Below are positions 1-64,000 of a stretch of 64,000 bases of DNA, piece by piece (positions within the stretch are counted from its first letter, which is position 1; the number at the start of each line of letters is the position of its first letter). The stretch comes from a virus, in IMG/VR virus record IMGVR_UViG_3300045391_000819, positions 1 to 64,000 of that record, one strand, 5' to 3'. Both the position numbers and the translations under genes were made by a program. The notes under the pieces are model-generated. The model had not been told where the DNA came from and ran no database searches. It saw only the letters and a list, made by a program, of their open reading frames with translations.

Positions 1-64
1 CGTTGCCACAAATCATATTATCCACTATTAAATACATTTTCTGCTGTTTTGTAAATTTGGACTG

Positions 65-96
65 CAAACATACAACGATTTTCTGAAATAACCAAA
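65..96 (-). promoter_or_regulatory. Bacteroidota sigma-A-type promoter firing leftward out of the window
   Basis: Minus strand TTTG-N20-TATGTTTG (-33/-7 consensus TTTG...TAnnTTTG). Confidence 0.8.
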
Positions 97-110
97 TTTT
101 ATTTGTTAAA

Positions 111-317
111 TTAATCAAAATTAATTATTCTATCCATCGAGATGTTTTTGCAAAGTCTTAGTTTTGATTGCTTTATCCACCACATCTCACCGTTATCCAA
201 CCCTACTAAAAACAGTGTATCATGTTCCTGAGAGTAGTCGAGTATAATAAAGGCGTAACCTTCCATCTTATGTTCTAAGCTATATACTGGTATGGTAGGA
301 TTAAGCTGGAGCATCAT
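111..317 (-). CDS. hypothetical phage protein
   Basis: 68-aa ORF in a tightly overlapped minus-strand run. Confidence 0.7.
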   Translation of the reverse strand: MMLQLNPTIPVYSLEHKMEGYAFIILDYSQEHDTLFLVGLDNGEMWWIKQSKLRLCKNISMDRIINFD

Positions 318-562
318 TTCATTATTCTATAGAAGCCTTTCATTCTACTCCCAACCGTGTCAGGAGGATTGTATCTCAGGTCTTCGGGCACTATCCGACC
401 ACTTCCTACGTTCTTCCATTCAAGATGCCACATAGGGCCATCACTGGTAGTCATATAAACCTTCTTGACTAATTCCCATTCTTCTCTATACAATCTCTCA
501 TAATATCTTTCAATTGTACAGCTAATTAAAAACACACAACAAAGGGCTGCTAGTAGTTTCAT
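314..562 (-). CDS. small lipoprotein (possible o-spanin)
   Basis: MK + hydrophobic stretch + lipobox LISC; 4-bp overlap with upstream gene. Confidence 0.5.
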   Translation of the reverse strand: MKLLAALCCVFLISCTIERYYERLYREEWELVKKVYMTTSDGPMWHLEWKNVGSGRIVPEDLRYNPPDTVGSRMKGFYRIMK

Positions 563-1284
563 AATAGATGTCCCAAAAGTATTAATCCTCCAGCCCCAAT
601 TGCTTTTAACAATATATTAGCTTTCTTAGGAGGCACATATATAATTGAGTTTTGACCCAGTACCTGCATATAGGGTGAGGTATGCAGAACTTTAACTTGA
701 TATTTATTTGGCTTAAATGTTAAAAATTGCCAAACATTTCTTTTCATCTTATCCACTCTGATGTACTGACTATCAAGGAACTCAAGATAGTTTATCCTCA
801 GTCCATCCTTTAAAATATCGGCATCAAATGTCACCCCTTTAAATGAACTGTCTAATTCTATATGCTTAGGAACTTTAATCATGGAATCCCTAACAAATAC
901 TTTAAGATCGTCACAGTCCATCGGTACAAGGAGGGTTGTGTCCGTATACCTGATAAGAGTAGAATCTGGAAGTTTCTGTCTAAGCTTCGCCTGATAAAAG
1001 AACTGTACATCTTTAACTTTTCTTTCATATTTATCCTTTAGGTCAAACTTCTCCTGAGCCAGTTGTTTGATCTGCTCACGCATGTTAGTTGCGATAACGT
1101 TTTGCGTATAGATCGTTTGATCCTTTTTATTTTTAATACTGTCAAGAGTCTGGTTGGCTAGGGTAAGACTATCAATAGTCACTGCAAGCTGCTTATTACG
1201 AGCATCTGCACATCCCTTTTGAAGTACCAAAAACACAACCAGCCCTGCGATTACAAACCATTCCCAACGGAATTTAAATGTCAT
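559..1284 (-). CDS. membrane-anchored coiled-coil protein, spanin candidate
   Basis: N-terminal hydrophobic segment ending QKGC, heptad-like charged region, C-terminal hydrophobic tail ILLKAIGAGGLILLGHLL. Confidence 0.45.
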   Translation of the reverse strand: MTFKFRWEWFVIAGLVVFLVLQKGCADARNKQLAVTIDSLTLANQTLDSIKNKKDQTIYTQNVIATNMREQIKQLAQEKFDLKDKYERKVKDVQFFYQAKLRQKLPDSTLIRYTDTTLLVPMDCDDLKVFVRDSMIKVPKHIELDSSFKGVTFDADILKDGLRINYLEFLDSQYIRVDKMKRNVWQFLTFKPNKYQVKVLHTSPYMQVLGQNSIIYVPPKKANILLKAIGAGGLILLGHLL

Positions 1285-1498
1285 TATATGTTGATTTTAT
1301 TTTCCAAAGTTTCCTAACCCATTTAGGTATTTTTCTTAACTCTTTATTAACTAAATATCTCACCACTTTTGCTTGCTCTTCTGTAGCTATAATCTTACCT
1401 CCTCCAATTCTTTTTTTAAAATCTAACTCCGCTAAGATGATTAGCCTACCTTCATCTACCATCTTCTCTACCTCGACTATGTAAGGATTATTCTCCAT
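1274..1498 (-). CDS. hypothetical protein
   Basis: 74-aa ORF overlapping neighbours. Confidence 0.65.
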   Translation of the reverse strand: MENNPYIVEVEKMVDEGRLIILAELDFKKRIGGGKIIATEEQAKVVRYLVNKELRKIPKWVRKLWKIKSTYNDI

Positions 1499-1757
1499 TT
1501 TTTAAATAATCTTTTTTAAGAAGTCTTAACTGTTCTATTAGTTTTACACGATCAACTACATCTTTTGTATAACTCAGGTTTATTGTAGTTGTCTCTCCAG
1601 ATTCATCAATAACTCTAACTTCATCTAAATCCTTAAGTAAGAGAGTAATGATTTGTTCCTTACAAATGTTAATCATAACATCATAAGGGTTGCCAGTAGT
1701 AATCCTAGCTATCTCATTATCAATTTCAGAATTACTTCTGTTGTCCTGTATTTTCAT
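1488..1757 (-). CDS. hypothetical protein
   Basis: 89-aa ORF overlapping neighbours. Confidence 0.65.
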   Translation of the reverse strand: MKIQDNRSNSEIDNEIARITTGNPYDVMINICKEQIITLLLKDLDEVRVIDESGETTTINLSYTKDVVDRVKLIEQLRLLKKDYLKNGE

Positions 1758-1941
1758 TTTTTAACATTTCAAACATTCTGGTAAAAAATTTTTCATCATC
1801 ATTTTGTAGTGTTAACAATTCAGCCATCTCCGAAGGCGTAAACGGACTAAGATTACCAAAGCAGGCTTTCTTAACATCCTCCCACGTTATCTCACTCTTA
1901 CGTTCAAACAGACTATACGGTATCACTCTTGCTTGGCTCAT
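1732..1941 (-). CDS. hypothetical protein
   Basis: 69-aa ORF overlapping neighbours. Confidence 0.6.
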   Translation of the reverse strand: MSQARVIPYSLFERKSEITWEDVKKACFGNLSPFTPSEMAELLTLQNDDEKFFTRMFEMLKNENTGQQK

Positions 1942-2134
1942 CTTTTTTATTTATTACTACTTTTAATGTTCTCCCCTTCCACTTGTAGTAGAATGTAGAG
2001 GAGGTATCATCCGATACGTCAGGGTTAGCTACAGACTTAGAATAACAATTAAACCCCTGATCTACAGCGGCCCGCCGTGCTAGCTCTTCGTAGTTATCTT
2101 TTGGAAGCGAAGTTGTTATCTGGACTATTTGCAT
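1913..2134 (-). CDS. hypothetical protein, probably leaderless mRNA
   Basis: ATG lies 4 nt downstream of the -7 promoter element. Confidence 0.65.
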   Translation of the reverse strand: MQIVQITTSLPKDNYEELARRAAVDQGFNCYSKSVANPDVSDDTSSTFYYKWKGRTLKVVINKKDEPSKSDTV

Positions 2135-2138
2135 TGTA

Positions 2139-2169
2139 CAAATATACGAAACAAAAATTCCTATTCCAA
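2139..2169 (-). promoter_or_regulatory. Bacteroidota sigma-A-type promoter
   Basis: TTG-N20-TATATTTG on minus strand. Confidence 0.8.
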
Positions 2170-2208
2170 GTGTTTGATGTTAAAGGTTTGTGAAATAAAA
2201 AAGCCCCA

Positions 2209-2640
2209 TTAAAGGGACTCATTTTTTGTTATAAAAAATACAATAATCGTATGGTCACTTCGAATAAATCCTATGGAGTCAAACTTAGAACCATCCGCTT
2301 CGTATCTAACAGCAAAGATACCATTCTCCTTACTATTTTCCATAACAGCGTCATAATAAAAATAAACGTTACCTTCCTCATCTGTATAAGTATTCTTAAA
2401 ATTACCCACTGCAATAGACATTCCGCTAGAATCCTTATTATCAACTTTCTTAATGACTACATGGGTAGGGATAGTATTATGATGGGTAAATGTAATAACA
2501 GATTTTAAATCACCTTGTTCAAATATTCCATCGTGAACACGACCTATTCGGTCAGATTGTAGAACTGAGTCTTTGGTGGCTTGGGCACTCAAGGCGGATA
2601 CTGATAGCAGAAGGGCTAACCCTATTAGGAATTTTTTCAT
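2209..2640 (-). CDS. secreted/periplasmic hypothetical protein
   Basis: Sec signal MKKFLIGLALLLSVSALSAQA. Confidence 0.75.
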   Translation of the reverse strand: MKKFLIGLALLLSVSALSAQATKDSVLQSDRIGRVHDGIFEQGDLKSVITFTHHNTIPTHVVIKKVDNKDSSGMSIAVGNFKNTYTDEEGNVYFYYDAVMENSKENGIFAVRYEADGSKFDSIGFIRSDHTIIVFFITKNESL

Positions 2641-3005
2641 TATTTTTTAATTTTATGTTTACGTTCTGGGGTAGGCTCAAATTCAAAATCACTAGCCGAT
2701 TTAACAGCAGTCCCAAGCATCGCCTGACGAATCCCCTGAAACTCTTCATACCTGATCTTAGCTATAAAGCTAAGCCCGCCTTTAAGGAATATATGAGTAT
2801 GCTCATCATCATGTTCCGAGAACGGACAAGCATCCCTTACATCTATAGTGACTGGAACGTAATCATATTCTTTCTCCTCCTTGTGAGAATTCTCCCACTC
2901 CTCTTCATCAAAATTAGGCAGAAGCCTCAGAGTCTTATACTCCTCACGATCTTCTTTACTTATTTCTTTCTTTCTCTCCCGACGCATCAGAATTTGAAGT
3001 TCCAT
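2640..3005 (-). CDS. hypothetical protein (start moved to MELQILM)
   Basis: Track start at 3122 is a TTG inside a promoter; ATG at 3005 follows an A/T-rich region. Confidence 0.7.
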   Translation of the reverse strand: MELQILMRRERKKEISKEDREEYKTLRLLPNFDEEEWENSHKEEKEYDYVPVTIDVRDACPFSEHDDEHTHIFLKGGLSFIAKIRYEEFQGIRQAMLGTAVKSASDFEFEPTPERKHKIKK

Positions 3006-3020
3006 TGTATGAATGATTTT

Positions 3021-3057
3021 AAAAAGAAGGGAGGCTAACCTGCACGACGAACCTCCC
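3021..3057 (-). terminator. possible intrinsic terminator/attenuator in the leader of the 2640-3005 gene
   Basis: GGGAGG...CCTCCC stem (17-nt loop) followed by TTCTTTTT. Confidence 0.5.
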
Positions 3058-3119
3058 CAAGCTGTGAATGGATCGCCCAATCTCGTTATGGCAGAACATC
3101 CAAGTTCACCAGCGAAAAA

Positions 3120-3151
3120 CAAATATACGAAAAAAAATTGACATCTCCAAA
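3120..3151 (-). promoter_or_regulatory. Bacteroidota sigma-A-type promoter
   Basis: TTTG-N20-TATATTTG on minus strand. Confidence 0.8.
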
Positions 3152-3318
3152 AAAAGAAAACCTAAAATTTTGAAAACCAAAGTATTCTCACCTCTACTAC
3201 CCCAGTTTAAACTTCTCCCCGCCCGCTTCCATAAACCGGCTACCGTCCCCCCTCAAAATTCGCTAAAAGACTCAGGATCAACAACTTATAAATCTTTTAA
3301 AGTTTTTTACCCTCTTAC

Positions 3319-3350
3319 TTGTTTTGACCTATGCCTTTAGCCTATCTTTG
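3319..3350 (+). promoter_or_regulatory. Bacteroidota sigma-A-type promoter (divergent)
   Basis: TTG(3319-21)-N21-TATCTTTG(3343-50). Confidence 0.7.
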
Positions 3351-3354
3351 TACT

Positions 3355-4082
3355 GTCGTCACTGTAAAGCTCCAATGTGAGCAAGGGACGGCCAAACTAC
3401 CTAGTTTTTTACGTTGCCTTGTGTGACGTTTCTAAAGGTAGTAGGATGTCTAACTATGGTGCATTTTTTGCGGTCTTTTGACCAGTTGCCATACTTAGGC
3501 CATAAAGTAGAGGCGAAAATACAGCCTGCCTGCAATGTATTGCAGATTAACGACTACTAAGGGTAAAACCTTAATGTAGCGTAGGGTATAAGATTACGAT
3601 TTTATACTTACAGTAGGACTCTTTAAGTAGGGAGCAGGCCGAATATTGCCCATAAATACCCAAAGGTGGTAGTTTTAGACAGTAGGAAATGACTGTAGTC
3701 CATTTAAATGCGACATAACGGCCTAAGTCTCAATGAGATAAGGTATGGACATGCCACAAGCGAAAGCGAACGGGTTGCATATGCGAAAGCATTCGTAAAA
3801 GAGAGCGCAGATTGAACTCTTTATGCAGTGGGGTTACGACCATGCCAACAGGCCAAGAAAGGACTGGCAATCTATTCTTGAGCTTACAAGGGGACTGTGG
3901 ACACTAGTCAGCCACAAAAGTCTATCCGTTGGTAGAGTGCATTGATTATCAGGTCAATAGCAGCCGTAATGGTGTAGCTACTGGTAACGTGACACTAAGG
4001 ACAAGTGAGGGATATATACATTTGATTATAGCCTGCGAAAGTAGGGAAGGGTGTCTTGACTCTAGTCGAGATGCCCTTTTTT
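3355..4082 (+). ncRNA. candidate large structured non-coding RNA (about 730 nt)
   Basis: No credible ORF; many hairpins with GAAA/UACG loops and G-U pairs; bounded by promoter and terminator. Confidence 0.55.
4047..4082 (+). terminator. intrinsic terminator
   Basis: 14-bp stem AAGGGTGTCTTGAC/GTCGAGATGCCCTT with 3 G-U pairs, 4-nt loop, U tract. Confidence 0.8.
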
Positions 4083-4198
4083 GCATGTCCGTAAACGTGC
4101 GAAGTATGGCATAATGTATACTATTGCCCACTTGACAAAACGGTATAGAGCTGAAAGGGACAAGTAAGCAGGGACTATACAAATAGATAATTACTACT

Positions 4199-4234
4199 AA
4201 GGGTGAGTCAATATTAGTTGGCTTGCCCTTTTTT
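4199..4234 (+). terminator. intrinsic terminator
   Basis: 13-bp stem AAGGGTGAGTCAA/TTGGCTTGCCCTT then U tract. Confidence 0.8.
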
Positions 4235-4374
4235 ATATACTCATAGGGAATCGTATGTAAGATGTTAGTAGGTTGGCTGGCAGTCTGAACAATTGTTAGT
4301 CCTAACTTATTTACTAACGGACTGCACGAACGATATTGGTGCGAAGCCTGCCCTATGAGCTTAACTAATCAGAT

Positions 4375-4581
4375 ATGTTCAACAATTCAAAAACGTTGGC
4401 TGCATGTGTACCATGCCCAATTGATCGTGGTGAGCTATTAAGTGACCGTGATTTTGCCCGTTTAATGATAACTCATACTAGAGGGTATTTAATGCCAGCT
4501 AGTTATGCAACCTTCATTAAGTATTATCCTAAACTTGAAGATGTTGCGAAGTCTATTGTCAATCAATTGAAAGGTTATTAA
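4375..4581 (+). CDS. hypothetical protein
   Basis: 68-aa ORF, first of the plus-strand arm. Confidence 0.55.
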   Translation: MFNNSKTLAACVPCPIDRGELLSDRDFARLMITHTRGYLMPASYATFIKYYPKLEDVAKSIVNQLKGY

Positions 4582-4692
4582 TCAATCACTTATGGCAGAA
4601 CTTGTAAAGAATGCCTTTCTTGGGGCAAACATTACCAGTAAGGAAGCAATATTACTATTGCGGAAATTCTGTAAGATGTCCAAGAAAGAGGC

Positions 4693-4929
4693 ATGGTATT
4701 ATCTTTACCATTAATCTATCTTGTTATGTGTGATGATAAAGAAAGGGTAGAACGTATTAGGCGGGCTACTCAAAAATCTATTGATGACCATGAAAGGATA
4801 TTGGCAAGGATTGAGAAGCAGGCCAGTGATCCTGAGATATGGGCAGAGTCGGGTTATTATCTTCAAAAGGATATAGATGCCGAGCGTTCCTATCTAATGG
4901 TTATGTATCACAAATTGCATTCGCTGTAA
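4693..4929 (+). CDS. hypothetical protein (start may be 4726)
   Basis: ORF track; charged helical product. Confidence 0.55.
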   Translation: MVLSLPLIYLVMCDDKERVERIRRATQKSIDDHERILARIEKQASDPEIWAESGYYLQKDIDAERSYLMVMYHKLHSL

Positions 4930-5351
4930 TATATTGGTATTGAAAACGCTATGCAATGTTTTCCATTTGCGGGCTGGCTAATACCCGTTTGCTTGCATTG
5001 GTTTTGATTGCATCTTTTCTGGTTAGTAAGTAAATAAGGCGGGCATTCCTTAATTGGTTTGCTCGCCTATTTATTTAATCTATTCATCTGTAAATTAACC
5101 AGTTATGCAACATAAACTTGGGTGTCATGCACCTTTAGAGTCATTCTTTGCGTCATTCACTCGCAAACATTTCTGCATATTCAGAGTGGATAAACTTGAG
5201 ACTACATTATGCAGACAATTCTTTGGAACGGACTTTCAAAATTACATTATAATTCTCAATTAATATCATGGAGACAATCGTTCACATCTGTGACGTGAGT
5301 GGGCAGGTAACTACCTGCATTGCTCATGGCCTTGCATAATTAATAGCATAT

Positions 5352-5795
5352 TTGATGCAGGGAGTATTGGGTCAAGTTCGAGCCAGTTTTGATGCCAGCA
5401 AGTCAATTAATCAACTACATATTTTTATGGACATTGGTATTCATTATGAGAGGCAGACTAAAAACTTTGTTAATAAAGGTGAAAAGTCAATCTCATATAA
5501 ACATCGGCTAGGTCATAAGGCAGCCAAGATGAGGCAATCGGTATTTATTACAGGATTGCCCGAACGTATTAATACGAAATGGAAAAAGGAATTGACCAAT
5601 AAGCTAAGGACATGCGATAATGAGTTCAGGCATGACACCAAAGCTATTATTCGTACACCATACGGAAGTTTTCAAATTACGGTTCGTGATATTAGGACAT
5701 TTTCTAATAACATTGCGAATTGCATTCTCTTAACTATTAAGAAACGTGACGGCAGGGATGAAATTGATAATGCCAATCCACGTTCTTTAAAATGA
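5352..5795 (+). CDS. hypothetical protein
   Basis: 147-aa ORF; start uncertain. Confidence 0.6.
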   Translation: MMQGVLGQVRASFDASKSINQLHIFMDIGIHYERQTKNFVNKGEKSISYKHRLGHKAAKMRQSVFITGLPERINTKWKKELTNKLRTCDNEFRHDTKAIIRTPYGSFQITVRDIRTFSNNIANCILLTIKKRDGRDEIDNANPRSLK

Positions 5796-5850
5796 TATAA
5801 GCAGGTGAACGCATATATCCTGCTATTTTTCATCCATTAAATATTTCCAC

Positions 5851-6474
5851 ATGTCACAAGATGGAAAGGCCATAGCTGTGCGGCCTAAGTATGACAGTCA
5901 GAATACTGTTATAGTTACAATGTCACAGAATTTGAGCCGGATTAACAAGGCCGGAGAATTGGTTACGTTCAACGAGCAGCAAACATTCAAAAGCACAACA
6001 ATTCGTGAAGTCAATTCACATAATGTTGCGTTATGGGTTATGACTGTTCTGAGACAGTTCGTAAAACTTGCCAGATTGCAAGGTAAGGATGGTTTTAAGC
6101 TATCTAAACCTATCGTTATGGCGGTTGAAGTTAACGGGCGTAAATTGCACGTTAAGACAACTGGTGAGGAATCAGTATCTTTCAAGTTTACTCTTTCCCT
6201 GAAAAGGATTGAGAATATGCTTGACAAGTATCCTGAATTGTTGAAGGTTGCCTTTGCTCCTACGCCAAACATCGGTGGTATTACTGCGGGTCAGGTACGT
6301 GATTACTTCAATGGAGCTAAGAGTCTTATCTTTGCGAAAGCTAAGAAAGATGAATTGCTTGATGCTCCTATCTCAACTGAAAAGTTTGAGGAAGTTGAAG
6401 TTGTTACTGAAACCAAACCCGAAGTAACTAATCCGTTACTCGATGCTCCGGTTGAAGGTAATGAAAACGCCTAA
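5851..6474 (+). CDS. hypothetical protein, probably highly expressed, acidic C-terminus
   Basis: 207 aa; GCT/GAA/ACT-rich codons; followed by a terminator. Confidence 0.8.
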   Translation: MSQDGKAIAVRPKYDSQNTVIVTMSQNLSRINKAGELVTFNEQQTFKSTTIREVNSHNVALWVMTVLRQFVKLARLQGKDGFKLSKPIVMAVEVNGRKLHVKTTGEESVSFKFTLSLKRIENMLDKYPELLKVAFAPTPNIGGITAGQVRDYFNGAKSLIFAKAKKDELLDAPISTEKFEEVEVVTETKPEVTNPLLDAPVEGNENA

Positions 6475-6498
6475 TCGTTCTAGGCGTGATTGATCGTC

Positions 6499-6531
6499 AA
6501 AGGGTAGCGACGTAGTGTTTGCTACCCTTTT
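6499..6531 (+). terminator. intrinsic terminator
   Basis: AAAGGGTAGC/GCTACCCTTT stem plus U tract. Confidence 0.75.
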
Positions 6532-6669
6532 CAATTTATTTCTAATGAAGAAAGCATATACATATAAAGGTATTAAGCCAATAAAGAAAGAGACAAGCCA
6601 AGCCAAAGGTATATCAATGATTCGCAAGGCTATATATAATGCGAAATTAATAGGTATGGGTTTTCGTTT

Positions 6670-6689
6670 GAGCTAATTTTGATGGCGGC
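6670..6689 (+). promoter_or_regulatory. copy 1 of 20-bp phage-specific motif
   Basis: GAGCTAATTTTGATGGCGGC. Confidence 0.6.
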
Positions 6690-6727
6690 GCATTGGCATT
6701 TCAATTTTATATTTTCAATCCTGTGTT

Positions 6728-6919
6728 ATGGAAAATGAATTTGTGGCTTATGCTGGTCTCATCGTGTCAGTGATGATAAAGAAGAGTGATGATAAGAATG
6801 TGAAGATGTATCTTGCTGATTCAGATAGGATAATCTATTTAGGACGTAGGTATGAGGATTGCGAAGACCTAATTAGGCATGGTTTTCCTTGGTATGTATA
6901 TCGTTTACCACAAAACTAA
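6728..6919 (+). CDS. hypothetical protein
   Basis: 63-aa ORF directly after motif copy 1. Confidence 0.6.
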   Translation: MENEFVAYAGLIVSVMIKKSDDKNVKMYLADSDRIIYLGRRYEDCEDLIRHGFPWYVYRLPQN

Positions 6920-7032
6920 ATACATGAAAAACGAACGTATTGCACTCACAATCATTGCTACTCTGTTTGGTAGCATTGTTATCTTTGCATTTGTTTATGC
7001 AATGTTTCATCCAATCATGTTAAAATAATGTT

Positions 7033-7251
7033 ATGAGCGTAACATTTCGCATTTATGAATCCCATTTTAAGGGATATGCATATAAAGCATGGCGTCATAT
7101 TGACCCACGTGGGGAAGAAAGTTCAAAGAAAGCATTTGAAGAATGGTGGGACAAAGTAAAGGTAGATAATTCAAAGACTTATAAAACGGATACATACGAT
7201 TCGCTTACAAGAATTTCAGAACGAATTAAAAATCAACGCATTACATCCTGA
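7033..7251 (+). CDS. hypothetical protein
   Basis: 72-aa ORF. Confidence 0.6.
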   Translation: MSVTFRIYESHFKGYAYKAWRHIDPRGEESSKKAFEEWWDKVKVDNSKTYKTDTYDSLTRISERIKNQRITS

Positions 7252-7359
7252 TAATCAGGCCATACAATACTGAGTTAATGATGGATGGAAACCTAGTTTG
7301 TGCTAGGTAAGTATTATCGGGATGTGATGCGTAGACTCATCTATAAAAACTTGTCAATA

Positions 7360-7650
7360 ATGAAATTATCAACCATTTTAAGAAAGATTGTATTCTTTCC
7401 ATTAATTGTTTTGGCAGTAATAAATCAAATATTGGGTATTCCAATCATGTTGATTTTAGTTGGGGTCATCGTGCATAAGGTATTGTTATTCATTACAATC
7501 ATTGCGCTTGTTATTACTCTTGATATAATCAGGCACAAATGGTTAATTAAAAATGGTTATGGTATGCCTGTTATAGGTCAATATATGAATAAAAAGAAGA
7601 TACAAGAAATAGAGGATAAGTTAGATGAGCATGAAGAAATGATAAGCTAA
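7360..7650 (+). CDS. membrane protein (start moved to MKLSTIL)
   Basis: Two long hydrophobic segments. Confidence 0.6.
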   Translation: MKLSTILRKIVFFPLIVLAVINQILGIPIMLILVGVIVHKVLLFITIIALVITLDIIRHKWLIKNGYGMPVIGQYMNKKKIQEIEDKLDEHEEMIS

Positions 7651-7666
7651 CATAAATCATTCGTTT

Positions 7667-7870
7667 ATGTGCAAGACCATACATTCTCCAGCAGGTATAA
7701 CCTTCAACCGCAAGTTATTCAAACAACTTAAGAAGGAATATCAACTCGCTATTGCACGACAACAAACCAAATTTATTTTCAAGAAACGTGAATTGGATAT
7801 TAGGTTTGCTATGTATCTTATCGAATATCTTGAGAAATGTTTCAATGAAATTTATCATCGCTATAAATAA
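7667..7870 (+). CDS. hypothetical protein
   Basis: 67-aa ORF. Confidence 0.6.
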   Translation: MCKTIHSPAGITFNRKLFKQLKKEYQLAIARQQTKFIFKKRELDIRFAMYLIEYLEKCFNEIYHRYK

Positions 7871-8156
7871 ATCTATATGGCTGAACGATTATTCTGTGCG
7901 ATATTTTTCACTGCAATCACAACCATATTATGGATTACTCATGTGCCTGAATTGTGTGCAGTTGCAATTGTAACTGGTTGTCTTGCATTTGGTTGTTGGA
8001 TTGCTGTCACTCGTTTACTTGATAAAAAATAGTTTATGACATTAATATCTTTCCCATTACCTGCAATCTTTGCATTGATTGTTGTTCTTGGTATGTTGGT
8101 TCTTGCTGTTGTTGGAGCTATAGAACAAAATAAACATGAGAGCGATCCGTTTGATT

Positions 8157-8176
8157 GAGGCAGTTTGCATGGCGGC
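8157..8176 (+). promoter_or_regulatory. copy 2 of 20-bp motif
   Basis: GAGGCAGTTTGCATGGCGGC. Confidence 0.55.
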
Positions 8177-8209
8177 GTATTAATAAATCTTTAATATATT
8201 TTCGTTCAT

Positions 8210-8533
8210 ATGGACAAGCAATTGATAATTAACGCATTGTCACCGTATCAGCACAAAGCTGTTCACATTGAAAAAGGTTGGGATTTTAAGGTGCAGGGTT
8301 CGCCACTCATTCCTGCTACTGGCGTGACTATGAAGCTCTATTTCAATGGAGAAGTGATTGATATATCATTTCGTCTTGGTGTCTCATCTGTTATTGCTTC
8401 GCTTAAAGGTCTTAAAGCTACTGAATTTATTGTGGAATATATTCATAATAACAGAGTCATTTGCACGCTTGGTTGTAAGAAAGTGCGTGACCATGTTGAA
8501 TCTAAACCTGTTCGTAATCCTGTAATGTTTTAA
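8210..8533 (+). CDS. hypothetical protein
   Basis: 107-aa ORF after motif copy 2. Confidence 0.7.
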   Translation: MDKQLIINALSPYQHKAVHIEKGWDFKVQGSPLIPATGVTMKLYFNGEVIDISFRLGVSSVIASLKGLKATEFIVEYIHNNRVICTLGCKKVRDHVESKPVRNPVMF

Positions 8534-8704
8534 TATGGAAAAGTTTTGCAAGATTTGTCTCTTTCTATCAAAGGTTTTTGTTGTGCTATATTTATTAGCA
8601 TTAATACCGTTGATGTACGGGGCAATTTCATTTAACCTATTTGTGAGCGTGGGAATACTCGCCCTTGCGTTTTGGATTGCTTCACTGTTCGATCAATTTT
8701 AATT

Positions 8705-8938
8705 ATGTTCGTATATCTGCTGAAAAGACAAGTAAATGATTTCGTATATCATGTGCATGAAATAAAGCATGGTGATATTCATTTCATTTGTTCTATTCCA
8801 TTCAAGGCTGGTGCTGGCCTGTCTCATCAATATATTATGGACGAAATGATTAAGCTAGGAAAGATGCCAGCTAAATACAAGGGAATGAAATGGGATAGCC
8901 CTGAAGTACAACGTATTCATGGATTTAAATCTATTTGA
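8705..8938 (+). CDS. hypothetical protein
   Basis: ATG at 8705 preferred to TTG at 8672. Confidence 0.6.
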   Translation: MFVYLLKRQVNDFVYHVHEIKHGDIHFICSIPFKAGAGLSHQYIMDEMIKLGKMPAKYKGMKWDSPEVQRIHGFKSI

Positions 8939-9308
8939 TATGACAAATGAATTTGGTTTAATAGGTAAAACTATTACTGAAATTAAAGGAGCCACTGATG
9001 GCAGTGATGTAATTGAATTTAAATTCTCAGACGGCGAGAAATATGAAATGTATCATCAGCAAGATTGTTGTGAGTCTGTGTATCTTCAAGATATTATTGG
9101 AGATATAAATGATTTGTTAAATTCCCCATTAACAATGTGCGAAGAAACAACAAGTAATGAAGAGCTTGGTATTGGTGATGAGTCAGATAGTTTTACATGG
9201 ACATTTTACAAGTTTGCAACCATTAAGGGTTACGTAACTCTCCGTTGGTTAGGTTCCTCAAATGGTTATTATTCTGAGTCAGTAACATTTGAAAAGAAAA
9301 GATCATGA
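8919..9308 (+). CDS. conserved phage hypothetical protein
   Basis: Motifs YH.QDCCESV and WTFYK...SNGYYSE that I recognise from many tailed-phage proteins. Confidence 0.75.
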   Translation: MDLNLFDMTNEFGLIGKTITEIKGATDGSDVIEFKFSDGEKYEMYHQQDCCESVYLQDIIGDINDLLNSPLTMCEETTSNEELGIGDESDSFTWTFYKFATIKGYVTLRWLGSSNGYYSESVTFEKKRS

Positions 9309-9442
9309 AAAAGATATTATTCATCCTGATATTTACAGCATTAGTGTTATTACATTTCGCATGCAAAGCACCATGTAAATTAGGATGTCCCCGACCCAAT
9401 GAAGCGTACCCTTCATACAGACGCTAATTAAATTGGAAGACT

Positions 9443-9685
9443 ATGAAGTTTAACCTTTGTCTCTTATTGTCTGGTATTGCATTCCTTATATGGGCATGTT
9501 CAATTCATGTACCTCAAGGACAATATCATTTGCAAGCGAAGAAAAGAATACAGACATTCAATCCAAGCTCGCCTCAAGCAACAATGCTTATCTTTAAAAA
9601 TGAATACGGACAGACAGTTACTAAGCGTGTGTTCGTAGATACATTTACGCTTGGTGATTGTTATTATTTTAAACGTAAACCATAA
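9443..9685 (+). CDS. small lipoprotein-like protein
   Basis: MK + hydrophobic + IWAC. Confidence 0.5.
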   Translation: MKFNLCLLLSGIAFLIWACSIHVPQGQYHLQAKKRIQTFNPSSPQATMLIFKNEYGQTVTKRVFVDTFTLGDCYYFKRKP

Positions 9686-9859
9686 CATATGTGGGCATTA
9701 CTATTATTTCCTATCATTATTCTATGTGCATATCTTATTATGCGTCATCCAACATGTGAGGATTGTGGTATTAAGATGGTAGATTGTGGTGAAGATGAGA
9801 AGTTTAAGTATATGTGCCCTCATTGCAATAAGTCAGTAACCTATAAATAAATTATATAT

Positions 9860-10579
9860 ATGAGACGAATTGGAATCGTCGGCTCAAGTACAGGTGAAGG
9901 TAGCTTTGGTACAACCAAAACGTATCTTACGTACATAGCACAGAGTTTAGATGCTATACCTGTTATCTTGTGTCCGAGTCATACAATTGATCGTAGTTTG
10001 GAATTGGTTATTATGCCCGGCGGTATGGATGTAAGTCCGACTATGTATGGTGCTGTGCCTCAGTATTACACAACACATACTGATGTATTTAAGCAGCACT
10101 TTGCAGATGTCAACTTACCTTTATATCTCGATGCAAACATTCCGGTCATGGGTATATGTCTGGGACACCAGATGATATGTGCCCACTTTGGTTCTGCGTT
10201 GACACAGCACATCAGTGAACATTCATTCGACAAGCGTGGAGAAGAGAATCATAAGGTGAAACTTACACCCGAAGGAAAGGAACTATTACAATTTGATAGA
10301 CCTGAAATTGGTGTTAATTCACATCATCATCAAGCTATCTTTAAGAATTCATTAGCTGATGGTTTAATACCGTTAGCCCTTGCGCCCGATCCGTTCGTAT
10401 CCAAACAGAAAGAATGGGATGACCCCATTATCGAAGCCTTTATTCATGAATCGTTACCAGCGGGTGGTGTCCAATGGCATCCCGAAGAATGGTATGACCC
10501 TGTAGCAAAATTGCTTGCTGAAAAATTAATAATCCGAGGAGCAAATGCCCGTAAAGCAAGCAAATTAAAATCAGCGTAG
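9860..10579 (+). CDS. class I glutamine amidotransferase-like / peptidase C26 (gamma-glutamyl hydrolase, PuuD-like)
   Basis: PGGMDV, GICLGHQ nucleophile elbow, VNSHHHQAI, GVQWHPE. Confidence 0.9.
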   Translation: MRRIGIVGSSTGEGSFGTTKTYLTYIAQSLDAIPVILCPSHTIDRSLELVIMPGGMDVSPTMYGAVPQYYTTHTDVFKQHFADVNLPLYLDANIPVMGICLGHQMICAHFGSALTQHISEHSFDKRGEENHKVKLTPEGKELLQFDRPEIGVNSHHHQAIFKNSLADGLIPLALAPDPFVSKQKEWDDPIIEAFIHESLPAGGVQWHPEEWYDPVAKLLAEKLIIRGANARKASKLKSA

Positions 10580-10596
10580 CCAATATCAATGGCCGC
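10577..10596 (+). promoter_or_regulatory. copy 3 of 20-bp motif
   Basis: TAGCCAATATCAATGGCCGC. Confidence 0.5.
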
Positions 10597-10638
10597 CAGC
10601 GTCAAAATGTACCGTGTATTTTCATTAGCGCATTTAAC

Positions 10639-11028
10639 ATGAAACAACTACTTAGGCCACTGCACGTAATAGTATTCATTGCTATTGCGTGCATTGCCTT
10701 GTGTCAAACTGATCGTATCCCGTTTTGGGTGCAATGTGCATTTGTTGGTACGTCATACATTATCGTTCTTGCCATTGCTATGGTATGGATTGATTATCCT
10801 GAATGGCGTCTATTACGCTCCATTTGTTGGCCTCTATTCCGTAACAAAGCATTGATGGATATTGAGGCTTTATCGTCTAAAAATTATACTGTTTATTGCG
10901 AAATATACAATGAAATTTCTAAAGGTAAAAAACATTTTGTATCAATGGGGTGGGAAGCCTTTTCTGCATGGAAGCATGATAGAATTGAGGATTTCTGGGT
11001 AAAGGCTAAATACCTCCGAGCTGTTTAG
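10639..11028 (+). CDS. membrane protein
   Basis: Two N-terminal hydrophobic segments. Confidence 0.65.
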   Translation: MKQLLRPLHVIVFIAIACIALCQTDRIPFWVQCAFVGTSYIIVLAIAMVWIDYPEWRLLRSICWPLFRNKALMDIEALSSKNYTVYCEIYNEISKGKKHFVSMGWEAFSAWKHDRIEDFWVKAKYLRAV

Positions 11029-11031
11029 TTT

Positions 11032-11217
11032 ATGGAAACAACTGATAAAAAACCCGATTTAGTCGATCTCGTAGAACGAATTGCATTTGAGATTCGTATG
11101 TTCGAGAAACTTAAAAGGACTTACAATAAAAAGCAACGGAGGCAAGAGATCGCACGCATTAATCGTTTAATTTCTGAATATAATTCAGTCATTCCAAAAG
11201 CAATGAAATTTATATGA
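11032..11217 (+). CDS. hypothetical protein
   Basis: 61-aa ORF. Confidence 0.55.
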   Translation: METTDKKPDLVDLVERIAFEIRMFEKLKRTYNKKQRRQEIARINRLISEYNSVIPKAMKFI

Positions 11218-11561
11218 AAATATTAGATAATGCACCAAGAATTGTTAGTCGTACGAAAGTCGAACACAATTCTGACAAATACATGAGAATAGAATTTGGT
11301 AACGGTCAAATTGATTGGAACCCCATCTCATATGATGGAGAATGTGATGAAGAGGCTCTGGAATTTGAATATCAAAAGGCAATCGGCAATAAACCAAGTA
11401 CAACAAGGTATAAACACATTCCAACGGGACTTGAATATGAATTTGTTGAAAAAGGAAAGACTGGAATGACGGTTATATTAAAACATGTTAATAGCAACTT
11501 CGAAATTGCAGCCGTATTTGTCCGACATTTAGGTGTAAAGGATTGGAAAGAAATAAAATAA
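11214..11561 (+). CDS. hypothetical protein
   Basis: 115-aa ORF, ATGA overlap. Confidence 0.65.
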   Translation: MKILDNAPRIVSRTKVEHNSDKYMRIEFGNGQIDWNPISYDGECDEEALEFEYQKAIGNKPSTTRYKHIPTGLEYEFVEKGKTGMTVILKHVNSNFEIAAVFVRHLGVKDWKEIK

Positions 11562-11878
11562 TTCATATGATTATCAATCAGTTCAATACTCCTGATATTT
11601 TATCTAAACATATCAGAGTAGACACTCAAAGAAATGGAAAGAGTATCTATACTCCATATTGTAGGATGGTTGGAAGTAAACAATTTTTTGTTTATAAAAA
11701 TCGTGATTTAGCAAGAAAAGAGGATTTTTATTTACAAGACGGTGGTTGGATGGGCGACCCAAATATATTCAAATCAGATAATGAAACATCAGCACGAGCT
11801 GGCTTGAATAAAGCTATTGTAAATTACAATAAAAAACTATCCGAGCTTATCGAGCATACAAAAATAATTGATTTATGA
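11543..11878 (+). CDS. hypothetical protein
   Basis: 111-aa ORF; start may be 11567. Confidence 0.6.
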   Translation: MERNKIIHMIINQFNTPDILSKHIRVDTQRNGKSIYTPYCRMVGSKQFFVYKNRDLARKEDFYLQDGGWMGDPNIFKSDNETSARAGLNKAIVNYNKKLSELIEHTKIIDL

Positions 11879-12321
11879 ATCAAGCAATTGCATTTGCCTT
11901 TTATAAACATGGTAAATTAATTGGTTATCGCCAAGATACAGTTGGTACAATTGGTGATATACCTAAGATTTATCATTATAGTGAAGGTCAAGTTGATACC
12001 GTTCTTAAAAACATTGACTTCGATGTTAGAGAGGGTGGAACATTTGGGAAAGCTTTAATGAATTGTAATCCTGAAGTTGCACAACTCATTGCCACTCGTG
12101 AAGATGAAGTGCATCAGTTGTTACAAGACAAACGAGCATTTGAAGTACGTGTTGTTGAATGCCCTGATTATCCACAAGAATTTGATGTGCCAACCGCATC
12201 TTATGTTTGCACTTGGGAATATCCAATGGCTGAAATAAAATCATGGGCACAAAACCCTGAAGAACATACTGTTCTCGAATCACATTTCTTTAGCATGGAT
12301 GGATTAATCCAACAAAATTAA
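11875..12321 (+). CDS. hypothetical protein
   Basis: 148-aa ORF, ATGA overlap. Confidence 0.7.
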   Translation: MNQAIAFAFYKHGKLIGYRQDTVGTIGDIPKIYHYSEGQVDTVLKNIDFDVREGGTFGKALMNCNPEVAQLIATREDEVHQLLQDKRAFEVRVVECPDYPQEFDVPTASYVCTWEYPMAEIKSWAQNPEEHTVLESHFFSMDGLIQQN

Positions 12322-12329
12322 TTATAATT

Positions 12330-12611
12330 ATGAATACTCAAGACTGGGTATCTGCAACAGTATTATGTATTGCAGTATACCTACTCATCATTTCCCGCCT
12401 CGCTGTGAAAAGTGTAACAAGATACGAAACCAGTTATCTTTGGATAAACATGGATGGGAGGACAGTTTCCCTACCATCACGCCCAAGCGGACAATATATT
12501 GTCATTGCTATAAAAAATAAATTTATATGCAATGAGTTCAAATCCTCAAAAGTAATTAATTGCAGGGTAACTCATTACACGTCTCCTTCAGAATTTTATC
12601 CAAAGCAGTAA
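12330..12611 (+). CDS. membrane-anchored hypothetical protein
   Basis: N-terminal hydrophobic helix. Confidence 0.55.
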   Translation: MNTQDWVSATVLCIAVYLLIISRLAVKSVTRYETSYLWINMDGRTVSLPSRPSGQYIVIAIKNKFICNEFKSSKVINCRVTHYTSPSEFYPKQ

Positions 12612-12732
12612 GCCTAAGTAGTGGTTGCAATGATTGTAGCTCCTTACTTATAAGCCTAATTTACTATCCTATTGAACCCAATTTGCCCCCTTCCTTATAG
12701 GTTTCCCCCATTGAATAATAAAAAAATAAGAT

Positions 12733-12954
12733 ATGAAATTTGAATTGGTCAATAATCTATCAAAAGTAAAAGCTTTTGAGGTAGGTAAGGCGTATATCCA
12801 TACGAATGGAATAGTTGTATGGTGTCTTAAATCCGAAGGTCAAACAGAAAGCACATTCGAAGGAATAGCTTTTAATGTTGCATTGCCTGCACCTACATTC
12901 TGGCCAAAGTCAGAGTTCATAGAATTTAAAGGCACATTTAGAATGTCATTTTGA
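12733..12954 (+). CDS. hypothetical protein
   Basis: 73-aa ORF. Confidence 0.6.
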   Translation: MKFELVNNLSKVKAFEVGKAYIHTNGIVVWCLKSEGQTESTFEGIAFNVALPAPTFWPKSEFIEFKGTFRMSF

Positions 12955-12972
12955 GCTAGTTTTTGTGGCCGC
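12953..12972 (+). promoter_or_regulatory. copy 4 of 20-bp motif
   Basis: GAGCTAGTTTTTGTGGCCGC. Confidence 0.6.
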
Positions 12973-13316
12973 GTGTTAATAAATCAATTGTATGCTTTCA
13001 ATCATAAAAAGACTATTGTACGTTATTGCACTCACTGTGTTTGGTGCGTGTGTTTGCCTTATATGTGTTGGCCAACTTTGGCTACCATATTGGATATTTA
13101 GCGGACGAAATGCATTAATGGATGCTGTTCATACAATGCAAAAAATTGATTCTACCCTTGCACCTTGACTCGGTTCTTGTAGAGGTCTTGTGGGACTTGC
13201 ACATAGCATTAAGATTGTAAGGTATGTTATACAACGGGTAGCTTAATGATATGGTGTACGAATTCACAAATATACTAACTCATCTATCATATTACAAAAT
13301 TGTTTAAGTTAAAACT

Positions 13317-13514
13317 TTGTTAATCATGTCAAATGCAGAGGATATGGCAGTCATCATTGAGGCTCTAAAGCAATTTAGAACTAATGATTATGAGGAATTC
13401 AAACTTGAATGGAAAATTGTAGAAAAGCAAGGTTTGCTTGCAAGTTTTCCTATCATTACTATCAGTAAAAAAAGTAAGGTAAAAAGTTCTGAAGAATGGG
13501 ATAATGAAATTTAA
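13317..13514 (+). CDS. hypothetical protein
   Basis: 65-aa ORF; start probably 13326. Confidence 0.5.
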   Translation: MLIMSNAEDMAVIIEALKQFRTNDYEEFKLEWKIVEKQGLLASFPIITISKKSKVKSSEEWDNEI

Positions 13515-13789
13515 AATTATGTTATTATGTGGTATATCGTTTGCTTTTTTGCAGGGTTCATTGTAGCTTTGTCTCTTGCTGGCCTGTTTATTTATTATCG
13601 TATTTTAAAACCTTTTTGGGACTCATTCTAAATCAATAAGTTATGTCAAAGATTACTGGTTCGCTTGAAAACAGATTGCTCATTGAAGCAAAATCAGGAA
13701 ACAAGGCAGCCCTTCGTCGCCTTAAAAAGATATTTGATCGTCGTGGTTTCACGATAAAAACGAATTCATTAAGTAAAGTAGCGTAATAG

Positions 13790-14250
13790 TTGCAATTCCG
13801 TTATAAAGACCTACGAGTCTAGGAATTACTTAGTGAGTCTATAAGAATAGCGATTTATTGTGGAGAAGCATTTCCATTCCCTGATTGAGTTACGGTCATA
13901 CTCCGTATTGTGTATGCTTGCATATTCATGTCGGTATCATCCCGTCAGTAATCGTAGGGAGTCTATGGTTATGCCTCGCATAAGGTACTTAAACGGTAAT
14001 GATTCGTGTGCAGATTAGATGTACATGATACCCATGCCTGATGTTAATGAAGAGATAATAATTCTCGGAGGTATCAGGCGATAAGTTGCTGACCCAAAAC
14101 TGTGAGGGGAAAACATCAGTCCCGATATACCAGCTTGCTGGTACTTGTGCTTTGGTATGACGCTCATCCTGCGCAGATTTAACGATCTGCGAGGGTGAGT
14201 TAATACTATATTAGCCAGACAAAAAGGAGTGGGTAAAGCTCTTTTTATAT
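13790..14250 (+). ncRNA. candidate structured intergenic RNA
   Basis: About 460 nt with no credible ORF; long helices, e.g. CTCATCCT/AGGGTGAG enclosing CGCAGAT/ATCTGCG, and GCCTGAT/ATCAGGC. Confidence 0.4.
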
Positions 14251-14275
14251 CGTATTTAAAACAAAAACATATATC

Positions 14276-15082
14276 ATGAAATCATTAATTCTTTCGCTCT
14301 TAATGAGCGTATTATTCCTGAGCGGGTTTGCTCAATCCGCTGAGAACGATTGTGTTAAAGGGCAGGTAATAGGTATTACGCCCGATGGCAAAGTAATCGT
14401 TGAAATGACTAACAAAGAAAGCTGTAATGGTGATGTTGGTTACGATATTGGGACAGCCGATATTGCTAATAAATCTATAGCAGCAGGGGCATCAGATACA
14501 TTTGAAGTAACTATTAGTGGGCCGACCACAATATTATTAGAGAATAACACTGAATGTAATGGGAGTTGTGGCCCAAGCATTCATTTACCTCTATTAATAA
14601 GTATCGTCAACACTCCGGTTACTGGTCTTGAGACATTCAGTGCTAAGTGGAATGAGGATTCCGCTAAGATTTTTCTTGAATGGACTACCTATACTGAGGT
14701 AGATAATAAAGAATTTCGTGTGCTTAATCATGGCAATCCAGTTCCATTAGGAGTTGTGCCTACCAAAGCATTGAATGGTAACAGTGCGTTACCTCTTACA
14801 TATCGAGCGTCAATTGACCCGAAAAACTACGATGCTTTTGAGATATTAGGTATGGCTTTAAGTTGGAATGCGTTAGGACTTCTACTATTTGTGAGCCTAG
14901 TGTGGGCAATCATAGCAAGGAAAAGAGCAGCAACAATACTGATCTTGGCAGTTGGTCTTGCATTCATGGGTTGTAAGAAAGATAAGCAGACAGAATTTCA
15001 TGGAGAATATACACTCCAATTGCAACAGGTAGATAATTCAGGCACATATGATTATAGTCCTGAAAGAAAGGTAGTATTCTAA
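14276..15082 (+). CDS. secreted/membrane protein with Bacteroidota surface-protein Ig-like module
   Basis: Sec signal; PV..ETFSA...LEWTTYTEVDNKEF...GNS..LTY...QQVDNSGTYDYS pattern; internal hydrophobic hairpin ending GCKK. Confidence 0.7.
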   Translation: MKSLILSLLMSVLFLSGFAQSAENDCVKGQVIGITPDGKVIVEMTNKESCNGDVGYDIGTADIANKSIAAGASDTFEVTISGPTTILLENNTECNGSCGPSIHLPLLISIVNTPVTGLETFSAKWNEDSAKIFLEWTTYTEVDNKEFRVLNHGNPVPLGVVPTKALNGNSALPLTYRASIDPKNYDAFEILGMALSWNALGLLLFVSLVWAIIARKRAATILILAVGLAFMGCKKDKQTEFHGEYTLQLQQVDNSGTYDYSPERKVVF

Positions 15083-15099
15083 CACCAAACAATTATTGT

Positions 15100-15726
15100 A
15101 TGGTTGTAAATAATATGACGAAGTCTAAGCTGGCGGTTAACCTTGGTTGTTATCCGCCACGCAATGACTCTGCCTATGAAGCTATGATAGCTAAGATTGT
15201 AGGCTTTAGAGATAAAACCAAAAAGAAAATGACCAAGCAAAATGCTGAGGCTCGTGAATTAAAGAAGCGAGCACTTGCTGTCCGTGCCGATAGACGAAAC
15301 GAATACGTAGAAAAATCAAGGGCTTATACTCTTGGGGATGAATTCATTGTGTATACACATCCGAAGAAATCTTCTATCATTTATAAATTGAAAACAATTA
15401 TAATGAAGGAAGAGATTGAGGTTGTCATGAAAAACAAACATATTATTCTACCGCATCGTAAGACTCATTATAACAATGATGATTGGATTGAATTTTACTA
15501 TGCCTTCGTAGGATTTACGGATGCCACACACTTTACAATCATAACAGACGCAGGAATATTTAAGGTACGCAAATCATTTATAATAAATCATTTGTCTACT
15601 AGGTCTGTTAGTAGAGGGTATGGCACACCGTGTATGATTTCTTTCACTGCATTAAAAACTCATAAGGCTTGGGAAGAGTTCGAGAGAAATCGACCTAACC
15701 AGTATGGTGATTATCAATGCGGATAA
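15100..15726 (+). CDS. hypothetical basic protein
   Basis: 208-aa ORF. Confidence 0.7.
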   Translation: MVVNNMTKSKLAVNLGCYPPRNDSAYEAMIAKIVGFRDKTKKKMTKQNAEARELKKRALAVRADRRNEYVEKSRAYTLGDEFIVYTHPKKSSIIYKLKTIIMKEEIEVVMKNKHIILPHRKTHYNNDDWIEFYYAFVGFTDATHFTIITDAGIFKVRKSFIINHLSTRSVSRGYGTPCMISFTALKTHKAWEEFERNRPNQYGDYQCG

Positions 15727-15729
15727 AAA

Positions 15730-16325
15730 TATAGGTGAGTAGATTTATACGTGACGAAAATGTAGTGGACGTGCAAATCCGTCCGAAAGGATAAAGTCGG
15801 CTGAACTTTAATTTGATTGACAAAGAATAATATAGTTAATCCGAAGTTAATGGACGTAAATACGACCTCTCCAAACGGCGTAGTCCTGAGCGGTAATGCA
15901 GTTTTGAAATGCTGATGAAGCATTTAGATTAGCTAATCCGTTATATAGATTAAATACCTCTTATTCCGCACATGCTACACGCAGAAGCCTATCAAGTTGG
16001 GTCATGCAAGAGACTTTCTACATACAGTACTCATAGGGCAAAATCGCCATGTTCTACATGGAATACGGGGAATAGTCCTGCCCTGCCACCTGCCAAATTT
16101 AATTTATTCAACATATATCCTTGGAGTTATGTCGTGTGTCGTAAGGGTGGAAACAGTGACCCTTACTGGGTTTCGTAAACCCGATACTTTGAGGCAACAA
16201 AGGAAGGGTGGTTCAATTGTAAGCACAGTTTTACTGTTTGGGTTATGTACGTACAATACATAACGAGCCTTACTCTGGGAACGTGCATAATGTTTGCATC
16301 GAGGTTCGACACCATCGCACCCTTT
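15730..16325 (+). ncRNA. candidate structured intergenic RNA
   Basis: About 600 nt with only conflicting short ORFs; perfect stems GTAAGGGT/ACCCTTAC, GGGTTT/AAACCC, GTTATGTA/TACATAAC. Confidence 0.4.
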
Positions 16326-16339
16326 TTCAAAAACTTTAT

Positions 16340-16600
16340 ATGTCTAAAATCGTAGGCTTCATTATCGAGACAGATGAGATACAGAAAGGTGATTTGTTCA
16401 CTGACCCTGACATTCTCAAACCTAATGGGGATTTTTATTTCGTTATGTTTAATGTCTCGCTTGAGGATAAGCGTAGGTTAGCTACATATCAAAAGCCTTT
16501 TTTGAAGGCTGTATTTCATGAGAAATTTGTTACGGAATTAAAGGCTAAAAAAGGAATCAAGAAAGCTAATTTCGATGGCTTCACATTAACAAAACCTTAA
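16340..16600 (+). CDS. hypothetical protein (start moved to MSKIVGF)
   Basis: ATG after an A/T-rich leader. Confidence 0.6.
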   Translation: MSKIVGFIIETDEIQKGDLFTDPDILKPNGDFYFVMFNVSLEDKRRLATYQKPFLKAVFHEKFVTELKAKKGIKKANFDGFTLTKP

Positions 16601-16609
16601 TATATTTTC

Positions 16610-16897
16610 ATGCCCGTTCTATTCAATAAAGGCTTTAAATTTAAAGCTGGTGAGCTTGAATATGAGAAGATAACTGATGATGAATTTGGGTGGTGGGTCG
16701 CAACCAATTCTAAATATCTTGTTCAAATAAAAGAAGATAAAAAGGATATAAACTCATATGAGTTGCATCCTGAATCTAATAAGTTATTATATGATGAACA
16801 TGGTAAGCTACAACGATTCGGCTTTCGCTGGACTGACGATCAAATAAGACGTTATTATAATCCTAATAACGAACCTCCAAAAATATTGTTCAAATGA
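16610..16897 (+). CDS. hypothetical protein
   Basis: 95-aa ORF. Confidence 0.65.
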   Translation: MPVLFNKGFKFKAGELEYEKITDDEFGWWVATNSKYLVQIKEDKKDINSYELHPESNKLLYDEHGKLQRFGFRWTDDQIRRYYNPNNEPPKILFK

Positions 16898-17673
16898 AAA
16901 CATACAGACATGTTAAAACTGGCGCAATTGCTAAAGGCATACCAGCTTCTGGTGAGCCTTTCCAAGTTACTCTCCAAGATTCCGGTTTAAGCTCAATTGA
17001 TGAAGAGTTTTTGACATCTGGGACTGATTGGAAAGAAGTTAAAGACCCCGAATGGACTATTCTTGCTTTTAGATTTTCTACTGGTAGAATTGAAACATTT
17101 GAAAGTCAGGAATTTCCCGTCTTGAAAACAAGAGATGAATGGGTTGATGCGTGTCTTGAAGAGTCAGCTCCTCCTGCAAGAATATGGAAGGTTAGAAGAG
17201 AAAAAGATAAAGTAGAATTTACGATTGGAGATACTGTAAGATTCAGATATTCCAGAGAACTTATAAGTATAAACAGATTTTTACCACTTCCTTTTTCTGA
17301 AGGCTTTAATTTTGAAGGACAAACTGGTGCATATTTTGCATTAAATTATGCAATTAATGTGGAAAAGAAACCTCTGTTTAAAACAGAAGATGGTGTGGAT
17401 ATATATAAAGGAGATACGGCGTGGTCAATAGCTAAAGCAGGCTTAGGATTTTTAGCCGAAACTACATATATAAATCCTGCTCCTTATGACGGTTTTCTAT
17501 ATTTCTCAACCAAAGAAGCAGCAGAAGAATATATATTCTTTAATAAACCTGTTATTAGTTTGAGAGAATATCTGGATAATATGGGTAGGAAATCTCTTAA
17601 TCGTAAGATAGAATTGAATATGTATCCTGAGTTAAAGAAATTTATTGAATCAAAATTAAAGGCAAATGCCTAA
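16894..17673 (+). CDS. phage hypothetical protein
   Basis: 259 aa, ATGA overlap. Confidence 0.8.
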   Translation: MKTYRHVKTGAIAKGIPASGEPFQVTLQDSGLSSIDEEFLTSGTDWKEVKDPEWTILAFRFSTGRIETFESQEFPVLKTRDEWVDACLEESAPPARIWKVRREKDKVEFTIGDTVRFRYSRELISINRFLPLPFSEGFNFEGQTGAYFALNYAINVEKKPLFKTEDGVDIYKGDTAWSIAKAGLGFLAETTYINPAPYDGFLYFSTKEAAEEYIFFNKPVISLREYLDNMGRKSLNRKIELNMYPELKKFIESKLKANA

Positions 17674-18166
17674 GCAAAAATATACATTCGGTCAAATTAA
17701 AAGGCACTTACAAGAGCAGCCAGCTCTCCACTTTAGAGGGCTGACCAAAGAAGATGTTGGGAAAGGGCTAACCAAATTCTCAAACAACTTCTTTGAGTAC
17801 AATAAAACTCTTGATACCTATCAAGGTAATAGCCTGCATACCCCGAAAGGTAGGCGTCGCTCAATCGGTGATATTTACTGTATCTTTTACTATTATTTCC
17901 CTAAGATAACCTTAACTAGCGTGTACGCTATTGTATTAGGCCAAATTTCGAAGGGAATTGCCCTGTCTGCTATATGTAACGCTACAAAAATGAGGGTCTA
18001 CAGGGGCGTTAGAAAGGGCTATGAGCAGCATTATTTTAACGGAGAACCTATTGATGAATTTGGCGTGGACATAAAAGAGTTTGAGGATTTTGAATCCTGC
18101 CCTAGAGAGATTGGTTCTTGGGGTGTGGGTGCAACATCTAAAAATTTGAAAATCATAGAGTTATGA
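17666..18166 (+). CDS. hypothetical protein, paralog of next gene
   Basis: Shared RSI[GS][DE][IL]Y.I...YF.IT and CN[AS] motifs. Confidence 0.75.
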   Translation: MPKQKYTFGQIKRHLQEQPALHFRGLTKEDVGKGLTKFSNNFFEYNKTLDTYQGNSLHTPKGRRRSIGDIYCIFYYYFPKITLTSVYAIVLGQISKGIALSAICNATKMRVYRGVRKGYEQHYFNGEPIDEFGVDIKEFEDFESCPREIGSWGVGATSKNLKIIEL

Positions 18167-18660
18167 ATGAAACATTACAACGGGTCTGTAAAACCCTTGA
18201 GGAATCTGAATCTTTTACCATTGTTCCTAATAAAATTTACGATTACTTTTGGATAGTAAAGAATAAAGGTGTAGATATTCCAGCCTTTGAAAATAAGTTT
18301 TCCAATGTCAGAGACTTCTTGCTGTGGTTTATCATTGACAATAGGAATGAATGTAAATATATGTCTCAAACCCCTGATGGGCAAAACTGCGGGCCACGAT
18401 CACTCCGTAGTATAAGTGAGCTGTATAAAATCACGAAGAATTATTTTGACATTACTGCTGAACAATTCTTTAAAGAGATTCTACTCCTCCAAAAGGAAGG
18501 TGTGCTGATAATCTATACGTGTAATTCAATCAATAAGATTTGTGTAGTTGAGAAAAAGATTCAATCAAGTGTAGTACCTAATGGATATGCAGGACTAACC
18601 AATGTCAGAGACTCTGAACTCCAGTACACAATGGATGATATTCTTTCAATTAATATGTAA
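18163..18660 (+). CDS. hypothetical protein, paralog of previous gene
   Basis: RSISELYKITKNYFDIT...TCNS. Confidence 0.75.
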   Translation: MNETLQRVCKTLEESESFTIVPNKIYDYFWIVKNKGVDIPAFENKFSNVRDFLLWFIIDNRNECKYMSQTPDGQNCGPRSLRSISELYKITKNYFDITAEQFFKEILLLQKEGVLIIYTCNSINKICVVEKKIQSSVVPNGYAGLTNVRDSELQYTMDDILSINM

Positions 18661-19139
18661 TGAAAAAAGTTTTGTACTTCGCCTATGGGCGTAATATGTT
18701 AGCCGATGCCATCTATTGGAGAGTTGGTAAAACTAAGAAGACAGGCACGTTAACATTGACAGGTTATAAGCTCGTCTTTAATACAGGTAAATCAATTACC
18801 TATGCAAACATTGTAAAGGGCAGCGATACCGATAAGGTTGAGGGTGTGTTGTATGAGCTTAATGACCATCAGATTGAAATGCTTGACCGCTATGAAGGAT
18901 ACCCTAACAACTACCAGAAAAGATATTTTACTAATGAGAACAATGAAATAATCTTTGCATATGTATCAAGAGATAGTTGGTATGAGACTGATAAATTACC
19001 TCAGCGTTCTTATGTAATGGATTTATACAATGGCGCAAAAGAAAATAATTTAGAATTTACAAGAGAACTTCTTAAAAATTATCTTGCTGATGTATTGAAG
19101 AAGCCTCTTAAAGCAAAAAGAAAATGGATTGATTTATGA
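18660..19139 (+). CDS. gamma-glutamylcyclotransferase (GGCT/AIG2-like)
   Basis: YFAYGRNM, VEGVLYEL, LDRYEGYPNNY. Confidence 0.9.
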   Translation: MKKVLYFAYGRNMLADAIYWRVGKTKKTGTLTLTGYKLVFNTGKSITYANIVKGSDTDKVEGVLYELNDHQIEMLDRYEGYPNNYQKRYFTNENNEIIFAYVSRDSWYETDKLPQRSYVMDLYNGAKENNLEFTRELLKNYLADVLKKPLKAKRKWIDL

Positions 19140-19495
19140 AATTTTTTGTTTATGGCACACTTAAACGTGGTCGTGGTAATGACCATCGCTTAGGCAATGC
19201 AAAATTCTTGGGAGAGTTTGTTACTCCCAACAAATACACCATGCACTCGCTTGGTGCTTTTCCTGCTGTATCCTGCAAGGGTAAAAGTTCTATTCAAGGT
19301 GAAGTTTACGAGACTGATGACCCACGCATTATACAATCTTTATATCGACTTGAAGGTTACAGTGGAATTCCAACAAAGGATGGAGGTCACAATATGTACG
19401 ACCTTGAAACAATTGACACCCCTTACGGCGAAGCTAATATGTTTGTAATGAGGGGTAATGTACAGTATCCTACTGTTCCTTCTGGTAAATGGTAA
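19136..19495 (+). CDS. gamma-glutamylcyclotransferase (GGACT/AIG2-like)
   Basis: FFVYGTLKRG, FPAV, IQGEVYE, LYRLEGY. Confidence 0.9.
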   Translation: MKFFVYGTLKRGRGNDHRLGNAKFLGEFVTPNKYTMHSLGAFPAVSCKGKSSIQGEVYETDDPRIIQSLYRLEGYSGIPTKDGGHNMYDLETIDTPYGEANMFVMRGNVQYPTVPSGKW

Positions 19496-19512
19496 ACTTT
19501 AAATAATTTATT

Positions 19513-20775
19513 ATGTCAGAACTGGATAAATATATCAAGTTAAAAGCATCATCTAAAACGTCTACGGTAAATCTCGAACCACTAGATGTAGGACAATTTA
19601 ATGGAAAGGCTATTTATAAAGCGGATGATGAAAGGGTTGGTTATGTAATTAATACAAAAGCGACCAAGTCTGCAAAGATGGGTATTGATACCTATATGGT
19701 AAATGCTGGCGCAGATCAAGCAGTATGTTTTTATAAGACTGGCCCGAACTATCCAGATTCTTATTTGGTACGATTCTTTAGCCGTAAAGGATTTGTGAGT
19801 GCAGCTTATAATTTTCACTCGACTGATATTATGTATGCAGGGGATGAATATCAATCAGTAGGGGGTGCTATTAAACTTCATTCACTTTCAGCCGAGAAAA
19901 GAATTGAGGAAAATAAAAAGAAATATGCTGAGGAATTAGAGAAGATAAATAAGCTATTACAACCAGTCGAAGAACCATTTAGTCAGATTAATTTCCTTCG
20001 TTCTAATATGTTTAAGAGTACACGTCAGATATTGCAGATGGTATGTACAAATGATGATGGTGCGCTCTATAAATATAACCAGTATTATGGTGATAGGGTA
20101 GAGGATATGATTTTAGCCGAGTCAGATTGCGGAGATTTCCTGTTATATCTTCCTAGTCAATGGGTTAATGCCTGTGGATATATGGAGGAAAGGGTTAAGA
20201 TGTGGATTAACTTTGTTAACAGTCTTAATTTTGATGTTCAGGTTGATTACTTAGGTGCGCAGCCTCGTGAAGAATTTAAGGAATATCCATCTGAGAAAGA
20301 TTACATACATGGTGTGGATTTTGCTTCAGTTATAAATAAGAATGAGTTTTATCTCGTGAAGATTAATGCTTGCGAATGTGGCTCTATAAATTATTTTATC
20401 TTCAAGCTAATCATATCTTTATATCATCAGTATACAAGTCATATCCCCGGAATTGCAATGCAGATAAAGGATGAATTGGGCAACTTAATATCTGATTGGG
20501 ATGCGTTATTGTTGGCATTGAATACTGATCTAAATAATTACTTCACCGAAGTACGTCAGCATCATCATCCTCGACCAAGATATATAAATATATTTACCAA
20601 GAAAAATAATCCTGATGCTGTTCTTTCGAAACTTTCCGGCCCAAGAGTAAGGCTTCCGCAAATCTTTGCATGTCAGGAGTTTACGGTGGAAAAATCTACT
20701 ACTATTGATAAGGCTTATGCTGAAAAGGATTTTAGGAAAGTCTATGAACTATTCCGTTCTTCAAATAAGAGCTAA
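19513..20775 (+). CDS. uncharacterised protein of the ligase cluster
   Basis: 420 aa; C-terminal half resembles 22916-23656. Confidence 0.8.
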   Translation: MSELDKYIKLKASSKTSTVNLEPLDVGQFNGKAIYKADDERVGYVINTKATKSAKMGIDTYMVNAGADQAVCFYKTGPNYPDSYLVRFFSRKGFVSAAYNFHSTDIMYAGDEYQSVGGAIKLHSLSAEKRIEENKKKYAEELEKINKLLQPVEEPFSQINFLRSNMFKSTRQILQMVCTNDDGALYKYNQYYGDRVEDMILAESDCGDFLLYLPSQWVNACGYMEERVKMWINFVNSLNFDVQVDYLGAQPREEFKEYPSEKDYIHGVDFASVINKNEFYLVKINACECGSINYFIFKLIISLYHQYTSHIPGIAMQIKDELGNLISDWDALLLALNTDLNNYFTEVRQHHHPRPRYINIFTKKNNPDAVLSKLSGPRVRLPQIFACQEFTVEKSTTIDKAYAEKDFRKVYELFRSSNKS

Positions 20776-20788
20776 TTTTAATGGCCGC
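20769..20788 (+). promoter_or_regulatory. copy 5 of 20-bp motif
   Basis: GAGCTAATTTTAATGGCCGC. Confidence 0.6.
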
Positions 20789-20852
20789 AAGTAAATAAAA
20801 CAACTACATATTTTCAATTATTTATTCACAATTTTAAATTTGAAATCTCTTT

Positions 20853-21665
20853 ATGGACAAAAGAGTTAAAAACTGGAAGATTGGTGCTGATATTGAATTT
20901 TTCCTGAAAGACAAGCAAACAGGAGAAATCGTCAGTGCCGAAGGATTTGTTCAGGGGACAAAACACAATCCCTTCAACTTTGACAAGTCAAACAAATTCT
21001 TTGCAACATCGCTGGACAATGTTCTGGCTGAGGGTTGCATTCCGCCTATTGAGGCAGGGCCGACAGGGAATGAGAAATTTAAGCTATATATCCAAAAGTT
21101 AATAGCTTATTTCAATCATTCAATCCCAAGTCATTTGGTGGTTGCATCTGTGCCATCGGCTATCCTTGACCCGAAATGGCTTCAAACAGAAAATTCAAAG
21201 ACATTTGGTTGTGACCCTGACCTGTGTGTTTGGACAAAATCTGTTAATGAAAAGCCAACAGGTGTTAATGAAAACTTAAGGAGTGCAGGTGGTCATATCC
21301 ATATCGGTCATGATGACCCTGATAATATGGAAACAAATGAAGCCATTATAAAAGCAATGGATTTGTTTGTTGGTATTCCTTCGGTTTTACAAGAGCCTGA
21401 AAATGAGCGTAAATCATTGTATGGTAAAGCAGGATGTTTCCGCTTTAAAAACTATGGTGTTGAGTATCGCACAATAAGTAATTATTATGCAGGGGATGAT
21501 CGTCTGAGTGATTGGGTATATAATGCAACATCAAAAGCAATCGAAGCAGTGAATGAAGGAATGGATTTTGACCAATACAAAGAACGTATTCTTGACGCAA
21601 TCAATGGAAATAACAAAGTAATTGCAGGAAATCTTGTTCGTGAACTTGACCTTGAATTAGCATAA
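20853..21665 (+). CDS. phiEco32-like COOH.NH2 ligase type 2 (glutamine-synthetase fold)
   Basis: IGADIEFFL, DNVLAE, FGCDPD, LRSAGGHIHIG, YGKAGCFR.K.YGVEYRT.SN. Confidence 0.9.
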   Translation: MDKRVKNWKIGADIEFFLKDKQTGEIVSAEGFVQGTKHNPFNFDKSNKFFATSLDNVLAEGCIPPIEAGPTGNEKFKLYIQKLIAYFNHSIPSHLVVASVPSAILDPKWLQTENSKTFGCDPDLCVWTKSVNEKPTGVNENLRSAGGHIHIGHDDPDNMETNEAIIKAMDLFVGIPSVLQEPENERKSLYGKAGCFRFKNYGVEYRTISNYYAGDDRLSDWVYNATSKAIEAVNEGMDFDQYKERILDAINGNNKVIAGNLVRELDLELA

Positions 21666-21666
21666 C

Positions 21667-21963
21667 ATGGAAAAATTTAAAACAGACGAAGAGTTCAAAA
21701 ATTGGGCAATAGAACAAGTGGAAAATAACATTATAGTAAACAACTATCCGTGTCATATTTCTCATGTGTCAGAAGTTGCTACGGGTGGATGTGAATGGTG
21801 TGATAATACAACCAGAGTTATTGGTATAAGTGTACAACAAAATCTAAATGCTCCTTTATTTACTAAAGGACATAATAATTCTGGACACTATACAATTCAC
21901 GAAGACCCTGATTTTCATGCCCAAAGTGAATGGTTTGTATGTGGTAAATGTCCTGATTCTTAA
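21667..21963 (+). CDS. small zinc-ribbon-like protein
   Basis: CEWC...CGKC pairs. Confidence 0.6.
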   Translation: MEKFKTDEEFKNWAIEQVENNIIVNNYPCHISHVSEVATGGCEWCDNTTRVIGISVQQNLNAPLFTKGHNNSGHYTIHEDPDFHAQSEWFVCGKCPDS

Positions 21964-21972
21964 ATAAACAAA

Positions 21973-22911
21973 ATGAAACAAAAAATTATATTGACTGGTG
22001 CTAATGGCAGGCCGTCAGCACAAGCCGTATTTCCTATTCTTAAAACCAAACCAGTTCTGTTATATGACAGGAGAATAGGAGATAATGGAGAAATCTTCAG
22101 AGTATATGAAAACAATCTTCTTCTGAAGAACATGAAACGTGTACCATTCAACAAAGCATTCGTTAAAAATGCAATCATTATACGTTGGGCAAATGCAATT
22201 CAGCTCAACAATTCTGACAGCATTATTTATAATCAGGCATCTTCAATATCACAATCTTCCGTTAAAGGTAAGGCAAGAGAAATCATCGGTAAAGCAGGAG
22301 TGGATATTCCAAAACTTGTATCTCCTGAGAATTTTAAAAATGAGGATTTGCCAATCCTTGCTCGCCCTCGCACTCATATGAAGTGTCATGGTATGATACT
22401 TCTCGAAACAAAAGAAAAATTTATCGAACATTATAAGAGGCTTCATTCTAAAGGTTGGTATTATTCTCAAATGATTTGGAAGGATAAGGAAATAAGAATC
22501 CATGTGGCGCATGGTAAAGTTCTGCTTATCTGCGACAAAGCTAAGCCAAAGAATCCAAAGACTCTTGGGTGGGGTCATGCTGTAACCGATCAGGAATGGA
22601 AGGTAATTCCTTGGAGTGAATATGTATCGGTATGGTGTAAGAAAGCCTGTGATGCAGTAGAAGCTGTAGGTCTTGACTTTGGAGCAGTTGATTTGATTAT
22701 CAAAGGTAATAAAGCCTATGTACTTGAAGTAAATACGGGTGGTTGTCTGTCTGAAAGTGAGTATACCAGAAGCAGATATGCAATGTATTTCGATTGGCTC
22801 TTTAGAAGCGAAAAACGTAGAGAACATTGGAACTATAAAGAATTTAAATCCGGTCAATCTTTTGCATGGAAACAACATGAATTAACAGATCAAAAAGAAC
22901 CTGTAAAATAA
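21973..22911 (+). CDS. ATP-grasp peptide ligase (RimK/YheCD-like)
   Basis: IIRW.N, DIPKL, PILARP, EIRIHV, GLDFGAVDLI, YVLEVNT. Confidence 0.85.
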   Translation: MKQKIILTGANGRPSAQAVFPILKTKPVLLYDRRIGDNGEIFRVYENNLLLKNMKRVPFNKAFVKNAIIIRWANAIQLNNSDSIIYNQASSISQSSVKGKAREIIGKAGVDIPKLVSPENFKNEDLPILARPRTHMKCHGMILLETKEKFIEHYKRLHSKGWYYSQMIWKDKEIRIHVAHGKVLLICDKAKPKNPKTLGWGHAVTDQEWKVIPWSEYVSVWCKKACDAVEAVGLDFGAVDLIIKGNKAYVLEVNTGGCLSESEYTRSRYAMYFDWLFRSEKRREHWNYKEFKSGQSFAWKQHELTDQKEPVK

Positions 22912-22915
22912 GTTT

Positions 22916-23656
22916 ATGGAAAAAACAAAAGACGCTCCAAAAAAGCGTATGCTACCAAGAAAGAATTTGGTAGTGCCCGAAGTAAATAGGTGTAACTCAG
23001 TTCAAGCCTACTACAGTGAGGGGAGTGGAAATTTAGCAAAATCAGCTACTTCAACAGACTGTATGGGTAGTTGTTTTAACAGTATATCACTGGCAAAACA
23101 GCAAAAATCCAATTGGAATGTTAGACTCTTTGTGCATACAATGCACGGATTATCCAAGAAGGATGTTGAGCATTGGGTAATGTTTATAAATAGGTGTGGT
23201 TTCAAATGTACATTTGAAGAAGTTGAAGGAGTTGTTGGTACGATTGTGTTCAAAGGTAAAGATTATGTCAGCTATTCTCATCAGAAATTAGGTATCACAG
23301 CAGCAAGATATATATGTATGCACTACAATAAAGCCTATGAAGAAATAGCGCATCTTGCTACGACACTATATGAACAGTTCGAAGAACTTGATGCGTATCA
23401 AGCACTCATTCTTGCCCACTACGGACAATCTGCTCAGGGATATTTTGATTCAGGTCATGCTATTGTAAGATTTAGTTATGGTTGTCCTAAATTAATAACT
23501 AGAGAAGAGATGCTTGAACGTGTGAAAAGTCAGCCAAACGCCAATATAAATGACATTTGTACTTTATATGATAACACAATTAATCAACGTACAATGTTTG
23601 GATATGCCATTAAAGGAGAGTGGGAAAAAATAATTAAAAAGTTAACAAATGGATAA
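22916..23656 (+). CDS. uncharacterised protein of the ligase cluster
   Basis: 246 aa; shares V..W..F.N...F and ALILA motifs with 19513-20775. Confidence 0.8.
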   Translation: MEKTKDAPKKRMLPRKNLVVPEVNRCNSVQAYYSEGSGNLAKSATSTDCMGSCFNSISLAKQQKSNWNVRLFVHTMHGLSKKDVEHWVMFINRCGFKCTFEEVEGVVGTIVFKGKDYVSYSHQKLGITAARYICMHYNKAYEEIAHLATTLYEQFEELDAYQALILAHYGQSAQGYFDSGHAIVRFSYGCPKLITREEMLERVKSQPNANINDICTLYDNTINQRTMFGYAIKGEWEKIIKKLTNG

Positions 23657-24317
23657 AAGTAAAGCCCTCGTCAAAGTTCCAAAATTAAAGGTTCATGTGG
23701 TTGGTTCAGCAATTGACGATGCTGATTGGATTGAAAATTCAGAATACGAACCTGATATTTTTAAGGCACAACTTGTAGTATTTACAGGTGGTGCAGATGT
23801 GTCACCTGCCTTCTATGGTGAACCGAAGCATCCTAAGACCAGTTGTGCTGCATATAGAGACTATGAAGAATCTGCTGCATTTGAAACTGCAAATGCACAC
23901 AGGATTCCTATGTTAGGTATATGCAGAGGAGCACAGTTGGTATGTGCTTTGAGTGGTGGAAGGTTGATTCAACATCAGGAAAATCCTTATTCACGACATC
24001 CTATCCTTACGATTGATGGTTCGGAATACATCATGACTTCCTGCCATCATCAAGCTATGTTCCCCTATGAAATGGGTAAAGACCAGTATAAGGTACTAGG
24101 TTGGACAGAAGGAATGTCAAAAATCCATCAAGACGGTGAAGGAAAAGAGATTTCAGATAAACCTTTCAGAGAGGTTGAAGTGGCGTACTTCCCTAAAACG
24201 CAAGCCCTTGGTATTCAAGGCCATCCTGAATGGCTACATGAAAGGGACAAGAGAGATGCAAAAACTCTCGAATATTGTAACGAGTTAGTAACCAATCTTT
24301 TAAATAAAAAACTATAG
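23649..24317 (+). CDS. class I glutamine amidotransferase-like / peptidase C26
   Basis: FTGGADV, GICRGAQ, TSCHHQAM, GIQGHPE. Confidence 0.9.
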   Translation: MDKSKALVKVPKLKVHVVGSAIDDADWIENSEYEPDIFKAQLVVFTGGADVSPAFYGEPKHPKTSCAAYRDYEESAAFETANAHRIPMLGICRGAQLVCALSGGRLIQHQENPYSRHPILTIDGSEYIMTSCHHQAMFPYEMGKDQYKVLGWTEGMSKIHQDGEGKEISDKPFREVEVAYFPKTQALGIQGHPEWLHERDKRDAKTLEYCNELVTNLLNKKL

Positions 24318-24318
24318 T

Positions 24319-26373
24319 ATGTTTACAGTAGTATTAGTCTTGCTTCTGTTACACACTTTATTGTTTAAAGCCAAGCCCGGAGTATTATGCTGTGGGCTAT
24401 TCGGTGGGAGTTTCAATGAACCTATAACTGGTAAAATACTTCATCGTCTTAAGACGCTTGGGTTTTTTAATCAGCAGAGGGGAGAAGATTCCTGTGGAAT
24501 ATATAATGGTGATGAGCTTCTTAAAGGTGTGGACGCAAACAAGAAATTTTATAATTTTGTTGTTAACGTTGGGATTCCTCCTAATAAAGGAAAGAATAAT
24601 GTTTTCATAGGACATACCAGACGTGCAACTATGGGAGTTCATAGTGCTGAGAATGCACACCCATACAACATCGACAACAAACTGATCTTCGCACACAACG
24701 GTAAGATTGAAAATGCTTGGCCTTTGTGTAGAGAGAACGACATTGAAACGATGCCTTTAAATGTGGATTCCCAAGGTCTTGGACATCTCCTAGCAAAGGT
24801 TGGCCCAAAAATTCTGGCTGAATACAAAGGATATGCAGCAATTCTTGCTCACGATTTGAGTAAGCAGGGAGTATTGTATGCGTATCATGGAGCATCAAAG
24901 GAATTTAAATCGGATCAACTTCCAAGAGAAGAGAGGCCACTATTTTTCATGGAAACCCCTGAAGGATTTTATTTCTCTTCAATGGAAGAAGCATTGTTAT
25001 TCATCAAAGATGAGAACGATAATAAACCGATTACAGTTCCACACAACATTCTCTTTACATTCAAAAATGGTAAGGTAATTAAACAGAGTAAGAAGATTGA
25101 CAGAGAAGAGAAGAATGTGTATGTGTATGAAGCTCCTGTTCAGACAAAGACAGTGTATCAATCTCATTCGGAGACTACAAACTCCAAGATTGCGAGAGCA
25201 TGGGGAGGTTGTGGATACAATAGGATTACTACGTCAACAGAAGAGAAGCCTTATCTCAATATATCTTTGGAAAATCTGCCTAAAGAATTTGTTGATCGTG
25301 AGAGAATATATTATTATAGAAACCGTTACTGGATAAATACCGAAAAATGTAATGGTTCTTTAACAGTAAATTCAGAAGGTAAAGTTGTAAAGGATACAGA
25401 TACAGCCATTAAGAGGACAACTATGTACTTCTATAAAGGTATCTACCTGAAGGGAGATAAAGAATACAAGTTGATTCACAGACAGTTACAAAACGTCGAG
25501 TCTGATTTGATGAAAACCATAAGTTATCCAAACAGAAACTTTGCTAAACTGATGAGTAAATGGTCTAAATATCCTATTACAAACATAGATCAGGAATCCA
25601 GTGCTGTGGATGAGGAATTTAGAAAGAGATTCTATCATAATGAAAAAGAGGTTGGAGCAGAATCAATAAGACCTATCTTCTCAGAAAGGATATACACCTA
25701 TAAAGAAGGTAGGCTCACAAGTGTGACTACTGGAGGTACGTCAGACGAAAAGTTTTTTCTCGACCCCTCTCCCAAAAGCGGAGGCGAAGAAGAAAAAGGA
25801 AACGGACTTGGCGGAGGAGTTCAGGGAACTGGATCGGAGGATGAGAAAAGCAAGAAGAGCGCGGACGAGAAAAGACGTGCTTTGGTTAGTGATATTTGTG
25901 CTCGTTTACGCTTGGATAAAGTTTCACCAGACTTAGAGAGAGCCATAGCTTTGTTCTATACCAAATATGAAAATCTGGTTCAATTAAAAGCAGCAATGCT
26001 AGGGATAGGGAATCAAGTAGCAAAACTCTATTGTATAGATGTGATGCAAACTCTTTGCGGTCAATCTAATCCGAGAGAATCAATTGTATTCGATGCAATG
26101 GAGGAACTATATAAGCAAGCAATCTATGAGAAGGTTCCACTTGCTGAATTGATGGAAGATGGTATCGAAGACCCTGAATATTACATAGGAGAAATCCTTG
26201 AGAATTGGGATTTTCAGGATGAGCCTATTGATGCAACGTTCGAAGATTTAATTGAAGTAGTTCCAACCGAAAGTTTTGAACCACCGTTTGACCCAACTGT
26301 ACCTGTTGTAATAAAGGCTACACCTGTACAACAAACTGACATCTTTAAAAACTTCGATAAAAAAAAAGACTAA
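24319..26373 (+). CDS. class II (Ntn) glutamine amidotransferase-domain protein with hydrophobic N-terminal leader
   Basis: CGLFG, RGEDSCG, IGHTR.AT.G....NAHP, FAHNG.I.N, VDS. Confidence 0.85.
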   Translation: MFTVVLVLLLLHTLLFKAKPGVLCCGLFGGSFNEPITGKILHRLKTLGFFNQQRGEDSCGIYNGDELLKGVDANKKFYNFVVNVGIPPNKGKNNVFIGHTRRATMGVHSAENAHPYNIDNKLIFAHNGKIENAWPLCRENDIETMPLNVDSQGLGHLLAKVGPKILAEYKGYAAILAHDLSKQGVLYAYHGASKEFKSDQLPREERPLFFMETPEGFYFSSMEEALLFIKDENDNKPITVPHNILFTFKNGKVIKQSKKIDREEKNVYVYEAPVQTKTVYQSHSETTNSKIARAWGGCGYNRITTSTEEKPYLNISLENLPKEFVDRERIYYYRNRYWINTEKCNGSLTVNSEGKVVKDTDTAIKRTTMYFYKGIYLKGDKEYKLIHRQLQNVESDLMKTISYPNRNFAKLMSKWSKYPITNIDQESSAVDEEFRKRFYHNEKEVGAESIRPIFSERIYTYKEGRLTSVTTGGTSDEKFFLDPSPKSGGEEEKGNGLGGGVQGTGSEDEKSKKSADEKRRALVSDICARLRLDKVSPDLERAIALFYTKYENLVQLKAAMLGIGNQVAKLYCIDVMQTLCGQSNPRESIVFDAMEELYKQAIYEKVPLAELMEDGIEDPEYYIGEILENWDFQDEPIDATFEDLIEVVPTESFEPPFDPTVPVVIKATPVQQTDIFKNFDKKKD

Positions 26374-26426
26374 TCCCGCTGAGTGGGGACTCAGGTTTTA
26401 AAAAATTAAATAATACGGAGGGTAAA

Positions 26427-26702
26427 ATGTTCGAAACAGAAAGAGAACGTCAGGATAAAGAAGCTATTGCCGTTCTCAAAAGTGTTGTCGAGTATCTTGA
26501 TGACACAAGAGACGAAGCATCCAGACTTAACCGACTTGAAATTTCTCCCTTTGCAGAAAAGGCAGCAGAAATAATGTTCAAAGGGTTGGATGATATTAAA
26601 AATCAGCTAATTGATTTAGCTAAACTTCATAAATTCAATGTACTCAGTACTGAAATTAAGCGTTCTATGTCTTCTGCTCCCAACCGGAATTCCGTATATT
26701 AA
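26427..26702 (+). CDS. hypothetical helical protein
   Basis: 91-aa ORF with upstream GGAGG. Confidence 0.6.
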   Translation: MFETERERQDKEAIAVLKSVVEYLDDTRDEASRLNRLEISPFAEKAAEIMFKGLDDIKNQLIDLAKLHKFNVLSTEIKRSMSSAPNRNSVY

Positions 26703-26814
26703 GATTTTTAGGGCAAGAATCAGAGGTTTTCCTGATGATTTTAGGCAACTTCTAAGGGATACTAAGAAGTCATATATAAATATAAAACGTAATTTGATTA
26801 TTAAATACTATCAC

Positions 26815-28323
26815 ATGAACACGATGGTTTATTATTCAGACGATCCTAATCTTGGAATTAAAACAGTTACTACATTCTCTGGTAACAAGGAATATAGAAA
26901 GAACTGTAAAAAGATTAAGGATAATTACTATGTAATCAACAAGGAATGTTTTCTTATTGGTGACACATGGTATAGGATTGACTCTGGATTAATTGCAAAA
27001 GACTATGAGAAAGGGGATTGGTTTCTGACAAAGAATAGACCTAAAGATGTGGTGCAGGGATATGTAGATATGGAGCATAAGATATTGGGATTCTTTACCA
27101 GAAATCCATATAAGAATGTAATTATTGCATCCGGTAGCATGTATGTTTTTGATGAGGAGACTGCTGTTAAGGGTGGATATGTTGAGGATAAGTCAACAGG
27201 GAAATTCATCAGGAAAGGAGATGCAACCGATAAGATATATAATTCTCTTGACCATACTCATAAAGGATATAACATTGAGGATAATAAGGAAGAGTATCCG
27301 GCTAAGGTAAAACTGTATAATGAGTATCCTACTCAGATACTGGATGATATAAGGAATTATGCAGTTATGTTGGGAGATACTACATTTGGAGCAGAGCTTG
27401 AATGTCAGAAGGGATATTTACCAGATTATCTTCAGGCAAGAATGGGAGTAGTGGTGTGTCGTGATGGTTCATTGAAGGATGAGAATGGTAGACCCGGCCC
27501 TGAGTTTGTGACAATTCCTTTGAGTGGAGAGAAGGGACTCCAGACATTAGTGGATATATGTAAAGCATTGTCAATTAGGACAGAGATAGGTCTTAACTGT
27601 TCGCTTCACTTGCATTTGGGAAATATAAACACAGATAAAAGATTTATGGTTGGTTTATACAGGCTATGTCACAAGATTCAAAATGAAATTTTCCAGATGT
27701 TCCCGTATTATAAAGCTAATCCAGATGGCATCAAGCATAAAAATTATAATCAGAAACTTCCTACCTTACAGATTTATACATGTACTGATGAAGATAAAAA
27801 AGGATTGACAAAATTTATCGACGAATCATATCGAAAAATCTTTATGTGGCTTGCTGAGGGTGCATTGGAGCCAGAAAAGAATTCCAGTCGTAAGGTTTAT
27901 AAACATCCTCACCCTAACAAATGGGAGAGACACGCAAGATATTATTGGATGAACTCAATGAATGTTATATTCTCTGAACGTAATACAATTGAGTTCAGGT
28001 TGCATACACCAACCACAAATGCCCAAAAGGTATTTAACTGGTTGTTTATCTGTAATGCAATTGTGAGGTTTGCAGAAGAACATGCAGAGGAAATCATAAC
28101 AAGCAGGAAGAGAATAAGAATGTCAGAAATCCTGAATTATTATGCTTCCAAGTTCGGAGATAAAGGAGTAGAGCTGTCAGAATATCTGATTGGGTATGTA
28201 CGTTCCCGTAAGGATTCGTTCTATTGTGATTATCAAAAGGGTAACTATGTGAGTGAATGGGATATTACGCAAGATAAGCAGTACGTTTTTCCATTTAAAG
28301 GAATCGAAAATATATTCAAATGA
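26815..28323 (+). CDS. putative amidoligase (Amidoligase_2-like); start moved to MNTMVYY
   Basis: TFGAELE, DGSL, EFVT.PL, CSLHLHLG, N.MN......TIEFR.H. Confidence 0.85.
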   Translation: MNTMVYYSDDPNLGIKTVTTFSGNKEYRKNCKKIKDNYYVINKECFLIGDTWYRIDSGLIAKDYEKGDWFLTKNRPKDVVQGYVDMEHKILGFFTRNPYKNVIIASGSMYVFDEETAVKGGYVEDKSTGKFIRKGDATDKIYNSLDHTHKGYNIEDNKEEYPAKVKLYNEYPTQILDDIRNYAVMLGDTTFGAELECQKGYLPDYLQARMGVVVCRDGSLKDENGRPGPEFVTIPLSGEKGLQTLVDICKALSIRTEIGLNCSLHLHLGNINTDKRFMVGLYRLCHKIQNEIFQMFPYYKANPDGIKHKNYNQKLPTLQIYTCTDEDKKGLTKFIDESYRKIFMWLAEGALEPEKNSSRKVYKHPHPNKWERHARYYWMNSMNVIFSERNTIEFRLHTPTTNAQKVFNWLFICNAIVRFAEEHAEEIITSRKRIRMSEILNYYASKFGDKGVELSEYLIGYVRSRKDSFYCDYQKGNYVSEWDITQDKQYVFPFKGIENIFK

Positions 28324-28520
28324 GTAAAGGTTATAGGAAAAGAAGAACTAGGAAACAAACAGTCAAATCAGCTCGTAAACAAGCCAAACTAGGATATGGG
28401 GAAACAAATAAGAACATTAACACTTTACGTAAATTGGAACAAGCCAAAGAAGAGGAAAGAAATACAAATATTAACTTGTTATTAACAAATAATTTAGTAT
28501 GTTTGCTCCTTAATTCATAA
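28320..28520 (+). CDS. small basic protein
   Basis: 66 aa, K/R-rich. Confidence 0.5.
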   Translation: MSKGYRKRRTRKQTVKSARKQAKLGYGETNKNINTLRKLEQAKEEERNTNINLLLTNNLVCLLLNS

Positions 28521-28526
28521 GGAGTT

Positions 28527-29084
28527 ATGTACGATTCACCAGAGGAAGAATATTTTGCTGAGTGGCTTGCTGAGTTACAGCAACAAGGTTATGTGAAAAG
28601 TTGGGAAAGAGTTACAACCCCAATTCCTTTAACAAGAGGACTAAAGCACAACTATATACAAACCATAATCCTAAAGACTAAGACTAAGACAGTACCAAAA
28701 AGTCAGGTGTTATTGGCATCCTCCGAATATACACCTGACTTCGGTATTGTGTGGGATGATGGAGCTAAGAACATTTTCTTCCAACCTATTTATGATGAAC
28801 AAAAACTTATTTGTCCTTTCTTGGCTGATTTGAAGGACGGGGAGTATTATTCTGTGGTTGAAATCAAACCAGTGTTTGATCGTCATAACATGACTCGTGC
28901 ATTCATAAGTAATCAGAAGTATATATGGGACAAGTATGGATTATATGTTAACCTTATTGTTGTTCCTGATATATTTTTGGAGACGTTCTCACCGATTAGT
29001 TTTTTTAAAACGCCTACAGGATTGGATAAGAAGTTTGCTAAAGGTAGGCCATTAACACTACAACAATTTAATGACAAAATCTGA
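28527..29084 (+). CDS. PD-(D/E)XK endonuclease (possible Holliday-junction resolvase)
   Basis: DS.EE, YTPDF, VEIK. Confidence 0.7.
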   Translation: MYDSPEEEYFAEWLAELQQQGYVKSWERVTTPIPLTRGLKHNYIQTIILKTKTKTVPKSQVLLASSEYTPDFGIVWDDGAKNIFFQPIYDEQKLICPFLADLKDGEYYSVVEIKPVFDRHNMTRAFISNQKYIWDKYGLYVNLIVVPDIFLETFSPISFFKTPTGLDKKFAKGRPLTLQQFNDKI

Positions 29085-29691
29085 CAGCGATATTAAAAAG
29101 ATTACGAGCGTAACATTGAATGAGATTAATTCTCACTTCAGTAATACCAGTACATATTCAACTTTATTCCTGATACCTGCTTTTGATATTGAACTTAATT
29201 CAAAGGTGTTTGAAATGTTTGAGAACGCTTTTGTTGACCATCAGGATTTCATGCACTTATATGAACGACCCTTGTTCTGTTTGTTCAAGGTGGGTGAAAA
29301 AGAAATTAGTAAGTTTCAGGAAATAACTCCATTACTTATAAGTAATCCAAACTTTGTTTATACATATTGTGCAGGACGTACAAATAATTTCTATCTATTC
29401 ATGTATGTATTTGAATGTCCTGAACCATACAAAATTGATTACGATAAATTCTTAGAAGGTAAATACTCCGAGTTTTCGCTTGCACTGAAATCTAAGTTCA
29501 ACAATAAAGTAATGCTTACCAATGGTGTTCAGGATGAATCACCTATATATGGTGCGCTATTTAAAACATCTGATATGAGAAGAAAGATGGAAGCTATTGT
29601 TGGTCAGCGTATTGATGTTAATGGAGAGTTTTGGCCTGCTCCCAAAGACGAATTTGAAATCTTTAATTATACAAAAAATGATACTAACTAA
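29071..29691 (+). CDS. conserved phage hypothetical protein
   Basis: 206 aa, F.EGKYS motif. Confidence 0.75.
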   Translation: MTKSDSDIKKITSVTLNEINSHFSNTSTYSTLFLIPAFDIELNSKVFEMFENAFVDHQDFMHLYERPLFCLFKVGEKEISKFQEITPLLISNPNFVYTYCAGRTNNFYLFMYVFECPEPYKIDYDKFLEGKYSEFSLALKSKFNNKVMLTNGVQDESPIYGALFKTSDMRRKMEAIVGQRIDVNGEFWPAPKDEFEIFNYTKNDTN

Positions 29692-29920
29692 ATTCACAAA
29701 ACAAAAAACTTCAGTTCTTTCGAAGAATCAACCTGATTTGTTACAAACAATCAGCACATTGTTTCCTGAATATTCAGATAATGAAGAACAGCTAGGCAAA
29801 ATAGCAGGTATCATTATTGAATACGTAATCCAGTCCGGTGGAAATGTAGAAATTTTTGGAGAAGACTTGCTTCCAGAACAGGCGGAAGATGAATTCTTTG
29901 AAACGATTTGAATATAGAAT

Positions 29921-29943
29921 CGCCCCTAGAATGGGGCGTTTTT
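29921..29943 (+). terminator. intrinsic terminator
   Basis: CGCCCC/GGGGCG stem plus U tract. Confidence 0.7.
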
Positions 29944-29950
29944 ATTTAAA

Positions 29951-30574
29951 ATGAGTAGTATGAAAAAATACTTTGTAGCGTTTAATCAATGGGCAGTAAA
30001 TCATTTGTATGAAAGATTTGATATAGATAATATACCGCCTCTTGATACTATTATGATATATATCACTGGACGTGAAGATGACCCGTTTGGATATGTAAAT
30101 GTCTATTTTAAAGGTATGTCTTCTGGTGGAGAGTGTAGGTTTCAAACCACTTATGGTATTGCCAATCATCAGTGCTCAACAAGACTCATGATATATGATC
30201 GTGGAGAAGCGGTTGGTAACAAATTCTTTACTGGTCAAGAGCTAACCGAAGAAGAATATTATAAGATAATGCATCCATATCCTAAAGAGGTAGAAGATAT
30301 TGTAGAATTGATGAAAAAGTTTGGTGAGTTCTGGAAAGATGATTGTGATGAGACTCATTTGGATGATGTAAAGATGTATCCTTGCGCCATTGAAATTATG
30401 AATTATTTCAAACCAAAAGATAATGTTAAAGACAATATTAAAGAAACTGTCGAAAGCAAACCCATCAATATTGAAACGGAGTCCTTCGACCAAATTGTTA
30501 AAAAACGCAAAGAAAATGGACAATTTATCAAACCAACCTTCACCCGTAGAAGAGTCAATAGTCCTCTCGGATAA
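29951..30574 (+). CDS. hypothetical protein
   Basis: 207-aa ORF. Confidence 0.7.
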   Translation: MSSMKKYFVAFNQWAVNHLYERFDIDNIPPLDTIMIYITGREDDPFGYVNVYFKGMSSGGECRFQTTYGIANHQCSTRLMIYDRGEAVGNKFFTGQELTEEEYYKIMHPYPKEVEDIVELMKKFGEFWKDDCDETHLDDVKMYPCAIEIMNYFKPKDNVKDNIKETVESKPINIETESFDQIVKKRKENGQFIKPTFTRRRVNSPLG

Positions 30575-31253
30575 AAAGGACAGGAAGATTCTGAGTGAAG
30601 GTAGAAATTATCAGATGGGATTTGCCTTCTGTAAAAAAGAATCGCATGGTAAGTACAGTACGGTTCAGCCTATCAGTGCCTGTAAGGACTACTTAAATGA
30701 TGTAGTCTATTCAGAAATGACAGGTAAACCATGCGCTGCCTATGGTCTTTCAGTAAAGAAAGAAAACATCTATGATGAAGAGGCAGGCTATGCTTATATG
30801 GTTATTAAGATTCTACCATATCAGCGTAGTTCTAATTATCCTAATCAAGAAAAGGATATGCAGAATCTCAAAGAGAATTATAAGCTACTTGAGAAGTTTA
30901 TAAACTATTTTGAGGAGAAGAAGGGACTGCCTCATCTGTCGCAAATCACTGAGATTGATGAAGATAGGTTCTTTATTCGTGTTCCGCTATTCTGGTGTAG
31001 GGCAACGTATCTTACAAGCCTGTATGCTCTGCTATTAAGAGTGGGCCAATTCTGGAAAGGAGACAATTCTCCCCAAGAATATCTGGATAAATTCTCAAAT
31101 GAATTTCAACCGGATAGTTATATGATACCACAAATCAGACCAAAACTTAAGAAGATTCTTACCCAAGAAATTCCTCCTCAAGATTTGGTGAAACTTGGTT
31201 CGAGTGGTAATTATGCTATTCACAATTTTGGTATCTGTGCAGTAAATCTTTAA
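30516..31253 (+). CDS. uncharacterised protein, possibly related to ligase-cluster proteins
   Basis: CKDYLND motif; start moved to MDNLSNQ. Confidence 0.7.
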   Translation: MDNLSNQPSPVEESIVLSDKKDRKILSEGRNYQMGFAFCKKESHGKYSTVQPISACKDYLNDVVYSEMTGKPCAAYGLSVKKENIYDEEAGYAYMVIKILPYQRSSNYPNQEKDMQNLKENYKLLEKFINYFEEKKGLPHLSQITEIDEDRFFIRVPLFWCRATYLTSLYALLLRVGQFWKGDNSPQEYLDKFSNEFQPDSYMIPQIRPKLKKILTQEIPPQDLVKLGSSGNYAIHNFGICAVNL

Positions 31254-31255
31254 AT

Positions 31256-31831
31256 ATGAAAAAGTTTTTAATCGTCCTCTTAGCATTGTCCTTCATGAGT
31301 TTCACTCTCAAAGATTCTTGGGGGAAGAAACCTAGATTCGGTTTAGTGTTCTTTTATAAACCGGAACAATCCTTTGTGGATAGTTTAAAAGCTAAACTCA
31401 AACGTGTTTATGGAATAAATAAAATCGAAATAATCAAAGAAGATTATAAACCTGATTCTATTTATTTTCATGAGGAGTTTTATGATGCTGATACTATGGT
31501 TGACAAACTCTTGGATTTCCTTGATTCAAGACATAATAGAATCCTAGCCTTCACTCATGACGGCCTGTATTACATTGAAGGATATGTGGCTGAACCCTTA
31601 CACGGTTACACTCAAAAGCTTTCAAGTGTTATTACAGACAAAATGATTGGAAATCTAACTCACAATAACGAGTACTATATTAACATAGCACTGCATGAAG
31701 TAGGTCATTTGTATGGTTTAGCCCACTGCGATAATGAAAACTGCCTTATGATTAGTGTGGGTCATCTTCAGAATGATACTTTATGTGCTCGCTGTAAAAG
31801 GTTGTTAGAAACATTTCAAAAATATGAGTAA
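31256..31831 (+). CDS. secreted zinc metalloprotease, archaemetzincin (M54)-like
   Basis: Signal peptide; HEVGHLYGLAHCDNENCLM; C-terminal CARC. Confidence 0.8.
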   Translation: MKKFLIVLLALSFMSFTLKDSWGKKPRFGLVFFYKPEQSFVDSLKAKLKRVYGINKIEIIKEDYKPDSIYFHEEFYDADTMVDKLLDFLDSRHNRILAFTHDGLYYIEGYVAEPLHGYTQKLSSVITDKMIGNLTHNNEYYINIALHEVGHLYGLAHCDNENCLMISVGHLQNDTLCARCKRLLETFQKYE

Positions 31832-31857
31832 CAATATAGTTGTAGGGAGGTATATTT

Positions 31858-32049
31858 ATGAATAGAATAGAAGAACTTGAAGAAGTTATTATACAGGCTA
31901 TAAAAGCTTGGCAGAAACTTCCAGGAGGACAGCGTAACTCTGTTCAAGATACAGAAAAGTGGCTTATAAAAGAAATGGGGCCAGCTATTAATAAGCTAAG
32001 AAAATCAGTAAATGTTAAAATTCCTAAAAGTACTGAGGATTATATATGA
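31858..32049 (+). CDS. hypothetical protein
   Basis: 63-aa ORF. Confidence 0.6.
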   Translation: MNRIEELEEVIIQAIKAWQKLPGGQRNSVQDTEKWLIKEMGPAINKLRKSVNVKIPKSTEDYI

Positions 32050-32255
32050 GTAACTATCCAGAAGAAATAGTAAAGCAAGCTGAAGAGCTTATAGAGGAAC
32101 ACAAAGAATTTGCTGACTGGGATGACCCATTTGCTAATGCTGTAAGAGCAGCAATAGTAAGCTGCAAGTTTGCCAATGACTATCATATAAAGCTTATAGG
32201 GTTAACAAACAAGGATATAAATCAAATAAAAGCATATTTGGAGGGATTGTTATGA
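32046..32255 (+). CDS. hypothetical protein
   Basis: 69-aa ORF, ATGA overlap. Confidence 0.6.
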   Translation: MSNYPEEIVKQAEELIEEHKEFADWDDPFANAVRAAIVSCKFANDYHIKLIGLTNKDINQIKAYLEGLL

Positions 32256-32396
32256 ATAAGCGTGAAAAAATAGGCTATTTAATATATGCTATAGCCTTAG
32301 CCTGCATTCCAATTGGATTCTTTTGGATACCTATTATATATATCCAAATATTTTTATTCATTATTGCAATTTATTTAATTACTGGTTAAACAATAT

Positions 32397-32657
32397 ATGG
32401 GAGGGAGTATGAGTAGAATCTTCAAAAAAGAAATAAAGGCTCTTCTACCTAAAGAGTGGTTTGATTGTACAAGAGCTAATGGTATTGGACTAGCTGAAAA
32501 TTCCTATTCTTTATTCACTCTAACCAATGGAAAGTCGTTTACTCTACTTACTGCCTCTCCAGCAGTTATAAATAAACTATCTAAGAAGTTTAGTATTAAG
32601 TATGAAAAGCATTTTTGGATGCATTATTCTCAATATATAATAACAAGAAAATCATGA
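32397..32657 (+). CDS. hypothetical protein
   Basis: 86-aa ORF. Confidence 0.55.
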   Translation: MGGSMSRIFKKEIKALLPKEWFDCTRANGIGLAENSYSLFTLTNGKSFTLLTASPAVINKLSKKFSIKYEKHFWMHYSQYIITRKS

Positions 32658-32953
32658 GTAAAGAAATAAAAATAGGAGACTTAGTAGAAACTTGCTCCCT
32701 TATGCCCGGAGTAGTGATGAAAATTAATGGTAGAGATATAGAGGCTAGAATGCTTGATATAGATGAATACAAGACTAATGATTATGCTTGTTGTTCTCTT
32801 GACCATTGTGGGATAATAAAACTTACTGCTGAACAAGCTAAACAAAGGCTCATTCTTGGTAAGGAAAAATTAACAGAAATCTGGAGAAGAGAAGGAGAGT
32901 GGGAAACTTTTGAGGATTATCAAAAATTAATTGAGGAAGCTTTAAAATCATGA
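32654..32953 (+). CDS. hypothetical protein (start moved to MSKEIKIG)
   Basis: ATGA overlap; repeated gene-start sequence. Confidence 0.65.
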   Translation: MSKEIKIGDLVETCSLMPGVVMKINGRDIEARMLDIDEYKTNDYACCSLDHCGIIKLTAEQAKQRLILGKEKLTEIWRREGEWETFEDYQKLIEEALKS

Positions 32954-33249
32954 GTAAAGATAAAATACCTACAGCAGAAGAATTTTTAAAAGAAAAAGAC
33001 TTTATAAACTTTACTATCGGTAAGGCTAAAGGAAATGAAAGATGCTCTGATATGATGATAGCATACGCTAAACTCTGTGTAGAAGCAGCTTTAAAGGCAG
33101 TGATAAAGAACACAGGCTTTATTCAAATGCAGGCTGAACATCTTAATTCTGAGGAGTATAGACCTTTCATTACTGCTGAAGATGGTACAATTTGGGTAAT
33201 TGATGAACAGGCTATCAGAAATGCTTATCCTCTTGATAATATAAAATAA
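32950..33249 (+). CDS. hypothetical protein
   Basis: Begins MSKDKIP. Confidence 0.7.
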   Translation: MSKDKIPTAEEFLKEKDFINFTIGKAKGNERCSDMMIAYAKLCVEAALKAVIKNTGFIQMQAEHLNSEEYRPFITAEDGTIWVIDEQAIRNAYPLDNIK

Positions 33250-33255
33250 TTTAAT

Positions 33256-33471
33256 ATGAAAGAATTCACATTCAGAGTTACCCAGCCTCTATCTGGATAC
33301 TATGAGGGCGAAGTAACTGTAAAAGCGTCTTCAGAGAAAGCTGCAAGAAATAAGCTTAATAAAATGACTCAGGAAGAGCTTGAGGAGATATGCACTTCTT
33401 GGGAACAGGGAGATGAAATGAGCGCTGATGGAGATATTGAAATTGATGAACTTAAATCAGAAGAATCATGA
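33256..33471 (+). CDS. small acidic hypothetical protein
   Basis: 71 aa; V.A.SE..A motif. Confidence 0.65.
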   Translation: MKEFTFRVTQPLSGYYEGEVTVKASSEKAARNKLNKMTQEELEEICTSWEQGDEMSADGDIEIDELKSEES

Positions 33472-33734
33472 GTAAAGATAAAATACCTGTAGCTGAGAAA
33501 AAGGCTAAAGGTATTGAAGAAGGCCCGCCTATATGGGTAGAAAGCGTATTGTCCAATGAAGACTGGAAGGATACCTACAAAAAGTATCCTAACACACACA
33601 ATCTCAAGGAGAAGCCCGCCTTCTTTAAAAGTGATTATGAATGGCGTTATCGAATGGGGGCTGGTATTCCTCAAGATCAGATAGACCTTATTACAAAAAG
33701 ATTTGATACGATGCTTAAAATGGTAAATATATGA
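33468..33734 (+). CDS. hypothetical protein
   Basis: Begins MSKDKIP. Confidence 0.65.
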   Translation: MSKDKIPVAEKKAKGIEEGPPIWVESVLSNEDWKDTYKKYPNTHNLKEKPAFFKSDYEWRYRMGAGIPQDQIDLITKRFDTMLKMVNI

Positions 33735-34438
33735 ATGATTCAATTAATACGAAGAAACTGAATCCAGATTGGTTTCATAAAATCTTTGCTGAACGTAGAA
33801 GGGTTGATGGTAAACCTACTGAATATGAAACAGTTAAGGCTAAATCGAGAATGCGTGGAATTTTGGAATATAAGAATGCTATTCAGGACTATCTTTTGAG
33901 TAATGAGGATAAACTTAGTAATCATATCAATCCTACTGTATCTTTTGCCCGTAGAGAAATGATTAGTGAAATGATAGATATTCTGTATAACATTAGTCCT
34001 AATAAACCTGTAAAGATTGATAATCAATTTACACGTCTAACGGATGAATTTGCAGACGGTAATAGGGTAATTTTGATTTATCAAAGATGCGATTGGAATA
34101 ATACTCCAGAACCCGGATGGTATGACAATTATGGGGTTAAGAAATATACTTCTATTCATACCAGTGATTACCATAAGAATATGGATGCCTTAATGCCTGT
34201 GGTTAAATGTGTTAAAGCGGATATTATAATTGCTCAAAGGGAAGCTGAGTTTGATGATAACTATGTCATGCAAAGAAACTATCAGTTCCTTAATGTTTTG
34301 GATTTGTGGGCAGATACAGTATTGGCAATCAAAGGATTAAAGGGTGCGAAACTTGCGCCTGCTTTTGTAGAAAAACCTACATCAAAATTATATTTGTCTT
34401 ATGCAGAATTACAGGAAAGAGCAAAGGCAAATAGATAA
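33731..34438 (+). CDS. hypothetical protein
   Basis: 235 aa. Confidence 0.75.
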   Translation: MNDSINTKKLNPDWFHKIFAERRRVDGKPTEYETVKAKSRMRGILEYKNAIQDYLLSNEDKLSNHINPTVSFARREMISEMIDILYNISPNKPVKIDNQFTRLTDEFADGNRVILIYQRCDWNNTPEPGWYDNYGVKKYTSIHTSDYHKNMDALMPVVKCVKADIIIAQREAEFDDNYVMQRNYQFLNVLDLWADTVLAIKGLKGAKLAPAFVEKPTSKLYLSYAELQERAKANR

Positions 34439-34451
34439 TTTGGATGGCAGC
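34432..34451 (+). promoter_or_regulatory. copy 6 of 20-bp motif
   Basis: TAGATAATTTGGATGGCAGC. Confidence 0.5.
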
Positions 34452-34480
34452 GAAAATAAAAAATAAGTACATTCTATCAT

Positions 34481-34669
34481 ATGAGTATTCAAGAACAAGA
34501 GTTTGAACAATTAAAAACAGCTCTATTAGAAGAAGAAAGACTTGATGACTTCCATGTTGGGTGTCATCCATATCTGTTTAATGAACACGTTTCTTTGCAG
34601 TTTTGCGGATGGGAAATAGTCTTATTACCAGACGGTAAGTATTTTATAAATGATACGACAGGAGGTTAA
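34481..34669 (+). CDS. hypothetical protein
   Basis: 62-aa ORF after motif copy 6. Confidence 0.6.
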   Translation: MSIQEQEFEQLKTALLEEERLDDFHVGCHPYLFNEHVSLQFCGWEIVLLPDGKYFINDTTGG

Positions 34670-35057
34670 AATGAGAGTACGATTAAAAATTAAAGACGGT
34701 AAAATACTGGAAGGTAAAGACCAATTGGGTGCGCTCATCCATTCGCTTGATGGTGAGTATATATTTTCAGCTCTTGATCTTAGTTCACCTAATACGGTTG
34801 AGGAGTGGCGTAAACTCTATTTTGCATTGAGGGATGTGTTACATGAAGCTGTAGAGACTGGTTATACCAAAAAAGAGTTACACGATGTAATCAAAAAGAA
34901 ACTTATTTATGATATGATGATGCAAACTACTGTTCGTTTAACAGATTGGTTTACTGATGCTGAATACTCAACTAAGGCACTCACAGAAGCAGGATGGGTA
35001 GAATATATGAAACGATTCAGAGAATTTGCAATGGACACATTTGAAATCTATTTATAG
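34650..35057 (+). CDS. NinB/Orf-like recombination accessory protein
   Basis: GYTKKELH...STKAL....W.EYM..F..FA pattern. Confidence 0.5.
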   Translation: MIRQEVKMRVRLKIKDGKILEGKDQLGALIHSLDGEYIFSALDLSSPNTVEEWRKLYFALRDVLHEAVETGYTKKELHDVIKKKLIYDMMMQTTVRLTDWFTDAEYSTKALTEAGWVEYMKRFREFAMDTFEIYL

Positions 35058-35132
35058 GACTTACGCAGTCAGAGGTGCGGCTCTTATGTGAAAGCATAAG
35101 GTCAAGCGTCGGTTCGAACCCGACTAAGCCCA
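35057..35132 (+). ncRNA. tRNA-like element lacking a canonical anticodon loop
   Basis: Perfect T arm GTCGG-TTCGAAC-CCGAC, 6/7-bp acceptor stem, D-like arm with GG; third arm closed by GAAA. Confidence 0.65.
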
Positions 35133-35146
35133 CTAAAATTTATAAT

Positions 35147-35578
35147 ATGAGAGGTTATCATGTTCTAAATCTATTAAGAGACATATACTTATTGCCTCTT
35201 CTGTTTGTTCGCAGATTGCTGAACTTTCTGTTGAGTGATTTGGCTGATACATTCTATTACAGGAAATCTGATATTAAAAGGCAGCCGTTTGTATTTGCAT
35301 CTCTCGGTTGGCTATTCGTCTACATAGGGTTATGTATGCTAAGTCCCATCTCTTTGCTCTTTACAAGCATTGATTGGGACTTAAGTTTTTTTACATTGAG
35401 TCTTATGTATGGAATTATATTTTGGGTGTTTGTTTTGATGATTGGTATTGATGTTGGAATATGCTTTCTGAAAAGATTAACAAAAAGGATTTGGAAATAT
35501 GTAAAATCTGTCTTAGGTTTGCAGTCTGAACAAGAGACAGATGACTACAATAAATCAGCCAAAATATGTCGTTTATGA
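35147..35578 (+). CDS. membrane protein (start moved to MRGYHVL)
   Basis: Several hydrophobic helices; track start lies inside the tRNA-like element. Confidence 0.65.
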   Translation: MRGYHVLNLLRDIYLLPLLFVRRLLNFLLSDLADTFYYRKSDIKRQPFVFASLGWLFVYIGLCMLSPISLLFTSIDWDLSFFTLSLMYGIIFWVFVLMIGIDVGICFLKRLTKRIWKYVKSVLGLQSEQETDDYNKSAKICRL

Positions 35579-37535
35579 CCTCGAAACTTTAAAACACTTA
35601 TCGACTGGCTGCTTCTATGATCTCACAACTAAGAAGAAAAAAGAGTTCGTAATATACGATGACCCTGAACAGTTAAAAGCCTTTCTTCTATTTCTCAAAG
35701 CTCTTAATAAGAATGATTATATCCTTGTAGGATTTAATAATCTTGGATTCGATAGCCAGATTCTTGAATATATGATAGGGGAAAGTGAGAAGTGGTTAGT
35801 GTGTGGATTCGATGCACAAACCATTGTCTCTCTTATCCATGAGAAAGCACAGCATATAATTTCTCTACAGAATAGTACTGAAAAGTTTCTACATCTGGTT
35901 CCAGAGTGGAAAATGACTATCCCTCAGATAGACTTATTCAGACAAAAGCATTACGATGGTAAGGCAAAGCAAGGAACGTCTCTGAAATGGATTCAGTTCA
36001 CAATGCGTTATCCTACTGTTGAGGAAATGCCAATCCATCATGAGGATGATATATCTAAAGAGGACATTCCAAACATATTAAAGTATAACTGGAATGACGT
36101 AGATTCTACGGCAACATTCTTTGAAAAGAATAAATTTGAGACAGAGATACGTCACTACCTAAGTGAAAAGTATAATGTAAATCTCATAAATGCTTCAGAG
36201 CCAAGAATTGCCAAGCTATTGTTTGGTAAGTTCCTGAGTGATGAAATGGATATATCCTTCAACGATCTGAAGCAGATGCGTACCTTTAGAAAGACAGTAG
36301 CTCTAAAGGATATAGTATTACCTTACACTAAATTCCAAACTCCTGAATTAAATGCGGTACTTGATGCTGTTAATCAGGCAGTTGTAAATCCTAATTTAAA
36401 TGCGAAAGAGAATACCAAATTTGATATTAATTTTGATTTCGGTGGTATTGATACTTATGTTGGTTTGGGTGGCATTCATGGATGTTGTAGTTCGGGAGTC
36501 TATGAAAACACGAGCAATAATATTATTCATGATATTGATGTCGTATCTTATTATCCTAATTTGGCGATACAAAATGGACTCAGACCAAGACACTTAGGAG
36601 AAGCTTTCAATAGGGTCTATAAGATGATATTTGATGAACGTCAAAAAATTCCTAAATCTGATCCTGTTAACTATGTCTACAAAATTATTCTTAATTCCAC
36701 CTACGGATTATCCAAAGAAATCAACTCGTATCTATACGACCCTTTGTTTACTTATAGTATTACAATTAATGGCCAACTTAGTCTCCTCATGTTGATTGAG
36801 AAGTTGGTATTAGAAGTACCTGACATTAAAATATATCAGGAGAATACTGATGGTGTGACCCTAGGATATGACCCACAATATAAACCTCTTGTGAGTAAGA
36901 TATGTGACTGGTGGTGTCAGCTAACAAAGTTAGAGCTTGAACACGGCTTCTATAAGAAACTGATAATCAGAGATGTAAATAATTATATAGGTGTAAAGGA
37001 TGACTTTGATTGGGACGAATATCAAACATATGTTAAGAAAGGTGAAAGAAAGAAATATTCTAAAATTAAGCACAAAGGAGCATTCGAGTTGGAAATTGAT
37101 TTTCATAAGAATCCTTCTAACCTTATTGTTCCTCTAGCAGCAGAAGCCTACCTTGTAGGAGGTAAGGATTACAGAGAGTTTATTTTTGAGCATGACGATA
37201 TATATGATTTCTTGGCTGGTGTGAAAAAGAAATCAGATTTTAATCTTGTATTACATACATTAAACGATGGAAAATATTCTCAGGAAAATTTACCGAAGGT
37301 CACTCGCTATTATGTATCAAAAAACGGTGGACATTTGCGTAAAGAATTTCATTCAGGTAAAAAGGCTGGAGGTAATGTGGGTGTGAATGTTGAGTGGAAA
37401 ATAACGCCATTAAATGTTGTAAAAGAAACAAGAGCGAGTCGTTATCCACAATTAAATCACACATTCTATATAAAGGAAACCGAAAAATTAATATTTAGCA
37501 TTGAAAATGATGCTAATCAATTAAAATTGTTTTAA
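35541..37535 (+). CDS. family B DNA polymerase (crAss-like type)
   Basis: Exo YDLET, FNN..FD; pol DVVSYYPNL, KIILNSTYG, NTDGV, RDVNNY. Confidence 0.92.
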   Translation: MTTINQPKYVVYDLETLKHLSTGCFYDLTTKKKKEFVIYDDPEQLKAFLLFLKALNKNDYILVGFNNLGFDSQILEYMIGESEKWLVCGFDAQTIVSLIHEKAQHIISLQNSTEKFLHLVPEWKMTIPQIDLFRQKHYDGKAKQGTSLKWIQFTMRYPTVEEMPIHHEDDISKEDIPNILKYNWNDVDSTATFFEKNKFETEIRHYLSEKYNVNLINASEPRIAKLLFGKFLSDEMDISFNDLKQMRTFRKTVALKDIVLPYTKFQTPELNAVLDAVNQAVVNPNLNAKENTKFDINFDFGGIDTYVGLGGIHGCCSSGVYENTSNNIIHDIDVVSYYPNLAIQNGLRPRHLGEAFNRVYKMIFDERQKIPKSDPVNYVYKIILNSTYGLSKEINSYLYDPLFTYSITINGQLSLLMLIEKLVLEVPDIKIYQENTDGVTLGYDPQYKPLVSKICDWWCQLTKLELEHGFYKKLIIRDVNNYIGVKDDFDWDEYQTYVKKGERKKYSKIKHKGAFELEIDFHKNPSNLIVPLAAEAYLVGGKDYREFIFEHDDIYDFLAGVKKKSDFNLVLHTLNDGKYSQENLPKVTRYYVSKNGGHLRKEFHSGKKAGGNVGVNVEWKITPLNVVKETRASRYPQLNHTFYIKETEKLIFSIENDANQLKLF

Positions 37536-37537
37536 TT

Positions 37538-38092
37538 ATGATTATTGATGTTTATAACGAATTATTTGCAAATGTAAAACTTGCAATTCAAAACCTAGCA
37601 AAAAGTAATGGAGGAATTATAACTCTTTGGAACGAAGGAGATTTTTCACCTGAAAATGATCCTAATTGGCCTACTTTTATTTCTCATGGTATGTTACATC
37701 ATGTAGTAAATTTTGCATGGCAGAATGGAACTCAAACTGTTGCTATAGGAGGTATTCATTTTCAAAGTCTTCATACACAAACAATGTCTTTAAACGATTT
37801 TGCATTTAAAACTGTATGTAAAATAGCTGATCTTTCTGGTATATCCATTGAAGATGTTGTTAATGCTCCAGAAATTGCAGCAGAAGATGAGCTGGATGAA
37901 ATTGATTTTGGTCTTGGTATAGACCCTCCACAACCAGTAAATGTTACACCCCCTCCTATAGGGCATATAGCTCCTGATGGAACGATGTATGGTAACACGT
38001 ATACTACAGGCCAAATGGGAACTATTGGAACAGCTGGAGAGAAAGGATATTTTTATACAGTAGATAAACCATATACCCAGAACTGGAAATAA
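37538..38092 (+). CDS. hypothetical protein
   Basis: 184 aa. Confidence 0.7.
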   Translation: MIIDVYNELFANVKLAIQNLAKSNGGIITLWNEGDFSPENDPNWPTFISHGMLHHVVNFAWQNGTQTVAIGGIHFQSLHTQTMSLNDFAFKTVCKIADLSGISIEDVVNAPEIAAEDELDEIDFGLGIDPPQPVNVTPPPIGHIAPDGTMYGNTYTTGQMGTIGTAGEKGYFYTVDKPYTQNWK

Positions 38093-39195
38093 TGAAGATA
38101 CATGAAGAGCGTAGAAAAACTCAAATTGAGGCTGTTGATGCCCTTGAAAACAATGGATTCAATGGTTTTGTTATTGCCCCTACAGGGATTGGAAAGGCTT
38201 GGATTTTGATTGAATCCTTGAAGAGAATAAAACCTAAAGGAAGGATTTGGTATCTCTGTGATTCTGAGGATAATAGAGATACAACATTCAGAAATGAATT
38301 AATCAAGTGGGGGGCTGAGAAGTGGGTTGATAAGATTGAGTTTATGTGCTATCAAACGGCATATAAATTATCTGATGAAAAGGTTGAGCTTGGCCTATTC
38401 GATGAAGCAGACATGGCCCTTACTCCTGAATATAGTAAGGGTATGACTCAAAATAAGTTCAAGTATAAGGTGGCTGTAAGTGCTACCCTTGAAGGAAGTA
38501 AACGTGGATTAGCTAAGTCTATAGTTCCGATAGTATATGAGAAGGAATTGAAAGAGGTTGAAGATGCAAAGCTGTTAAATCCTGCCAAACACTATCTTGT
38601 TAACTTTATGTTAAGCAAGAAGGAGAATGAGAAGTATTTGAATTATAACTATAGATTTGGCAAGCTATTAATGGGAAATGCTCATAGAAATCGTGAGGCT
38701 TTAGAATTCTTGCAGATTCAAAGAAAGCATTTTCTGTCGTCGCTCGACACTTCTAGGAATGTTTGTAGAAAACTGTTAAAACAACTTCATAAAGTTGAAG
38801 ATAATAAAATAATGGTTTTCTGTGGCCTGTCCGATCAGGCAGATAAAATATGTAAATATTCTTACCATGCTAAAAGCAAGGAGAACTATTTAGTTCCATT
38901 TCATGAAGGTAAGATTCGTGTGATTGCTGTGGTTGGCAAGGTTGATAGGGGACAGAATATAGATGGAATAAATAACATTGTATTTGAGTCTCCAACTAAA
39001 TCTCCTACCAAATTCACACAGAAGTCCGGTAGAGGTAGAAGGCTGGCTCAGCATGAAACGTTACATATTTACTATCTTATCCCTTATTATGTTGATAGAA
39101 AGGGAGAAGTATCACCTACGATTGTAAAAAAGTGGGTGTATCAAGCTACTAATAAAATTAATTTTAATCCTATAACATTTAAATTCCATGATTGA
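38092..39195 (+). CDS. superfamily 2 helicase
   Basis: APTGIGK, FDEAD, SAT, GQNIDG, QKSGRGRR. Confidence 0.9.
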   Translation: MKIHEERRKTQIEAVDALENNGFNGFVIAPTGIGKAWILIESLKRIKPKGRIWYLCDSEDNRDTTFRNELIKWGAEKWVDKIEFMCYQTAYKLSDEKVELGLFDEADMALTPEYSKGMTQNKFKYKVAVSATLEGSKRGLAKSIVPIVYEKELKEVEDAKLLNPAKHYLVNFMLSKKENEKYLNYNYRFGKLLMGNAHRNREALEFLQIQRKHFLSSLDTSRNVCRKLLKQLHKVEDNKIMVFCGLSDQADKICKYSYHAKSKENYLVPFHEGKIRVIAVVGKVDRGQNIDGINNIVFESPTKSPTKFTQKSGRGRRLAQHETLHIYYLIPYYVDRKGEVSPTIVKKWVYQATNKINFNPITFKFHD

Positions 39196-39802
39196 TTTCA
39201 CTACAAAGCTAATAAAGAAGTTTAAAGATGCAGGATTTTTTCCTGACACAATGTTTACATGTCTCTTGGTTTTGGACTCACTTGAGAATGGAAACTTGGA
39301 CGTCTTGGATGCTTTGGATGATGCTTCCACATCTAAGAGAATGTTGTTGCTATACTTTGATTTGATTCGTAGAGGATTGATTGAGTCTGCTCCAGATAAT
39401 CTGCTTGCTCTTTACAAGATAACAGAGAAAGGAACTCAATTCTTAAACTCTCTAAATGAAGAAGATGTACCTGAGACTACTGAAGATTGGATAGAAGATT
39501 GGATAGAGCTTTGGCCTAAAGGAGTAACATCAGGAGGCAAACTTGTAAGAAGTGATGCGAAAGGATGTCTTAAAAAATTGAAAACATTTATTAAGGAATA
39601 TAAGTACGATAAAAGTCTTATTTTTGAAGCCACTAAAAAATATGTAGAATCCTTCGAGCCAACAGGTTATGCCTATATGAAGGCTGCTACAAACTTTATC
39701 CATAAACGTGGAGAGGGTTCAGAATTGGCTGCATGGTGCGAAAAAGTATTAAACACAGAAACAGAAGAGGTATACAGTTCTATAGATAATGGACTTATAT
39801 AA
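39188..39802 (+). CDS. putative replication-initiation/helicase-loader-like protein
   Basis: Winged-helix-like N-part (LIRRGLI...YKITEKG); sits between helicases. Confidence 0.45.
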   Translation: MIDFTTKLIKKFKDAGFFPDTMFTCLLVLDSLENGNLDVLDALDDASTSKRMLLLYFDLIRRGLIESAPDNLLALYKITEKGTQFLNSLNEEDVPETTEDWIEDWIELWPKGVTSGGKLVRSDAKGCLKKLKTFIKEYKYDKSLIFEATKKYVESFEPTGYAYMKAATNFIHKRGEGSELAAWCEKVLNTETEEVYSSIDNGLI

Positions 39803-40970
39803 TAAAGCATTAGCAAAGATTGAGGACGATAAGCGTCGCAGAGCCACAGGCGAACACTTGTGCATACCATACCCATATCCAAGACTGAACGATATACTAG
39901 GCGGAATAGATAAAGGCCAAGCTATTGGGATTCTTGGGGCTACAGGTACAGGTAAATCCAAATGGGCACGCTATACCTTTTTATATTCAGTTTACAGATT
40001 CTATAAAGAAACAGGATATAAGGTAAGAATCTTATGGTTCTGCATGGAAGATCAGAAAGAACAAACCTTTGACTTTGTACTATGTAACTATTTGAAGGAG
40101 CAAAAGAACATTCTTGTAACACATAAGGACTTACATTCAAGGGATAAGGAATTACCACAATTTGTTCTGGATGAAATAAAGAAGGCGAAAGAGTACTTTA
40201 ATGAATTTGGAAAAGTAGTTACATTCATTGATGGTATAACTGAACCTACTGAACTCTATGGTATCTGTAGGCAGATAGCCCTCAATATGGGGACGGTGAA
40301 GAAATGGAACGAAGTAATTGATGGTAAGGAGATTACACAATATAGTTATGAATCTGATACTCATGTGATTGCAGTGTTTGATAACATGAGTAATATTGAT
40401 ACTGAGGATGGTACGTCAAATGAGCAATCGGCTATCTTGAAGTTTGTAAAGGAGTACATGAGGCTTAAGCTTTGTAACTTCTTTAGATGGACTTGTCTAA
40501 TGGTTATGCAGCTTGATTTTGAATCTGAGCGTCAAGCCTTTAATAGAGCTGGTGATACAGTACTGGCTAAGATTGAGCCGAGCCTAGCATCTATTGGTGA
40601 TAGTAAACGAAGTAGTAGAAGCTTTCACCTGATTCTGAGTATGTTCGAACCATCTCGTTATGAACTTATTCATTATCCGATACCATCTAAGAATGACCCT
40701 GAGAACTGCTATCGTATTGACGTTCTTGGAAATAGATTCAGAGCACTTAGGATATTAAAGACTAATGGAACAGAGACAGGAAAAAGAATTGGATTATTGT
40801 TTGATGCGATTGGTGAAACATTTCAGGAATTACCACAGCCTAAGAGTGAAGAACTTAAAAGTATTTATCAGGATTTAACAAAGAATTCATTAAATAAATT
40901 TGTTAATCAGAAACAAAGTAGTATCTTTGTACCGAAATCAAATGATGAGGTTACAGAAGACCCATTTTAA
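39789..40970 (+). CDS. dnaB: DnaB-like replicative helicase
   Basis: GATGTGKS Walker A, VFDNM, VMQL, LASIGDSK. Confidence 0.85.
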   Translation: MDLYNKALAKIEDDKRRRATGEHLCIPYPYPRLNDILGGIDKGQAIGILGATGTGKSKWARYTFLYSVYRFYKETGYKVRILWFCMEDQKEQTFDFVLCNYLKEQKNILVTHKDLHSRDKELPQFVLDEIKKAKEYFNEFGKVVTFIDGITEPTELYGICRQIALNMGTVKKWNEVIDGKEITQYSYESDTHVIAVFDNMSNIDTEDGTSNEQSAILKFVKEYMRLKLCNFFRWTCLMVMQLDFESERQAFNRAGDTVLAKIEPSLASIGDSKRSSRSFHLILSMFEPSRYELIHYPIPSKNDPENCYRIDVLGNRFRALRILKTNGTETGKRIGLLFDAIGETFQELPQPKSEELKSIYQDLTKNSLNKFVNQKQSSIFVPKSNDEVTEDPF

Positions 40971-40973
40971 ATT

Positions 40974-41216
40974 ATGGCAGCACCGATAACAACAACTCAA
41001 ACAACACAATCAATGTCGTGGACAGATGCAGAAGGGTCTGCTACGGCTACAATAAATGTTACTAATGAGGAAGCACCAGTACTTGTTGAGTATTTTATTT
41101 TGAATACAACAAGTCAAAACATGCTTGCTTTTAATCCATTAACCACAGCACAGCTAACCTTTGTGAATCAAGTATTCACTGATATTTTAGCTGCATTAAA
41201 TCCAAATGAGGAATAA
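40974..41216 (+). CDS. hypothetical protein
   Basis: 80-aa ORF. Confidence 0.6.
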   Translation: MAAPITTTQTTQSMSWTDAEGSATATINVTNEEAPVLVEYFILNTTSQNMLAFNPLTTAQLTFVNQVFTDILAALNPNEE

Positions 41217-41221
41217 TCTTA

Positions 41222-41977
41222 ATGAGTATAGTAAAAAACCCGATATTTATAGACAAGGAAAAGAATACGATTGAGTTTGCTGATGTTAGATATTATCAAG
41301 CTGATAACGGAGAATACTATCCTTCCGCTACTACAATATTAGATGCTTATCCGAAATCATTTGCCTTTTATGAATGGCTTAAAAGAGAAGGCGATAATGC
41401 GGACGAGATAAGGGATGAGGCTGGTAAGACAGGTTCTATTGTCCACCAGTTGACAGAAGCCTATGATTTAGGGGCTGAGATTTCATTGCTTGACGAAGCT
41501 GATGGTAGAAAGTATAGGCAATCAGAGTGGAACATGTTTGAGAAGTATGTCGAGTTCTGCGAAAGGTTCAATCCAAAAATCATTGATACTGAAACCTCTA
41601 TGGTATCTCCAAAACTTGGATACGGTGGTACGAGAGACAGAATAATAGAATTAGATGGTAAGAGAATCCTCTTGGATATTAAGACTTCTAATTTGATGCA
41701 TAAGCATTTCTGGTTGCAGCTTGCCTCTTATGTTAAACTTAATGAAGAACTAGGTTCAGAGAAAGTTGATACTGTAGCCATCCTTTGGTTAAATGCTAAA
41801 ACTAGAACCGAAGGTAAGAAGGGGCAAATACAAGGGATAGGTTGGCAGCTTATATTTCCTGATAAAGAAATAGATTATTATTGGAGATTATTCCGTGCCA
41901 CACAAGCTTTATGGATGGAAGAAAATGCAGGGTATAAACCAAGAAACATTGTTTATCAACTAAAATATAAAAAATGA
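41222..41977 (+). CDS. PD-(D/E)XK exonuclease (Cas4/YqaJ-like)
   Basis: YPSATTIL, GS.VH, YGGT.D, LDIKTS, QLASY. Confidence 0.85.
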   Translation: MSIVKNPIFIDKEKNTIEFADVRYYQADNGEYYPSATTILDAYPKSFAFYEWLKREGDNADEIRDEAGKTGSIVHQLTEAYDLGAEISLLDEADGRKYRQSEWNMFEKYVEFCERFNPKIIDTETSMVSPKLGYGGTRDRIIELDGKRILLDIKTSNLMHKHFWLQLASYVKLNEELGSEKVDTVAILWLNAKTRTEGKKGQIQGIGWQLIFPDKEIDYYWRLFRATQALWMEENAGYKPRNIVYQLKYKK

Positions 41978-42231
41978 CAAAACAACCGAAAAAAGGATTT
42001 CTAAATGAAACAGGTCTTCAATTTGAAGATATTTCTGCCGAGACTACTCGTGAATATACATTCCCGACTGGTAGAAAATTGGTTATTGAAAAGCCAAAAA
42101 TGTTAAATGTATCTGCTTCTGGAGGTCATCGTGTTTATGCAGATGATGGATATTCGTACTATGTTCAACCTAGAGAAGGTTGGTCTATCAGATGGAAATC
42201 GAAGACAGGAAATCCAAATTTTGTAAAATAA
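41974..42231 (+). CDS. conserved phage hypothetical protein
   Basis: FEDISAE..REY.F...SGGHRV motif. Confidence 0.7.
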   Translation: MTKQPKKGFLNETGLQFEDISAETTREYTFPTGRKLVIEKPKMLNVSASGGHRVYADDGYSYYVQPREGWSIRWKSKTGNPNFVK

Positions 42232-42243
42232 ATTTAATAATAA

Positions 42244-42846
42244 ATGGGATTAGGAAAAGACACAAAACCAGTTTACGTGAATCTATCAGATGGTAGGTTC
42301 TACGAGTCCGAAGATAAGGAAAAGAATAATCCTTACGGTTCGCTTGAAGGATTGATTACAGGCTTATCTTTTAGAGACGACATGTTCGAAAATAATAAGA
42401 TTAGAAAGTGTGTCATTTCAATGACAGACGGTGCAAATAATTATGTTCTTAATGTGAGGGTTAATTCAAGCTATTTTGGTTCATTTGTTAGCTTCCTGAA
42501 AAATGCTGACTTATCTCAACCAATCAAATTGAAACCCGGAGTAAAGAAAGACCCCAAATCTGACAAGACAATTGGAACATTGTTTGTAGAACAGGGTGGT
42601 AGTTTCTTGAAACAGTTTTACACAAAGGACAAACCAAATGGTCTTCCGCCTTTTCAAAAGAAAAAGGTTAACGGAAATATTGTTTGGGATAAAACAGATT
42701 ATCTTGAGTTCCTTGAAAATGTGGTAGAGAAAGATTTTAAACCTCAATTAAGGAAAGAACTTCCTAAGACAGCAGGTTTGAAGTCAGAACCGACTGAAAC
42801 ATTTGTTAATGCAGATGAAGAACCAGCCGATGATCTACCGTTCTAA
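42244..42846 (+). CDS. single-stranded DNA-binding protein
   Basis: Acidic C-terminal tail ending DDLPF; replication context. Confidence 0.8.
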   Translation: MGLGKDTKPVYVNLSDGRFYESEDKEKNNPYGSLEGLITGLSFRDDMFENNKIRKCVISMTDGANNYVLNVRVNSSYFGSFVSFLKNADLSQPIKLKPGVKKDPKSDKTIGTLFVEQGGSFLKQFYTKDKPNGLPPFQKKKVNGNIVWDKTDYLEFLENVVEKDFKPQLRKELPKTAGLKSEPTETFVNADEEPADDLPF

Positions 42847-42875
42847 ACTTTTTTGTCCATAGCTTATAAGGTTAC

Positions 42876-42905
42876 GGCCCGATGTTTCTACGTTGGGCCT
42901 TTTTT
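42876..42905 (+). terminator. intrinsic terminator
   Basis: GGCCCGAT/GTTGGGCC stem plus U tract. Confidence 0.7.
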
Positions 42906-42919
42906 AAAATTGAAAATTA

Positions 42920-43921
42920 ATGGCTTTAATAAAAGACGAACCCAAAATAACATCTGATGTAGTGCTTGGTCAGCTCGAAGAAGCTGAAATTTGGTTTGCT
43001 TATTTCGGCCCTTTTGAGATTGGACAAATAACTCACTCAGTATTCAGAGAAGATAAACATCCATCAACTGGATTCTATATATCGAGAACAGGCCGTATTA
43101 TATATAACGACCTTTCTACAAGCGAAAAGCTTGATTGTTTCGCCTTTGTAGCAAAGAAAAATAATATAACGTATGGTCAGGCTGTTAAACAGGTAGCTTG
43201 TGACTTTGGATTACTGCCCTGTGGAACACCTAAGTTTAAAAAAGGAATGCTTGATAAGGCTCAGGTAGCTGCTAAGATGGTAAAAAAGCACACCGAGATT
43301 GAGATAGTTCCTGAACGTTGGAATGATACTAATCTGGAATACTGGAAAAGATATTTTATAGATGAAGATGAATTGAGGGATAATGATGTGTATGCTGTTA
43401 AGAAGGTGTTTGTGAACGGAAGACTCGCTCCCAATTATTCTAAACAGCAACGCTACGCTTACGTACTTAATGTCGCAGGTAGAAGTTATAAGAAGATATA
43501 TACACCACTTGCAAGTCAAAAAGATTTTAAATGGATAACGAATGTTCCATTAAAAATACCCTTTGGGATCAATACCTTGCCTTACAAATCTGAACGACTC
43601 TTTATTTGTAAGGCACAAAAGGATAGGATGATATTCAAGAAATTCTTTACGGATGTCATTGCTACTCAGAACGAAAGTCCAGCAGCCTTAAATGAAAGAA
43701 CCATAGATCATATACGTAAAAATTATAAATATGTTACTGTATGTCCAGACCCCGACGCGACCGGAAGTAATTTCGCTAATTATTGTAACGATTCCGGTTT
43801 TGATATTTGTTATATTGCTGATAAAGCACAAGCGAAGGGGCTAAAAGACTTTGCAGATTTTACTGAGGTATATGGTCTTACATGGCTTGAAAAATATTTT
43901 AAACTAAAAGGTTTTTTATGA
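42920..43921 (+). CDS. DNA primase (DnaG/Toprim, degenerate Zn-binding N-domain)
   Basis: S.FREDKHPS, ICKAQKDRM, IATQNE, DPDATG, KDFADF. Confidence 0.85.
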   Translation: MALIKDEPKITSDVVLGQLEEAEIWFAYFGPFEIGQITHSVFREDKHPSTGFYISRTGRIIYNDLSTSEKLDCFAFVAKKNNITYGQAVKQVACDFGLLPCGTPKFKKGMLDKAQVAAKMVKKHTEIEIVPERWNDTNLEYWKRYFIDEDELRDNDVYAVKKVFVNGRLAPNYSKQQRYAYVLNVAGRSYKKIYTPLASQKDFKWITNVPLKIPFGINTLPYKSERLFICKAQKDRMIFKKFFTDVIATQNESPAALNERTIDHIRKNYKYVTVCPDPDATGSNFANYCNDSGFDICYIADKAQAKGLKDFADFTEVYGLTWLEKYFKLKGFL

Positions 43922-44136
43922 AATATAGATTCTTCTTTCACTACAACAAACCACTTAGTAAGCAATTAGGAAAAACTATGTGGTCTGTTCATCACAGAGG
44001 TAAATGTCATATGGTAGAAAATATCATATGTGAAGTCCCTCTCGAAAGCAAAACAAACAAAAGGCAGCCTTATGCTGTAATGCAAGGCTTTACCAAAGGT
44101 TTGGTTGGTGATACAAAAACTTTAATCATAAAATAA
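43918..44136 (+). CDS. conserved phage hypothetical protein
   Basis: FFFHYNKP...WSVH..GKC...QP..VM.G. Confidence 0.7.
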   Translation: MKYRFFFHYNKPLSKQLGKTMWSVHHRGKCHMVENIICEVPLESKTNKRQPYAVMQGFTKGLVGDTKTLIIK

Positions 44137-45033
44137 ATGCAAAAAACTACTACAGGAAAAAGATACAATAAAGGAAAAGTTAGATATGAGTTAATACCAG
44201 ACTATCCTTTATATTGTTTAGCAATGGTATATACTCTTGGTGCTCACAAATACTCTGTGTATGAGGATGAAAATGGGAAGCAAATCCTTGGTAAGGATAT
44301 ACCATTTGAAGAAGCATCTAAATATAAATTGATTGAGGATGGCGCAGATAATTGGAGATTAGGATTAAGTTGGAAAAGCTCAATGGCTTCTGTTGAAAGA
44401 CATGAAAAATCATGGAACGCTGGTGAAGACTATGACCAAGAACTTGGAACACTCCATTTAGCCAATGCTGCATGGGGATTATTTACACTCATGAATCAGT
44501 ATAAGACTCACCCTCAATTAGATGATAGGCATGTGTCTTATCTTAAACCTAAAAAAATAGGTCTTGATATTGATGGTGTATTGGCTGATTTTACAGGCTA
44601 TCTGATGAAGGTAAGTGGTAATGAAGATCATAAGGCAGAACACTGGAATGACCCGATTGTAAGAAGGGAGTTTGAAAAAATTAAGAAAGACCCTGAATTT
44701 TGGGCTAATATTCCACCCCTTATGTCTGGTAAAGAAGTGCCTTTTGAAGTCCATTGCTATATCACAGCACGATCAATTGACCCTTCTGTAACGCAAGCGT
44801 GGCTCGATAAGAATCATTTTCCTAGTGCTACTCTATATTGTGTAGGTATAGGAGAATCTAAGATAGAGATTGCAAAGAAAGCAGGAATGGACATATTTGT
44901 AGACGACAGTTATACAAACTTTGTAGAATTAAATAATGCAGGTGTATTTACATATCTATACTCTGCACCTTATAATCTTAAATATGATGTAGGACATCGT
45001 AGAATCAATAGTTTAAAGGAGTTATTAAAATAA
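44137..45033 (+). CDS. dATP/dGTP diphosphohydrolase (DUF5664) fused to HAD 5'(3')-deoxyribonucleotidase
   Basis: RYNKGK.RYELIP...YTLGAHKY...NWR.G...HLA.AAW; then LDIDGVLADF, ITAR, FVDD. Confidence 0.85.
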   Translation: MQKTTTGKRYNKGKVRYELIPDYPLYCLAMVYTLGAHKYSVYEDENGKQILGKDIPFEEASKYKLIEDGADNWRLGLSWKSSMASVERHEKSWNAGEDYDQELGTLHLANAAWGLFTLMNQYKTHPQLDDRHVSYLKPKKIGLDIDGVLADFTGYLMKVSGNEDHKAEHWNDPIVRREFEKIKKDPEFWANIPPLMSGKEVPFEVHCYITARSIDPSVTQAWLDKNHFPSATLYCVGIGESKIEIAKKAGMDIFVDDSYTNFVELNNAGVFTYLYSAPYNLKYDVGHRRINSLKELLK

Positions 45034-45626
45034 TGAATATATACTTTGTAGGGGACACACATTACAATCATCAAAACATCGTAAAGGGATGTTCAGAATG
45101 GGAAGATAAGACAGGATGTAGAAACTTTCGTACCTTAAAAACTCACAATGACGCAGTTATAAAGAATATCAACAAGACCGTAAAGGCTGATGATATTTTG
45201 TACCATGTTGGAGACGTAGCTTTTGGTGGTAAAGAGAGTATTTGGGATTTTAGAAAGCAGATAGTCTGCAAAACAATCCACTTATGTCTTGGTAATCATG
45301 ACCATCACATAAAGAAAAATACAATCATTACTACCAGTAAAGGATTAATGAACGCCAAGAACATGTTTACAACTGTTCAGGATAGGATAGAGAAGGTCAT
45401 ACATGACAAATATGACTTTGTACTTGACCACTATCCTATTAAGAGTTGGCATAAAAAGGAGAAAGGGGCAATCCATCTGTACGGACACACTCACAAAGAA
45501 CTGTTTTACCATCCGCACGCAATCTGTGTATGTATGGAAGTTCATCCTGAGTTCAGACCATTCTCTCTTCAAGAAATTTTAAAAATCGTAAAAGAAAGGG
45601 AAAAACAATTTGAATACATTAACTAA
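45033..45626 (+). CDS. calcineurin-like metallophosphoesterase
   Basis: GDTH, VGD, GNHD, HYP, GHTH. Confidence 0.9.
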   Translation: MNIYFVGDTHYNHQNIVKGCSEWEDKTGCRNFRTLKTHNDAVIKNINKTVKADDILYHVGDVAFGGKESIWDFRKQIVCKTIHLCLGNHDHHIKKNTIITTSKGLMNAKNMFTTVQDRIEKVIHDKYDFVLDHYPIKSWHKKEKGAIHLYGHTHKELFYHPHAICVCMEVHPEFRPFSLQEILKIVKEREKQFEYIN

Positions 45627-45855
45627 GAATAATGAAAGTATATTAGTAATCCCAATCAGTAAAGTGGTTGGGATTAATGATTTATTGGATATAGTTGCCT
45701 CTGATGGGAACATGGGTAAGAAAACAGATAAGTATTACATAGTTTCAACTCAGGCACATTTCCAACCTAATGGAAACGTAAACGTTGAATTTTACAATCA
45801 GTTATTACATTACTCGCATGTGCGAGGACATTCTTACATACAAATAACATTTTAA
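45610..45855 (+). CDS. hypothetical protein
   Basis: 81-aa ORF. Confidence 0.5.
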   Translation: MNTLTKNNESILVIPISKVVGINDLLDIVASDGNMGKKTDKYYIVSTQAHFQPNGNVNVEFYNQLLHYSHVRGHSYIQITF

Positions 45856-45857
45856 TT

Positions 45858-46481
45858 ATGGCAAAGGATAAAAAGATGTGGGGGCCAGCTAAACTAGCAG
45901 GTCAAAAAACAGAACATTTCGGAAGAGAACTGTCAGGCGCTGAAATCTCAGCCCTTTACAATGAAGGTAAGGGAATAGTAGATTATGAAGCAGAGATTAA
46001 AAAAGCAGAGATAAAGACAGGTAAAGGTTTATATGAGCAAATAAAAGGACACTGGGAAAAATCTTCAAAACAAGTTGTTGAACAAAAACTTGCAGAAGAA
46101 AAAAATGATATACCCTACGAAGAAGTAAAACCTCTGCAATCCTATAAAGTAGAAGTAATGGATATGAGTGCTTTTGATTCTCCTTATCCTTCTACTTCCG
46201 AGAATAAACCTAGTAGGAGAGGTTCATGGAGCGACTATACACAAATTCTAGTAAAAGAACTTGATGAGCTTAAAGCCAATCAGAAGCCAAAGGAATGGTC
46301 AGATGATATTGTGTTAATAGATATTAACAAATTGACAGCTTGGATGCTAAGTAAGGAGACAGGAAAAAGAGAATTAGAATGGTACACAAAGCATAAAGAA
46401 AACCTTCTATCAGATGATGAGTTTGACGCTTGGGATCAAACATATGAATCAATTTTAAAATTTAGACGTAATGAACAATAA
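45858..46481 (+). CDS. hypothetical protein
   Basis: 207 aa. Confidence 0.7.
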   Translation: MAKDKKMWGPAKLAGQKTEHFGRELSGAEISALYNEGKGIVDYEAEIKKAEIKTGKGLYEQIKGHWEKSSKQVVEQKLAEEKNDIPYEEVKPLQSYKVEVMDMSAFDSPYPSTSENKPSRRGSWSDYTQILVKELDELKANQKPKEWSDDIVLIDINKLTAWMLSKETGKRELEWYTKHKENLLSDDEFDAWDQTYESILKFRRNEQ

Positions 46482-46746
46482 TACATTTAAAGCAGAAGTC
46501 TTTGATAATCAGGAAGCTCTGAATGAATTCATTTTGAAAGATGAAGATATTATCATCATTAAGGTCATACCTAATGGTGAAAAAAGAGCACTATTCTATG
46601 AAAAGAAGCAAAAGATTTATGTACCAAATAATTATGATGACGATTATGATTATAGTGGATACGGAATTATGGCTGATGAGTATGGAGAGTGGAATAGGGC
46701 AATGTGGAAGAAAGGATTTCCATATCAGGGGGGTATACCATATTAA
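46471..46746 (+). CDS. hypothetical protein
   Basis: 91 aa, last gene of the plus arm. Confidence 0.6.
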   Translation: MNNNTFKAEVFDNQEALNEFILKDEDIIIIKVIPNGEKRALFYEKKQKIYVPNNYDDDYDYSGYGIMADEYGEWNRAMWKKGFPYQGGIPY

Positions 46747-46767
46747 AAAAGCCCCCCAAAAGGAGGG
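46745..46767 (-). terminator. intrinsic terminator at a convergent junction
   Basis: Minus strand GCCCTCC/GGGGGGC stem then TTTTTT. Confidence 0.7.
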
Positions 46768-46797
46768 CCGCACACCACAAAGCTAAACCGGAAATAT

Positions 46798-47343
46798 TTA
46801 TTCTAATGTTATTATTTTTGCTTGTTCAGGTTCCACAATTTCAGTGGAAGCTTCTTTACCAGTTGGGTCTACAATAGCATCAATTCTTGGAAGACCTTCC
46901 TGTTCCTTAGCTAAGTACTTCTCTTCCAGTTCTCTAGCTATTCTTGCTTTGGTTTCCTCTGCTATTTTTTTAGTCTCAGCAATTACGTTTTTAACCTGTT
47001 CTCTAAGTGGAGCTGCTTCTTCATCTGTCATCAGTTCATAACCATTCTTTGCAGCATTTAACTTCTCATGCTGGATTTGAACTGTACCATTCAATAATCC
47101 CCTATTTATAATGTTTGTATAGGCAGCGTAAGCACGAGCCGACACATCCATAAGTTCAGAGAAAACTTCAAGTTCATTACCTGATACTTCAAATATATCA
47201 GTGGATTCCCATGTTGGAGTTTGTCTTGTTGGAGGCATTTGGAATTGGTTTGCATTGTTGTCTGACATAATACTCTTTTTGTGTTTTTGTTTAAATTTTA
47301 ATAAATTCTTATTCCTGTCTTTATTCTTTCTTGTTTTAGGCAT
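46798..47343 (-). CDS. hypothetical coiled-coil protein, lone inverted gene
   Basis: Own promoter and terminator; start at MPKTRK (47343) or MSDNNA (47268). Confidence 0.75.
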   Translation of the reverse strand: MPKTRKNKDRNKNLLKFKQKHKKSIMSDNNANQFQMPPTRQTPTWESTDIFEVSGNELEVFSELMDVSARAYAAYTNIINRGLLNGTVQIQHEKLNAAKNGYELMTDEEAAPLREQVKNVIAETKKIAEETKARIARELEEKYLAKEQEGLPRIDAIVDPTGKEASTEIVEPEQAKIITLE

Positions 47344-47366
47344 TGATTTTAGTTTCAAATAAAGAA

Positions 47367-47398
47367 CAAAGGTAAGTTAAAAAAGTGAAATAACCAAA
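47367..47398 (-). promoter_or_regulatory. Bacteroidota sigma-A-type promoter
   Basis: TTTG-N20-TACCTTTG. Confidence 0.8.
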
Positions 47399-47432
47399 TT
47401 TAAATATTAACAGAAATGTTAAAGATTTTTAT

Positions 47433-47463
47433 TTTGTAATTTGATACAAATACCATACATTTG
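47433..47463 (+). promoter_or_regulatory. Bacteroidota sigma-A-type promoter for the RNR gene
   Basis: TTTG-N19-TACATTTG. Confidence 0.75.
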
Positions 47464-47492
47464 CATCCCTTCCAAAATAGGCTATTTAATAG

Positions 47493-49151
47493 ATGCACAA
47501 TGTATTCAGAACTCAATTCTCAGAGTCAATTTTCAATCACAAATATAAACATGAAGGATGCGAAACGTGGGAATTACTCGCAGACACATTAGTAGAAGAC
47601 GTTTGTAATGAACATCTTAGATCATCAGAAAAGCAGCAATTAAAAAAGATTATTGCTGAAATGAAATTTATTCCGGGAGGTAGATATTTATACTACGCCG
47701 GACGTCCATTTAAAGCATTTAATAATTGTTATCTATTAAAAGCTATCGAAGATACAAGAGAAGATTGGGCTAATTTATCTTGGAAATCAGAGAGTTGTCT
47801 CACTACTGGTGGCGGGATAGGGAGCAATTACGATGTATATAGGGCTGAGGGTGAAAGCCTTTCTCGCACTGGTGGATTCGCAAGTGGCCCTATATCCAAG
47901 ATGCGTATAATCAATGAGATAGGCAGAGAGGTAATGCAGGGTGGTTCGAGACGATCTGCTATATATGCAAGCCTTAATCATAAGCATAAAGACATTTTTA
48001 AATTCATTCATGCTAAAGACTGGAAGCATATGCCAGTCATAGGAACTGATTATTCCTATTGGGATTTAAAACAAAAAGATTTTAATTTTCCATGTCCTCT
48101 GGATATGACAAACATATCGGTAAACTATGATACCGAATGGCTAAAGAGATTTAATGAAACAGGAGAGGTTGGAGACGTATTCATAGAAAATGTTAAACAA
48201 GCGTTAAGTACGGCTGAGCCGGGATTCTCCTTTAACTTCTACGATAAAGAGAATGAGATTTTAAGAAACGCTTGTACAGAGGTTTCGAGTGAAGACGATT
48301 CTGACGTCTGCAATCTAGGTTCAATCAACATGTCCAGAATTGAATCTATAAGCGAATTTAAGGAGATTGTGGAGCTTGCTACCAAATTCCTAGTCTGTGG
48401 TACGCTTGTGGCACATCTCCCCTATGAGAAGGTATACGAGATTAGAGAAAAGAATAGACGACTGGGGCTTGGCCTTATGGGGATTCATGAGTGGCTCTTG
48501 AAGCGTAACAGTAGATATGAAGTCACTCCTGAACTCCATAAATGGCTTGATGTTTATGAAAGATACTCAGATTATACCGCTGATTTCTTTTGTGATGAAT
48601 TGGGTATTTCTCGCCCTAAAGCCAAGCGAGCCATTGCTCCTACTGGTACAATCGGAATCCTAGCTGGAACCTCACAAGGGATTGAACCATTATTTGCTGT
48701 GGCATATAAGAGACGTTATCTGAAAGGCAAGCAATCGTGGGTATATCAATATGTTATCGACGGTGTGACCAAAATCATGGTAGATCACTTCGGTATCAAT
48801 CCAGACAATATTGAATCTGCTGTTGATCTTGCTGCTGACTATGAAAGGAGAATTAAGTTCCAAGCGGACATACAGGACTACGTGGATATGTCTATATCCT
48901 CAACTATTAACCTGCCGTCTTGGGGGAGTGATTTAAACAATGAAGGGCTGGTACAACCATTCGCACAAACTTTAGCGAAATATGCTCACAGGCTAAGAGG
49001 ATTCACCTGTTACCCTGATGGGGCAAGAGGAGGCCAGCCAATCACTCCAGTTCCTTATAATGAAGCAATTCTTTATGAAGGACTTGAATTTGAAGAAGAA
49101 TATCACGATATTTGTAGTATAACGAACCGAGGAGGTTCGTGTGGAATTTAA
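47493..49151 (+). CDS. nrdJ: ribonucleotide reductase, class II (B12-dependent)-like, no ATP cone
   Basis: PGGRYL, NCY, NACTEV catalytic motif, CNLGSIN, APTGTI, SSTIN; no beta-subunit gene seen nearby. Confidence 0.8.
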   Translation: MHNVFRTQFSESIFNHKYKHEGCETWELLADTLVEDVCNEHLRSSEKQQLKKIIAEMKFIPGGRYLYYAGRPFKAFNNCYLLKAIEDTREDWANLSWKSESCLTTGGGIGSNYDVYRAEGESLSRTGGFASGPISKMRIINEIGREVMQGGSRRSAIYASLNHKHKDIFKFIHAKDWKHMPVIGTDYSYWDLKQKDFNFPCPLDMTNISVNYDTEWLKRFNETGEVGDVFIENVKQALSTAEPGFSFNFYDKENEILRNACTEVSSEDDSDVCNLGSINMSRIESISEFKEIVELATKFLVCGTLVAHLPYEKVYEIREKNRRLGLGLMGIHEWLLKRNSRYEVTPELHKWLDVYERYSDYTADFFCDELGISRPKAKRAIAPTGTIGILAGTSQGIEPLFAVAYKRRYLKGKQSWVYQYVIDGVTKIMVDHFGINPDNIESAVDLAADYERRIKFQADIQDYVDMSISSTINLPSWGSDLNNEGLVQPFAQTLAKYAHRLRGFTCYPDGARGGQPITPVPYNEAILYEGLEFEEEYHDICSITNRGGSCGI

Positions 49152-49183
49152 TCGTTTGCACGGCGTGTTTTTAACACACCTTT

Positions 49184-49214
49184 AACCCGAATCATTTGTT
49201 GGTTCGGGTTTTTT
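49184..49214 (+). terminator. intrinsic terminator
   Basis: AACCCGAATC/GGTTCGGGTT stem plus U tract. Confidence 0.75.
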
Positions 49215-49230
49215 ATTTTAGTTTTGTCGT

Positions 49231-50214
49231 ATGGATAATGACAAGCTAAAAAAGTTAGATGCTGCCATTAATGATATAAATAAAGAATTTGGCGCAAACT
49301 CTATAGTATCTCTCTCGGACAATCCCCCACCTGTTGAAAGTATAAGTACTGGTTCTTTCGGATTAGACGTAGCTCTAGGAATTGGAGGTTTACCATGTGG
49401 AAGAATCGTAGAAATATATGGGCCACAATCTTCTGGTAAAACAACTCTTGCATTGCATGTAATTGCAGAAGCTCAAAAGAAGGGCGGAATCTGTGCATAT
49501 ATTGATGCAGAACATGCTTTTGATCCATCTTATGCAGAGGCTATTGGTGTAGATATTGTAAAATTAAAATTCGCACAACCAGATTATGGAGAACAGGCTT
49601 TGGAGATTGCTGACCGACTTGTTGAGAGCGGGGCTTTATCTGTCGTTGTTATTGATTCTGTTGCTGCTCTTATCCCAAAGGCGGAGTTAGAAGGGGCAAT
49701 GGGAGAGAGTAAAATGGGTAAGCAAGCTGCTCTTATGAGTCAGGCTCTTAGAAAGATGGTAGCTTCTATTTCAAGAACAGGAGCTATAGTTATATTTATC
49801 AATCAATTACGTGAAAAATTCGTAATGTTTGGTAATCCTGAAACAACAACAGGAGGTAATGCACTTAAGTTCTATTCATCAATAAGACTTGATATTAGGA
49901 CAGCATCATATAACAAAGTAGATGAAGAAGTAGTTTCTAATCATACGAAGGTAAAGGTTGTAAAAAATAAAGTAGCACCACCATTTAGAATAGCTGAATT
50001 TGATATTGTTTACGGTGTTGGAATAGACAAGCTTGAAGAACTTGTAAAGGTCGGTGTTGACCTTGAAATTATTAAAAAAGGCGGAGCGTGGCTAACGTAT
50101 AAAGATACTAAGGTTCAGGGAAAGGACGCATTAAAGCAATTACTTTCTGATAATCAGGAATTTGCAACTGAACTTGAAAACATTATTAAACAAGCTATAA
50201 ATGGAAAAAATTGA
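49231..50214 (+). CDS. recA: RecA recombinase
   Basis: [46 protein letters not shown]. Confidence 0.97.
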
Positions 50215-50578
50215 AAAATCAGAATGGTGGGAAGCAGCTAAAGAAATAGGTAAAGAAAACTGGCCTAAACGTTTTATTACCTTTGGGTTATGTAATTGTA
50301 TTATATCTAAAGATAAACAATTTCTTCTTATAGAAAATGTAGAGACTGCTCCTCGTTGTATGTATTACAAAGTGCATATGGATATTATGAGAGAGATTTA
50401 TAAGAGCATACGCTACCTTTATGCGCATGATGTTATGGTAAGAGCTGGCTTTTATGATAAGTCTATGAATACTGAAATCTATGAAAGTCTAGCCAAGAAG
50501 AGTTTTGATTATAATGGTATGCAATTTTATTTTGATGAACTACGTAATTTAATGCAGAAGCTTGAAAATAAAATATAA
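50201..50578 (+). CDS. hypothetical protein
   Basis: 125 aa. Confidence 0.7.
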
Positions 50579-51035
50579 AGAAGGAATTTGTAATGAGTGT
50601 GGAGAGACAAAGTTAATAGTTCAGAAGTCTTTAGGACTCTGTACTAGATGCAACCAAAGAAGGCTAACAAAACGTTATAATGAGAATAGAAAGAAAAAAC
50701 AAGAACCGGAGTATGAAGCAAAGCTCAATAAGTTCTACAGAGACGTTTGGGATAATAATACTCCTGTATGTTATGAATCTGGTTCTCCATTATTCCGCTA
50801 TCATAAATGGCACGTACACCATATTCTTGATAAACAGCATTATCCGAATCATATTTTTAATCATGATGTCTGTGTACTGCTTTCGCTTGAAAAACATAGT
50901 TTGTGGCACACCTTAGCTCCTTCTGATAGAAAAACACAGATGCCTAAGACTTATCAACGTTATTTAGAATTATTAAAAAAATATGACAGAAACAAATACA
51001 ACGCAGAAATCAACTCAGGAATCGACTCCTACTGA
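50562..51035 (+). CDS. Zn-binding HNH-like nuclease
   Basis: CxxC...CxxC, CYESG, HVHHIL, H..WH. Confidence 0.6.
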   Translation: MKIKYKEGICNECGETKLIVQKSLGLCTRCNQRRLTKRYNENRKKKQEPEYEAKLNKFYRDVWDNNTPVCYESGSPLFRYHKWHVHHILDKQHYPNHIFNHDVCVLLSLEKHSLWHTLAPSDRKTQMPKTYQRYLELLKKYDRNKYNAEINSGIDSY

Positions 51036-51348
51036 TCTTATAAACATGTATGAGCAGTTTGTAAAGGATATGAAGGTGTTTCCAGAGAAACATGCTATCG
51101 TTTATCCTGCTCTTGGCCTTACTGGAGAAGCTGGAGAAGTTGCTGAAAAAGTTAAAAAATGGTTAAGAGGAGATAAAAAATTAGATAGAGAAGCGGTTCT
51201 TAAAGAACTAGGTGATGTTCAATGGTATAATGTAGCACTTGCACTTGATTTAGGTTATACCTTTGAAGATATATTAGTTTATAATATGGCGAAACTTCGT
51301 TCACGTCAAGAACGTGGAGTGCAAAAAGGAGATGGTGATGAAAGATAA
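50983..51348 (+). CDS. MazG-like nucleotide pyrophosphohydrolase
   Basis: LGLTGEAGEVAEKVKK, ELGDV.WY, N.AKL.SR..RG...G.GD.R. Confidence 0.9.
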   Translation: MTETNTTQKSTQESTPTDLINMYEQFVKDMKVFPEKHAIVYPALGLTGEAGEVAEKVKKWLRGDKKLDREAVLKELGDVQWYNVALALDLGYTFEDILVYNMAKLRSRQERGVQKGDGDER

Positions 51349-51781
51349 TCCAAGAATGCCAAAGAAAATAGCTGATCTTCTTAAAGAAGAAAAGACATCT
51401 AAATCATTAGAACCAATTAAAATCAATTCACTCCATGCTGCAATAGGAAATTTCTTCTCTAAAAAGTTAGAAGAGAGTGAAGAAGATAAAGAGGAATATA
51501 TAGAAAGATTTACCAGCGATCCTAGAAGTGATGAAGAAGTTGAAGAACTTACTACTAATCCAAATAGTCCTTATCATAAACTGATTAAGGGTTATATATA
51601 TCATATTGATGTAGCTATGTGGATAACAACAGGGTGTGGAGGAGCACAGTTTATGTATAAGTCTATGCTTAGAGAAGGAATGGATGAATCTATGATTGAA
51701 CAAGTTATATACGTAACCCTTAACGAAGAGGATAAAGAAAGTTATCCTTTAGCAGCTTTAAAATTAAAGAATGAAGAATAA
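51314..51781 (+). CDS. hypothetical protein
   Basis: 155 aa. Confidence 0.65.
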   Translation: MECKKEMVMKDNPRMPKKIADLLKEEKTSKSLEPIKINSLHAAIGNFFSKKLEESEEDKEEYIERFTSDPRSDEEVEELTTNPNSPYHKLIKGYIYHIDVAMWITTGCGGAQFMYKSMLREGMDESMIEQVIYVTLNEEDKESYPLAALKLKNEE

Positions 51782-52469
51782 GGTAGAACTTATAGGATGG
51801 TACGGTGGAGATGTAGCTATAGCTTGCTCCGCTTGGTCTTCCACTTCACGAGAATTGACAGATGAGAAAAGAGGTAGAATAGGGAAAATGCTTAACGATC
51901 TTTGGAAAGCTGAGCCTGTTCCTCATGGTTCTCCCTTTGAGAAAGGCATAGTTCATTTTCTTGTAGATACTGATATAGCTTCTCATATTCATTTGTTAAA
52001 GCATCGTATAAGCTCTTTAAATGCAGAATCAGCTAGGTATAAAGAACTTAAAGAAGATAAGTATTACTTGCCTGAAGATTGGAAAAACATTCCTAATTCA
52101 GAAACAGTTTCGGCCTTTTGTGGATATGATTATGAATGGATAAAACCAAAAGAATCAAATTGGGCATCCATACTAGAAAAATATGTTGAAATAGGTAATG
52201 AGTTATATCATCAATCTCTTAGAGAATTAACTCCTATTCTTGGACGTAAAAGAGCTAAAGAGTCTGCCCGTTTTTTTAAAACCTATAACAGTCAGATTCA
52301 AGCAGATGTAATGTTTAATATGAGAAGTTTTAATAATTTCTTAACTCAAAGATTAGATAGCCATGCTCAAGTTGAAATTAGAGAGATTGCTCAAAACATG
52401 CTTATCGAAGTTGCGAATATTGATGGACATCCTTTTCAACATACGTTAAAAGCTTGGGGATATGGCTAA
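51771..52469 (+). CDS. thyX: flavin-dependent thymidylate synthase
   Basis: H.SPFE, HLLKHRISSLNAESARY, KESAR, HAQ.EIR. Confidence 0.9.
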   Translation: MKNKVELIGWYGGDVAIACSAWSSTSRELTDEKRGRIGKMLNDLWKAEPVPHGSPFEKGIVHFLVDTDIASHIHLLKHRISSLNAESARYKELKEDKYYLPEDWKNIPNSETVSAFCGYDYEWIKPKESNWASILEKYVEIGNELYHQSLRELTPILGRKRAKESARFFKTYNSQIQADVMFNMRSFNNFLTQRLDSHAQVEIREIAQNMLIEVANIDGHPFQHTLKAWGYG

Positions 52470-53007
52470 AACAATTAAATCCGAATATGATCTTTTTGAG
52501 CATCAGCCCACTTCCTGCCGACAACCATTACCCTATAAGGAAATCGAGGCTGATGCTTACATTAAACGTTTAGTAGGATTTGACCCTAATGAAGTTTATG
52601 AAAAGGTGAGATATGCAGTTAATCCGTATAACCGTTATAATTGGCAGAATATAACATTCGCTACTCTGTTCCCTAAACGTACAGATGGTCTATGTCCTTG
52701 TGGATGCGGACAACCTGTAAAAGTAGGACAGCTTTGGGCATCTAAAGATTGTCAGATGTTTGTTATAGCTGTCTGGAATATAATAGGTTATAGAGAACAA
52801 TTTATAAGCTTTGTGTACGAGAAGTATTTTGGCAACGACAAGTGTATGATCTGCCACGAACACAAATGGAAGGATTGTGACCATATAGTGCCTATAGATA
52901 AAGGTGGTGGTGGAGCATGGTTATCAAACTATCAGATGTTATGTGAAGAATGCCACAAGGAAAAGACAAGACAAGATTTTAACTGGACTAAACTTAAATC
53001 AAAATAA
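52462..53007 (+). CDS. HNH endonuclease
   Basis: CMIC...DHIVPIDKGGG....NYQMLCEECH..KT. Confidence 0.85.
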   Translation: MAKTIKSEYDLFEHQPTSCRQPLPYKEIEADAYIKRLVGFDPNEVYEKVRYAVNPYNRYNWQNITFATLFPKRTDGLCPCGCGQPVKVGQLWASKDCQMFVIAVWNIIGYREQFISFVYEKYFGNDKCMICHEHKWKDCDHIVPIDKGGGGAWLSNYQMLCEECHKEKTRQDFNWTKLKSK

Positions 53008-53008
53008 T

Positions 53009-53389
53009 ATGAATTTTACACCTTTAGGAAATAGATTGCTGACAGAACGTGTTGACCTTGAACAGATTTCAGCAGGAGGACTTATATTAGGAACTCTTGA
53101 TGAAGATATGCAGAATGATACTTGCTTTGCCAAAGTTATCGAAGTTGGTAATGGAAAATACTATCCTGACACAGGATGGATTGCTCCTACCTCAAAACCC
53201 GGCGATATAGTCGTTTACAAGGTCAACGCTGGCCTCAAATTTAAACATGGTCAATATCTGTATGAATTAATTGACGAGTCTAATGTGCTTATGATTGTGT
53301 CTGGTAGCGATGTAATTCCAGTAGCCGTAGGTACGTATGAGAAGTCCAAATCTGATATTTTGGGTAAAGGAGTCCAATTTTTAGGATAA
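53009..53389 (+). CDS. groES: GroES-like co-chaperonin
   Basis: FTPLGNRLL, SAGGLIL, VIEVGNG, KPGDIV, ESNVL. Confidence 0.85.
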   Translation: MNFTPLGNRLLTERVDLEQISAGGLILGTLDEDMQNDTCFAKVIEVGNGKYYPDTGWIAPTSKPGDIVVYKVNAGLKFKHGQYLYELIDESNVLMIVSGSDVIPVAVGTYEKSKSDILGKGVQFLG

Positions 53390-53614
53390 TGAAAATAAGT
53401 AAGAGTTTTAAAGAAGATTTGATTATTGTTCTAATAATGATAGGATGTTTTGTAGGAGGAGCATTTCTTGCATCCTTATTTTATAAGTGGTTTTTCTCAT
53501 GAAAAAGTTCTTTTTAGACAGATGGATTGAAGAAGGCCAATACTGGAAATTCGCCATCGCAATATTTATAATGTTGATACTCATTGAAGTAGGAGGCTCT
53601 ATATTACAAAAATT

Positions 53615-54619
53615 ATGGATATTATTCCATTTATAAGAAGTAAGAATGCTTGTGATTATCACAGACTTATTCTTCCGCTAGAGAACTTAGGTATACCAAC
53701 AAGATTGAAACCGGGAACTCTACCAGACGGATTTAAGGATTGTAAAGTGTTGATATTTAATAGATATTGTCCTTTTGACATAGGGCAAATTCTTAAGTTT
53801 AAATTCAAACACGGCTTTACAATCATCTGTGATCTTGATGACTATTGGAAACTATATCCCGGTCATGTGGCGGAGAAAGTGTGGGATAAGTATAACACTA
53901 CCCAAAAGATGATGGAGGGCATATTAAATTCTGATATGGTCTGGACTACGACCAAGCGACTGGCAGACCAAGTCCTACCATATAACAAGAATGTAGAAGT
54001 TATTCCTAACGCACTGCCCTTTGATGAAGGGCAATTTAATTCGTATAAAGAGGAGTCTGATGTGGTTAGAGTTCTGTATGCTGGTGGTACGTCCCACATG
54101 AGGGATTTATTGAGTATCAAGTATTTATTTGAAAAAATATCTCATCTTGATTTTCAAATGGTTTTATGTGGGTACGATGAGAATCGCCCTGAATTTTGGG
54201 ATAAAATGGTGAGGATAATAACAGGCAATGGAAAGATTAAGAATCTTGTTAAGAAAGGATTTCTGCCACTAGAGAGTTACATAGATCATTATAATCATTG
54301 TGATATAGGGATTGCTCCTCTTGAATTTAACTTCTTTAATGGTCATAAGAGTAATCTTAAACTACTTGAAGTAGGCTGTAAGTATTCTCCAATTGTAACA
54401 TCCGATGTTCCGCCATATAGTGATGAGAAAGAGCCAATGTTGATGGCAAAGTCGGTCGCAGAGTGGTACATACTTTTATACAGGCTTATAACTGATAAAG
54501 TATACAGACAGGAGCAAGGTCAGCGATTAGGAGAATATGTCAGGGAAAATTATAATTTGAATAAAGTAAATAATATTAGGAAACAAATATTTAATCATTT
54601 AGGATGCGCAGATTTGTAA
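53615..54619 (+). CDS. GT-B (GT4-like) glycosyltransferase
   Basis: DLDDYW, VIPNA, DIGIAPL..N.FN..KSNLKLLE. Confidence 0.85.
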   Translation: MDIIPFIRSKNACDYHRLILPLENLGIPTRLKPGTLPDGFKDCKVLIFNRYCPFDIGQILKFKFKHGFTIICDLDDYWKLYPGHVAEKVWDKYNTTQKMMEGILNSDMVWTTTKRLADQVLPYNKNVEVIPNALPFDEGQFNSYKEESDVVRVLYAGGTSHMRDLLSIKYLFEKISHLDFQMVLCGYDENRPEFWDKMVRIITGNGKIKNLVKKGFLPLESYIDHYNHCDIGIAPLEFNFFNGHKSNLKLLEVGCKYSPIVTSDVPPYSDEKEPMLMAKSVAEWYILLYRLITDKVYRQEQGQRLGEYVRENYNLNKVNNIRKQIFNHLGCADL

Positions 54620-55374
54620 TTGGAGATATACACGGAAATTATAAGGCACTTAAACAGGTACTAGAGAAGTGTGGAATTGATAAGGAGAATGATCTACTTA
54701 TTACTCTTGGTGATATTACAGATGGATTTTATCAGGTATATGAATGTGTCGAAGAATTGCTCACGTTTAAAAATAGAATTGACATACGTGGAAATCACGA
54801 TGATTGGTTTATAACATGGTTAAATACAGGAGTACATCCTGATGGGTGGCAACAAGGTGGATATGCTACAGCTATAAGCTATGCAGGTCATGTTGATTAC
54901 AGAAAAGTTGAAGCTGGAAGAGACGGATTAGGCTTTAAAACAAATCTAACCTATCTGGATATTCCAGAAACTCATAGAGATTTCTTTCATGGACAACACC
55001 TATTCTATAAAGATGATGACAATAATGTGTTTGTTCATGGTGGATTCTATAGATTTAAACCATTAAAAGGTCAAGGAAAAAGTGTATATCTTTGGGATAG
55101 AGATTTAACTGAAGATGCTCTTCATTGTCGTAAAGGAGAAGAGTTTAAGTATGTAGAAGAGGTTAATGAAGTATTTATAGGGCATACTCCTTGTCCTTAT
55201 TTTAAAAAGGAATGGGATACTGATCCTATACATGCACAAAATGTTTGGAACCTAGATACAGGTGGGGGAGGACGTCGTGGAAGGCTGACAATCATGCAGC
55301 TAGATAATCATGAATTCTGGCAGAGTGACGTTGGAGGAGAGTTATATCCTGACGGAGGTGGTAGGAATTTCTAA
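54604..55374 (+). CDS. Ser/Thr phosphatase-family metallophosphoesterase
   Basis: GDIHG, LGD..D, RGNHD, FVHGG, IGHT, LDTG. Confidence 0.9.
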   Translation: MRRFVIGDIHGNYKALKQVLEKCGIDKENDLLITLGDITDGFYQVYECVEELLTFKNRIDIRGNHDDWFITWLNTGVHPDGWQQGGYATAISYAGHVDYRKVEAGRDGLGFKTNLTYLDIPETHRDFFHGQHLFYKDDDNNVFVHGGFYRFKPLKGQGKSVYLWDRDLTEDALHCRKGEEFKYVEEVNEVFIGHTPCPYFKKEWDTDPIHAQNVWNLDTGGGGRRGRLTIMQLDNHEFWQSDVGGELYPDGGGRNF

Positions 55375-55424
55375 ATGGTACGGTATTTGACCTACAATAG
55401 GAAACCATACTAAATCAACATAAT

Positions 55425-55457
55425 AAAAGGGCTAAGATTTATTTCTTGCCCTTTTTT
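55425..55457. terminator. bidirectional terminator at a convergent junction
   Basis: AAAAGGGC...GCCCTTTTT. Confidence 0.7.
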
Positions 55458-55663
55458 ATTTCTACTACTTTAGCCGCAGGTTCTTCTGAAGATTCCGTTA
55501 TAGAAGCTGCTTGTTTTGCAGCAGATTCCTGCTTCAATCTTAAACTGATCTCTTGATTTACAGCGTCTAGCATATTTGAATACTGCTGTATAATAGTCTG
55601 TAAATCCCAAGCAAATGCTTTACAGGCTTCAAGAGTCATTGTCTTTAAATTAACTTGATTCAT
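55439..55663 (-). CDS. small coiled-coil protein
   Basis: 74 aa. Confidence 0.65.
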   Translation of the reverse strand: MNQVNLKTMTLEACKAFAWDLQTIIQQYSNMLDAVNQEISLRLKQESAAKQAASITESSEEPAAKVVEIKKGKK

Positions 55664-56109
55664 ATGTTATCTATTATTTGTTGAGGTAATACAAAAGCAT
55701 CTTGTTCATAATTGCATGAGTCCCAAAGACCAAACTGATCCGGCCTCAAGTACTTAACATCCTTCAATAAGTTCTTATTCTGTTTATATCCAAATATTTT
55801 AGGGTCTGATTTGGAGAATATAACTATTCCGCTTTTCAGATTATAATGATTGCAGAAATGAGGAAAGAAATTATCTACAGATATAAAGGTATCCATATCA
55901 CTAGCAAAGTCTTTAAGCTTTGAAAGCGGCATATCAAACGACGTCTTTTCAGCGAGCTTCTCCTCACCACTCCTACCTATCTGCCAAACCTCATGACCTT
56001 TATTAGCTAATAAGCTTATAACCTCCTGCCAGTACTGGACTGGATAGTTCTTTGGGTTTGGTTTCCCCGACATGGTTTTGTTGCTGAAAGGTGAAATTAT
56101 AATTTTCAT
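55660..56109 (-). CDS. GT9 (heptosyltransferase-like) C-terminal half
   Basis: PKNYP..YW..VI.LL, QIG...E, FISVDN...H, GIVIF..SDP..FGY. Confidence 0.75.
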   Translation of the reverse strand: MKIIISPFSNKTMSGKPNPKNYPVQYWQEVISLLANKGHEVWQIGRSGEEKLAEKTSFDMPLSKLKDFASDMDTFISVDNFFPHFCNHYNLKSGIVIFSKSDPKIFGYKQNKNLLKDVKYLRPDQFGLWDSCNYEQDAFVLPQQIIDNI

Positions 56110-57136
56110 TATCTGTTATATAAAAAGCTCTAAAAGCTTCGGTTAACGATTTATCCCAGTTTCTATCTCCCATAAATTTATAGATATTGTAATTCTCTAT
56201 ATTTCCATAGATCATTTTAGCCTCTGCAATAGAGATCAATTTAAGACCTTTTTCGTCCCAAAAGACTTCTGGAAAGCAGGCAGCTATTAACATATCCTTA
56301 TACTTTTTCCTTAACTCAGGAAGTATATTCTTAAAAGCATAGTGATCTCCAATACCGTTATCAAGGATGAACATCTTTGTGGTATTGACTATATCCCATT
56401 GATTTAAAAGGTTTTGGAAGTGTTTCTCATCCCATTCCCAAAACGAAGGATTAGGATTAGCCCTAATTCCGCCTTTCTCTTCCCTGAAATGCCAGACCTT
56501 AGCATCCATATTGACCATCAGATTATATCCAGCCCTCTTAATTGAGTGCGTAAAGATACTTTCCTCCCTGTGGGCTGCTGGTGATAAGGATAGGTCGTAA
56601 GACATAATCCCTCGCTTGTATAGAAAGCAAGAGTACAGATGGTCAGCATCATAAGTCCCTGTCCCTTTAAACCATTGCATGTTAGGGGCAGACATAATAC
56701 TGGTCATTCTGTTCCTTAAACCTAGAGGAAGTTCAGCAGGATTGGACATTGTCACGGCAGGAGCCACAGCACCTATCTTAGAATCCTTTTTAAAGGTCTC
56801 TACGAGCAATCTAAGACAGTTTGGAGCTGCAACCTCGTCATCATCTATCCTAAAAATAAGGTCTGTATTAGCGTTCTCTTGCACGTACTGATGAGAAAAA
56901 TGCTGACCCTTTTTAAGACCGAATCTATAGTCCCAATCTATACCCTTCTCCAGAAGGAGGTCAAGGATATACCTATAATGAGATATACCCCTGACGTCTA
57001 CTGGATTATCTGAATCATCTACTATTATTACTTTCTTAGGTTTATACGTTTGTAAAGCAATGGATAGCAGAGTTTTATCTAAACACTCGTACCTATTCTT
57101 GGTGGGAATCCCCACCGTTATATCATATTGACTCAT
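56003..57136 (-). CDS. GT2 glycosyltransferase fused to a GT9-like N-terminal segment
   Basis: IPTKNR, IIVDDS, RIDDD, HREE; C-part GIGDH....ILPELRKKY. Confidence 0.8.
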   Translation of the reverse strand: MSQYDITVGIPTKNRYECLDKTLLSIALQTYKPKKVIIVDDSDNPVDVRGISHYRYILDLLLEKGIDWDYRFGLKKGQHFSHQYVQENANTDLIFRIDDDEVAAPNCLRLLVETFKKDSKIGAVAPAVTMSNPAELPLGLRNRMTSIMSAPNMQWFKGTGTYDADHLYSCFLYKRGIMSYDLSLSPAAHREESIFTHSIKRAGYNLMVNMDAKVWHFREEKGGIRANPNPSFWEWDEKHFQNLLNQWDIVNTTKMFILDNGIGDHYAFKNILPELRKKYKDMLIAACFPEVFWDEKGLKLISIAEAKMIYGNIENYNIYKFMGDRNWDKSLTEAFRAFYITDNENYNFTFQQQNHVGETKPKELSSPVLAGGYKLIS

Positions 57137-57827
57137 TCGGGTCTATTACGTTGTTATTGCCACTAGCATCAGCTATATTCTGTTGTTTTTCAGCTTCTTC
57201 AAACAAAGTATCAACAACACCTGATGATAAAGGTATTGTGGTAGAAGCATATGCTGTCATGAGGAAGTTAGCAAATCCAGAATATCCAGAATATCCACTT
57301 GCTCCACTATAACCTGAGTAACCACTTTTACCCATCATTTTAGCATAACTTGTCTTGTCTCCAGCACTAAATCCTCTATATTGGTCTTTCAACCCTACAG
57401 ATGTGGCATCTTTTTCAGTTGTTCCTGTAAATAAAATTGCCCATCCTGCTTTCTTTTTCTTAGCAATTAATTTCTTAATATCATTGTTATCATACACCTT
57501 GCTATCATTTTCTTCACCGTCTGTTATAATAGTAACAAAAACTTTCTTTTCCTTTTTAGGAACTAAATCAAAAGCATAACCGATAGCATCATATAAGGCT
57601 GTGGCTGCTCTAGGTTTATACGCTCCTGCTAATTCTTCTTTAAGTTCAGATACGTCATTTGTATTGACAAGTGTTCTAATGTCATTACTGCCTGAAAAAT
57701 CTACAACAATATTATGTTGTGCTTTTGTTTCACGCATTGTTATAAACAGCTGGACAAGCGAGCCTATAACTTCATCTTTCATGGAGTTCATACTCCCTGA
57801 AGCATCTAAAATAACTAAATTTGTCAT
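57123..57827 (-). CDS. von Willebrand factor A domain protein with SGY repeats
   Basis: MIDAS LDASGSM, TALYDAIG, IITDGEEN; SGYSGYSGASGYSGYSGF. Confidence 0.9.
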   Translation of the reverse strand: MTNLVILDASGSMNSMKDEVIGSLVQLFITMRETKAQHNIVVDFSGSNDIRTLVNTNDVSELKEELAGAYKPRAATALYDAIGYAFDLVPKKEKKVFVTIITDGEENDSKVYDNNDIKKLIAKKKKAGWAILFTGTTEKDATSVGLKDQYRGFSAGDKTSYAKMMGKSGYSGYSGASGYSGYSGFANFLMTAYASTTIPLSSGVVDTLFEEAEKQQNIADASGNNNVIDPNESI

Positions 57828-57839
57828 TATTGTTTGGTT

Positions 57840-60017
57840 TTAATTTGATACTACTTCCATTGGCTGTACTAAGCCATTTAATACATATTTGTTTAAGTTT
57901 GCTAATACATACTGAGGATAGGTTTCATCTACTTCTACAAAATGATATTGTAAAGGACGACCATATAAATCCTTTCCTTCATTCACAACCTTCTCAATCC
58001 TACTTAAATCTTTCATTTCTTCTGTATTGTATTCCTGATGGGCTGTGGCTTCAATCTTATTTTTGATACCATTAATATCAGCAAGATAACTAAAATGCCA
58101 TCCACCATTCTTAAGTAGGGAATCTCCTGTTGTAGGCCAGTATCTAATTCCACATGGAGTTTTCTCCTTTACATTCTTGTATGTGGCAATTTTAGCCTCA
58201 TTCCATTTATCAGCAGCCTCACAATTCAACTTGTAATAATAAAGAGTTTGTTGAAACCCCATTATACCTTTTGAATAGTCAAATTCATAAACCTTTGAGG
58301 CTCTTGGGATTTCATCAGCATCGCTGATAATAATCATATCATTATCCTTGCAATCTGTAAGACCTCTCATAATCTGATCTCTCTGGTGACGTTCTATACT
58401 CCAACTATCCCTTGCAGGGAATTCATCTTCACTAACTACTATATGAGTTACCTTGTTTAAATACTTTTCATATCTAGCAAGGTTTTCCTGAAAGTAAAGA
58501 GGTTTAGGTTTGTTGCCATGAGTTATAGCAGCTTCAACAATAACGAATCTGTCAACAACATCATACATTTCAGCAAATCTTATGTCAAGGACATCCAGTT
58601 CATTAAAGAACGGGAAACAATCGTATATATTAAGTTTATTCATAACATTTGGTATTCCGCCTGAATTAACTAAAGGTATTGCCTCGTTAGGTTTGATAGC
58701 CCAAATATTTGTATCTTCCTGTTGTATTGTAGGAAGATTAAAGGCTTCATCTACAGCTTGGGTAACTCCTGCCCACATTCCGTCTGTGTAGTTATAGTCA
58801 TGTCCAGAAAGAATTCCGTTTTCAAAAACTACATCCTTCCATAAACCTATATCTTCCTTTACTTCTTCGTAGGTATGTCCAGCATCAATGAAGATTAAAT
58901 CCGCTTTAATACCTTGCTTTTTAAACCAAGCAGAAGCGTTTTTAGAACTCATCCTAACAGGAATTACTTTACCTGATTGAATATGATCTGAAAGATTATC
59001 AGAGAACTCTAGGAAGGCATGATCTCCATCATTCCAAGCTGCTGATTGGTGATTAGTATTACGTTCTACAGCAGAACCAGCCCAATGATCTACACAAAAA
59101 AGTCTTCCGTTATCTGGAAGATTATCTGCTAAAGCTCTTGAGCTTCTACCATGCCAGCTACCTATTTCTATAACAGTTTTAGCTTTAGCTGCTTGTTCAG
59201 CTAACCAAAGCAGTTCAGCCTCACTCATAAAACCGTCACAAGCTCTAGCCTTTGCTATTTTTGGATTATTAATTATTTCATCCCTAGTAAGCTCACCTAA
59301 TTTTGGCTCTCCTCTATATCTCTCTTCTAATATCTTATTATTCTTGGCAAGAAGTGCTTCACCGCCGGGCCAATTCGCAAATGTCTTATTACCAGCATGA
59401 TATATAGGAAATACACCAGTCCTACGATTAGTATCATAGAACATACGTGATTCATCTGGTACTTGAACTAATTCAAAACCAGCATCTGCCACACGAGCAC
59501 AGAAATCTGTATCTTCTCCATATCCCGGAGAGAATATTTCATCAAGAAGTCCTACCTTTTCAAGTGCTTCCCTAGAAATCATAGATAAAAAGAATAAAAG
59601 AAAATCCCTATCAGCGTGAGGACAATGCTCCTTCATTGGGCCAGTCATACCGACTTTACGGTCTTTCTGTTCAAAAGGAGCTACAAGGATATTAAGCCAG
59701 TCATTGTATTGCTGGTCAAGGAGAATGTTATCGTTATTAAAGGTAATAATATAATCTCCTCTTGAGATTTTAATACCTTCATTAGTGGCTCTGGTGAAGC
59801 CTATAGCTTCATCAAACCACAATAAAACGATACCATGAAACTTAGATTGTAAGTCTTTAATGTAATCTTTAGTACCATCTGTGCAGCCGTTTGCAACAAT
59901 TATTAACTCAGTACTAAAATCATTGAGCGTAGTGTATTTAAGAATAGAATCTACGGCAGGACGTAAACAATCTTCAAAGTGATTGTACGTAGGAATGACA
60001 ATCGAATATTTAGGCAT
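57840..60017 (-). CDS. GT2 + SAM methyltransferase (Methyltransf_24-like) + GT17-like fusion
   Basis: IVIPTYN, NNDN, YGEDTD; IEIGSWHGRS, FIDAGH.YE, GHDY; YDCFPFFNELD.L, SDADEIP, GGWHFSY. Confidence 0.88.
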   Translation of the reverse strand: MPKYSIVIPTYNHFEDCLRPAVDSILKYTTLNDFSTELIIVANGCTDGTKDYIKDLQSKFHGIVLLWFDEAIGFTRATNEGIKISRGDYIITFNNDNILLDQQYNDWLNILVAPFEQKDRKVGMTGPMKEHCPHADRDFLLFFLSMISREALEKVGLLDEIFSPGYGEDTDFCARVADAGFELVQVPDESRMFYDTNRRTGVFPIYHAGNKTFANWPGGEALLAKNNKILEERYRGEPKLGELTRDEIINNPKIAKARACDGFMSEAELLWLAEQAAKAKTVIEIGSWHGRSSRALADNLPDNGRLFCVDHWAGSAVERNTNHQSAAWNDGDHAFLEFSDNLSDHIQSGKVIPVRMSSKNASAWFKKQGIKADLIFIDAGHTYEEVKEDIGLWKDVVFENGILSGHDYNYTDGMWAGVTQAVDEAFNLPTIQQEDTNIWAIKPNEAIPLVNSGGIPNVMNKLNIYDCFPFFNELDVLDIRFAEMYDVVDRFVIVEAAITHGNKPKPLYFQENLARYEKYLNKVTHIVVSEDEFPARDSWSIERHQRDQIMRGLTDCKDNDMIIISDADEIPRASKVYEFDYSKGIMGFQQTLYYYKLNCEAADKWNEAKIATYKNVKEKTPCGIRYWPTTGDSLLKNGGWHFSYLADINGIKNKIEATAHQEYNTEEMKDLSRIEKVVNEGKDLYGRPLQYHFVEVDETYPQYVLANLNKYVLNGLVQPMEVVSN

Positions 60018-60031
60018 CTGTTGGTTTTTGA

Positions 60032-60063
60032 CAAATGTACGAAATAACTATTTAATTTCCAAA
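60032..60063 (-). promoter_or_regulatory. Bacteroidota sigma-A-type promoter for the glycosyltransferase operon
   Basis: TTTG-N20-TACATTTG, 14 nt before the ATG. Confidence 0.8.
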
Positions 60064-60087
60064 TTCTTATATTAATATTTTGTTAAA

Positions 60088-62634
60088 TTATGATACTGTT
60101 ATTGTCTTGGTTACACCATTAATTCTCACCTTTAAACCTGTGTTAGTGTTGTCAGCTCTCCAGATGTCACCATCAACAGGTGATGAGTTTGTAAATACAG
60201 CAAGATTGATAAGAGTGTTAAAATTGGTCTTACCACCAAGGAAGTTTACTTCTGTAGCACCAGCCTGATATATACCCCATCTATTAGTTACAGTATATCC
60301 ACCAGCAAGACCTACTGCAATATCATCTATATATAAACCATAGTGATTAGTAATAGTTTGTGTAGTAGTTGCACCAGCAGTTGTAATAGGATATAAGGCT
60401 CTTAAACATGCAAATTTGTCCATAGTTCCTGAACCTGCTGTATTCAACCAGTACTGACCTCCTGCAAAGAAACTATTACCTGATGTATAGTTGAAAGCAG
60501 CATCATCATAAACAGTCACAACACCACTAAGACCAGCAAGTTGCACATATGAAGCTGTACCATCATAAGCCCAAGTTCCACTACCAAGGAATCCAAATTC
60601 ACCATACATACCACCTAAAGGTTGAGTACCACTATAAGTTGTACCACTTGTTACAAGCATTTGACCTTCAGCACCTATATAACCAACTGATGGAGAACCA
60701 GATACAGCATGTCTCTTAGTTGATAAAGTACCAAAGAAATTAGCCGTTCTATCATCGAATACTGTAAGAGTAGATACAATAGGAGTATCTGTACCTATTG
60801 TCATTATACCGTCGCTCAAAGATAATAAGAAATCACCAGAAATATATCTATTATTTAGTAATGGCGCAGGAGTACCTGAAGGCCCACCAAGTTCTACAAT
60901 TGTAGCATCACCACTATTTAAGGAAAGCCCGTTTTGTGCTGTAACTACAGAATCTGGAACCCATGTCTCTATAACATTTCCACTACCATCTACACCAAGA
61001 AAATAGTTAGGACTACCTGAAAATGTTCCTACTCCATAGTTTCCAAAAACAATACCATTATTTGCACTAAGATTTAATGTACCTGTTATCGAATCTCCTA
61101 TTAAATTAGCAAAACCACTTGTATTATTATCAAATGTTGAAAGTCCAAATTGAGTAGTTACACCTAAATTAGCAATAAGATTTAATTGTGCGTTGGCATC
61201 ACTTCCAGTATGAGTAGCTGTTAAAGTAGCATTAAATGAAGATGGTAAAATAGCAAGACCATTGTTTGCACCATCTATAATAATATTATGACCATTTAGG
61301 TCAAAATTTCTAGTTTGAGTTGCTTGGTCATCTTCTCCAGATACACCAAATCTTGTAGGATCAGGTGTAATGGAAGATGTAGTTACTTCTATAACGTTAC
61401 CGTTAGTATCAAAGGCTGCTAAGAATGTAGGTGTACCAGTAAAAATACCATCACCATAATGAGGTAATCTTGCTGCACCTCCACCATCCAAACCAAATAT
61501 TTCTGATATAACTGTATTGCTAACTCCTTGTATTGCATAATCAGAGGTTCTTGAACCATGAACAGGATTTACCCAACTAGAAATAATTTTATTAGATAAA
61601 GTGGTAAAATTTCCAGCATCTTTTAAATCAAATTCAATATATGAACCAAATCCAGCCGTAGGTGTTCCACCAGTACTTCTAGTCATTAATAATCCAAACT
61701 CAGCAGTAGAAACAGAAGGATTAAAATTTATAGACCACACTGGTATACCAGATACAGCCGTAAAAGCTCCAGCAGTTCCAAATCCTGTAGCATCTCCTTT
61801 AACTCCTTGTCCACCATCTGTAGTTCCTACTACTCCATATCCTGTAGTTAAAGCATCACCTCTAATAGCTACCCCTGTACGCACTGTACTTTCTATACCA
61901 TTACTATTTAAAAAACCAGCAGTTGAAAAGTTTTGAACCTTTAAAATTGGTTTAAAATTATTTGTTCCTTGTGTATAAAGTGTAAAAGTATTACTATCTA
62001 TATACCTATCATCTAAAAGTTCTGAAGGATCACCAATAGGCCCGCCTAATTGAACGTTCGATGGAGCATTCTTAGAAAGACCATTATCTGCTGTTATAAC
62101 AAAATCATCTATTGGTAGTGGTTGCCATGCTCCTTCTCCTGAACCATTATCTATAAGTGTCCATACATATCCATTTTCAGCACCAGATAATGTAGAATTT
62201 ATAAATAACTGATTAGTATCAATTTTTATTTGATCGTTAGCCCCATCTATCTTAAGGAAATCCCTAGTACCATTACCAAAAGCAATATAATTGCTAGGCA
62301 TATTGTAATACCTATTTTGAGCAGCAGTATCATCTTCTCCGCTAACAGCGAATCTTTGAGTCAGTTCATCTATCTCAAACGATCTTGTAAATGTGGTTCC
62401 ATTTTCATCGGTGTACTGGATAGACACAACATTCCCATCTATTGTAAAATCACTTAACACAGTAAGTGTCTCACAGTTATGAACCTGCTCACATGTAAGG
62501 TCTGTTGGAATACTATAAGCCGTGCATAAAGCATCAATCAACTGCTGTTTCCATGAACAGTTGATCCCTGTAAGAATATTAGAAAAATATTGCTTACATG
62601 TTAAGCTGGTTAATTCTACGTTGTCTTGTGCCAT
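60088..62634 (-). CDS. tail-fibre/virion structural protein-like, G/T/N-rich with internal repeats
   Basis: 848 aa, beta-rich composition, duplicated modules, short C-terminal motif typical of fibre ends. Confidence 0.6.
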   Translation of the reverse strand: MAQDNVELTSLTCKQYFSNILTGINCSWKQQLIDALCTAYSIPTDLTCEQVHNCETLTVLSDFTIDGNVVSIQYTDENGTTFTRSFEIDELTQRFAVSGEDDTAAQNRYYNMPSNYIAFGNGTRDFLKIDGANDQIKIDTNQLFINSTLSGAENGYVWTLIDNGSGEGAWQPLPIDDFVITADNGLSKNAPSNVQLGGPIGDPSELLDDRYIDSNTFTLYTQGTNNFKPILKVQNFSTAGFLNSNGIESTVRTGVAIRGDALTTGYGVVGTTDGGQGVKGDATGFGTAGAFTAVSGIPVWSINFNPSVSTAEFGLLMTRSTGGTPTAGFGSYIEFDLKDAGNFTTLSNKIISSWVNPVHGSRTSDYAIQGVSNTVISEIFGLDGGGAARLPHYGDGIFTGTPTFLAAFDTNGNVIEVTTSSITPDPTRFGVSGEDDQATQTRNFDLNGHNIIIDGANNGLAILPSSFNATLTATHTGSDANAQLNLIANLGVTTQFGLSTFDNNTSGFANLIGDSITGTLNLSANNGIVFGNYGVGTFSGSPNYFLGVDGSGNVIETWVPDSVVTAQNGLSLNSGDATIVELGGPSGTPAPLLNNRYISGDFLLSLSDGIMTIGTDTPIVSTLTVFDDRTANFFGTLSTKRHAVSGSPSVGYIGAEGQMLVTSGTTYSGTQPLGGMYGEFGFLGSGTWAYDGTASYVQLAGLSGVVTVYDDAAFNYTSGNSFFAGGQYWLNTAGSGTMDKFACLRALYPITTAGATTTQTITNHYGLYIDDIAVGLAGGYTVTNRWGIYQAGATEVNFLGGKTNFNTLINLAVFTNSSPVDGDIWRADNTNTGLKVRINGVTKTITVS

Positions 62635-62644
62635 TTTTTATTTT

Positions 62645-64000
62645 TTATAAAGCGTGCCATGCCCCGTTATAGTAACACCAAGGGCCAATAGAAGTAAATG
62701 TTCCATCAGTATTTGATACAAATACAATATCTCCTTCTAATGGTGTTATTGCACTTGCAGATGTTGCTGTTCTTGGGATAAGTCTAAAGATTCCAGCAAT
62801 ATTTACAAGGTCTGAAGTTCCTTGTTGGTCAATTGCGTATGCATTAGTTGTGAATGCATTTTTTAAAGCATTAATCTGAATACCTGTATGTGTACCAAGT
62901 GTTGAACTAGCTCCAAATGAAACGTCATCATTAACCATTATATGTGTGAAACTGTCCATTGCAACCGTAACACTTCCACTTAATTTAAGTCTTGAGCTTA
63001 TATTTCTCATTGATCCGGTAGTAGAACCATTGAAGTTAGCTTCAAAGTCTGTTTCAAACCTACCAACACTATGTCCCCTAGCACCCACAGCTATAAGTCC
63101 ACCCGGATAACCAGTTGTAGCTTCAAATCCTGCTCTCCACATATGCATAGCTGTGCTATTTTCATTACCGTCTGTAGTAACGTTTCCGTTTAGATAACTT
63201 CTTGATACATGCAGAGCTTGGAATGGTCTTAATACAAATCCAGATTGCATTTTATACTCTTCATAATCACCTATAGCCCACTGAACAGTTTTTTGTATAT
63301 CAACAAATTTAATTTCAGACCAGTTAAGAACATTACTGGTGTTAAAAGCACCAGTCATATTCTGTGTGTTCTGTCTGGTTATACCTGAAGTTGAAGTATC
63401 TATAAAACGTAATTGTCTTCCATCTAATAGAACTTCAGAATCTCCAACAAGAGTTGCCTGAGTATTTCCTGTATCAGTTTGAAGTCTTCCAAGTCCTAAA
63501 CGTCCTGTAGTATCATCAAATCTTACCCCGCTAAATCCTTCAATATTAGGAACCTCAATAACATTACCACCCGCATCAACATTCAAGGCGTAAGTAGGAG
63601 TTCCTGTAATTGCTCCAGTGCCGTAATCTGAGGCGATTAGAGGGCCATCTAAAGTAATACCGTTAGCAGCTGCTAGTTTAAGTGTTTCAGTTTCACCAAA
63701 ACCAGAAACTTCTACAAGACCACCACCCGGAACTTGAGAGAATAAAGTGAAGCGTGCATTTGATCCTATAGTATTAAAATCCAACTCTGCAAAAGCAAGG
63801 TTTGGCCCACTTATAACACGAGTAGCACCAATGGCTGCCTGAGCTAGTGAAAATCCAAGCCTAAACTCTAAAGGATCACCAAGATCAAATATATTAAAAT
63901 TATGATTATTTAAATCAAATGTTCTATCTTCAAGAGCTTGAACATCTTCTGCTGGAAAACCAAATCTTTCCTGAGTAACAGGTGCGCTTGCAGCAGAATC
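62645..64000 (-). CDS. tail-fibre-like protein, 5'-truncated by the window edge
   Basis: Frame stays open from 63784 (a TTG) to 64000; shares modules with 60088-62634; ends FTSIGPWCYYNGAWHAL. Confidence 0.6.
   Translation of the reverse strand, partial: DSAASAPVTQERFGFPAEDVQALEDRTFDLNNHNFNIFDLGDPLEFRLGFSLAQAAIGATRVISGPNLAFAELDFNTIGSNARFTLFSQVPGGGLVEVSGFGETETLKLAAANGITLDGPLIASDYGTGAITGTPTYALNVDAGGNVIEVPNIEGFSGVRFDDTTGRLGLGRLQTDTGNTQATLVGDSEVLLDGRQLRFIDTSTSGITRQNTQNMTGAFNTSNVLNWSEIKFVDIQKTVQWAIGDYEEYKMQSGFVLRPFQALHVSRSYLNGNVTTDGNENSTAMHMWRAGFEATTGYPGGLIAVGARGHSVGRFETDFEANFNGSTTGSMRNISSRLKLSGSVTVAMDSFTHIMVNDDVSFGASSTLGTHTGIQINALKNAFTTNAYAIDQQGTSDLVNIAGIFRLIPRTATSASAITPLEGDIVFVSNTDGTFTSIGPWCYYNGAWHAL

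Follow-up and report, generated by a model that had tools for sequence, protein, structure and literature searches.

The junction between the two divergent gene arms of an uncultured soil phage carries, at 3355-4082 on the plus strand, what is probably a stand-alone gene for a trans-acting, highly structured non-coding RNA of ~730 nt. Comparison with relatives directly supports a picture in which this arm-junction gene consists of a conserved frame (upstream region, promoter, 5′ hairpin P1, terminator and overall length) and a replaced core. All positions refer to the window, i.e., the whole stretch of DNA analyzed, which is the first 64 kb of a 131,721-bp IMG/VR virus record; this record has a 69-bp terminal repeat, indicating a circular assembly.

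The TerL, portal and major head proteins match PHROGs 6681, 6547 and 11589, and the Pfam family Crass_capsid (PF23898) is found on the capsid protein of relatives. The crAss-like affiliation rests on these matches; the source is an uncultured soil crAss-like phage, a member of an ecologically dominant group. The cultured phages nearest by TerL are Leptolyngbya phage Lbo-JY46 (52%), which has a ~1-kb unannotated end at the corresponding place with no similarity to the window locus, and next Cellulophaga and gut crAss-like phages (~30%). Genes lie on the plus strand from ~4.4 to 55.4 kb and on the minus strand in the remainder of the genome, and the RNA locus is the exact divergence point of these two arms. 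The window has 14 matches to TTTG-N14-20-TAnnTTTG, compared with 4.3 ± 1.9 expected, and several occurrences stand directly before genes; this excess of bipartite Bacteroidota-type promoters indicates that the host is most likely a member of the Bacteroidota. One match to this promoter type is found at 13540-13571 (+). The proteins neighboring the RNA locus have no Pfam or PHROG assignment, and a search for homologues of the 68-aa downstream ORF found none.

The RNA gene lies in a gene-free gap bounded by the start codon of a leftward gene (3005) and the first rightward ORF (4375). A first-pass annotation of this DNA had proposed that the RNA has its own promoter immediately upstream, and we find there a rightward Bacteroidota-type promoter (3323-3350, +) with a −33 element, TTTG (3323-3326), and a −7 box, TATCTTTG (3343-3350), which is kept in relatives C, D, E and B; transcription is predicted to start at about 3355-3358. 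The transcript would begin with the hairpin P1 (3355-3392, +): its outer stem is separated from a 4-bp inner hairpin by an internal loop that is asymmetric, with GUAAA in the 5′ strand and AA in the 3′ strand. The ~650-nt variable core that follows (3393-4045, +) is particular to this phage and is predicted to hold a long-range 9-bp helix, formed by an inverted repeat at 3493-3501 and 3720-3728, together with GAAA- and UACG-capped hairpins. An intrinsic terminator (4046-4082, +) closes the gene; the U-tailed terminal hairpin of the first-pass annotation is therefore real, with a stem of 15 bp (4046-4082) rather than 14 bp (4047-4082), a 4-nt UCUA loop and a U6 tail. The terminator and its neighboring hairpin fold with −28.9 kcal/mol (z = −6.5). 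The sequence thus directly supports the assignment of a host sigma-A-type promoter and a strong intrinsic terminator to this RNA. Downstream, an ORF-free spacer (4083-4236, +), whose first ~50 nt are kept in relative C, carries a second terminator-like hairpin (4199-4230) and a T run. Positions 4188-4204 of this spacer are a 17-nt direct repeat of 3548-3564 (15 of 17 positions identical, core ACTACTAAGGGT); the upstream copy belongs to an internal hairpin of the RNA, the downstream copy to the base of the hairpin at 4199-4230.

The region is free of credible protein-coding sequence, as had been claimed, under genetic code 11 and under both recoded readings. No ORF longer than 48 aa lies wholly within 3355-4082 (+), and on the plus strand none longer than 61 aa is found past 3340, up to the ORF at 4375. 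Recoding of TAG to Gln and of TGA to Trp occurs in crAss-like phages; we rejected a recoded protein gene here, since reading TAG as Q or TGA as W opens no ORF longer than ~100 aa.

To evaluate the predicted fold quantitatively, we compared its minimum free energy with those of dinucleotide-shuffled sequences. On the plus strand, 3355-4082 reaches −229.8 kcal/mol, compared with −197.6 ± 6.6 kcal/mol for 100 shuffles (z = −4.9); the best shuffle reaches −213.9 kcal/mol, so that none of the 100 matches the RNA, and a second run with 20 shuffles gave z = −5.3. The reverse complement scores only z = −1.7, while the core by itself (3393-4030, without P1 and the 3′ hairpins) retains z = −3.3. These folding calculations directly support a strand-specific structure for the 3355-4082 RNA, and the folding energy withstands the shuffled control that had been named as a check. 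The small hairpins that had been offered as evidence all exist at the coordinates given, among them CTGCAA/TTGCAG (3530-3545), a 9-bp stem with a UACG loop (3586-3607), GC-GAAA-GC (3760-3767), AUGC-GAAA-GCAU (3781-3792) and CCUGC-GAAA-GUAGG (4032-4045). Their evidential weight is smaller than had been assumed: the RNA contains four GNRA- or UNCG-capped hairpins, compared with 1.9 ± 1.3 in shuffles, and 57 of 500 shuffles equal this count, which is not significant by itself; more weight therefore belongs to the global fold than to these individual hairpins. The segments CCUAAG and UAUGG (3721-3748), tried as an 11-nt GAAA receptor, were rejected, as CCUAAG is better read as part of the helix 3493-3501/3720-3728.

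Parts of 3000-4400 are present in 20 public sequencing runs, six of which are metatranscriptomes; the runs come from 16 studies, which cover soil, rhizosphere and groundwater. We examined four runs over 2000-6000 in the form of assembled contigs only, all of which are 100% identical to the window and so supply no variants for covariation. In three metatranscriptomes from three studies, contigs with zero differences cover 3370-3999 (655 nt), 3381-3877 (497 nt) and, as two contigs of 169 and 185 nt spanning 3512-3877, 3512-3680 and 3696-3877; the first downstream ORF (~4380-4598) is also present in two of the three. This stretch was assembled from RNA libraries of ~240 million letters, whereas most of the DNA runs containing it exceed that size several-fold to 60-fold. 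Because the RNA libraries are so small by comparison, we infer transcription from their contigs, which give presence only and not strand, ends or level, and which DNA carry-over could also produce. The expectation of a discrete transcript is in this respect answered in part: identical contigs occur in three metatranscriptomes, while strand and ends cannot be read from contigs. In one run, the 3′ end of the Illumina read-2 adapter abuts position 3370 directly, as expected from a fragment end near the predicted start (~3355-3358). The gaps at 3009-3369 and 4000-4379 in the RNA runs do not mark transcript ends, and the shared contig end at 3877 (two contigs, two studies) is, without coverage there by a DNA run, not even a weak hint of one. 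Contig depths of 21.4, 7.4 and 2.3 cannot rank the RNA against its neighbors. The stretch 3000-4400 is 100% identical in runs of four studies (2018-2025; soil, rhizosphere, groundwater); either a remarkably widespread and clonal phage or a common source of the data sets would account for this.

The RNA does not resemble any family in Rfam 15: the whole window gives no match at the gathering score, and 2900-4500 gives none at E≤10 with lax filters, with GOLLD, ROOL, OLE, HEARO and raiA included in the search. The suggestion that this RNA may be new therefore holds. We rejected RNase P, group I and II introns, small ribozymes and riboswitches on the same grounds; tmRNA, because both ARAGORN, which detects neither tRNA nor tmRNA in the window, and Rfam are negative there; and the template RNAs associated with retron, DRT or UG-type reverse transcriptases, because RVT_1 has zero matches across the 131.7-kb genome. 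The comparison with GOLLD and ROOL that had been drawn is apt as to the kind of object and fails as to homology. Like them, the window RNA is large (~600-800 nt), intricately folded, phage-encoded, untranslated and the product of an apparently stand-alone gene (cryo-EM study, PMC12286853). However, GOLLD and ROOL are conserved families that usually lie beside tRNA genes, whereas our window has no tRNA gene and the core of its RNA is replaced between close relatives; they also assemble into homo-oligomeric cages.

A closer parallel in genome position is provided by Cellulophaga phage phi14:2, in which two long non-coding RNAs encoded at the g004-g005 and g005-g006 junctions, close to where the early arm begins, are reported to outnumber most gene transcripts and to persist through infection, with functions that "remain to be determined" (bioRxiv 10.1101/2020.03.07.982082). 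The window RNA is likewise an ORF-free ~0.7-kb stretch of a crAss-like phage, located near the start of the early or replication arm on that arm's strand and present in RNA libraries. In sequence, it shows no BLAST, HMM or CM similarity to the phi14:2 RNAs. The phi14:2 g005-g006 RNA (NC_021806, 4031-4502) is itself a tmRNA by Rfam: a full-length match scores 46 bits (E = 2.6e-16; gathering score 47), and the record has no tmRNA annotation. The g004-g005 RNA folds no better than its shuffles (z = 0.15). Thus the window RNA differs from both in being strongly structured and not a tmRNA, and it has a host-type promoter, whereas the early transcripts of phi14:2 have no common motif.

Relatives with a corresponding locus had to be sought through proteins. 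No close relative was found by blastn of 3000-4400 among 50,697 phage records or in the viral contig collection; related-locus searches with three window proteins, and exact scans of the viral contigs with a window hairpin or the 17-nt upstream motif, yielded nothing useful. TerL homologues in a set of 5.8 billion proteins define a clade of 105-132-kb phages, among them relatives A (L008; TerL 65%) and B (L010; TerL 63%), whose junction gaps of 1.75 and 1.5 kb are both ORF-free. The 121-aa leftward neighbor protein led to relatives C (L026), D (L027) and E (L028) on short contigs, in which this protein is 66%, 55% and ~70-72% identical to that of the window, within an overall range of 55-79%. 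Synteny is backed by tblastn of the flanking genes, and the neighbor protein and further genes match in A-E. An RNaseH-like anchor, applied to metagenome and viral contigs, recovered only B and distant phages without the junction, and the contig P0123 offers just 111 nt of upstream DNA. Two further sets of matches were discarded: 29 viral-contig matches to the C/D/E motif were due to chance, and the upstream motif common to six phages gave one viral and 69 genome contig matches, none of which has the extended upstream region or the expected promoter.

Among these relatives, the junction RNAs of C, A and B have no Rfam match, and their folds reach z = −6.7, −3.4 and −5.5, respectively. It is directly supported that the arm-junction locus carries structured, ORF-free RNAs in all five relatives examined. 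In relative B, the first RNA is followed by another stretch of ~540 nt (L010 1851-2387, −) that lacks ORFs, is rich in hairpins and has a terminator of its own, and just past the junction RNA of relative A is a T-arm-like minihelix (GGTTCGATTCC loop region; L008 ~5785-5818, −). The relatives have 20-30 tRNA genes within 10 kb, compared with zero in the window.

Relatives C, D and E share one RNA, defined here (L026:1360-2093, L027:1-717 and L028:1-510, respectively, all −), with 74% identity between C and E over 466 nt (E = 5e-65) and 70% between C and D over 318 nt. RNAalifold predicts 128 consensus pairs for these sequences, of which 51 show compensatory double changes, long-range helices included. 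We assessed this result over the 526 columns in which all three sequences are present, using 40 column shuffles that kept the conservation class. The consensus energy is −98.1 kcal/mol, compared with −33.6 ± 3.6 kcal/mol in the shuffles, and 37 pairs are both fully paired and compensatory, compared with 9.6 ± 2.6 (maximum 17). This covariation beyond shuffles, although it is based on three sequences only, indicates that the RNA at the arm-junction locus is under structural selection. The covariation that had been called for is accordingly strong in the syntenic C/D/E RNA and does not extend to the window's own core: the C/D/E core is that of a sister allele and cannot be aligned to the window core, which leaves the internal helices of the window RNA without comparative support. 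Of the three outcomes that had been named as refuting the RNA (no discrete transcript, chance-level folding energy, no covariation in homologues), all were addressed and none counts against it, so the first-pass reading is supported.

What the window shares with C, D and E is the frame. Its upstream 350 nt are 74-77% identical to theirs by BLAST; P1 has the same shape in all four phages despite differing sequence, as seen in four separate folds; the terminator is kept in C (82% over 34 nt), with similarity continuing ~50 nt past it, and the 5′ half of the window terminator is present in D; and the RNA lengths are 728 nt in the window and 734 nt in the C/D/E type. The core, in contrast, differs. 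BLAST of ~3393-4045 against C, D and E finds nothing (window and E no better than E = 0.18), and a C/D/E HMM run over the phage's genome has zero matches at E≤1. A covariance model of P2-J-P3, the module best conserved among C, D and E, scores 104-108 bits on these three and finds nothing in the window, A, B or phi14:2; at the window locus it scores at most 10.9 bits, and that on the wrong strand. When the C/D/E helices are threaded by position with slack (an earlier wide-slack version had no power), D scores z = 4.0-6.7 and the window z = −0.7 to 1.2. All conserved C/D/E core motifs, e.g., ACAUAUCGCAAA, CGUAGAAAUACGAUG and GAGCGUAAAUUGU, are absent from the window, whose core shows no similarity to any fetched locus, A and B included, or to its own genome. 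The window RNA therefore agrees with the C/D/E type in locus, upstream region, promoter, P1 and terminator, and not in the conserved core.

Gradual drift cannot explain this difference: of the four phages, the window and E resemble each other most (neighbor protein 72%, upstream DNA 87%), more than C-D or C-E, pairs with readily alignable RNAs, yet the cores of the window and E are unalignable. Most simply, we infer that the core was exchanged with a distant allele by recombination in the conserved flanks. The matched lengths (728 and 734 nt) hint that the cores could be very distant homologues rather than unrelated sequences. Relatives A and B carry further different sequences, so that at least four core types occur among the six phages.

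These data bear on several readings of the locus other than a stand-alone RNA gene. Since the first rightward ORF (4375) follows directly on the same strand, the RNA might be a cis-acting leader of the rightward (replication or early) arm that controls, through processive antitermination (as with the put RNA of phage HK022) or attenuation, whether transcription passes the terminators at 4082 and 4236. Two terminator-like hairpins do separate the RNA from that ORF, and a pattern scan of 4083-4375 finds no Bacteroidota-type bipartite promoter; this absence weighs little, however, because the early genes of phi14:2 are read by a virion RNA polymerase without recognizable promoters (bioRxiv 10.1101/2020.03.07.982082). 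The HK022 put RNA is similar in being a structured RNA that opens an early phage operon and is followed by terminators, but the window RNA, compared with it by Rfam search only, is ~10 times larger and shows no read-through evidence; indeed, 730 nt is an order of magnitude above known antitermination RNAs. The terminator is, moreover, very strong (15 bp and U6) and conserved, and the core is replaced among close relatives (the downstream genes differ too). On balance, we regard a cis-acting leader as unlikely.

Two other readings are less probable still. Origin-activating or primer RNAs, such as ColE1 RNA II and the T4 ori transcripts, suggest that the locus could be a replication-origin region whose transcript is structured for R-loop formation. 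The sign of the GC skew changes at ~3300-3400, with the other extreme at ~55.4 kb, at the second strand switch, but this is not independent evidence, because it coincides with the switch in gene orientation. The 350 nt upstream of the RNA, which hold A-tracts and a C-rich element, are better conserved than the neighboring proteins, so that an origin, if there is one, would have its conserved part in the DNA upstream and not in the RNA body; furthermore, covariation over ~500 nt in C, D and E and the dedicated intrinsic terminator favor a folded RNA product over a primer. We therefore find an origin improbable. The least probable reading, in our view, is a transcribed, fast-evolving spacer that has no function of its own and folds well by chance. 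A core that is not kept between the window and its closest relatives, and for which covariation data are lacking, is what such a spacer would show. Chance folding is nonetheless hard to reconcile with a z of −4.9 on a single strand only, with the clear structural selection on the C/D/E equivalent, or with the fact that promoter, P1, terminator and length are all kept.

If the RNA is the product of a stand-alone gene, as we favor, we give about even odds to a role in trans during infection, with the RNA serving as a stable and compact scaffold or decoy. Such an RNA could form an RNA-only assembly or be bound to a host or phage protein, and could serve in host takeover or counter-defence; whole-core turnover would fit an arms race, and P1 and the terminator hairpin would then be end-protecting or common-recognition modules. 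Our preference for a scaffold or decoy comes from the contrast between a constant expression frame and cores that are exchanged wholesale among close relatives. Just two considerations, abundance-type precedent and this evolutionary pattern, suggest the role. A more specific and more tentative possibility, to which we give less than even weight, is that the junction is a cassette locus: a promoter-P1-terminator frame of fixed length would hold at least four unrelated ~650-nt cores in six phages, swapped by recombination as if each targets a variable host factor. Each core might then be a specific decoy, inhibitor or assembly directed against such a factor, e.g., a defence system.

Large, intricately folded RNAs without an assigned function are rare and mostly tied to phages, and they form a tractable problem in RNA biology. 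To our knowledge, the abundant early non-coding RNAs of crAss-like phages, noted in 2020, have never been explained. The present results add an environmental case, in which the sequence of a large phage RNA is present in metatranscriptomes, and a sister RNA (C/D/E) whose secondary structure can be drawn from just three sequences. The pattern of a kept frame with a replaced core is unusual; it offers an experimental handle (core swaps, type-specific partners) and hints at a role in an arms race. If the cassette reading were true, this would be the first example in a virus of whole large RNA folds being diversified by exchange in the manner of alleles.

Several elements beside the RNA are also of interest. 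The RNA promoter stands back to back with a leftward Bacteroidota-type promoter of the divergent arm, located by pattern scan at 3120-3151 (−). Between the two, nhmmer and alignments delineate a C-rich element (3201-3252; CCCAGTTTAAACTTCTCCCC ... CCCCCC), in which the motif CCCRGWTWDAACTNCTCCCC is followed ~30 nt on by a run of five to seven C in all six phages compared; this element is a candidate regulator-binding or origin element. The leftward transcript is predicted to start near 3113. The predicted 5′ leader of this transcript contains a 17-nt motif, GGATCGCCCAATCTCGT (3070-3086), that is unmatched in the viral contig collection; although non-coding, the motif is identical in relative A (TerL 65%) and nearly so in D and E. 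Farther along the same leader lies a hairpin (3021-3058, −) of the form GGGGAGG-loop-CCUCCC, and behind it a run rich in U, at a distance of 16-24 nt from the start codon at 3005. Relatives C and E retain this hairpin with compensatory changes (GGGGG/CCCCC in C) and almost no variation in the loop, UAACCUGCACGA; it resembles an attenuator or a protein-binding leader.

Follow-up and report, generated by a model that had tools for sequence, protein, structure and literature searches.

The left arm of an uncultivated 132-kb phage genome with a Bacteroidota-type host carries eight copies of an ungapped element of about 48-52 nt. With roughly even confidence, we read these elements as a phage-specific promoter class, middle or delayed-early, used by the host RNA polymerase together with a putative phage specificity factor. 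This reading is drawn from their common strand, their position at the heads of operons, their two-block geometry and the lack of RNA structure; promoter activity, a start site near columns 48-52 of the alignment, the timing and the factor itself are predictions from sequence. A single promoter class would then serve the left plus-strand arm, comprising accessory genes, an amide-ligase block and the replication module. In Bacteroidota hosts the primary sigma factor is divergent and promoters follow a -33/-7 grammar; to our knowledge little is known about transcription timing in their phages.

Sequence, Extent and Number of the Elements

The window analyzed is a 64,000-nt stretch of the 131,721-bp genome. 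The initial annotation had listed six copies of a 20-bp motif in it, taken as a candidate phage RNA polymerase promoter. All six match the pattern at their positions on the plus strand, with no match in 100 dinucleotide shuffles, and a search of the whole genome with the 20-bp pattern returned those six only and nothing antisense. Six is nevertheless not the total, as a weight matrix built from the original six only revealed two additional copies, at 5380 and 16563 (Table 1). The best remaining position in the genome, 54431, scores 12.4 bits, which is not significant against the maximum of 14.5 bits in 20 random genomes, even though both blocks are recognizable there with the right spacing; the best minus-strand position scores 0.1. 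The family was also recovered de novo by a weighted window-pair search. A self-BLAST repeat search was overwhelmed by the collagen-like repeats of the genome.

The 20-bp motif stands as the upstream part, block A, of a longer unit in which it is followed by a rigid 18-nt A-rich spacer and a downstream block C (TAyATTTTCA-like). Across the eight copies, pairwise identity averages 73% in columns 1-20, 46% in columns 21-38 and 76% in columns 39-48, against 27% in the upstream flank and 34% downstream, falling off sharply at the element borders. The geometry TGGCNGC, 18 nt, TAHHTTT is found in all eight copies without insertion or deletion, and this absence of indels despite a spacer only 46% identical is what a -35/-10 geometry would be expected to impose. 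Every occurrence of block A is accompanied by block C; block C by itself is not distinctive.

Placement Along the Left Arm

All eight copies are plus-strand and fall within the interval 5.4-34.5 kb, co-directional with the genes, and every one heads a run of tight or overlapping ORFs in an arm that is 10% non-coding.

Table 1. Copies of the element and neighboring features, with coordinates in the window and columns counted from the first base of each copy.
Feature	Coordinates	Strand	Context
Copy 1 (new)	5380..5431	+	36.2 bits; ATG of 122-aa ORF 5427-5795 at column 48; unit of two genes with terminator at its end
Intrinsic terminator	6499..6530	+	Strong; 12-bp stem and T-rich tail; ends the copy 1 unit, precedes copy 2
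Copy 2	6670..6721	+	140 nt past intrinsic terminator; ATG at column 59 (6728)
Copy 3	8157..8208	+	Head of tight block 8210-10579; ATG at column 54
Copy 4	10577..10628	+	Most divergent, leave-one-out 15.0 bits; columns 1-3 are the TAG stop of GATase/Peptidase_C26 gene 9860-10579; head of block 10639-12611
Copy 5	12953..13004	+	Overlaps TGA stop of ORF 12733-12954; small hydrophobic ORF next
Copy 6 (new)	16563..16614	+	35.0 bits; columns 1-38 within 3' end of ORF 16238-16600; ATG of ORF 16610-16897 at column 48; head of tight block 16610-20775
Copy 7	20769..20820	+	Closest to consensus; head of COOH.NH2-ligase/amidoligase block 20853-29691
Candidate host-type promoter	34365..34396	+	TTG-N21-TATATTTG; 36 nt upstream of copy 8
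Copy 8	34432..34483	+	Head of conserved replication module: 62-aa ORF (ATG at column 50), then DNA polymerase, helicases and primase
Possible degenerate ninth copy	54431..54482	+	Within 3' end of glycosyltransferase gene

The placement first described for the motif was borne out. Real upstream ORFs account for the stop-codon overlap at the five sites 8157, 10577, 12953, 20769 and 34432, and 6670 overlaps only a dubious 53-aa ORF spanning the terminator hairpin. An ATG had been placed 20-65 nt downstream, and start codons at columns 48, 48, 50, 54, 59, 63 and 85 fit, with an ATG at column 40 or a TTG at column 64 as candidates at 12953; the COOH.NH2-ligase gene is indeed headed by the site at 20769. 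The candidate host-type promoter and copy 8 form possible tandem promoters, about half of such host-type matches on the plus strand being expected by chance.

The copies could also be a DNA-level repeat of mainly non-transcriptional function, for instance a recombination substrate for gene cassettes, for which the promoter-stem-loop repeats of T4-type phages provide an example, or a site bound by a protein of replication or partition. All but one of the eight do lie in the left 20 kb or at its border, where nearly all ORFs are without homologue in the relatives examined. This is the least probable of the readings weighed here: it leaves the -7-like box, the strict orientation with genes and the exact placement at the heads of gene blocks unexplained, similarity stops sharply at the element borders, and such a role would more likely follow from the promoters being repeated than be what they are for.

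A signal acting in RNA, whether a linear sequence recognized in read-through transcripts by a phage endoribonuclease or an operator controlling translation close to the start codon, for which T4 RegB and RegA serve as models, is likewise very improbable. In its favor, block C lies 0-15 nt from a start codon in 5/8 copies (6/8 if the column-40 ATG is used at 12953), and no terminator was detected between the upstream gene and most copies, which would therefore be transcribed through. Against it, the RNA-processing site proposed initially finds no conserved or stable fold, there being no consensus structure and folding z-scores ranging from -0.05 to +1.5. Block A lies 28-65 nt from start codons, the start codon of copy 7 is 37 nt past block C, and start codons lie at varying distances from block C while blocks A and C keep a fixed spacing. 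Reading ATG-GCN-GC as a mini-ORF (Met-Ala-Ala, in which the variable base falls at the wobble position) was rejected, as the frames run for 4-18 codons, end at no shared point and in one case fall within another gene.

Resemblance to Host Promoters

The element had been called unlike the host consensus, which holds for the upstream block; the downstream block is similar to the -7 box of the host. With consensus and numbering taken from Flavobacterium johnsoniae (PMC6847099), columns 39-46 carry T-12 in 5/8 copies, A-11 in 7/8, T-8 in 6/8, T-7 in 8/8 and T-6 in 7/8. The near-invariant host G-5 is met in none of the eight, all of which have T instead, followed by a conserved C and A. The GC core of block A, TGGCNGC, sits 18 nt upstream of block C in the place of the -35/-33 element, and TTG is absent from the -33 position.

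Elsewhere in the genome there are about 10 strong canonical promoters of the form TTG-N19/20-TAnnTTTG, and -7 boxes precede late genes; together these clearly point to use of the host polymerase by this phage. In the factor-dependent promoters we propose, the host multisubunit RNA polymerase would recognize a weakened -7/-10 element in columns 39-46 (TAHHTTT). Spanning the -35/-33 position and about 15 bp beyond, the upstream block would stand in for the host -33 element and be read by a putative phage specificity factor, whether an activator, a sigma-remodelling protein or a very divergent sigma. Since G-5 is missing from all copies, the promoters should be weak without the factor, which suggests a delayed-early or middle class. 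By the host rule of a start 5 nt past the box, transcription would begin at column 51; two ORFs begin at column 48 and one at column 50, so that the start would have to be shifted, giving leaderless mRNAs, or these first genes would not be served.

This start-codon problem is removed if host polymerase acts alone at a second -7-like box found within block A itself; the presence of that box is a further point against the factor-dependent reading. Columns 5-12 (TArTTTnG) would then be the true -7 element, with a start near column 17, and TGGCNGC, the A-rich stretch and block C would together form a conserved 5' leader, in which block C could be a sigma-dependent pause or factor-loading site, or which could aid translation. 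At the six key host positions this upstream box has 36/48 matching cells against 33/48 for block C, and at 6674 it is a perfect TAATTTTG. The resulting leaders of about 31 nt for the two ORFs starting at column 48 approach the F. johnsoniae mean of 33 nt (PMC6847099). Host polymerase alone nonetheless appears unlikely: G-5 is present in the upstream box in only 3/8 copies, and the same number have G at -10, which is virtually absent from host promoters (PMC6847099). Sequence upstream of column 1 is unconserved (27% identity), the canonical promoters of this phage show no strongly conserved GC-rich stretch around +1, and a structureless leader fails to explain the rigid, indel-free spacing.

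Sigma-54 promoters (-24/-12) are marked by a GG and a GC doublet spaced by about 10 nt. In the alignment, no conserved GC follows TGGC at that spacing, for which columns of about 26-27 would be expected (with TTGC at 24-27); conserved GC is confined to columns 19-20.

A Possible Phage or Virion RNA Polymerase

Recognition by a phage or virion RNA polymerase, the favored suggestion at the outset, is left unsupported, as searches for T7-like, multisubunit and DFDxD-type enzymes detected none. The large ORFs showed no polymerase in PHROG and Pfam scans, and no Rpb1 or Rpb2 domains were detected. PF00940 gave no match to a T7-like polymerase, a weak negative given that control genomes were also without a match and the search had no positive control. 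A 3143-aa ORF (78622-88053) and several other large virion-arm proteins are without assigned function; at the level of sequence, the former has no Pfam, PHROG or PDB match, including to the N4 or crAss-type virion polymerases, and lacks DxDxD. The motif D[FYWLIVM]DxD is absent from 10 of the 11 largest minus-strand ORFs, and DVDPD in a 927-aa protein (90752-93535) was judged a chance occurrence.

A phage-encoded or virion-delivered polymerase not recognizable by sequence would agree with block A being about 20 bp of specific sequence confined to this phage, yet we consider it quite improbable. T7-like promoters are one contiguous block of about 23 bp (-17 to +6), whereas here two blocks flank a spacer fixed at 18 nt, for a total length of about 48 nt. 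Early promoters of the N4 virion polymerase form a hairpin with a 5-7 bp stem and a 3-nt loop. No such hairpin is present here: there are no consensus pairs, and a stem of only 4 bp occurs in 5/8 copies, uncompensated. A small hairpin pairing columns 3-6 with 14-17 was likewise rejected, its changes being uncompensated. Two blocks, an 18-nt spacer and a host-like -7 box are typical of sigma-dependent polymerases, and canonical host promoters elsewhere mean that an injected enzyme is not needed. Transcripts of crAss-type virion polymerase have no common motif (bioRxiv 10.1101/2020.03.07.982082).

Search for a Proposed Recognizing Factor

A phage sigma factor or activator, also among the recognizers first suggested, is the one favored here, and the corresponding gene was not found in our searches. 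Six-frame searches gave no match to sigma regions 2, 4 and 4_2 (PF04542, PF04545, PF08281), with positive controls, or to the MotA C-terminal domain and AsiA (PF09158, PF09010) at E<=1; Pfam and PHROG scans of about 45 early and left-arm ORFs found no regulator. Such a factor would probably be found among the ORFans encoded in the left 20 kb. A 207-aa protein of the unit headed by the first copy has no homologues among 5.8 billion proteins and an unusable model (pLDDT 36), and a basic 122-aa protein gave a marginal model (pLDDT 56) and no significant match to a PDB fold. Atlas look-ups of 208-aa and 268-aa proteins were uninformative. A basic 74-aa early protein has homologues in phage contigs, and it is a poor candidate because the one such contig fetched has no motif.

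The DNA polymerase of this phage has no close cultured relative. The motif was absent from relatives scanned by genome or by DNA-polymerase flanks (DNA polymerase 38-61% identical), which covered 80 IMG/VR DNA-polymerase-anchored loci (1.46 Mb), three whole related genomes, five ENA/JGI/Logan contigs (polymerase 59-61% identical) and five related records searched by pattern. With no relative carrying the motif, comparative support for the promoter reading is absent. Searched by pattern, three public collections (viral, metagenome and, among the matches listed, bacterial-genome) yielded only scattered single matches in unrelated DNA at about chance numbers, so that a host regulon using the motif is unsupported. 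A 133-kb contig with a look-alike site proved unrelated.

Comparison with Known Systems

The element is a well-defined putative regulatory motif of a single metagenomic genome. Tentatively, and well short of even confidence, it may represent a new mode of redirecting the Bacteroidota sigma-A polymerase, in which a protein unlike MotA, AsiA or sigma would read an element of about 20 bp at the -35 position and loss of the invariant G-5 would make the promoters factor-dependent. Two separable promoter grammars in one genome would offer a clean handle on such a possible new factor, and an orthogonal promoter/factor pair might serve genetic tools in Bacteroidota.

The layout of phage sigma-70-family promoters, two blocks with a 16-19 nt spacer, is found in the element. 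The Mor and C proteins of Mu and the Ogr-type proteins of P2 are small activators that bind at about -55 to -30 of promoters without a -35 element and recruit the host polymerase; dimers bind at their sites, which have dyad symmetry. Such symmetry is missing from block A, a difference from classical dimeric activator sites that counts against the factor-dependent reading.

Canonical Bacteroidota sigma-A promoters (TTTG / TAnnTTTG) have T-12, A-11, T-8, T-7 and T-6 in common with block C, and the A-rich spacer is reminiscent of the AT-rich signals at -18/-28 in promoters of F. johnsoniae (PMC6847099). Unlike them, the element lacks both G-5 and the -33 TTG and carries about 20 bp of extra specific upstream sequence. 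The crAss-like Cellulophaga phage phi14:2 has extended tripartite middle promoters read by the host polymerase (bioRxiv 10.1101/2020.03.07.982082). Compared by description, it shares a Bacteroidota host and a long multi-block motif upstream of middle genes, but its blocks are ordinary -35/-10-like ones used by sigma-70 holoenzyme without a phage factor, whereas the -35-position block here is unlike any host element and no DFDxD virion polymerase was found.

In the middle promoters of T4, a phage box is paired with the host -10 (PMC2988021). The MotA box, (a/t)3TGCTTtA, is 9-10 bp long and centered at -30, 12 +/- 1 bp from the -10 (PMC2988021), in contrast to the block of about 20 bp and different sequence described here, whose GC core and -7-like box are separated by 18 nt; no homologue of MotA or AsiA was found, and the host is of Bacteroidota type with -33/-7 sigma-A grammar. 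The plan may be shared: T4 keeps a host -10-type element, whose counterpart here would be the -7-like box, present in 8/8 copies with the host G-5 in 0/8, and a phage-specific element replaces the -35. As in T4, which has no polymerase of its own (PMC2988021), the promoters would serve prereplicative and replication genes beside host-type promoters, and no phage polymerase was detected here.

Extent of the repeated element

The six plus-strand sites of 20 bp reported in the initial annotation are exact matches to its motif, which did not recur in 100 shuffles, on the other strand or elsewhere in the genome. The motif holds up, with strong statistical backing, and is more extensive than first described: the ungapped unit is longer than 20 bp, and it is present in eight copies, not six. 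Columns 1–20, counted from the start of the element (block A, consensus GAGCTAATTTTGATGGCNGC), are invariant at A2, G3, A6, T8, T10, T14, G15, C17 and C20. They are followed by an A-rich spacer (columns 21–38), with an AAA core at columns 29–31 and C at column 33 in six of eight copies, and by block C (columns 39–48), a TAyATTTTCA-like sequence with T41, T44 and T46 invariant. Pairwise, the copies are on average 73% identical in block A, 46% in the spacer and 76% in block C, and the borders are sharp, since identity falls to 27% upstream and 34% downstream. Although the spacer is only 46% identical, no indels separate the eight copies, as a −35/−10 spacing constraint would predict.

A weight matrix made from the six original sites only was scored over the whole genome and 20 random genomes, revealing the two additional copies at 5380 (36.2 bits) and 16563 (35.0 bits). 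The next best genome position, 54431, scored 12.4 bits, the best minus-strand position 0.1, and the random genomes at most 14.5. An independent window-pair search found the element family de novo, beside a family of canonical promoters. Block A alone scores 24–32 bits at the eight sites and is absent elsewhere in the genome, while block C, not distinctive by itself, always lies at equal distance from it.

The element is not an RNA structure. RNAalifold predicted zero consensus pairs, single-sequence folds were no more stable than shuffles (z −0.05 to +1.5), and Rfam gave no match over the window. A 4-bp stem pairing columns 3–6 with 14–17 forms in five copies and was rejected, the changes in the three deviating copies being uncompensated.

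Genome organization and placement of the copies

The window covers bases 1–64000 of a 131,721-bp viral contig (G+C 36%, 69-bp terminal repeat). Minus-strand genes occupy 0.1–3.1 kb, plus-strand genes follow between about 3.3 and 55.4 kb, and everything beyond that point is again read from the minus strand. The plus arm, 90% coding, contains many small ORFans, a GATase, gamma-glutamyl cyclotransferases and a COOH.NH2-ligase/amidoligase/amidotransferase block, followed by a replication module (DNA polymerase, helicases, primase, RNR, UvsX). On the far minus arm, ARAGORN finds 25 tRNA genes, which are accompanied by glycosyltransferases and by structural genes, among them one for a collagen-like fibre and one for a 3143-aa protein. 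Cultured phages are all distant, with polymerase identities of at most 37% by tblastn; uncultivated relatives of 100–135 kb have polymerases 38–61% identical and a syntenic replication arm.

All eight copies lie at gene boundaries, each heading a run of ORFs that overlap or are tightly packed. Seven are in the left 20 kb or at its border, and the eighth heads the conserved replication module. The overlap with upstream stop codons first ascribed to five sites holds, for a credible upstream gene, in five copies of the full set; the first 38 columns of copy 6 lie within the upstream gene.

Positions 111–20800, comprising the early minus-strand cluster and the first 17 kb of the plus arm, have almost no homologues in the relatives compared by tblastn (two ORFs only), which marks the left 20 kb, on this comparison, as hypervariable and accessory. 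A search of 5.8 billion proteins gave no homologue of the 207-aa protein at 5851–6474. Non-coding, G+C-richer gaps with many short complementary stretches (4115–4375, 4925–5105, 12605–12733, 14010–14275 and 15720–16000) are possibly structured RNAs; they match no Rfam family, and similar stretches sit upstream of the polymerase gene in relatives. The Atlas model of a 268-aa protein (14276–15082, plus) weakly resembles passenger parts of T9SS-sorted Bacteroidota/Ignavibacteriota surface proteins (TM 0.35–0.45), a weak, model-based hint at the host phylum that agrees with the promoter grammar.

Coordinates of the element copies and associated features
Feature	Position	Strand	Remark
Element copy 1	5380	plus	ORF run starts 5427
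Element copy 2	6670	plus	ORF run starts 6728
Element copy 3	8157	plus	ORF run starts 8210
Element copy 4	10577	plus	ORF run starts 10639
Element copy 5	12953	plus	ORF run starts 12992
Element copy 6	16563	plus	ORF run starts 16610
Element copy 7	20769	plus	ORF run starts 20853
Element copy 8	34432	plus	ORF run starts 34481
Host-type promoters, window	65–95, 2139–2169, 3120–3150, 47367–47397, 60032–60062	minus	
Host-type promoters, genome	122331, 123288, 123738, 124564, 131075	minus	
TAnnTTTG-4 nt-ATG, window	2134–2169	minus	
TAnnTTTG-4 nt-ATG, window	49196–49233	plus	
TAnnTTTG-4 nt-ATG, genome	123288, 131075	minus	
TAnnTTTG-4 nt-ATG, related phage loci	L056 ~6030, L279 ~6085, L278 ~12895		
Terminator, 12-bp stem	6499–6530		between the unit of copy 1 and copy 2
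Strong terminator	29921–29938		end of ligase block
3143-aa ORF	78622–88053	minus	adjoins collagen-like fibre gene; K/E/L-rich, N-terminus Gly/Ala-rich
TTATAACAAAATTTTGTGATAA palindrome, related genome G003	e.g. 7760–7870, 74860–74920, 90200–90290, 106860–107000		

Host-type promoters of the same phage

About ten strong Bacteroidota-type promoters (TTG-N19/20-TAnnTTTG) are present in the genome, mostly on the minus strand, where they lie at the ends of the genome, amid the tRNA blocks and upstream of glycosyltransferase genes; others lie ahead of RNR, UvsX and several late genes. Their spacer is also conserved, with TTGGtAaTTTCAgaAAaTTTT.CG ahead of the box, an unusual feature that could stem from a recent duplication or from an additional binding factor. 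Strong canonical promoters appear to drive the early minus-strand cluster (111–3122), which is made up of small ORFans, of which three have signal-peptide or membrane segments. The promoter at 28476–28505 (plus), before a 185-aa gene (28527–29084), is conserved at orthologous spots in three related loci (L054, L056 and L279), so host-type promoters do occur on the plus arm.

At four host-type promoters exactly 4 nt separate the box from an ATG, implying leaderless mRNAs in which the A of ATG would be +1. This gap agrees with the numbering of the −7 element in F. johnsoniae, T−12 A−11 T−8 T−7 T−6 G−5, with the start site after a 4–5-nt gap (PMC6847099). The same arrangement in relatives implies that leaderless mRNAs may be a regular design of this phage group, in contrast to F. 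johnsoniae transcripts, which are mostly leadered.

A host-like box in the element

Columns 39–46 (box 2) match the host −7 element at T−12 in 5/8 copies, A−11 in 7/8, T−8 in 6/8, T−7 in 8/8 and T−6 in 7/8. The position of G−5, near-invariant in the host, is T in all eight, followed by C and A in seven copies each, and TTG at −33 is absent throughout the eight-copy alignment. TGGCNGC ends 18 nt ahead of box 2, the usual contact position of sigma region 4, and the remainder of block A extends to about −50.

Alternatively, the host polymerase alone could use a −7-like sequence within block A (box 1, columns 5–12), with a start near column 17 and the remainder as a conserved leader. Box 1 matches host positions about equally well (36/48 cells versus 33/48 for box 2) and is perfect at copy 2, but three copies have G at its −10 position, nothing upstream of it is conserved, and the rigid spacing goes unexplained; we consider this arrangement improbable.

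With box 2 as the −7 element, the host rule puts the start site at column 51. Two downstream ORFs begin at column 48 and one at column 50, and no alternative in-frame start codon was seen nearby by eye. The start may be shifted to the conserved A at column 48, yielding leaderless mRNAs as at other promoters of this phage, or these first genes may be served by read-through.

Candidate readers of the element

A phage RNAP had been proposed as one possible reader; no RNA polymerase gene was detected. Six-frame family searches found no T7-like polymerase (a search without a positive control) and, with positive controls included, no Rpb1/Rpb2 domains. Searches of Pfam, PHROG and PDB sequences gave no match for the 3143-aa protein, which also lacks a DxDxD motif, and the large minus-strand proteins contain no convincing DFDxD-type motif; the sole pattern match, DVDPD in a 927-aa protein, was judged chance. 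Transcription by a phage enzyme is thus unsupported and very unlikely, and the presence of a host-like −7 box points to the host polymerase.

Six-frame family searches with positive controls found no sigma regions 2, 4 or 4_2, and there was no six-frame match to the MotA C-terminal domain or AsiA. Every protein of the early cluster is too small to be a full sigma, and a specificity factor was sought among the early and left-arm ORFs and not found. The first motif-driven unit encodes a 122-aa basic protein and the 207-aa ORFan and ends in a terminator; one may speculate that it houses an autoregulated factor.

Distribution and interpretation

The element is absent from all related loci and genomes examined, whose homologous arm carries canonical host-type boxes. 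In pattern scans of IMG/VR and JGI metagenomes, and among the matches listed from 185,579 bacterial and archaeal species genomes, the hits were scattered singles in unrelated DNA, in chance numbers. The relatives and collections scanned gave no comparative support and no host regulon, and the element is thus specific to this phage lineage. The related genome G003 has another repeated element, the palindrome TTATAACAAAATTTTGTGATAA, in more than 10 copies, often paired and adjoining promoters or tRNA blocks, which probably serves a dimeric regulator of that lineage as its operator.

Promoter function of some kind is likely. The most economical reading, to which we give an even chance, is a phage-specific promoter class that the host RNA polymerase reads with the help of a required specificity factor encoded by the phage. 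The element would then work much as T4 middle promoters do, but it falls outside that family. It is of interest mainly because it points to a putative polymerase-redirecting factor in a Bacteroidota phage.

Follow-up and report, generated by a model that had tools for sequence, protein, structure and literature searches.

A probably tRNA-derived, non-decoding element of unusual architecture in front of a phage DNA polymerase gene

Why would a phage carry, at the stop codon of one gene and a few nucleotides before the start of the next, a tRNA-shaped sequence with no 7-nt anticodon loop, when its ordinary tRNA genes lie elsewhere? This question is raised by an uncultured phage represented by a complete 131,721-bp IMG/VR genome with direct terminal repeats and a G+C content of 36.5%; the window analyzed here is the first 64 kb of that genome. 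Default ARAGORN called 25 tRNA genes in the genome, with three more at the 90% threshold (25-28 in total), and all ordinary tRNAs called by this program, including Phe-GAA and Met-CAT, are clustered at 122-131.5 kb on the minus strand. In the 64-kb window, default ARAGORN called no tRNA gene and no Rfam family was detected at its gathering score. By use of an unconstrained fold, alignment to the Rfam tRNA model, and relaxed ARAGORN, a tRNA-shaped element of 76 nt and 54% G+C was located at positions 35057-35132 on the plus strand. As a separate observation on the tRNA cluster (122300-131540, minus strand), both Ile-GAT and Ile-TAT are present, several marginal members, among them Tyr-GTA (70 nt) and Ser-TGA (connector of 1 nt), are called only at the relaxed threshold, and the default-called Met-CAT has a 6-bp anticodon stem.

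The unconstrained minimum-free-energy fold of the element is a cloverleaf of 25 pairs with an energy of -23.4 kcal/mol. Its acceptor stem consists of GGACTTA (35057-35063) paired with TAAGCCC (35125-35131), i.e., 7 bp with an A3-C70 mismatch, and the discriminator, A35132, is followed by CTA, with CCA not encoded. The D-like arm (35064-35079), formed by CGCA (35064-35067), an 8-nt loop GTCAGAGG, and TGCG (35076-35079), directly abuts the acceptor stem with no linker in the predicted fold, and its loop has kept a GG that, as modeled, could contact the T loop. The anticodon arm is replaced by a long arm (35080-35107) made of a 3-bp stem, GCT (35080-35082) with AGC (35105-35107), a 4-nt bulge, GTCA, and a 7-bp helix, CTTATGT (35083-35089) with GCATAAG (35094-35100), capped by GAAA (35090-35093). 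Because the three extra GCT/AGC pairs form, the four-way junction is left without an unpaired base. The GAAA-capped 7-bp helix is the thermodynamically preferred shape of this third arm; in the alternative register used by ARAGORN, the arm is a 5-bp stem with an 8-nt loop, GTGAAAGC. The T arm (35108-35124) is canonical in both the fold and the Rfam alignment, with GTCGG (35108-35112), the loop TTCGAAC, and CCGAC (35120-35124), and the acceptor and T stems stack to 12 bp below a canonical T loop.

The original prediction, made from the sequence, had placed every stem where the sequence and the unconstrained fold put it. It was also right that the element starts at the stop codon of the upstream gene, G35057 being the final base of the TAG (35055-35057) that ends the open reading frame (ORF) at 34650-35057, that no CCA is encoded, and that the DNA polymerase gene begins about 400 nt farther on, the distance being 409 nt. 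Its claim that the element lacks an 8-9 linker holds in the predicted fold, where the linker is 0 nt, but not in the register called by ARAGORN at 90%, where a 1-nt linker is present.

When examined as a canonical tRNA (RF00005), the element scored 16.3 bits, below the gathering threshold of 29 bits. Default ARAGORN missed it; a call was obtained only at the 90% threshold, as tRNA-?(gaaa). In that call the connector has 1 nt, the D stem contains one mismatch, and the anticodon loop and the variable region each measure 8 nt. Where a decoding tRNA has a 7-nt loop on a 5-bp stem, the 18-nt arm of the element gives either an 8-nt loop on 5 bp or GAAA on 7 bp, and where a tRNA has two connecting bases, U8-N9, and a core in which U8-A14 can form, the element has a linker of 0 or 1 nt (C). 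Present are a 7-bp acceptor, mismatched only at 3-70 (A-C), on a T stem of 5 bp, a T loop conforming to TTCRANY, and GG in the D loop. The results bear out the earlier claim of a tRNA-like RNA that cannot decode normally, as well as the claim that its arm cannot give a 7-nt loop, since that loop has 8 nt, or 4 nt if closed.

The relaxed ARAGORN call, with U33 and a purine after the anticodon, would also fit a working tRNA whose 8-nt anticodon loop (GAAA) reads the four-base codon UUUC with +1 frameshifting, and quadruplet decoding by tRNAs with 8-nt loops is documented (PMC9094753). However, because G32-C39 and U33-G38 can pair, the ends of that loop come together and the predicted fold closes it to GAAA. 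The 8-9 connector and the core tertiary positions are moreover absent, the Rfam score is 16.3 bits, and no known aminoacylation identity set was recognized, A3-C70 not being the G3-U70 pair. We consider a quadruplet-decoding tRNA very unlikely.

Could the resemblance to a tRNA be accidental, or could the stretch be coding? The fold energy is unremarkable for the base composition (z = -1.56), the Rfam match has an E value of only 0.9 in the local all-family search (approximately 0.09 when rescaled to the tRNA model alone over the 131.7-kb genome), and an open frame starting with GTG (35075-35578) does traverse the element. Against a chance or coding origin, however, the tRNA model aligns with the element from end to end (model positions 1-71), with high posterior probability over the acceptor and the perfect T arm; the D and anticodon arms are skipped in this alignment, and the long-arm segment could not be aligned to the tRNA model by cmscan. 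The G+C content of the element places it in the top 0.3% of 76-nt windows, and the G+C peak (35055-35135) coincides with the ends of the element, as is the case for the true tRNA genes; the element also occupies an intergenic gap of 89 nt. As for coding, a homologue of the downstream protein in the related locus L086 aligns from residue 8, so that the ATG at 35147, not the GTG at 35075, is the start that fits. Chance or coding is thus very unlikely, and the tRNA-shaped feature is real: it is tRNA-derived and non-decoding, with an unusual architecture.

Several other identities were considered and rejected. A tRNA-like domain of a transfer-messenger RNA (tmRNA) was dismissed since ARAGORN -m found none over the whole genome, position 3-70 is A-C, and 76 nt is too short for a tag frame. 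No family match to YrlA/Y RNA (RF02553) was obtained, and TROVE and RtcB are absent from the 131.7-kb genome. An attP site carrying part of a host tRNA was rejected as well, as no tyrosine or serine recombinase was found in the genome and the T arm plus acceptor strand had no exact match in 185,579 species genomes (GTDB).

The element fills the 89-nt intergenic gap between the TAG of the upstream ORF and the ATG at 35147, the two flanking ORFs being on the same strand. The upstream gene (34650-35057, plus strand) codes for a 135-aa protein of unknown function. Of nine near-relative loci tested, eight have this gene conserved; in the exception, L086, the only match to the genes of the locus is the membrane-protein gene. 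The downstream gene (35147-35578, plus strand) starts 14 nt after the element and codes for a predicted hydrophobic/membrane protein of 143 aa, whose L086 homologue (40% identity, N termini matching) lies directly before the polymerase gene. It is followed by the gene for the 664-aa DNA polymerase (35541-37535, plus strand), assigned by phrog_1252 (E = 3.7e-149) and by tblastn matches to phage DNA polymerases. Genes around the element are tightly packed, with overlapping starts and stops. On the plus strand, no terminator-like site was found between 34361 and 36500, and promoter-like sites around the element were not more common than in shuffled sequences. Elsewhere in the window, about 600 nt between ORFs (15730-16325, plus strand) holds no convincing ORF and no Rfam family; its last 131 nt fold strongly (z = -3.2) and end in a T-arm-like hairpin with a 7-bp closing helix and a U run.

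Copies of the element were sought at several levels. Against the INPHARED phages, megablast and blastn with 34000-36500 gave no match. A search for related loci with the polymerase alone confirmed none, and a search with an alignment of 30 polymerase sequences yielded 80 IMG/VR loci (38-50% polymerase identity), in none of which the polymerase gene is preceded by a tRNA or tRNA-like element. The polymerase family is large in metagenomes, with its nearest members only 57-61% identical, and twelve nearer loci (52-61% polymerase identity) were obtained by exact-protein look-up; the element was found in none of them, and a tRNA only in the lineage of L082/83/84. A covariance model built from the element matched only itself in 732 kb, and exact or degenerate patterns (hairpin plus T loop; T arm plus acceptor strand) revealed no copy in IMG/VR, the GTDB genomes, or the JGI metagenomes. 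Hence the conserved GNRA cap with covarying stems that the original prediction had proposed to seek in relatives did not materialize, as none of the 80 and 12 loci and none of the pattern scans supplied a relative carrying the element. The element is a single sequence, known from one metagenomic genome, so that any selection on its fold would be conjectural.

Synteny among the near relatives indicates that the interval from the 135-aa gene to the polymerase gene is a variable slot. It holds the element and the membrane-protein gene in this phage; a DUF4884 gene, 640 nt of non-coding DNA, a tRNA-Met gene, and three small genes in L082; and NUDIX, NAMPT, and GIY-YIG endonuclease genes in L087. 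The L082 tRNA is a 72-bit tRNA-Met(CAU), encoded approximately 1 kb before a polymerase gene of about 60% identity and on the same strand, and it shares with the element the acceptor strand GGACTT and the 3' end AAG-CC-AC.

A number of further features were seen around the polymerase genes of these relatives. The 640-nt non-coding stretch directly upstream of the L082 tRNA-Met (L082:3304-3946) has no Rfam match at E values up to 10 and contains a T-arm/acceptor-like piece at about 3466-3489. The surroundings of the polymerase gene form a cargo hot spot (L087:952-4200; L086:9312-10001; L090:3253-3828; L268:1087-1755), where NUDIX and NAMPT/NAPRTase genes as well as several genes for GIY-YIG homing endonucleases occur, depending on the relative. 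Directly after the polymerase gene of L267 (L267:2161-3791; 56% polymerase identity) are genes for an RNA ligase (PF09414) and a metallophosphatase, possibly an RNA-repair pair, and small proteins (79-89 aa) carrying the C-terminal domain of IF3 (PF00707) are encoded next to the polymerase gene in L090 (7327-7566) and L268 (3734-4003).

To which tRNA does the element trace back? When IMG/VR was scanned with a degenerate pattern composed of the T loop and the acceptor 3' strand, 31 loci emerged, of which some 20 are phage tRNA-Met(CAT) genes with the acceptor type of the element. In this type, which phage tRNA-Met(CAU) genes typically have, GG[A/G]CTT[A/T] pairs with [T/A]AAG[T/C]CC and AC comes next; examples are L135 (GGACTTA/TAAGTCC) and L132 (GGGCTTA/TAAGCCC). 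The element shares its 5' acceptor strand with L135 and L139 and its 3' strand with L132, so a single transition separates the A3-C70 mismatch from either. The acceptor type and the shared slot, which are the only basis of the assignment, make it likely from sequence comparison that the ancestor was a tRNA-Met-type gene once located in the slot before the polymerase gene. Whole-sequence similarity of the element to any tRNA did not exceed the background among unrelated tRNAs, and the T arm is uninformative on ancestry because it is common to many tRNA identities, its 18-mer occurring in more than 119 phage tRNAs of more than 20 anticodon types. Like the phage tRNA-Met(CAU) genes, the element has a 7-bp acceptor of that same sequence type, a discriminator A followed by C, a 5-bp T stem, the loop TTCGAAC, and the D-loop GG; unlike them, it lacks the U8/A9 connector, its D arm abuts the acceptor, it has a GAAA-capped helix or an 8-nt loop, and it carries 3-4 extra bases before the T stem.

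Other lines of descent were tried and abandoned. In a first alignment, the phage's own tRNA-Ser(TGA) was favored as a paralogue, with scores that fall within the background among unrelated tRNAs. The idea that the element arose from a class II tRNA, its hairpin being the variable arm, was prompted by GTGAAAGC variable arms in pattern-scan matches; it was set aside given the 3-bp stub and bulge between the hairpin and the T arm, and no class II relative scored above background. Reading CATAA in the 3' strand of the hairpin as the relic of a CAU loop was equally dropped, as it is indistinguishable from the complementary CTCTTAT (Lys-CUU-like) in the 5' strand. Two other sequences from these scans, L112 (minus strand, ~2247-2324) and L130:167-243, are tRNA-shaped with the acceptor type of the element and an irregular body, and the former received no ARAGORN call even at the 90% threshold.

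If the element descends from a tRNA gene, it may be an inert relic, that is, a redundant tRNA gene of the phage that a few indels and substitutions have inactivated but that is still to be deleted, with any cutting by RNase P and RNase Z incidental. Consistent with this view, the element was found only once, none of the sampled relatives having it, it sits in a slot that turns over quickly between relatives, the phage already owns 25-28 tRNAs, among them both Phe-GAA and Met-CAT, and approximately five events would restore a canonical tRNA, at the 8-9 connector (one base), in the D stem (one pair), in the anticodon loop (one base), just before the T stem (3-4 bases), and at the 3-70 pair. On the other hand, the helices are intact except for one pair, and the effect of the changes is to create pairs, not to disrupt them. 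In addition, dead DNA should vanish quickly because the genome around the element is so tightly packed.

The outcome of random decay was simulated with 162 canonical phage tRNAs, each given 5 or 8 random events, for a total of 16,200 mutants. A cloverleaf without an unpaired junction base arose in 0.4-0.65% of the mutants, and such a cloverleaf with at least 25 pairs arose in 0.2-0.4%; this junction-less criterion was chosen after the structure had been seen, and the simulation argues only mildly against plain decay. The original statement that the element is not simply decaying therefore stands in part: simulated decay rarely yields such a cloverleaf, but with a post hoc criterion the case against decay is a mild one. 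A related outcome concerns the situation that the same prediction had named as fatal to it, a normal tRNA at this place in relatives and random decay in this copy. Half of it was found, as one lineage does carry a normal tRNA-Met(CAU) of like acceptor type in the slot. Taken alone, an inert relic strikes us as rather unlikely, yet it is nearly as likely as the processing signal discussed below.

RNase P, RNase Z, the CCA-adding enzyme, and T-loop-modifying enzymes recognize the acceptor/T stack, the T loop, and the D-loop GG, and this is the half of a tRNA that the element has kept. We tentatively favor, at somewhat less than even chances, the reading that the element is an RNA that derives from a tRNA and cannot decode, in which the half recognized by RNase P and RNase Z is intact and which serves at most as a transcript punctuation signal. 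An RNase P/Z processing signal had been among the functions proposed at the outset; the part of that proposal that stands is a reasonable mechanism, because the acceptor/T-arm half used by RNase P, RNase Z, and the CCA-adding enzyme is intact, and as a model it remains qualified.

According to this processing model, a phage tRNA gene with an acceptor of the Met(CAU) type, residing in the variable slot before the polymerase gene, would have lost its decoding features, i.e., the U8/A9 connector, the canonical core, and the anticodon loop, the latter zipped into a GAAA-capped helix, and would have retained the 12-bp acceptor/T-arm stack, the canonical T loop, and the D-loop GG. The element is most likely transcribed within the plus-strand replication operon. 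Host RNase P would cut at G35057 and RNase Z or exonucleases would act after A35132, presumably followed by CCA addition. Excision would sever the message of the 135-aa gene from that of the membrane protein and polymerase and would yield a stable 76-nt non-decoding RNA. Several points count against this model: the element is a lone sequence, its fold energy is not exceptional, and the upstream stop codon would lose its final base if RNase P cut at G35057, which is awkward unless cleavage is partial or serves to silence the message of the 135-aa gene. With the element a singleton, its function and any benefit to the phage are read here from fold and context and should be taken as a model.

Are there other phage tRNA genes without an anticodon arm of the usual kind? 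The best non-self match of the covariance model of the element (30.6 bits, with GCAA aligned to GAAA) is L138:1825-1902 on the minus strand of IMG/VR 3300021426_000070, a 129-kb phage unrelated by its polymerase to the phage studied here. This is a tRNA gene (43.2 bits, Rfam tRNA) with an unalignable anticodon arm, in which 22 nt replace the 17-nt arm, and ARAGORN calls it only when relaxed. At exactly the corresponding place, L115:11513-11587 (minus strand) is a canonical tRNA-Met(CAT). The flanks of the two loci are about 99% identical over 330 nt on each side, whereas some 55 bases in the interior are different, compensated T-stem changes among them; the acceptor ends are the same, and the D loop and T arm differ. 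Because the flanks are nearly identical while so many interior bases differ, the anticodon-less allele has replaced a normal tRNA-Met by recombination, and since it stands in place of the L115 tRNA-Met(CAT), such alleles do circulate among phages.

The L138 gene resembles the element in its acceptor type, in an identical T loop and T-stem 3' strand, in 33 of 35 bases from the T stem to the trailer, and in a GNRA-capped hairpin within the 22-nt unalignable segment at the place of the anticodon arm. It differs in that it keeps a canonical connector and D arm and is located in a tRNA cluster. We do not claim homology between the two, because the margin of the match over ordinary tRNAs is small, and homology is unproven because the common parts occur widely among tRNAs. 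Other irregular tRNA genes were noted in passing. L138:2139-2227 and L115:11824-11912 (both minus strand) are identical 89-nt genes called tRNA-???(atag), with an expanded anticodon region and 44.4 bits with Rfam tRNA, and L221 and L259 (IMG/VR 3300020185_002311 and a sibling) have a tRNA gene with an anticodon-loop insertion, leaving about 27 nt between the stem strands, that receives no default ARAGORN call.

An RNA of this shape might also act in trans. As a tRNA mimic, a processed, CCA-tailed product would bind a protein that recognizes the tRNA elbow or acceptor, for example a host tRNA-targeting defense nuclease or a tRNA-modifying enzyme, and serve as a decoy, inhibitor, or cofactor. 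The elbow (T loop and D-loop GG) and acceptor are indeed kept with the cleavable anticodon loop closed, an anticodon-less allele has taken the place of a canonical tRNA-Met(CAT) in the unrelated 129-kb phage, and the relative L267 encodes an RNA ligase and a metallophosphatase beside its polymerase gene. Defenses that target tRNAs, and the tRNA countermeasures of phages, are well documented (PMC10264068; PMC11464382, PMC11555353), but the countermeasures known are tRNAs competent in decoding rather than decoys. Moreover, the element is present once, inside an operon and with no evident promoter of its own, an arrangement ill suited to a decoy that must act stoichiometrically; it is not accompanied by a partner gene; genes for Ro60, RtcB, a CCA-adding enzyme, and an RNA ligase are all absent from the phage; and homology to the L138 allele beyond common tRNA parts is not demonstrable. 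The specific decoys named in the original prediction, for anticodon nucleases or sensors of uncharged tRNA, found no backing, as an open anticodon loop is lacking and no known set of aminoacylation identity elements was recognized. We judge a trans-acting mimic of any kind, a decoy included, improbable.

A broader and more speculative variant of this idea, improbable to a slightly greater degree, is that phages carry tRNA shells, often of the Met(CAU) acceptor type, in which the decoding arm is closed, scrambled, or exchanged. These would be an undescribed class of RNA, spread by allelic replacement as in L115/L138 and kept since the CCA-tailed RNA acts on tRNA-recognizing host factors, e.g., defense nucleases.

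If the element is functional, it would be a bacterial-virus counterpart of the tRNA-like punctuation marks of organelles and MALAT1 or, alternatively, one of the tRNA look-alikes lacking an anticodon that possibly serve phages against tRNA-directed immunity; in both cases, it would stand for a class of phage RNA genes hidden from standard tRNA finders. If a relic, it is an example, and an ordinary one, of a stray phage tRNA gene dying in a fast-changing slot.

Three kinds of known RNA invite comparison. In bacteria, a tRNA-like Y RNA with a 7-bp acceptor stem is cleaved by RNase P and then receives CCA (PMC4201824). The YrlA/Y RNAs (RF02553) are bacterial and phage non-coding RNAs with T-arm and D-arm mimicry, as in our element; the latter differs from them in having no RF02553 match and no Ro-binding helix, and neither Ro60 nor RtcB is encoded by the phage. 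Phages T4 (species 1 and 2) and T5 possess tRNA-like stable RNAs in their tRNA clusters, and calls of pseudo tRNAs also occur in phage genomes. The T4 and T5 RNAs are, like the element, phage encoded, tRNA shaped, and non-decoding, and they are processed by the tRNA maturation machinery; they are larger and lie inside tRNA clusters, in contrast to the element, which is isolated in the replication module approximately 87 kb from the cluster of its phage. Third, the mascRNA element of MALAT1, reportedly described by Wilusz et al. in 2008, is said to be a tRNA-like signal for RNase P and RNase Z cleavage. The t-elements of plant mitochondria likewise act as RNase P/Z signals at mRNA ends (PMC1920247). 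These signals are eukaryotic or organellar with demonstrated cleavage, whereas the element belongs to a virus of a bacterial host, its cleavage is proposed from fold and position, and it is not conserved. The likeness lies in the architecture: t-elements and mascRNA are non-decoding tRNA-like folds within longer transcripts at the ends of genes or transcripts, and the element has just such a fold and position, beginning at a stop codon (35055-35057) and ending 14 nt before the next start (35147).
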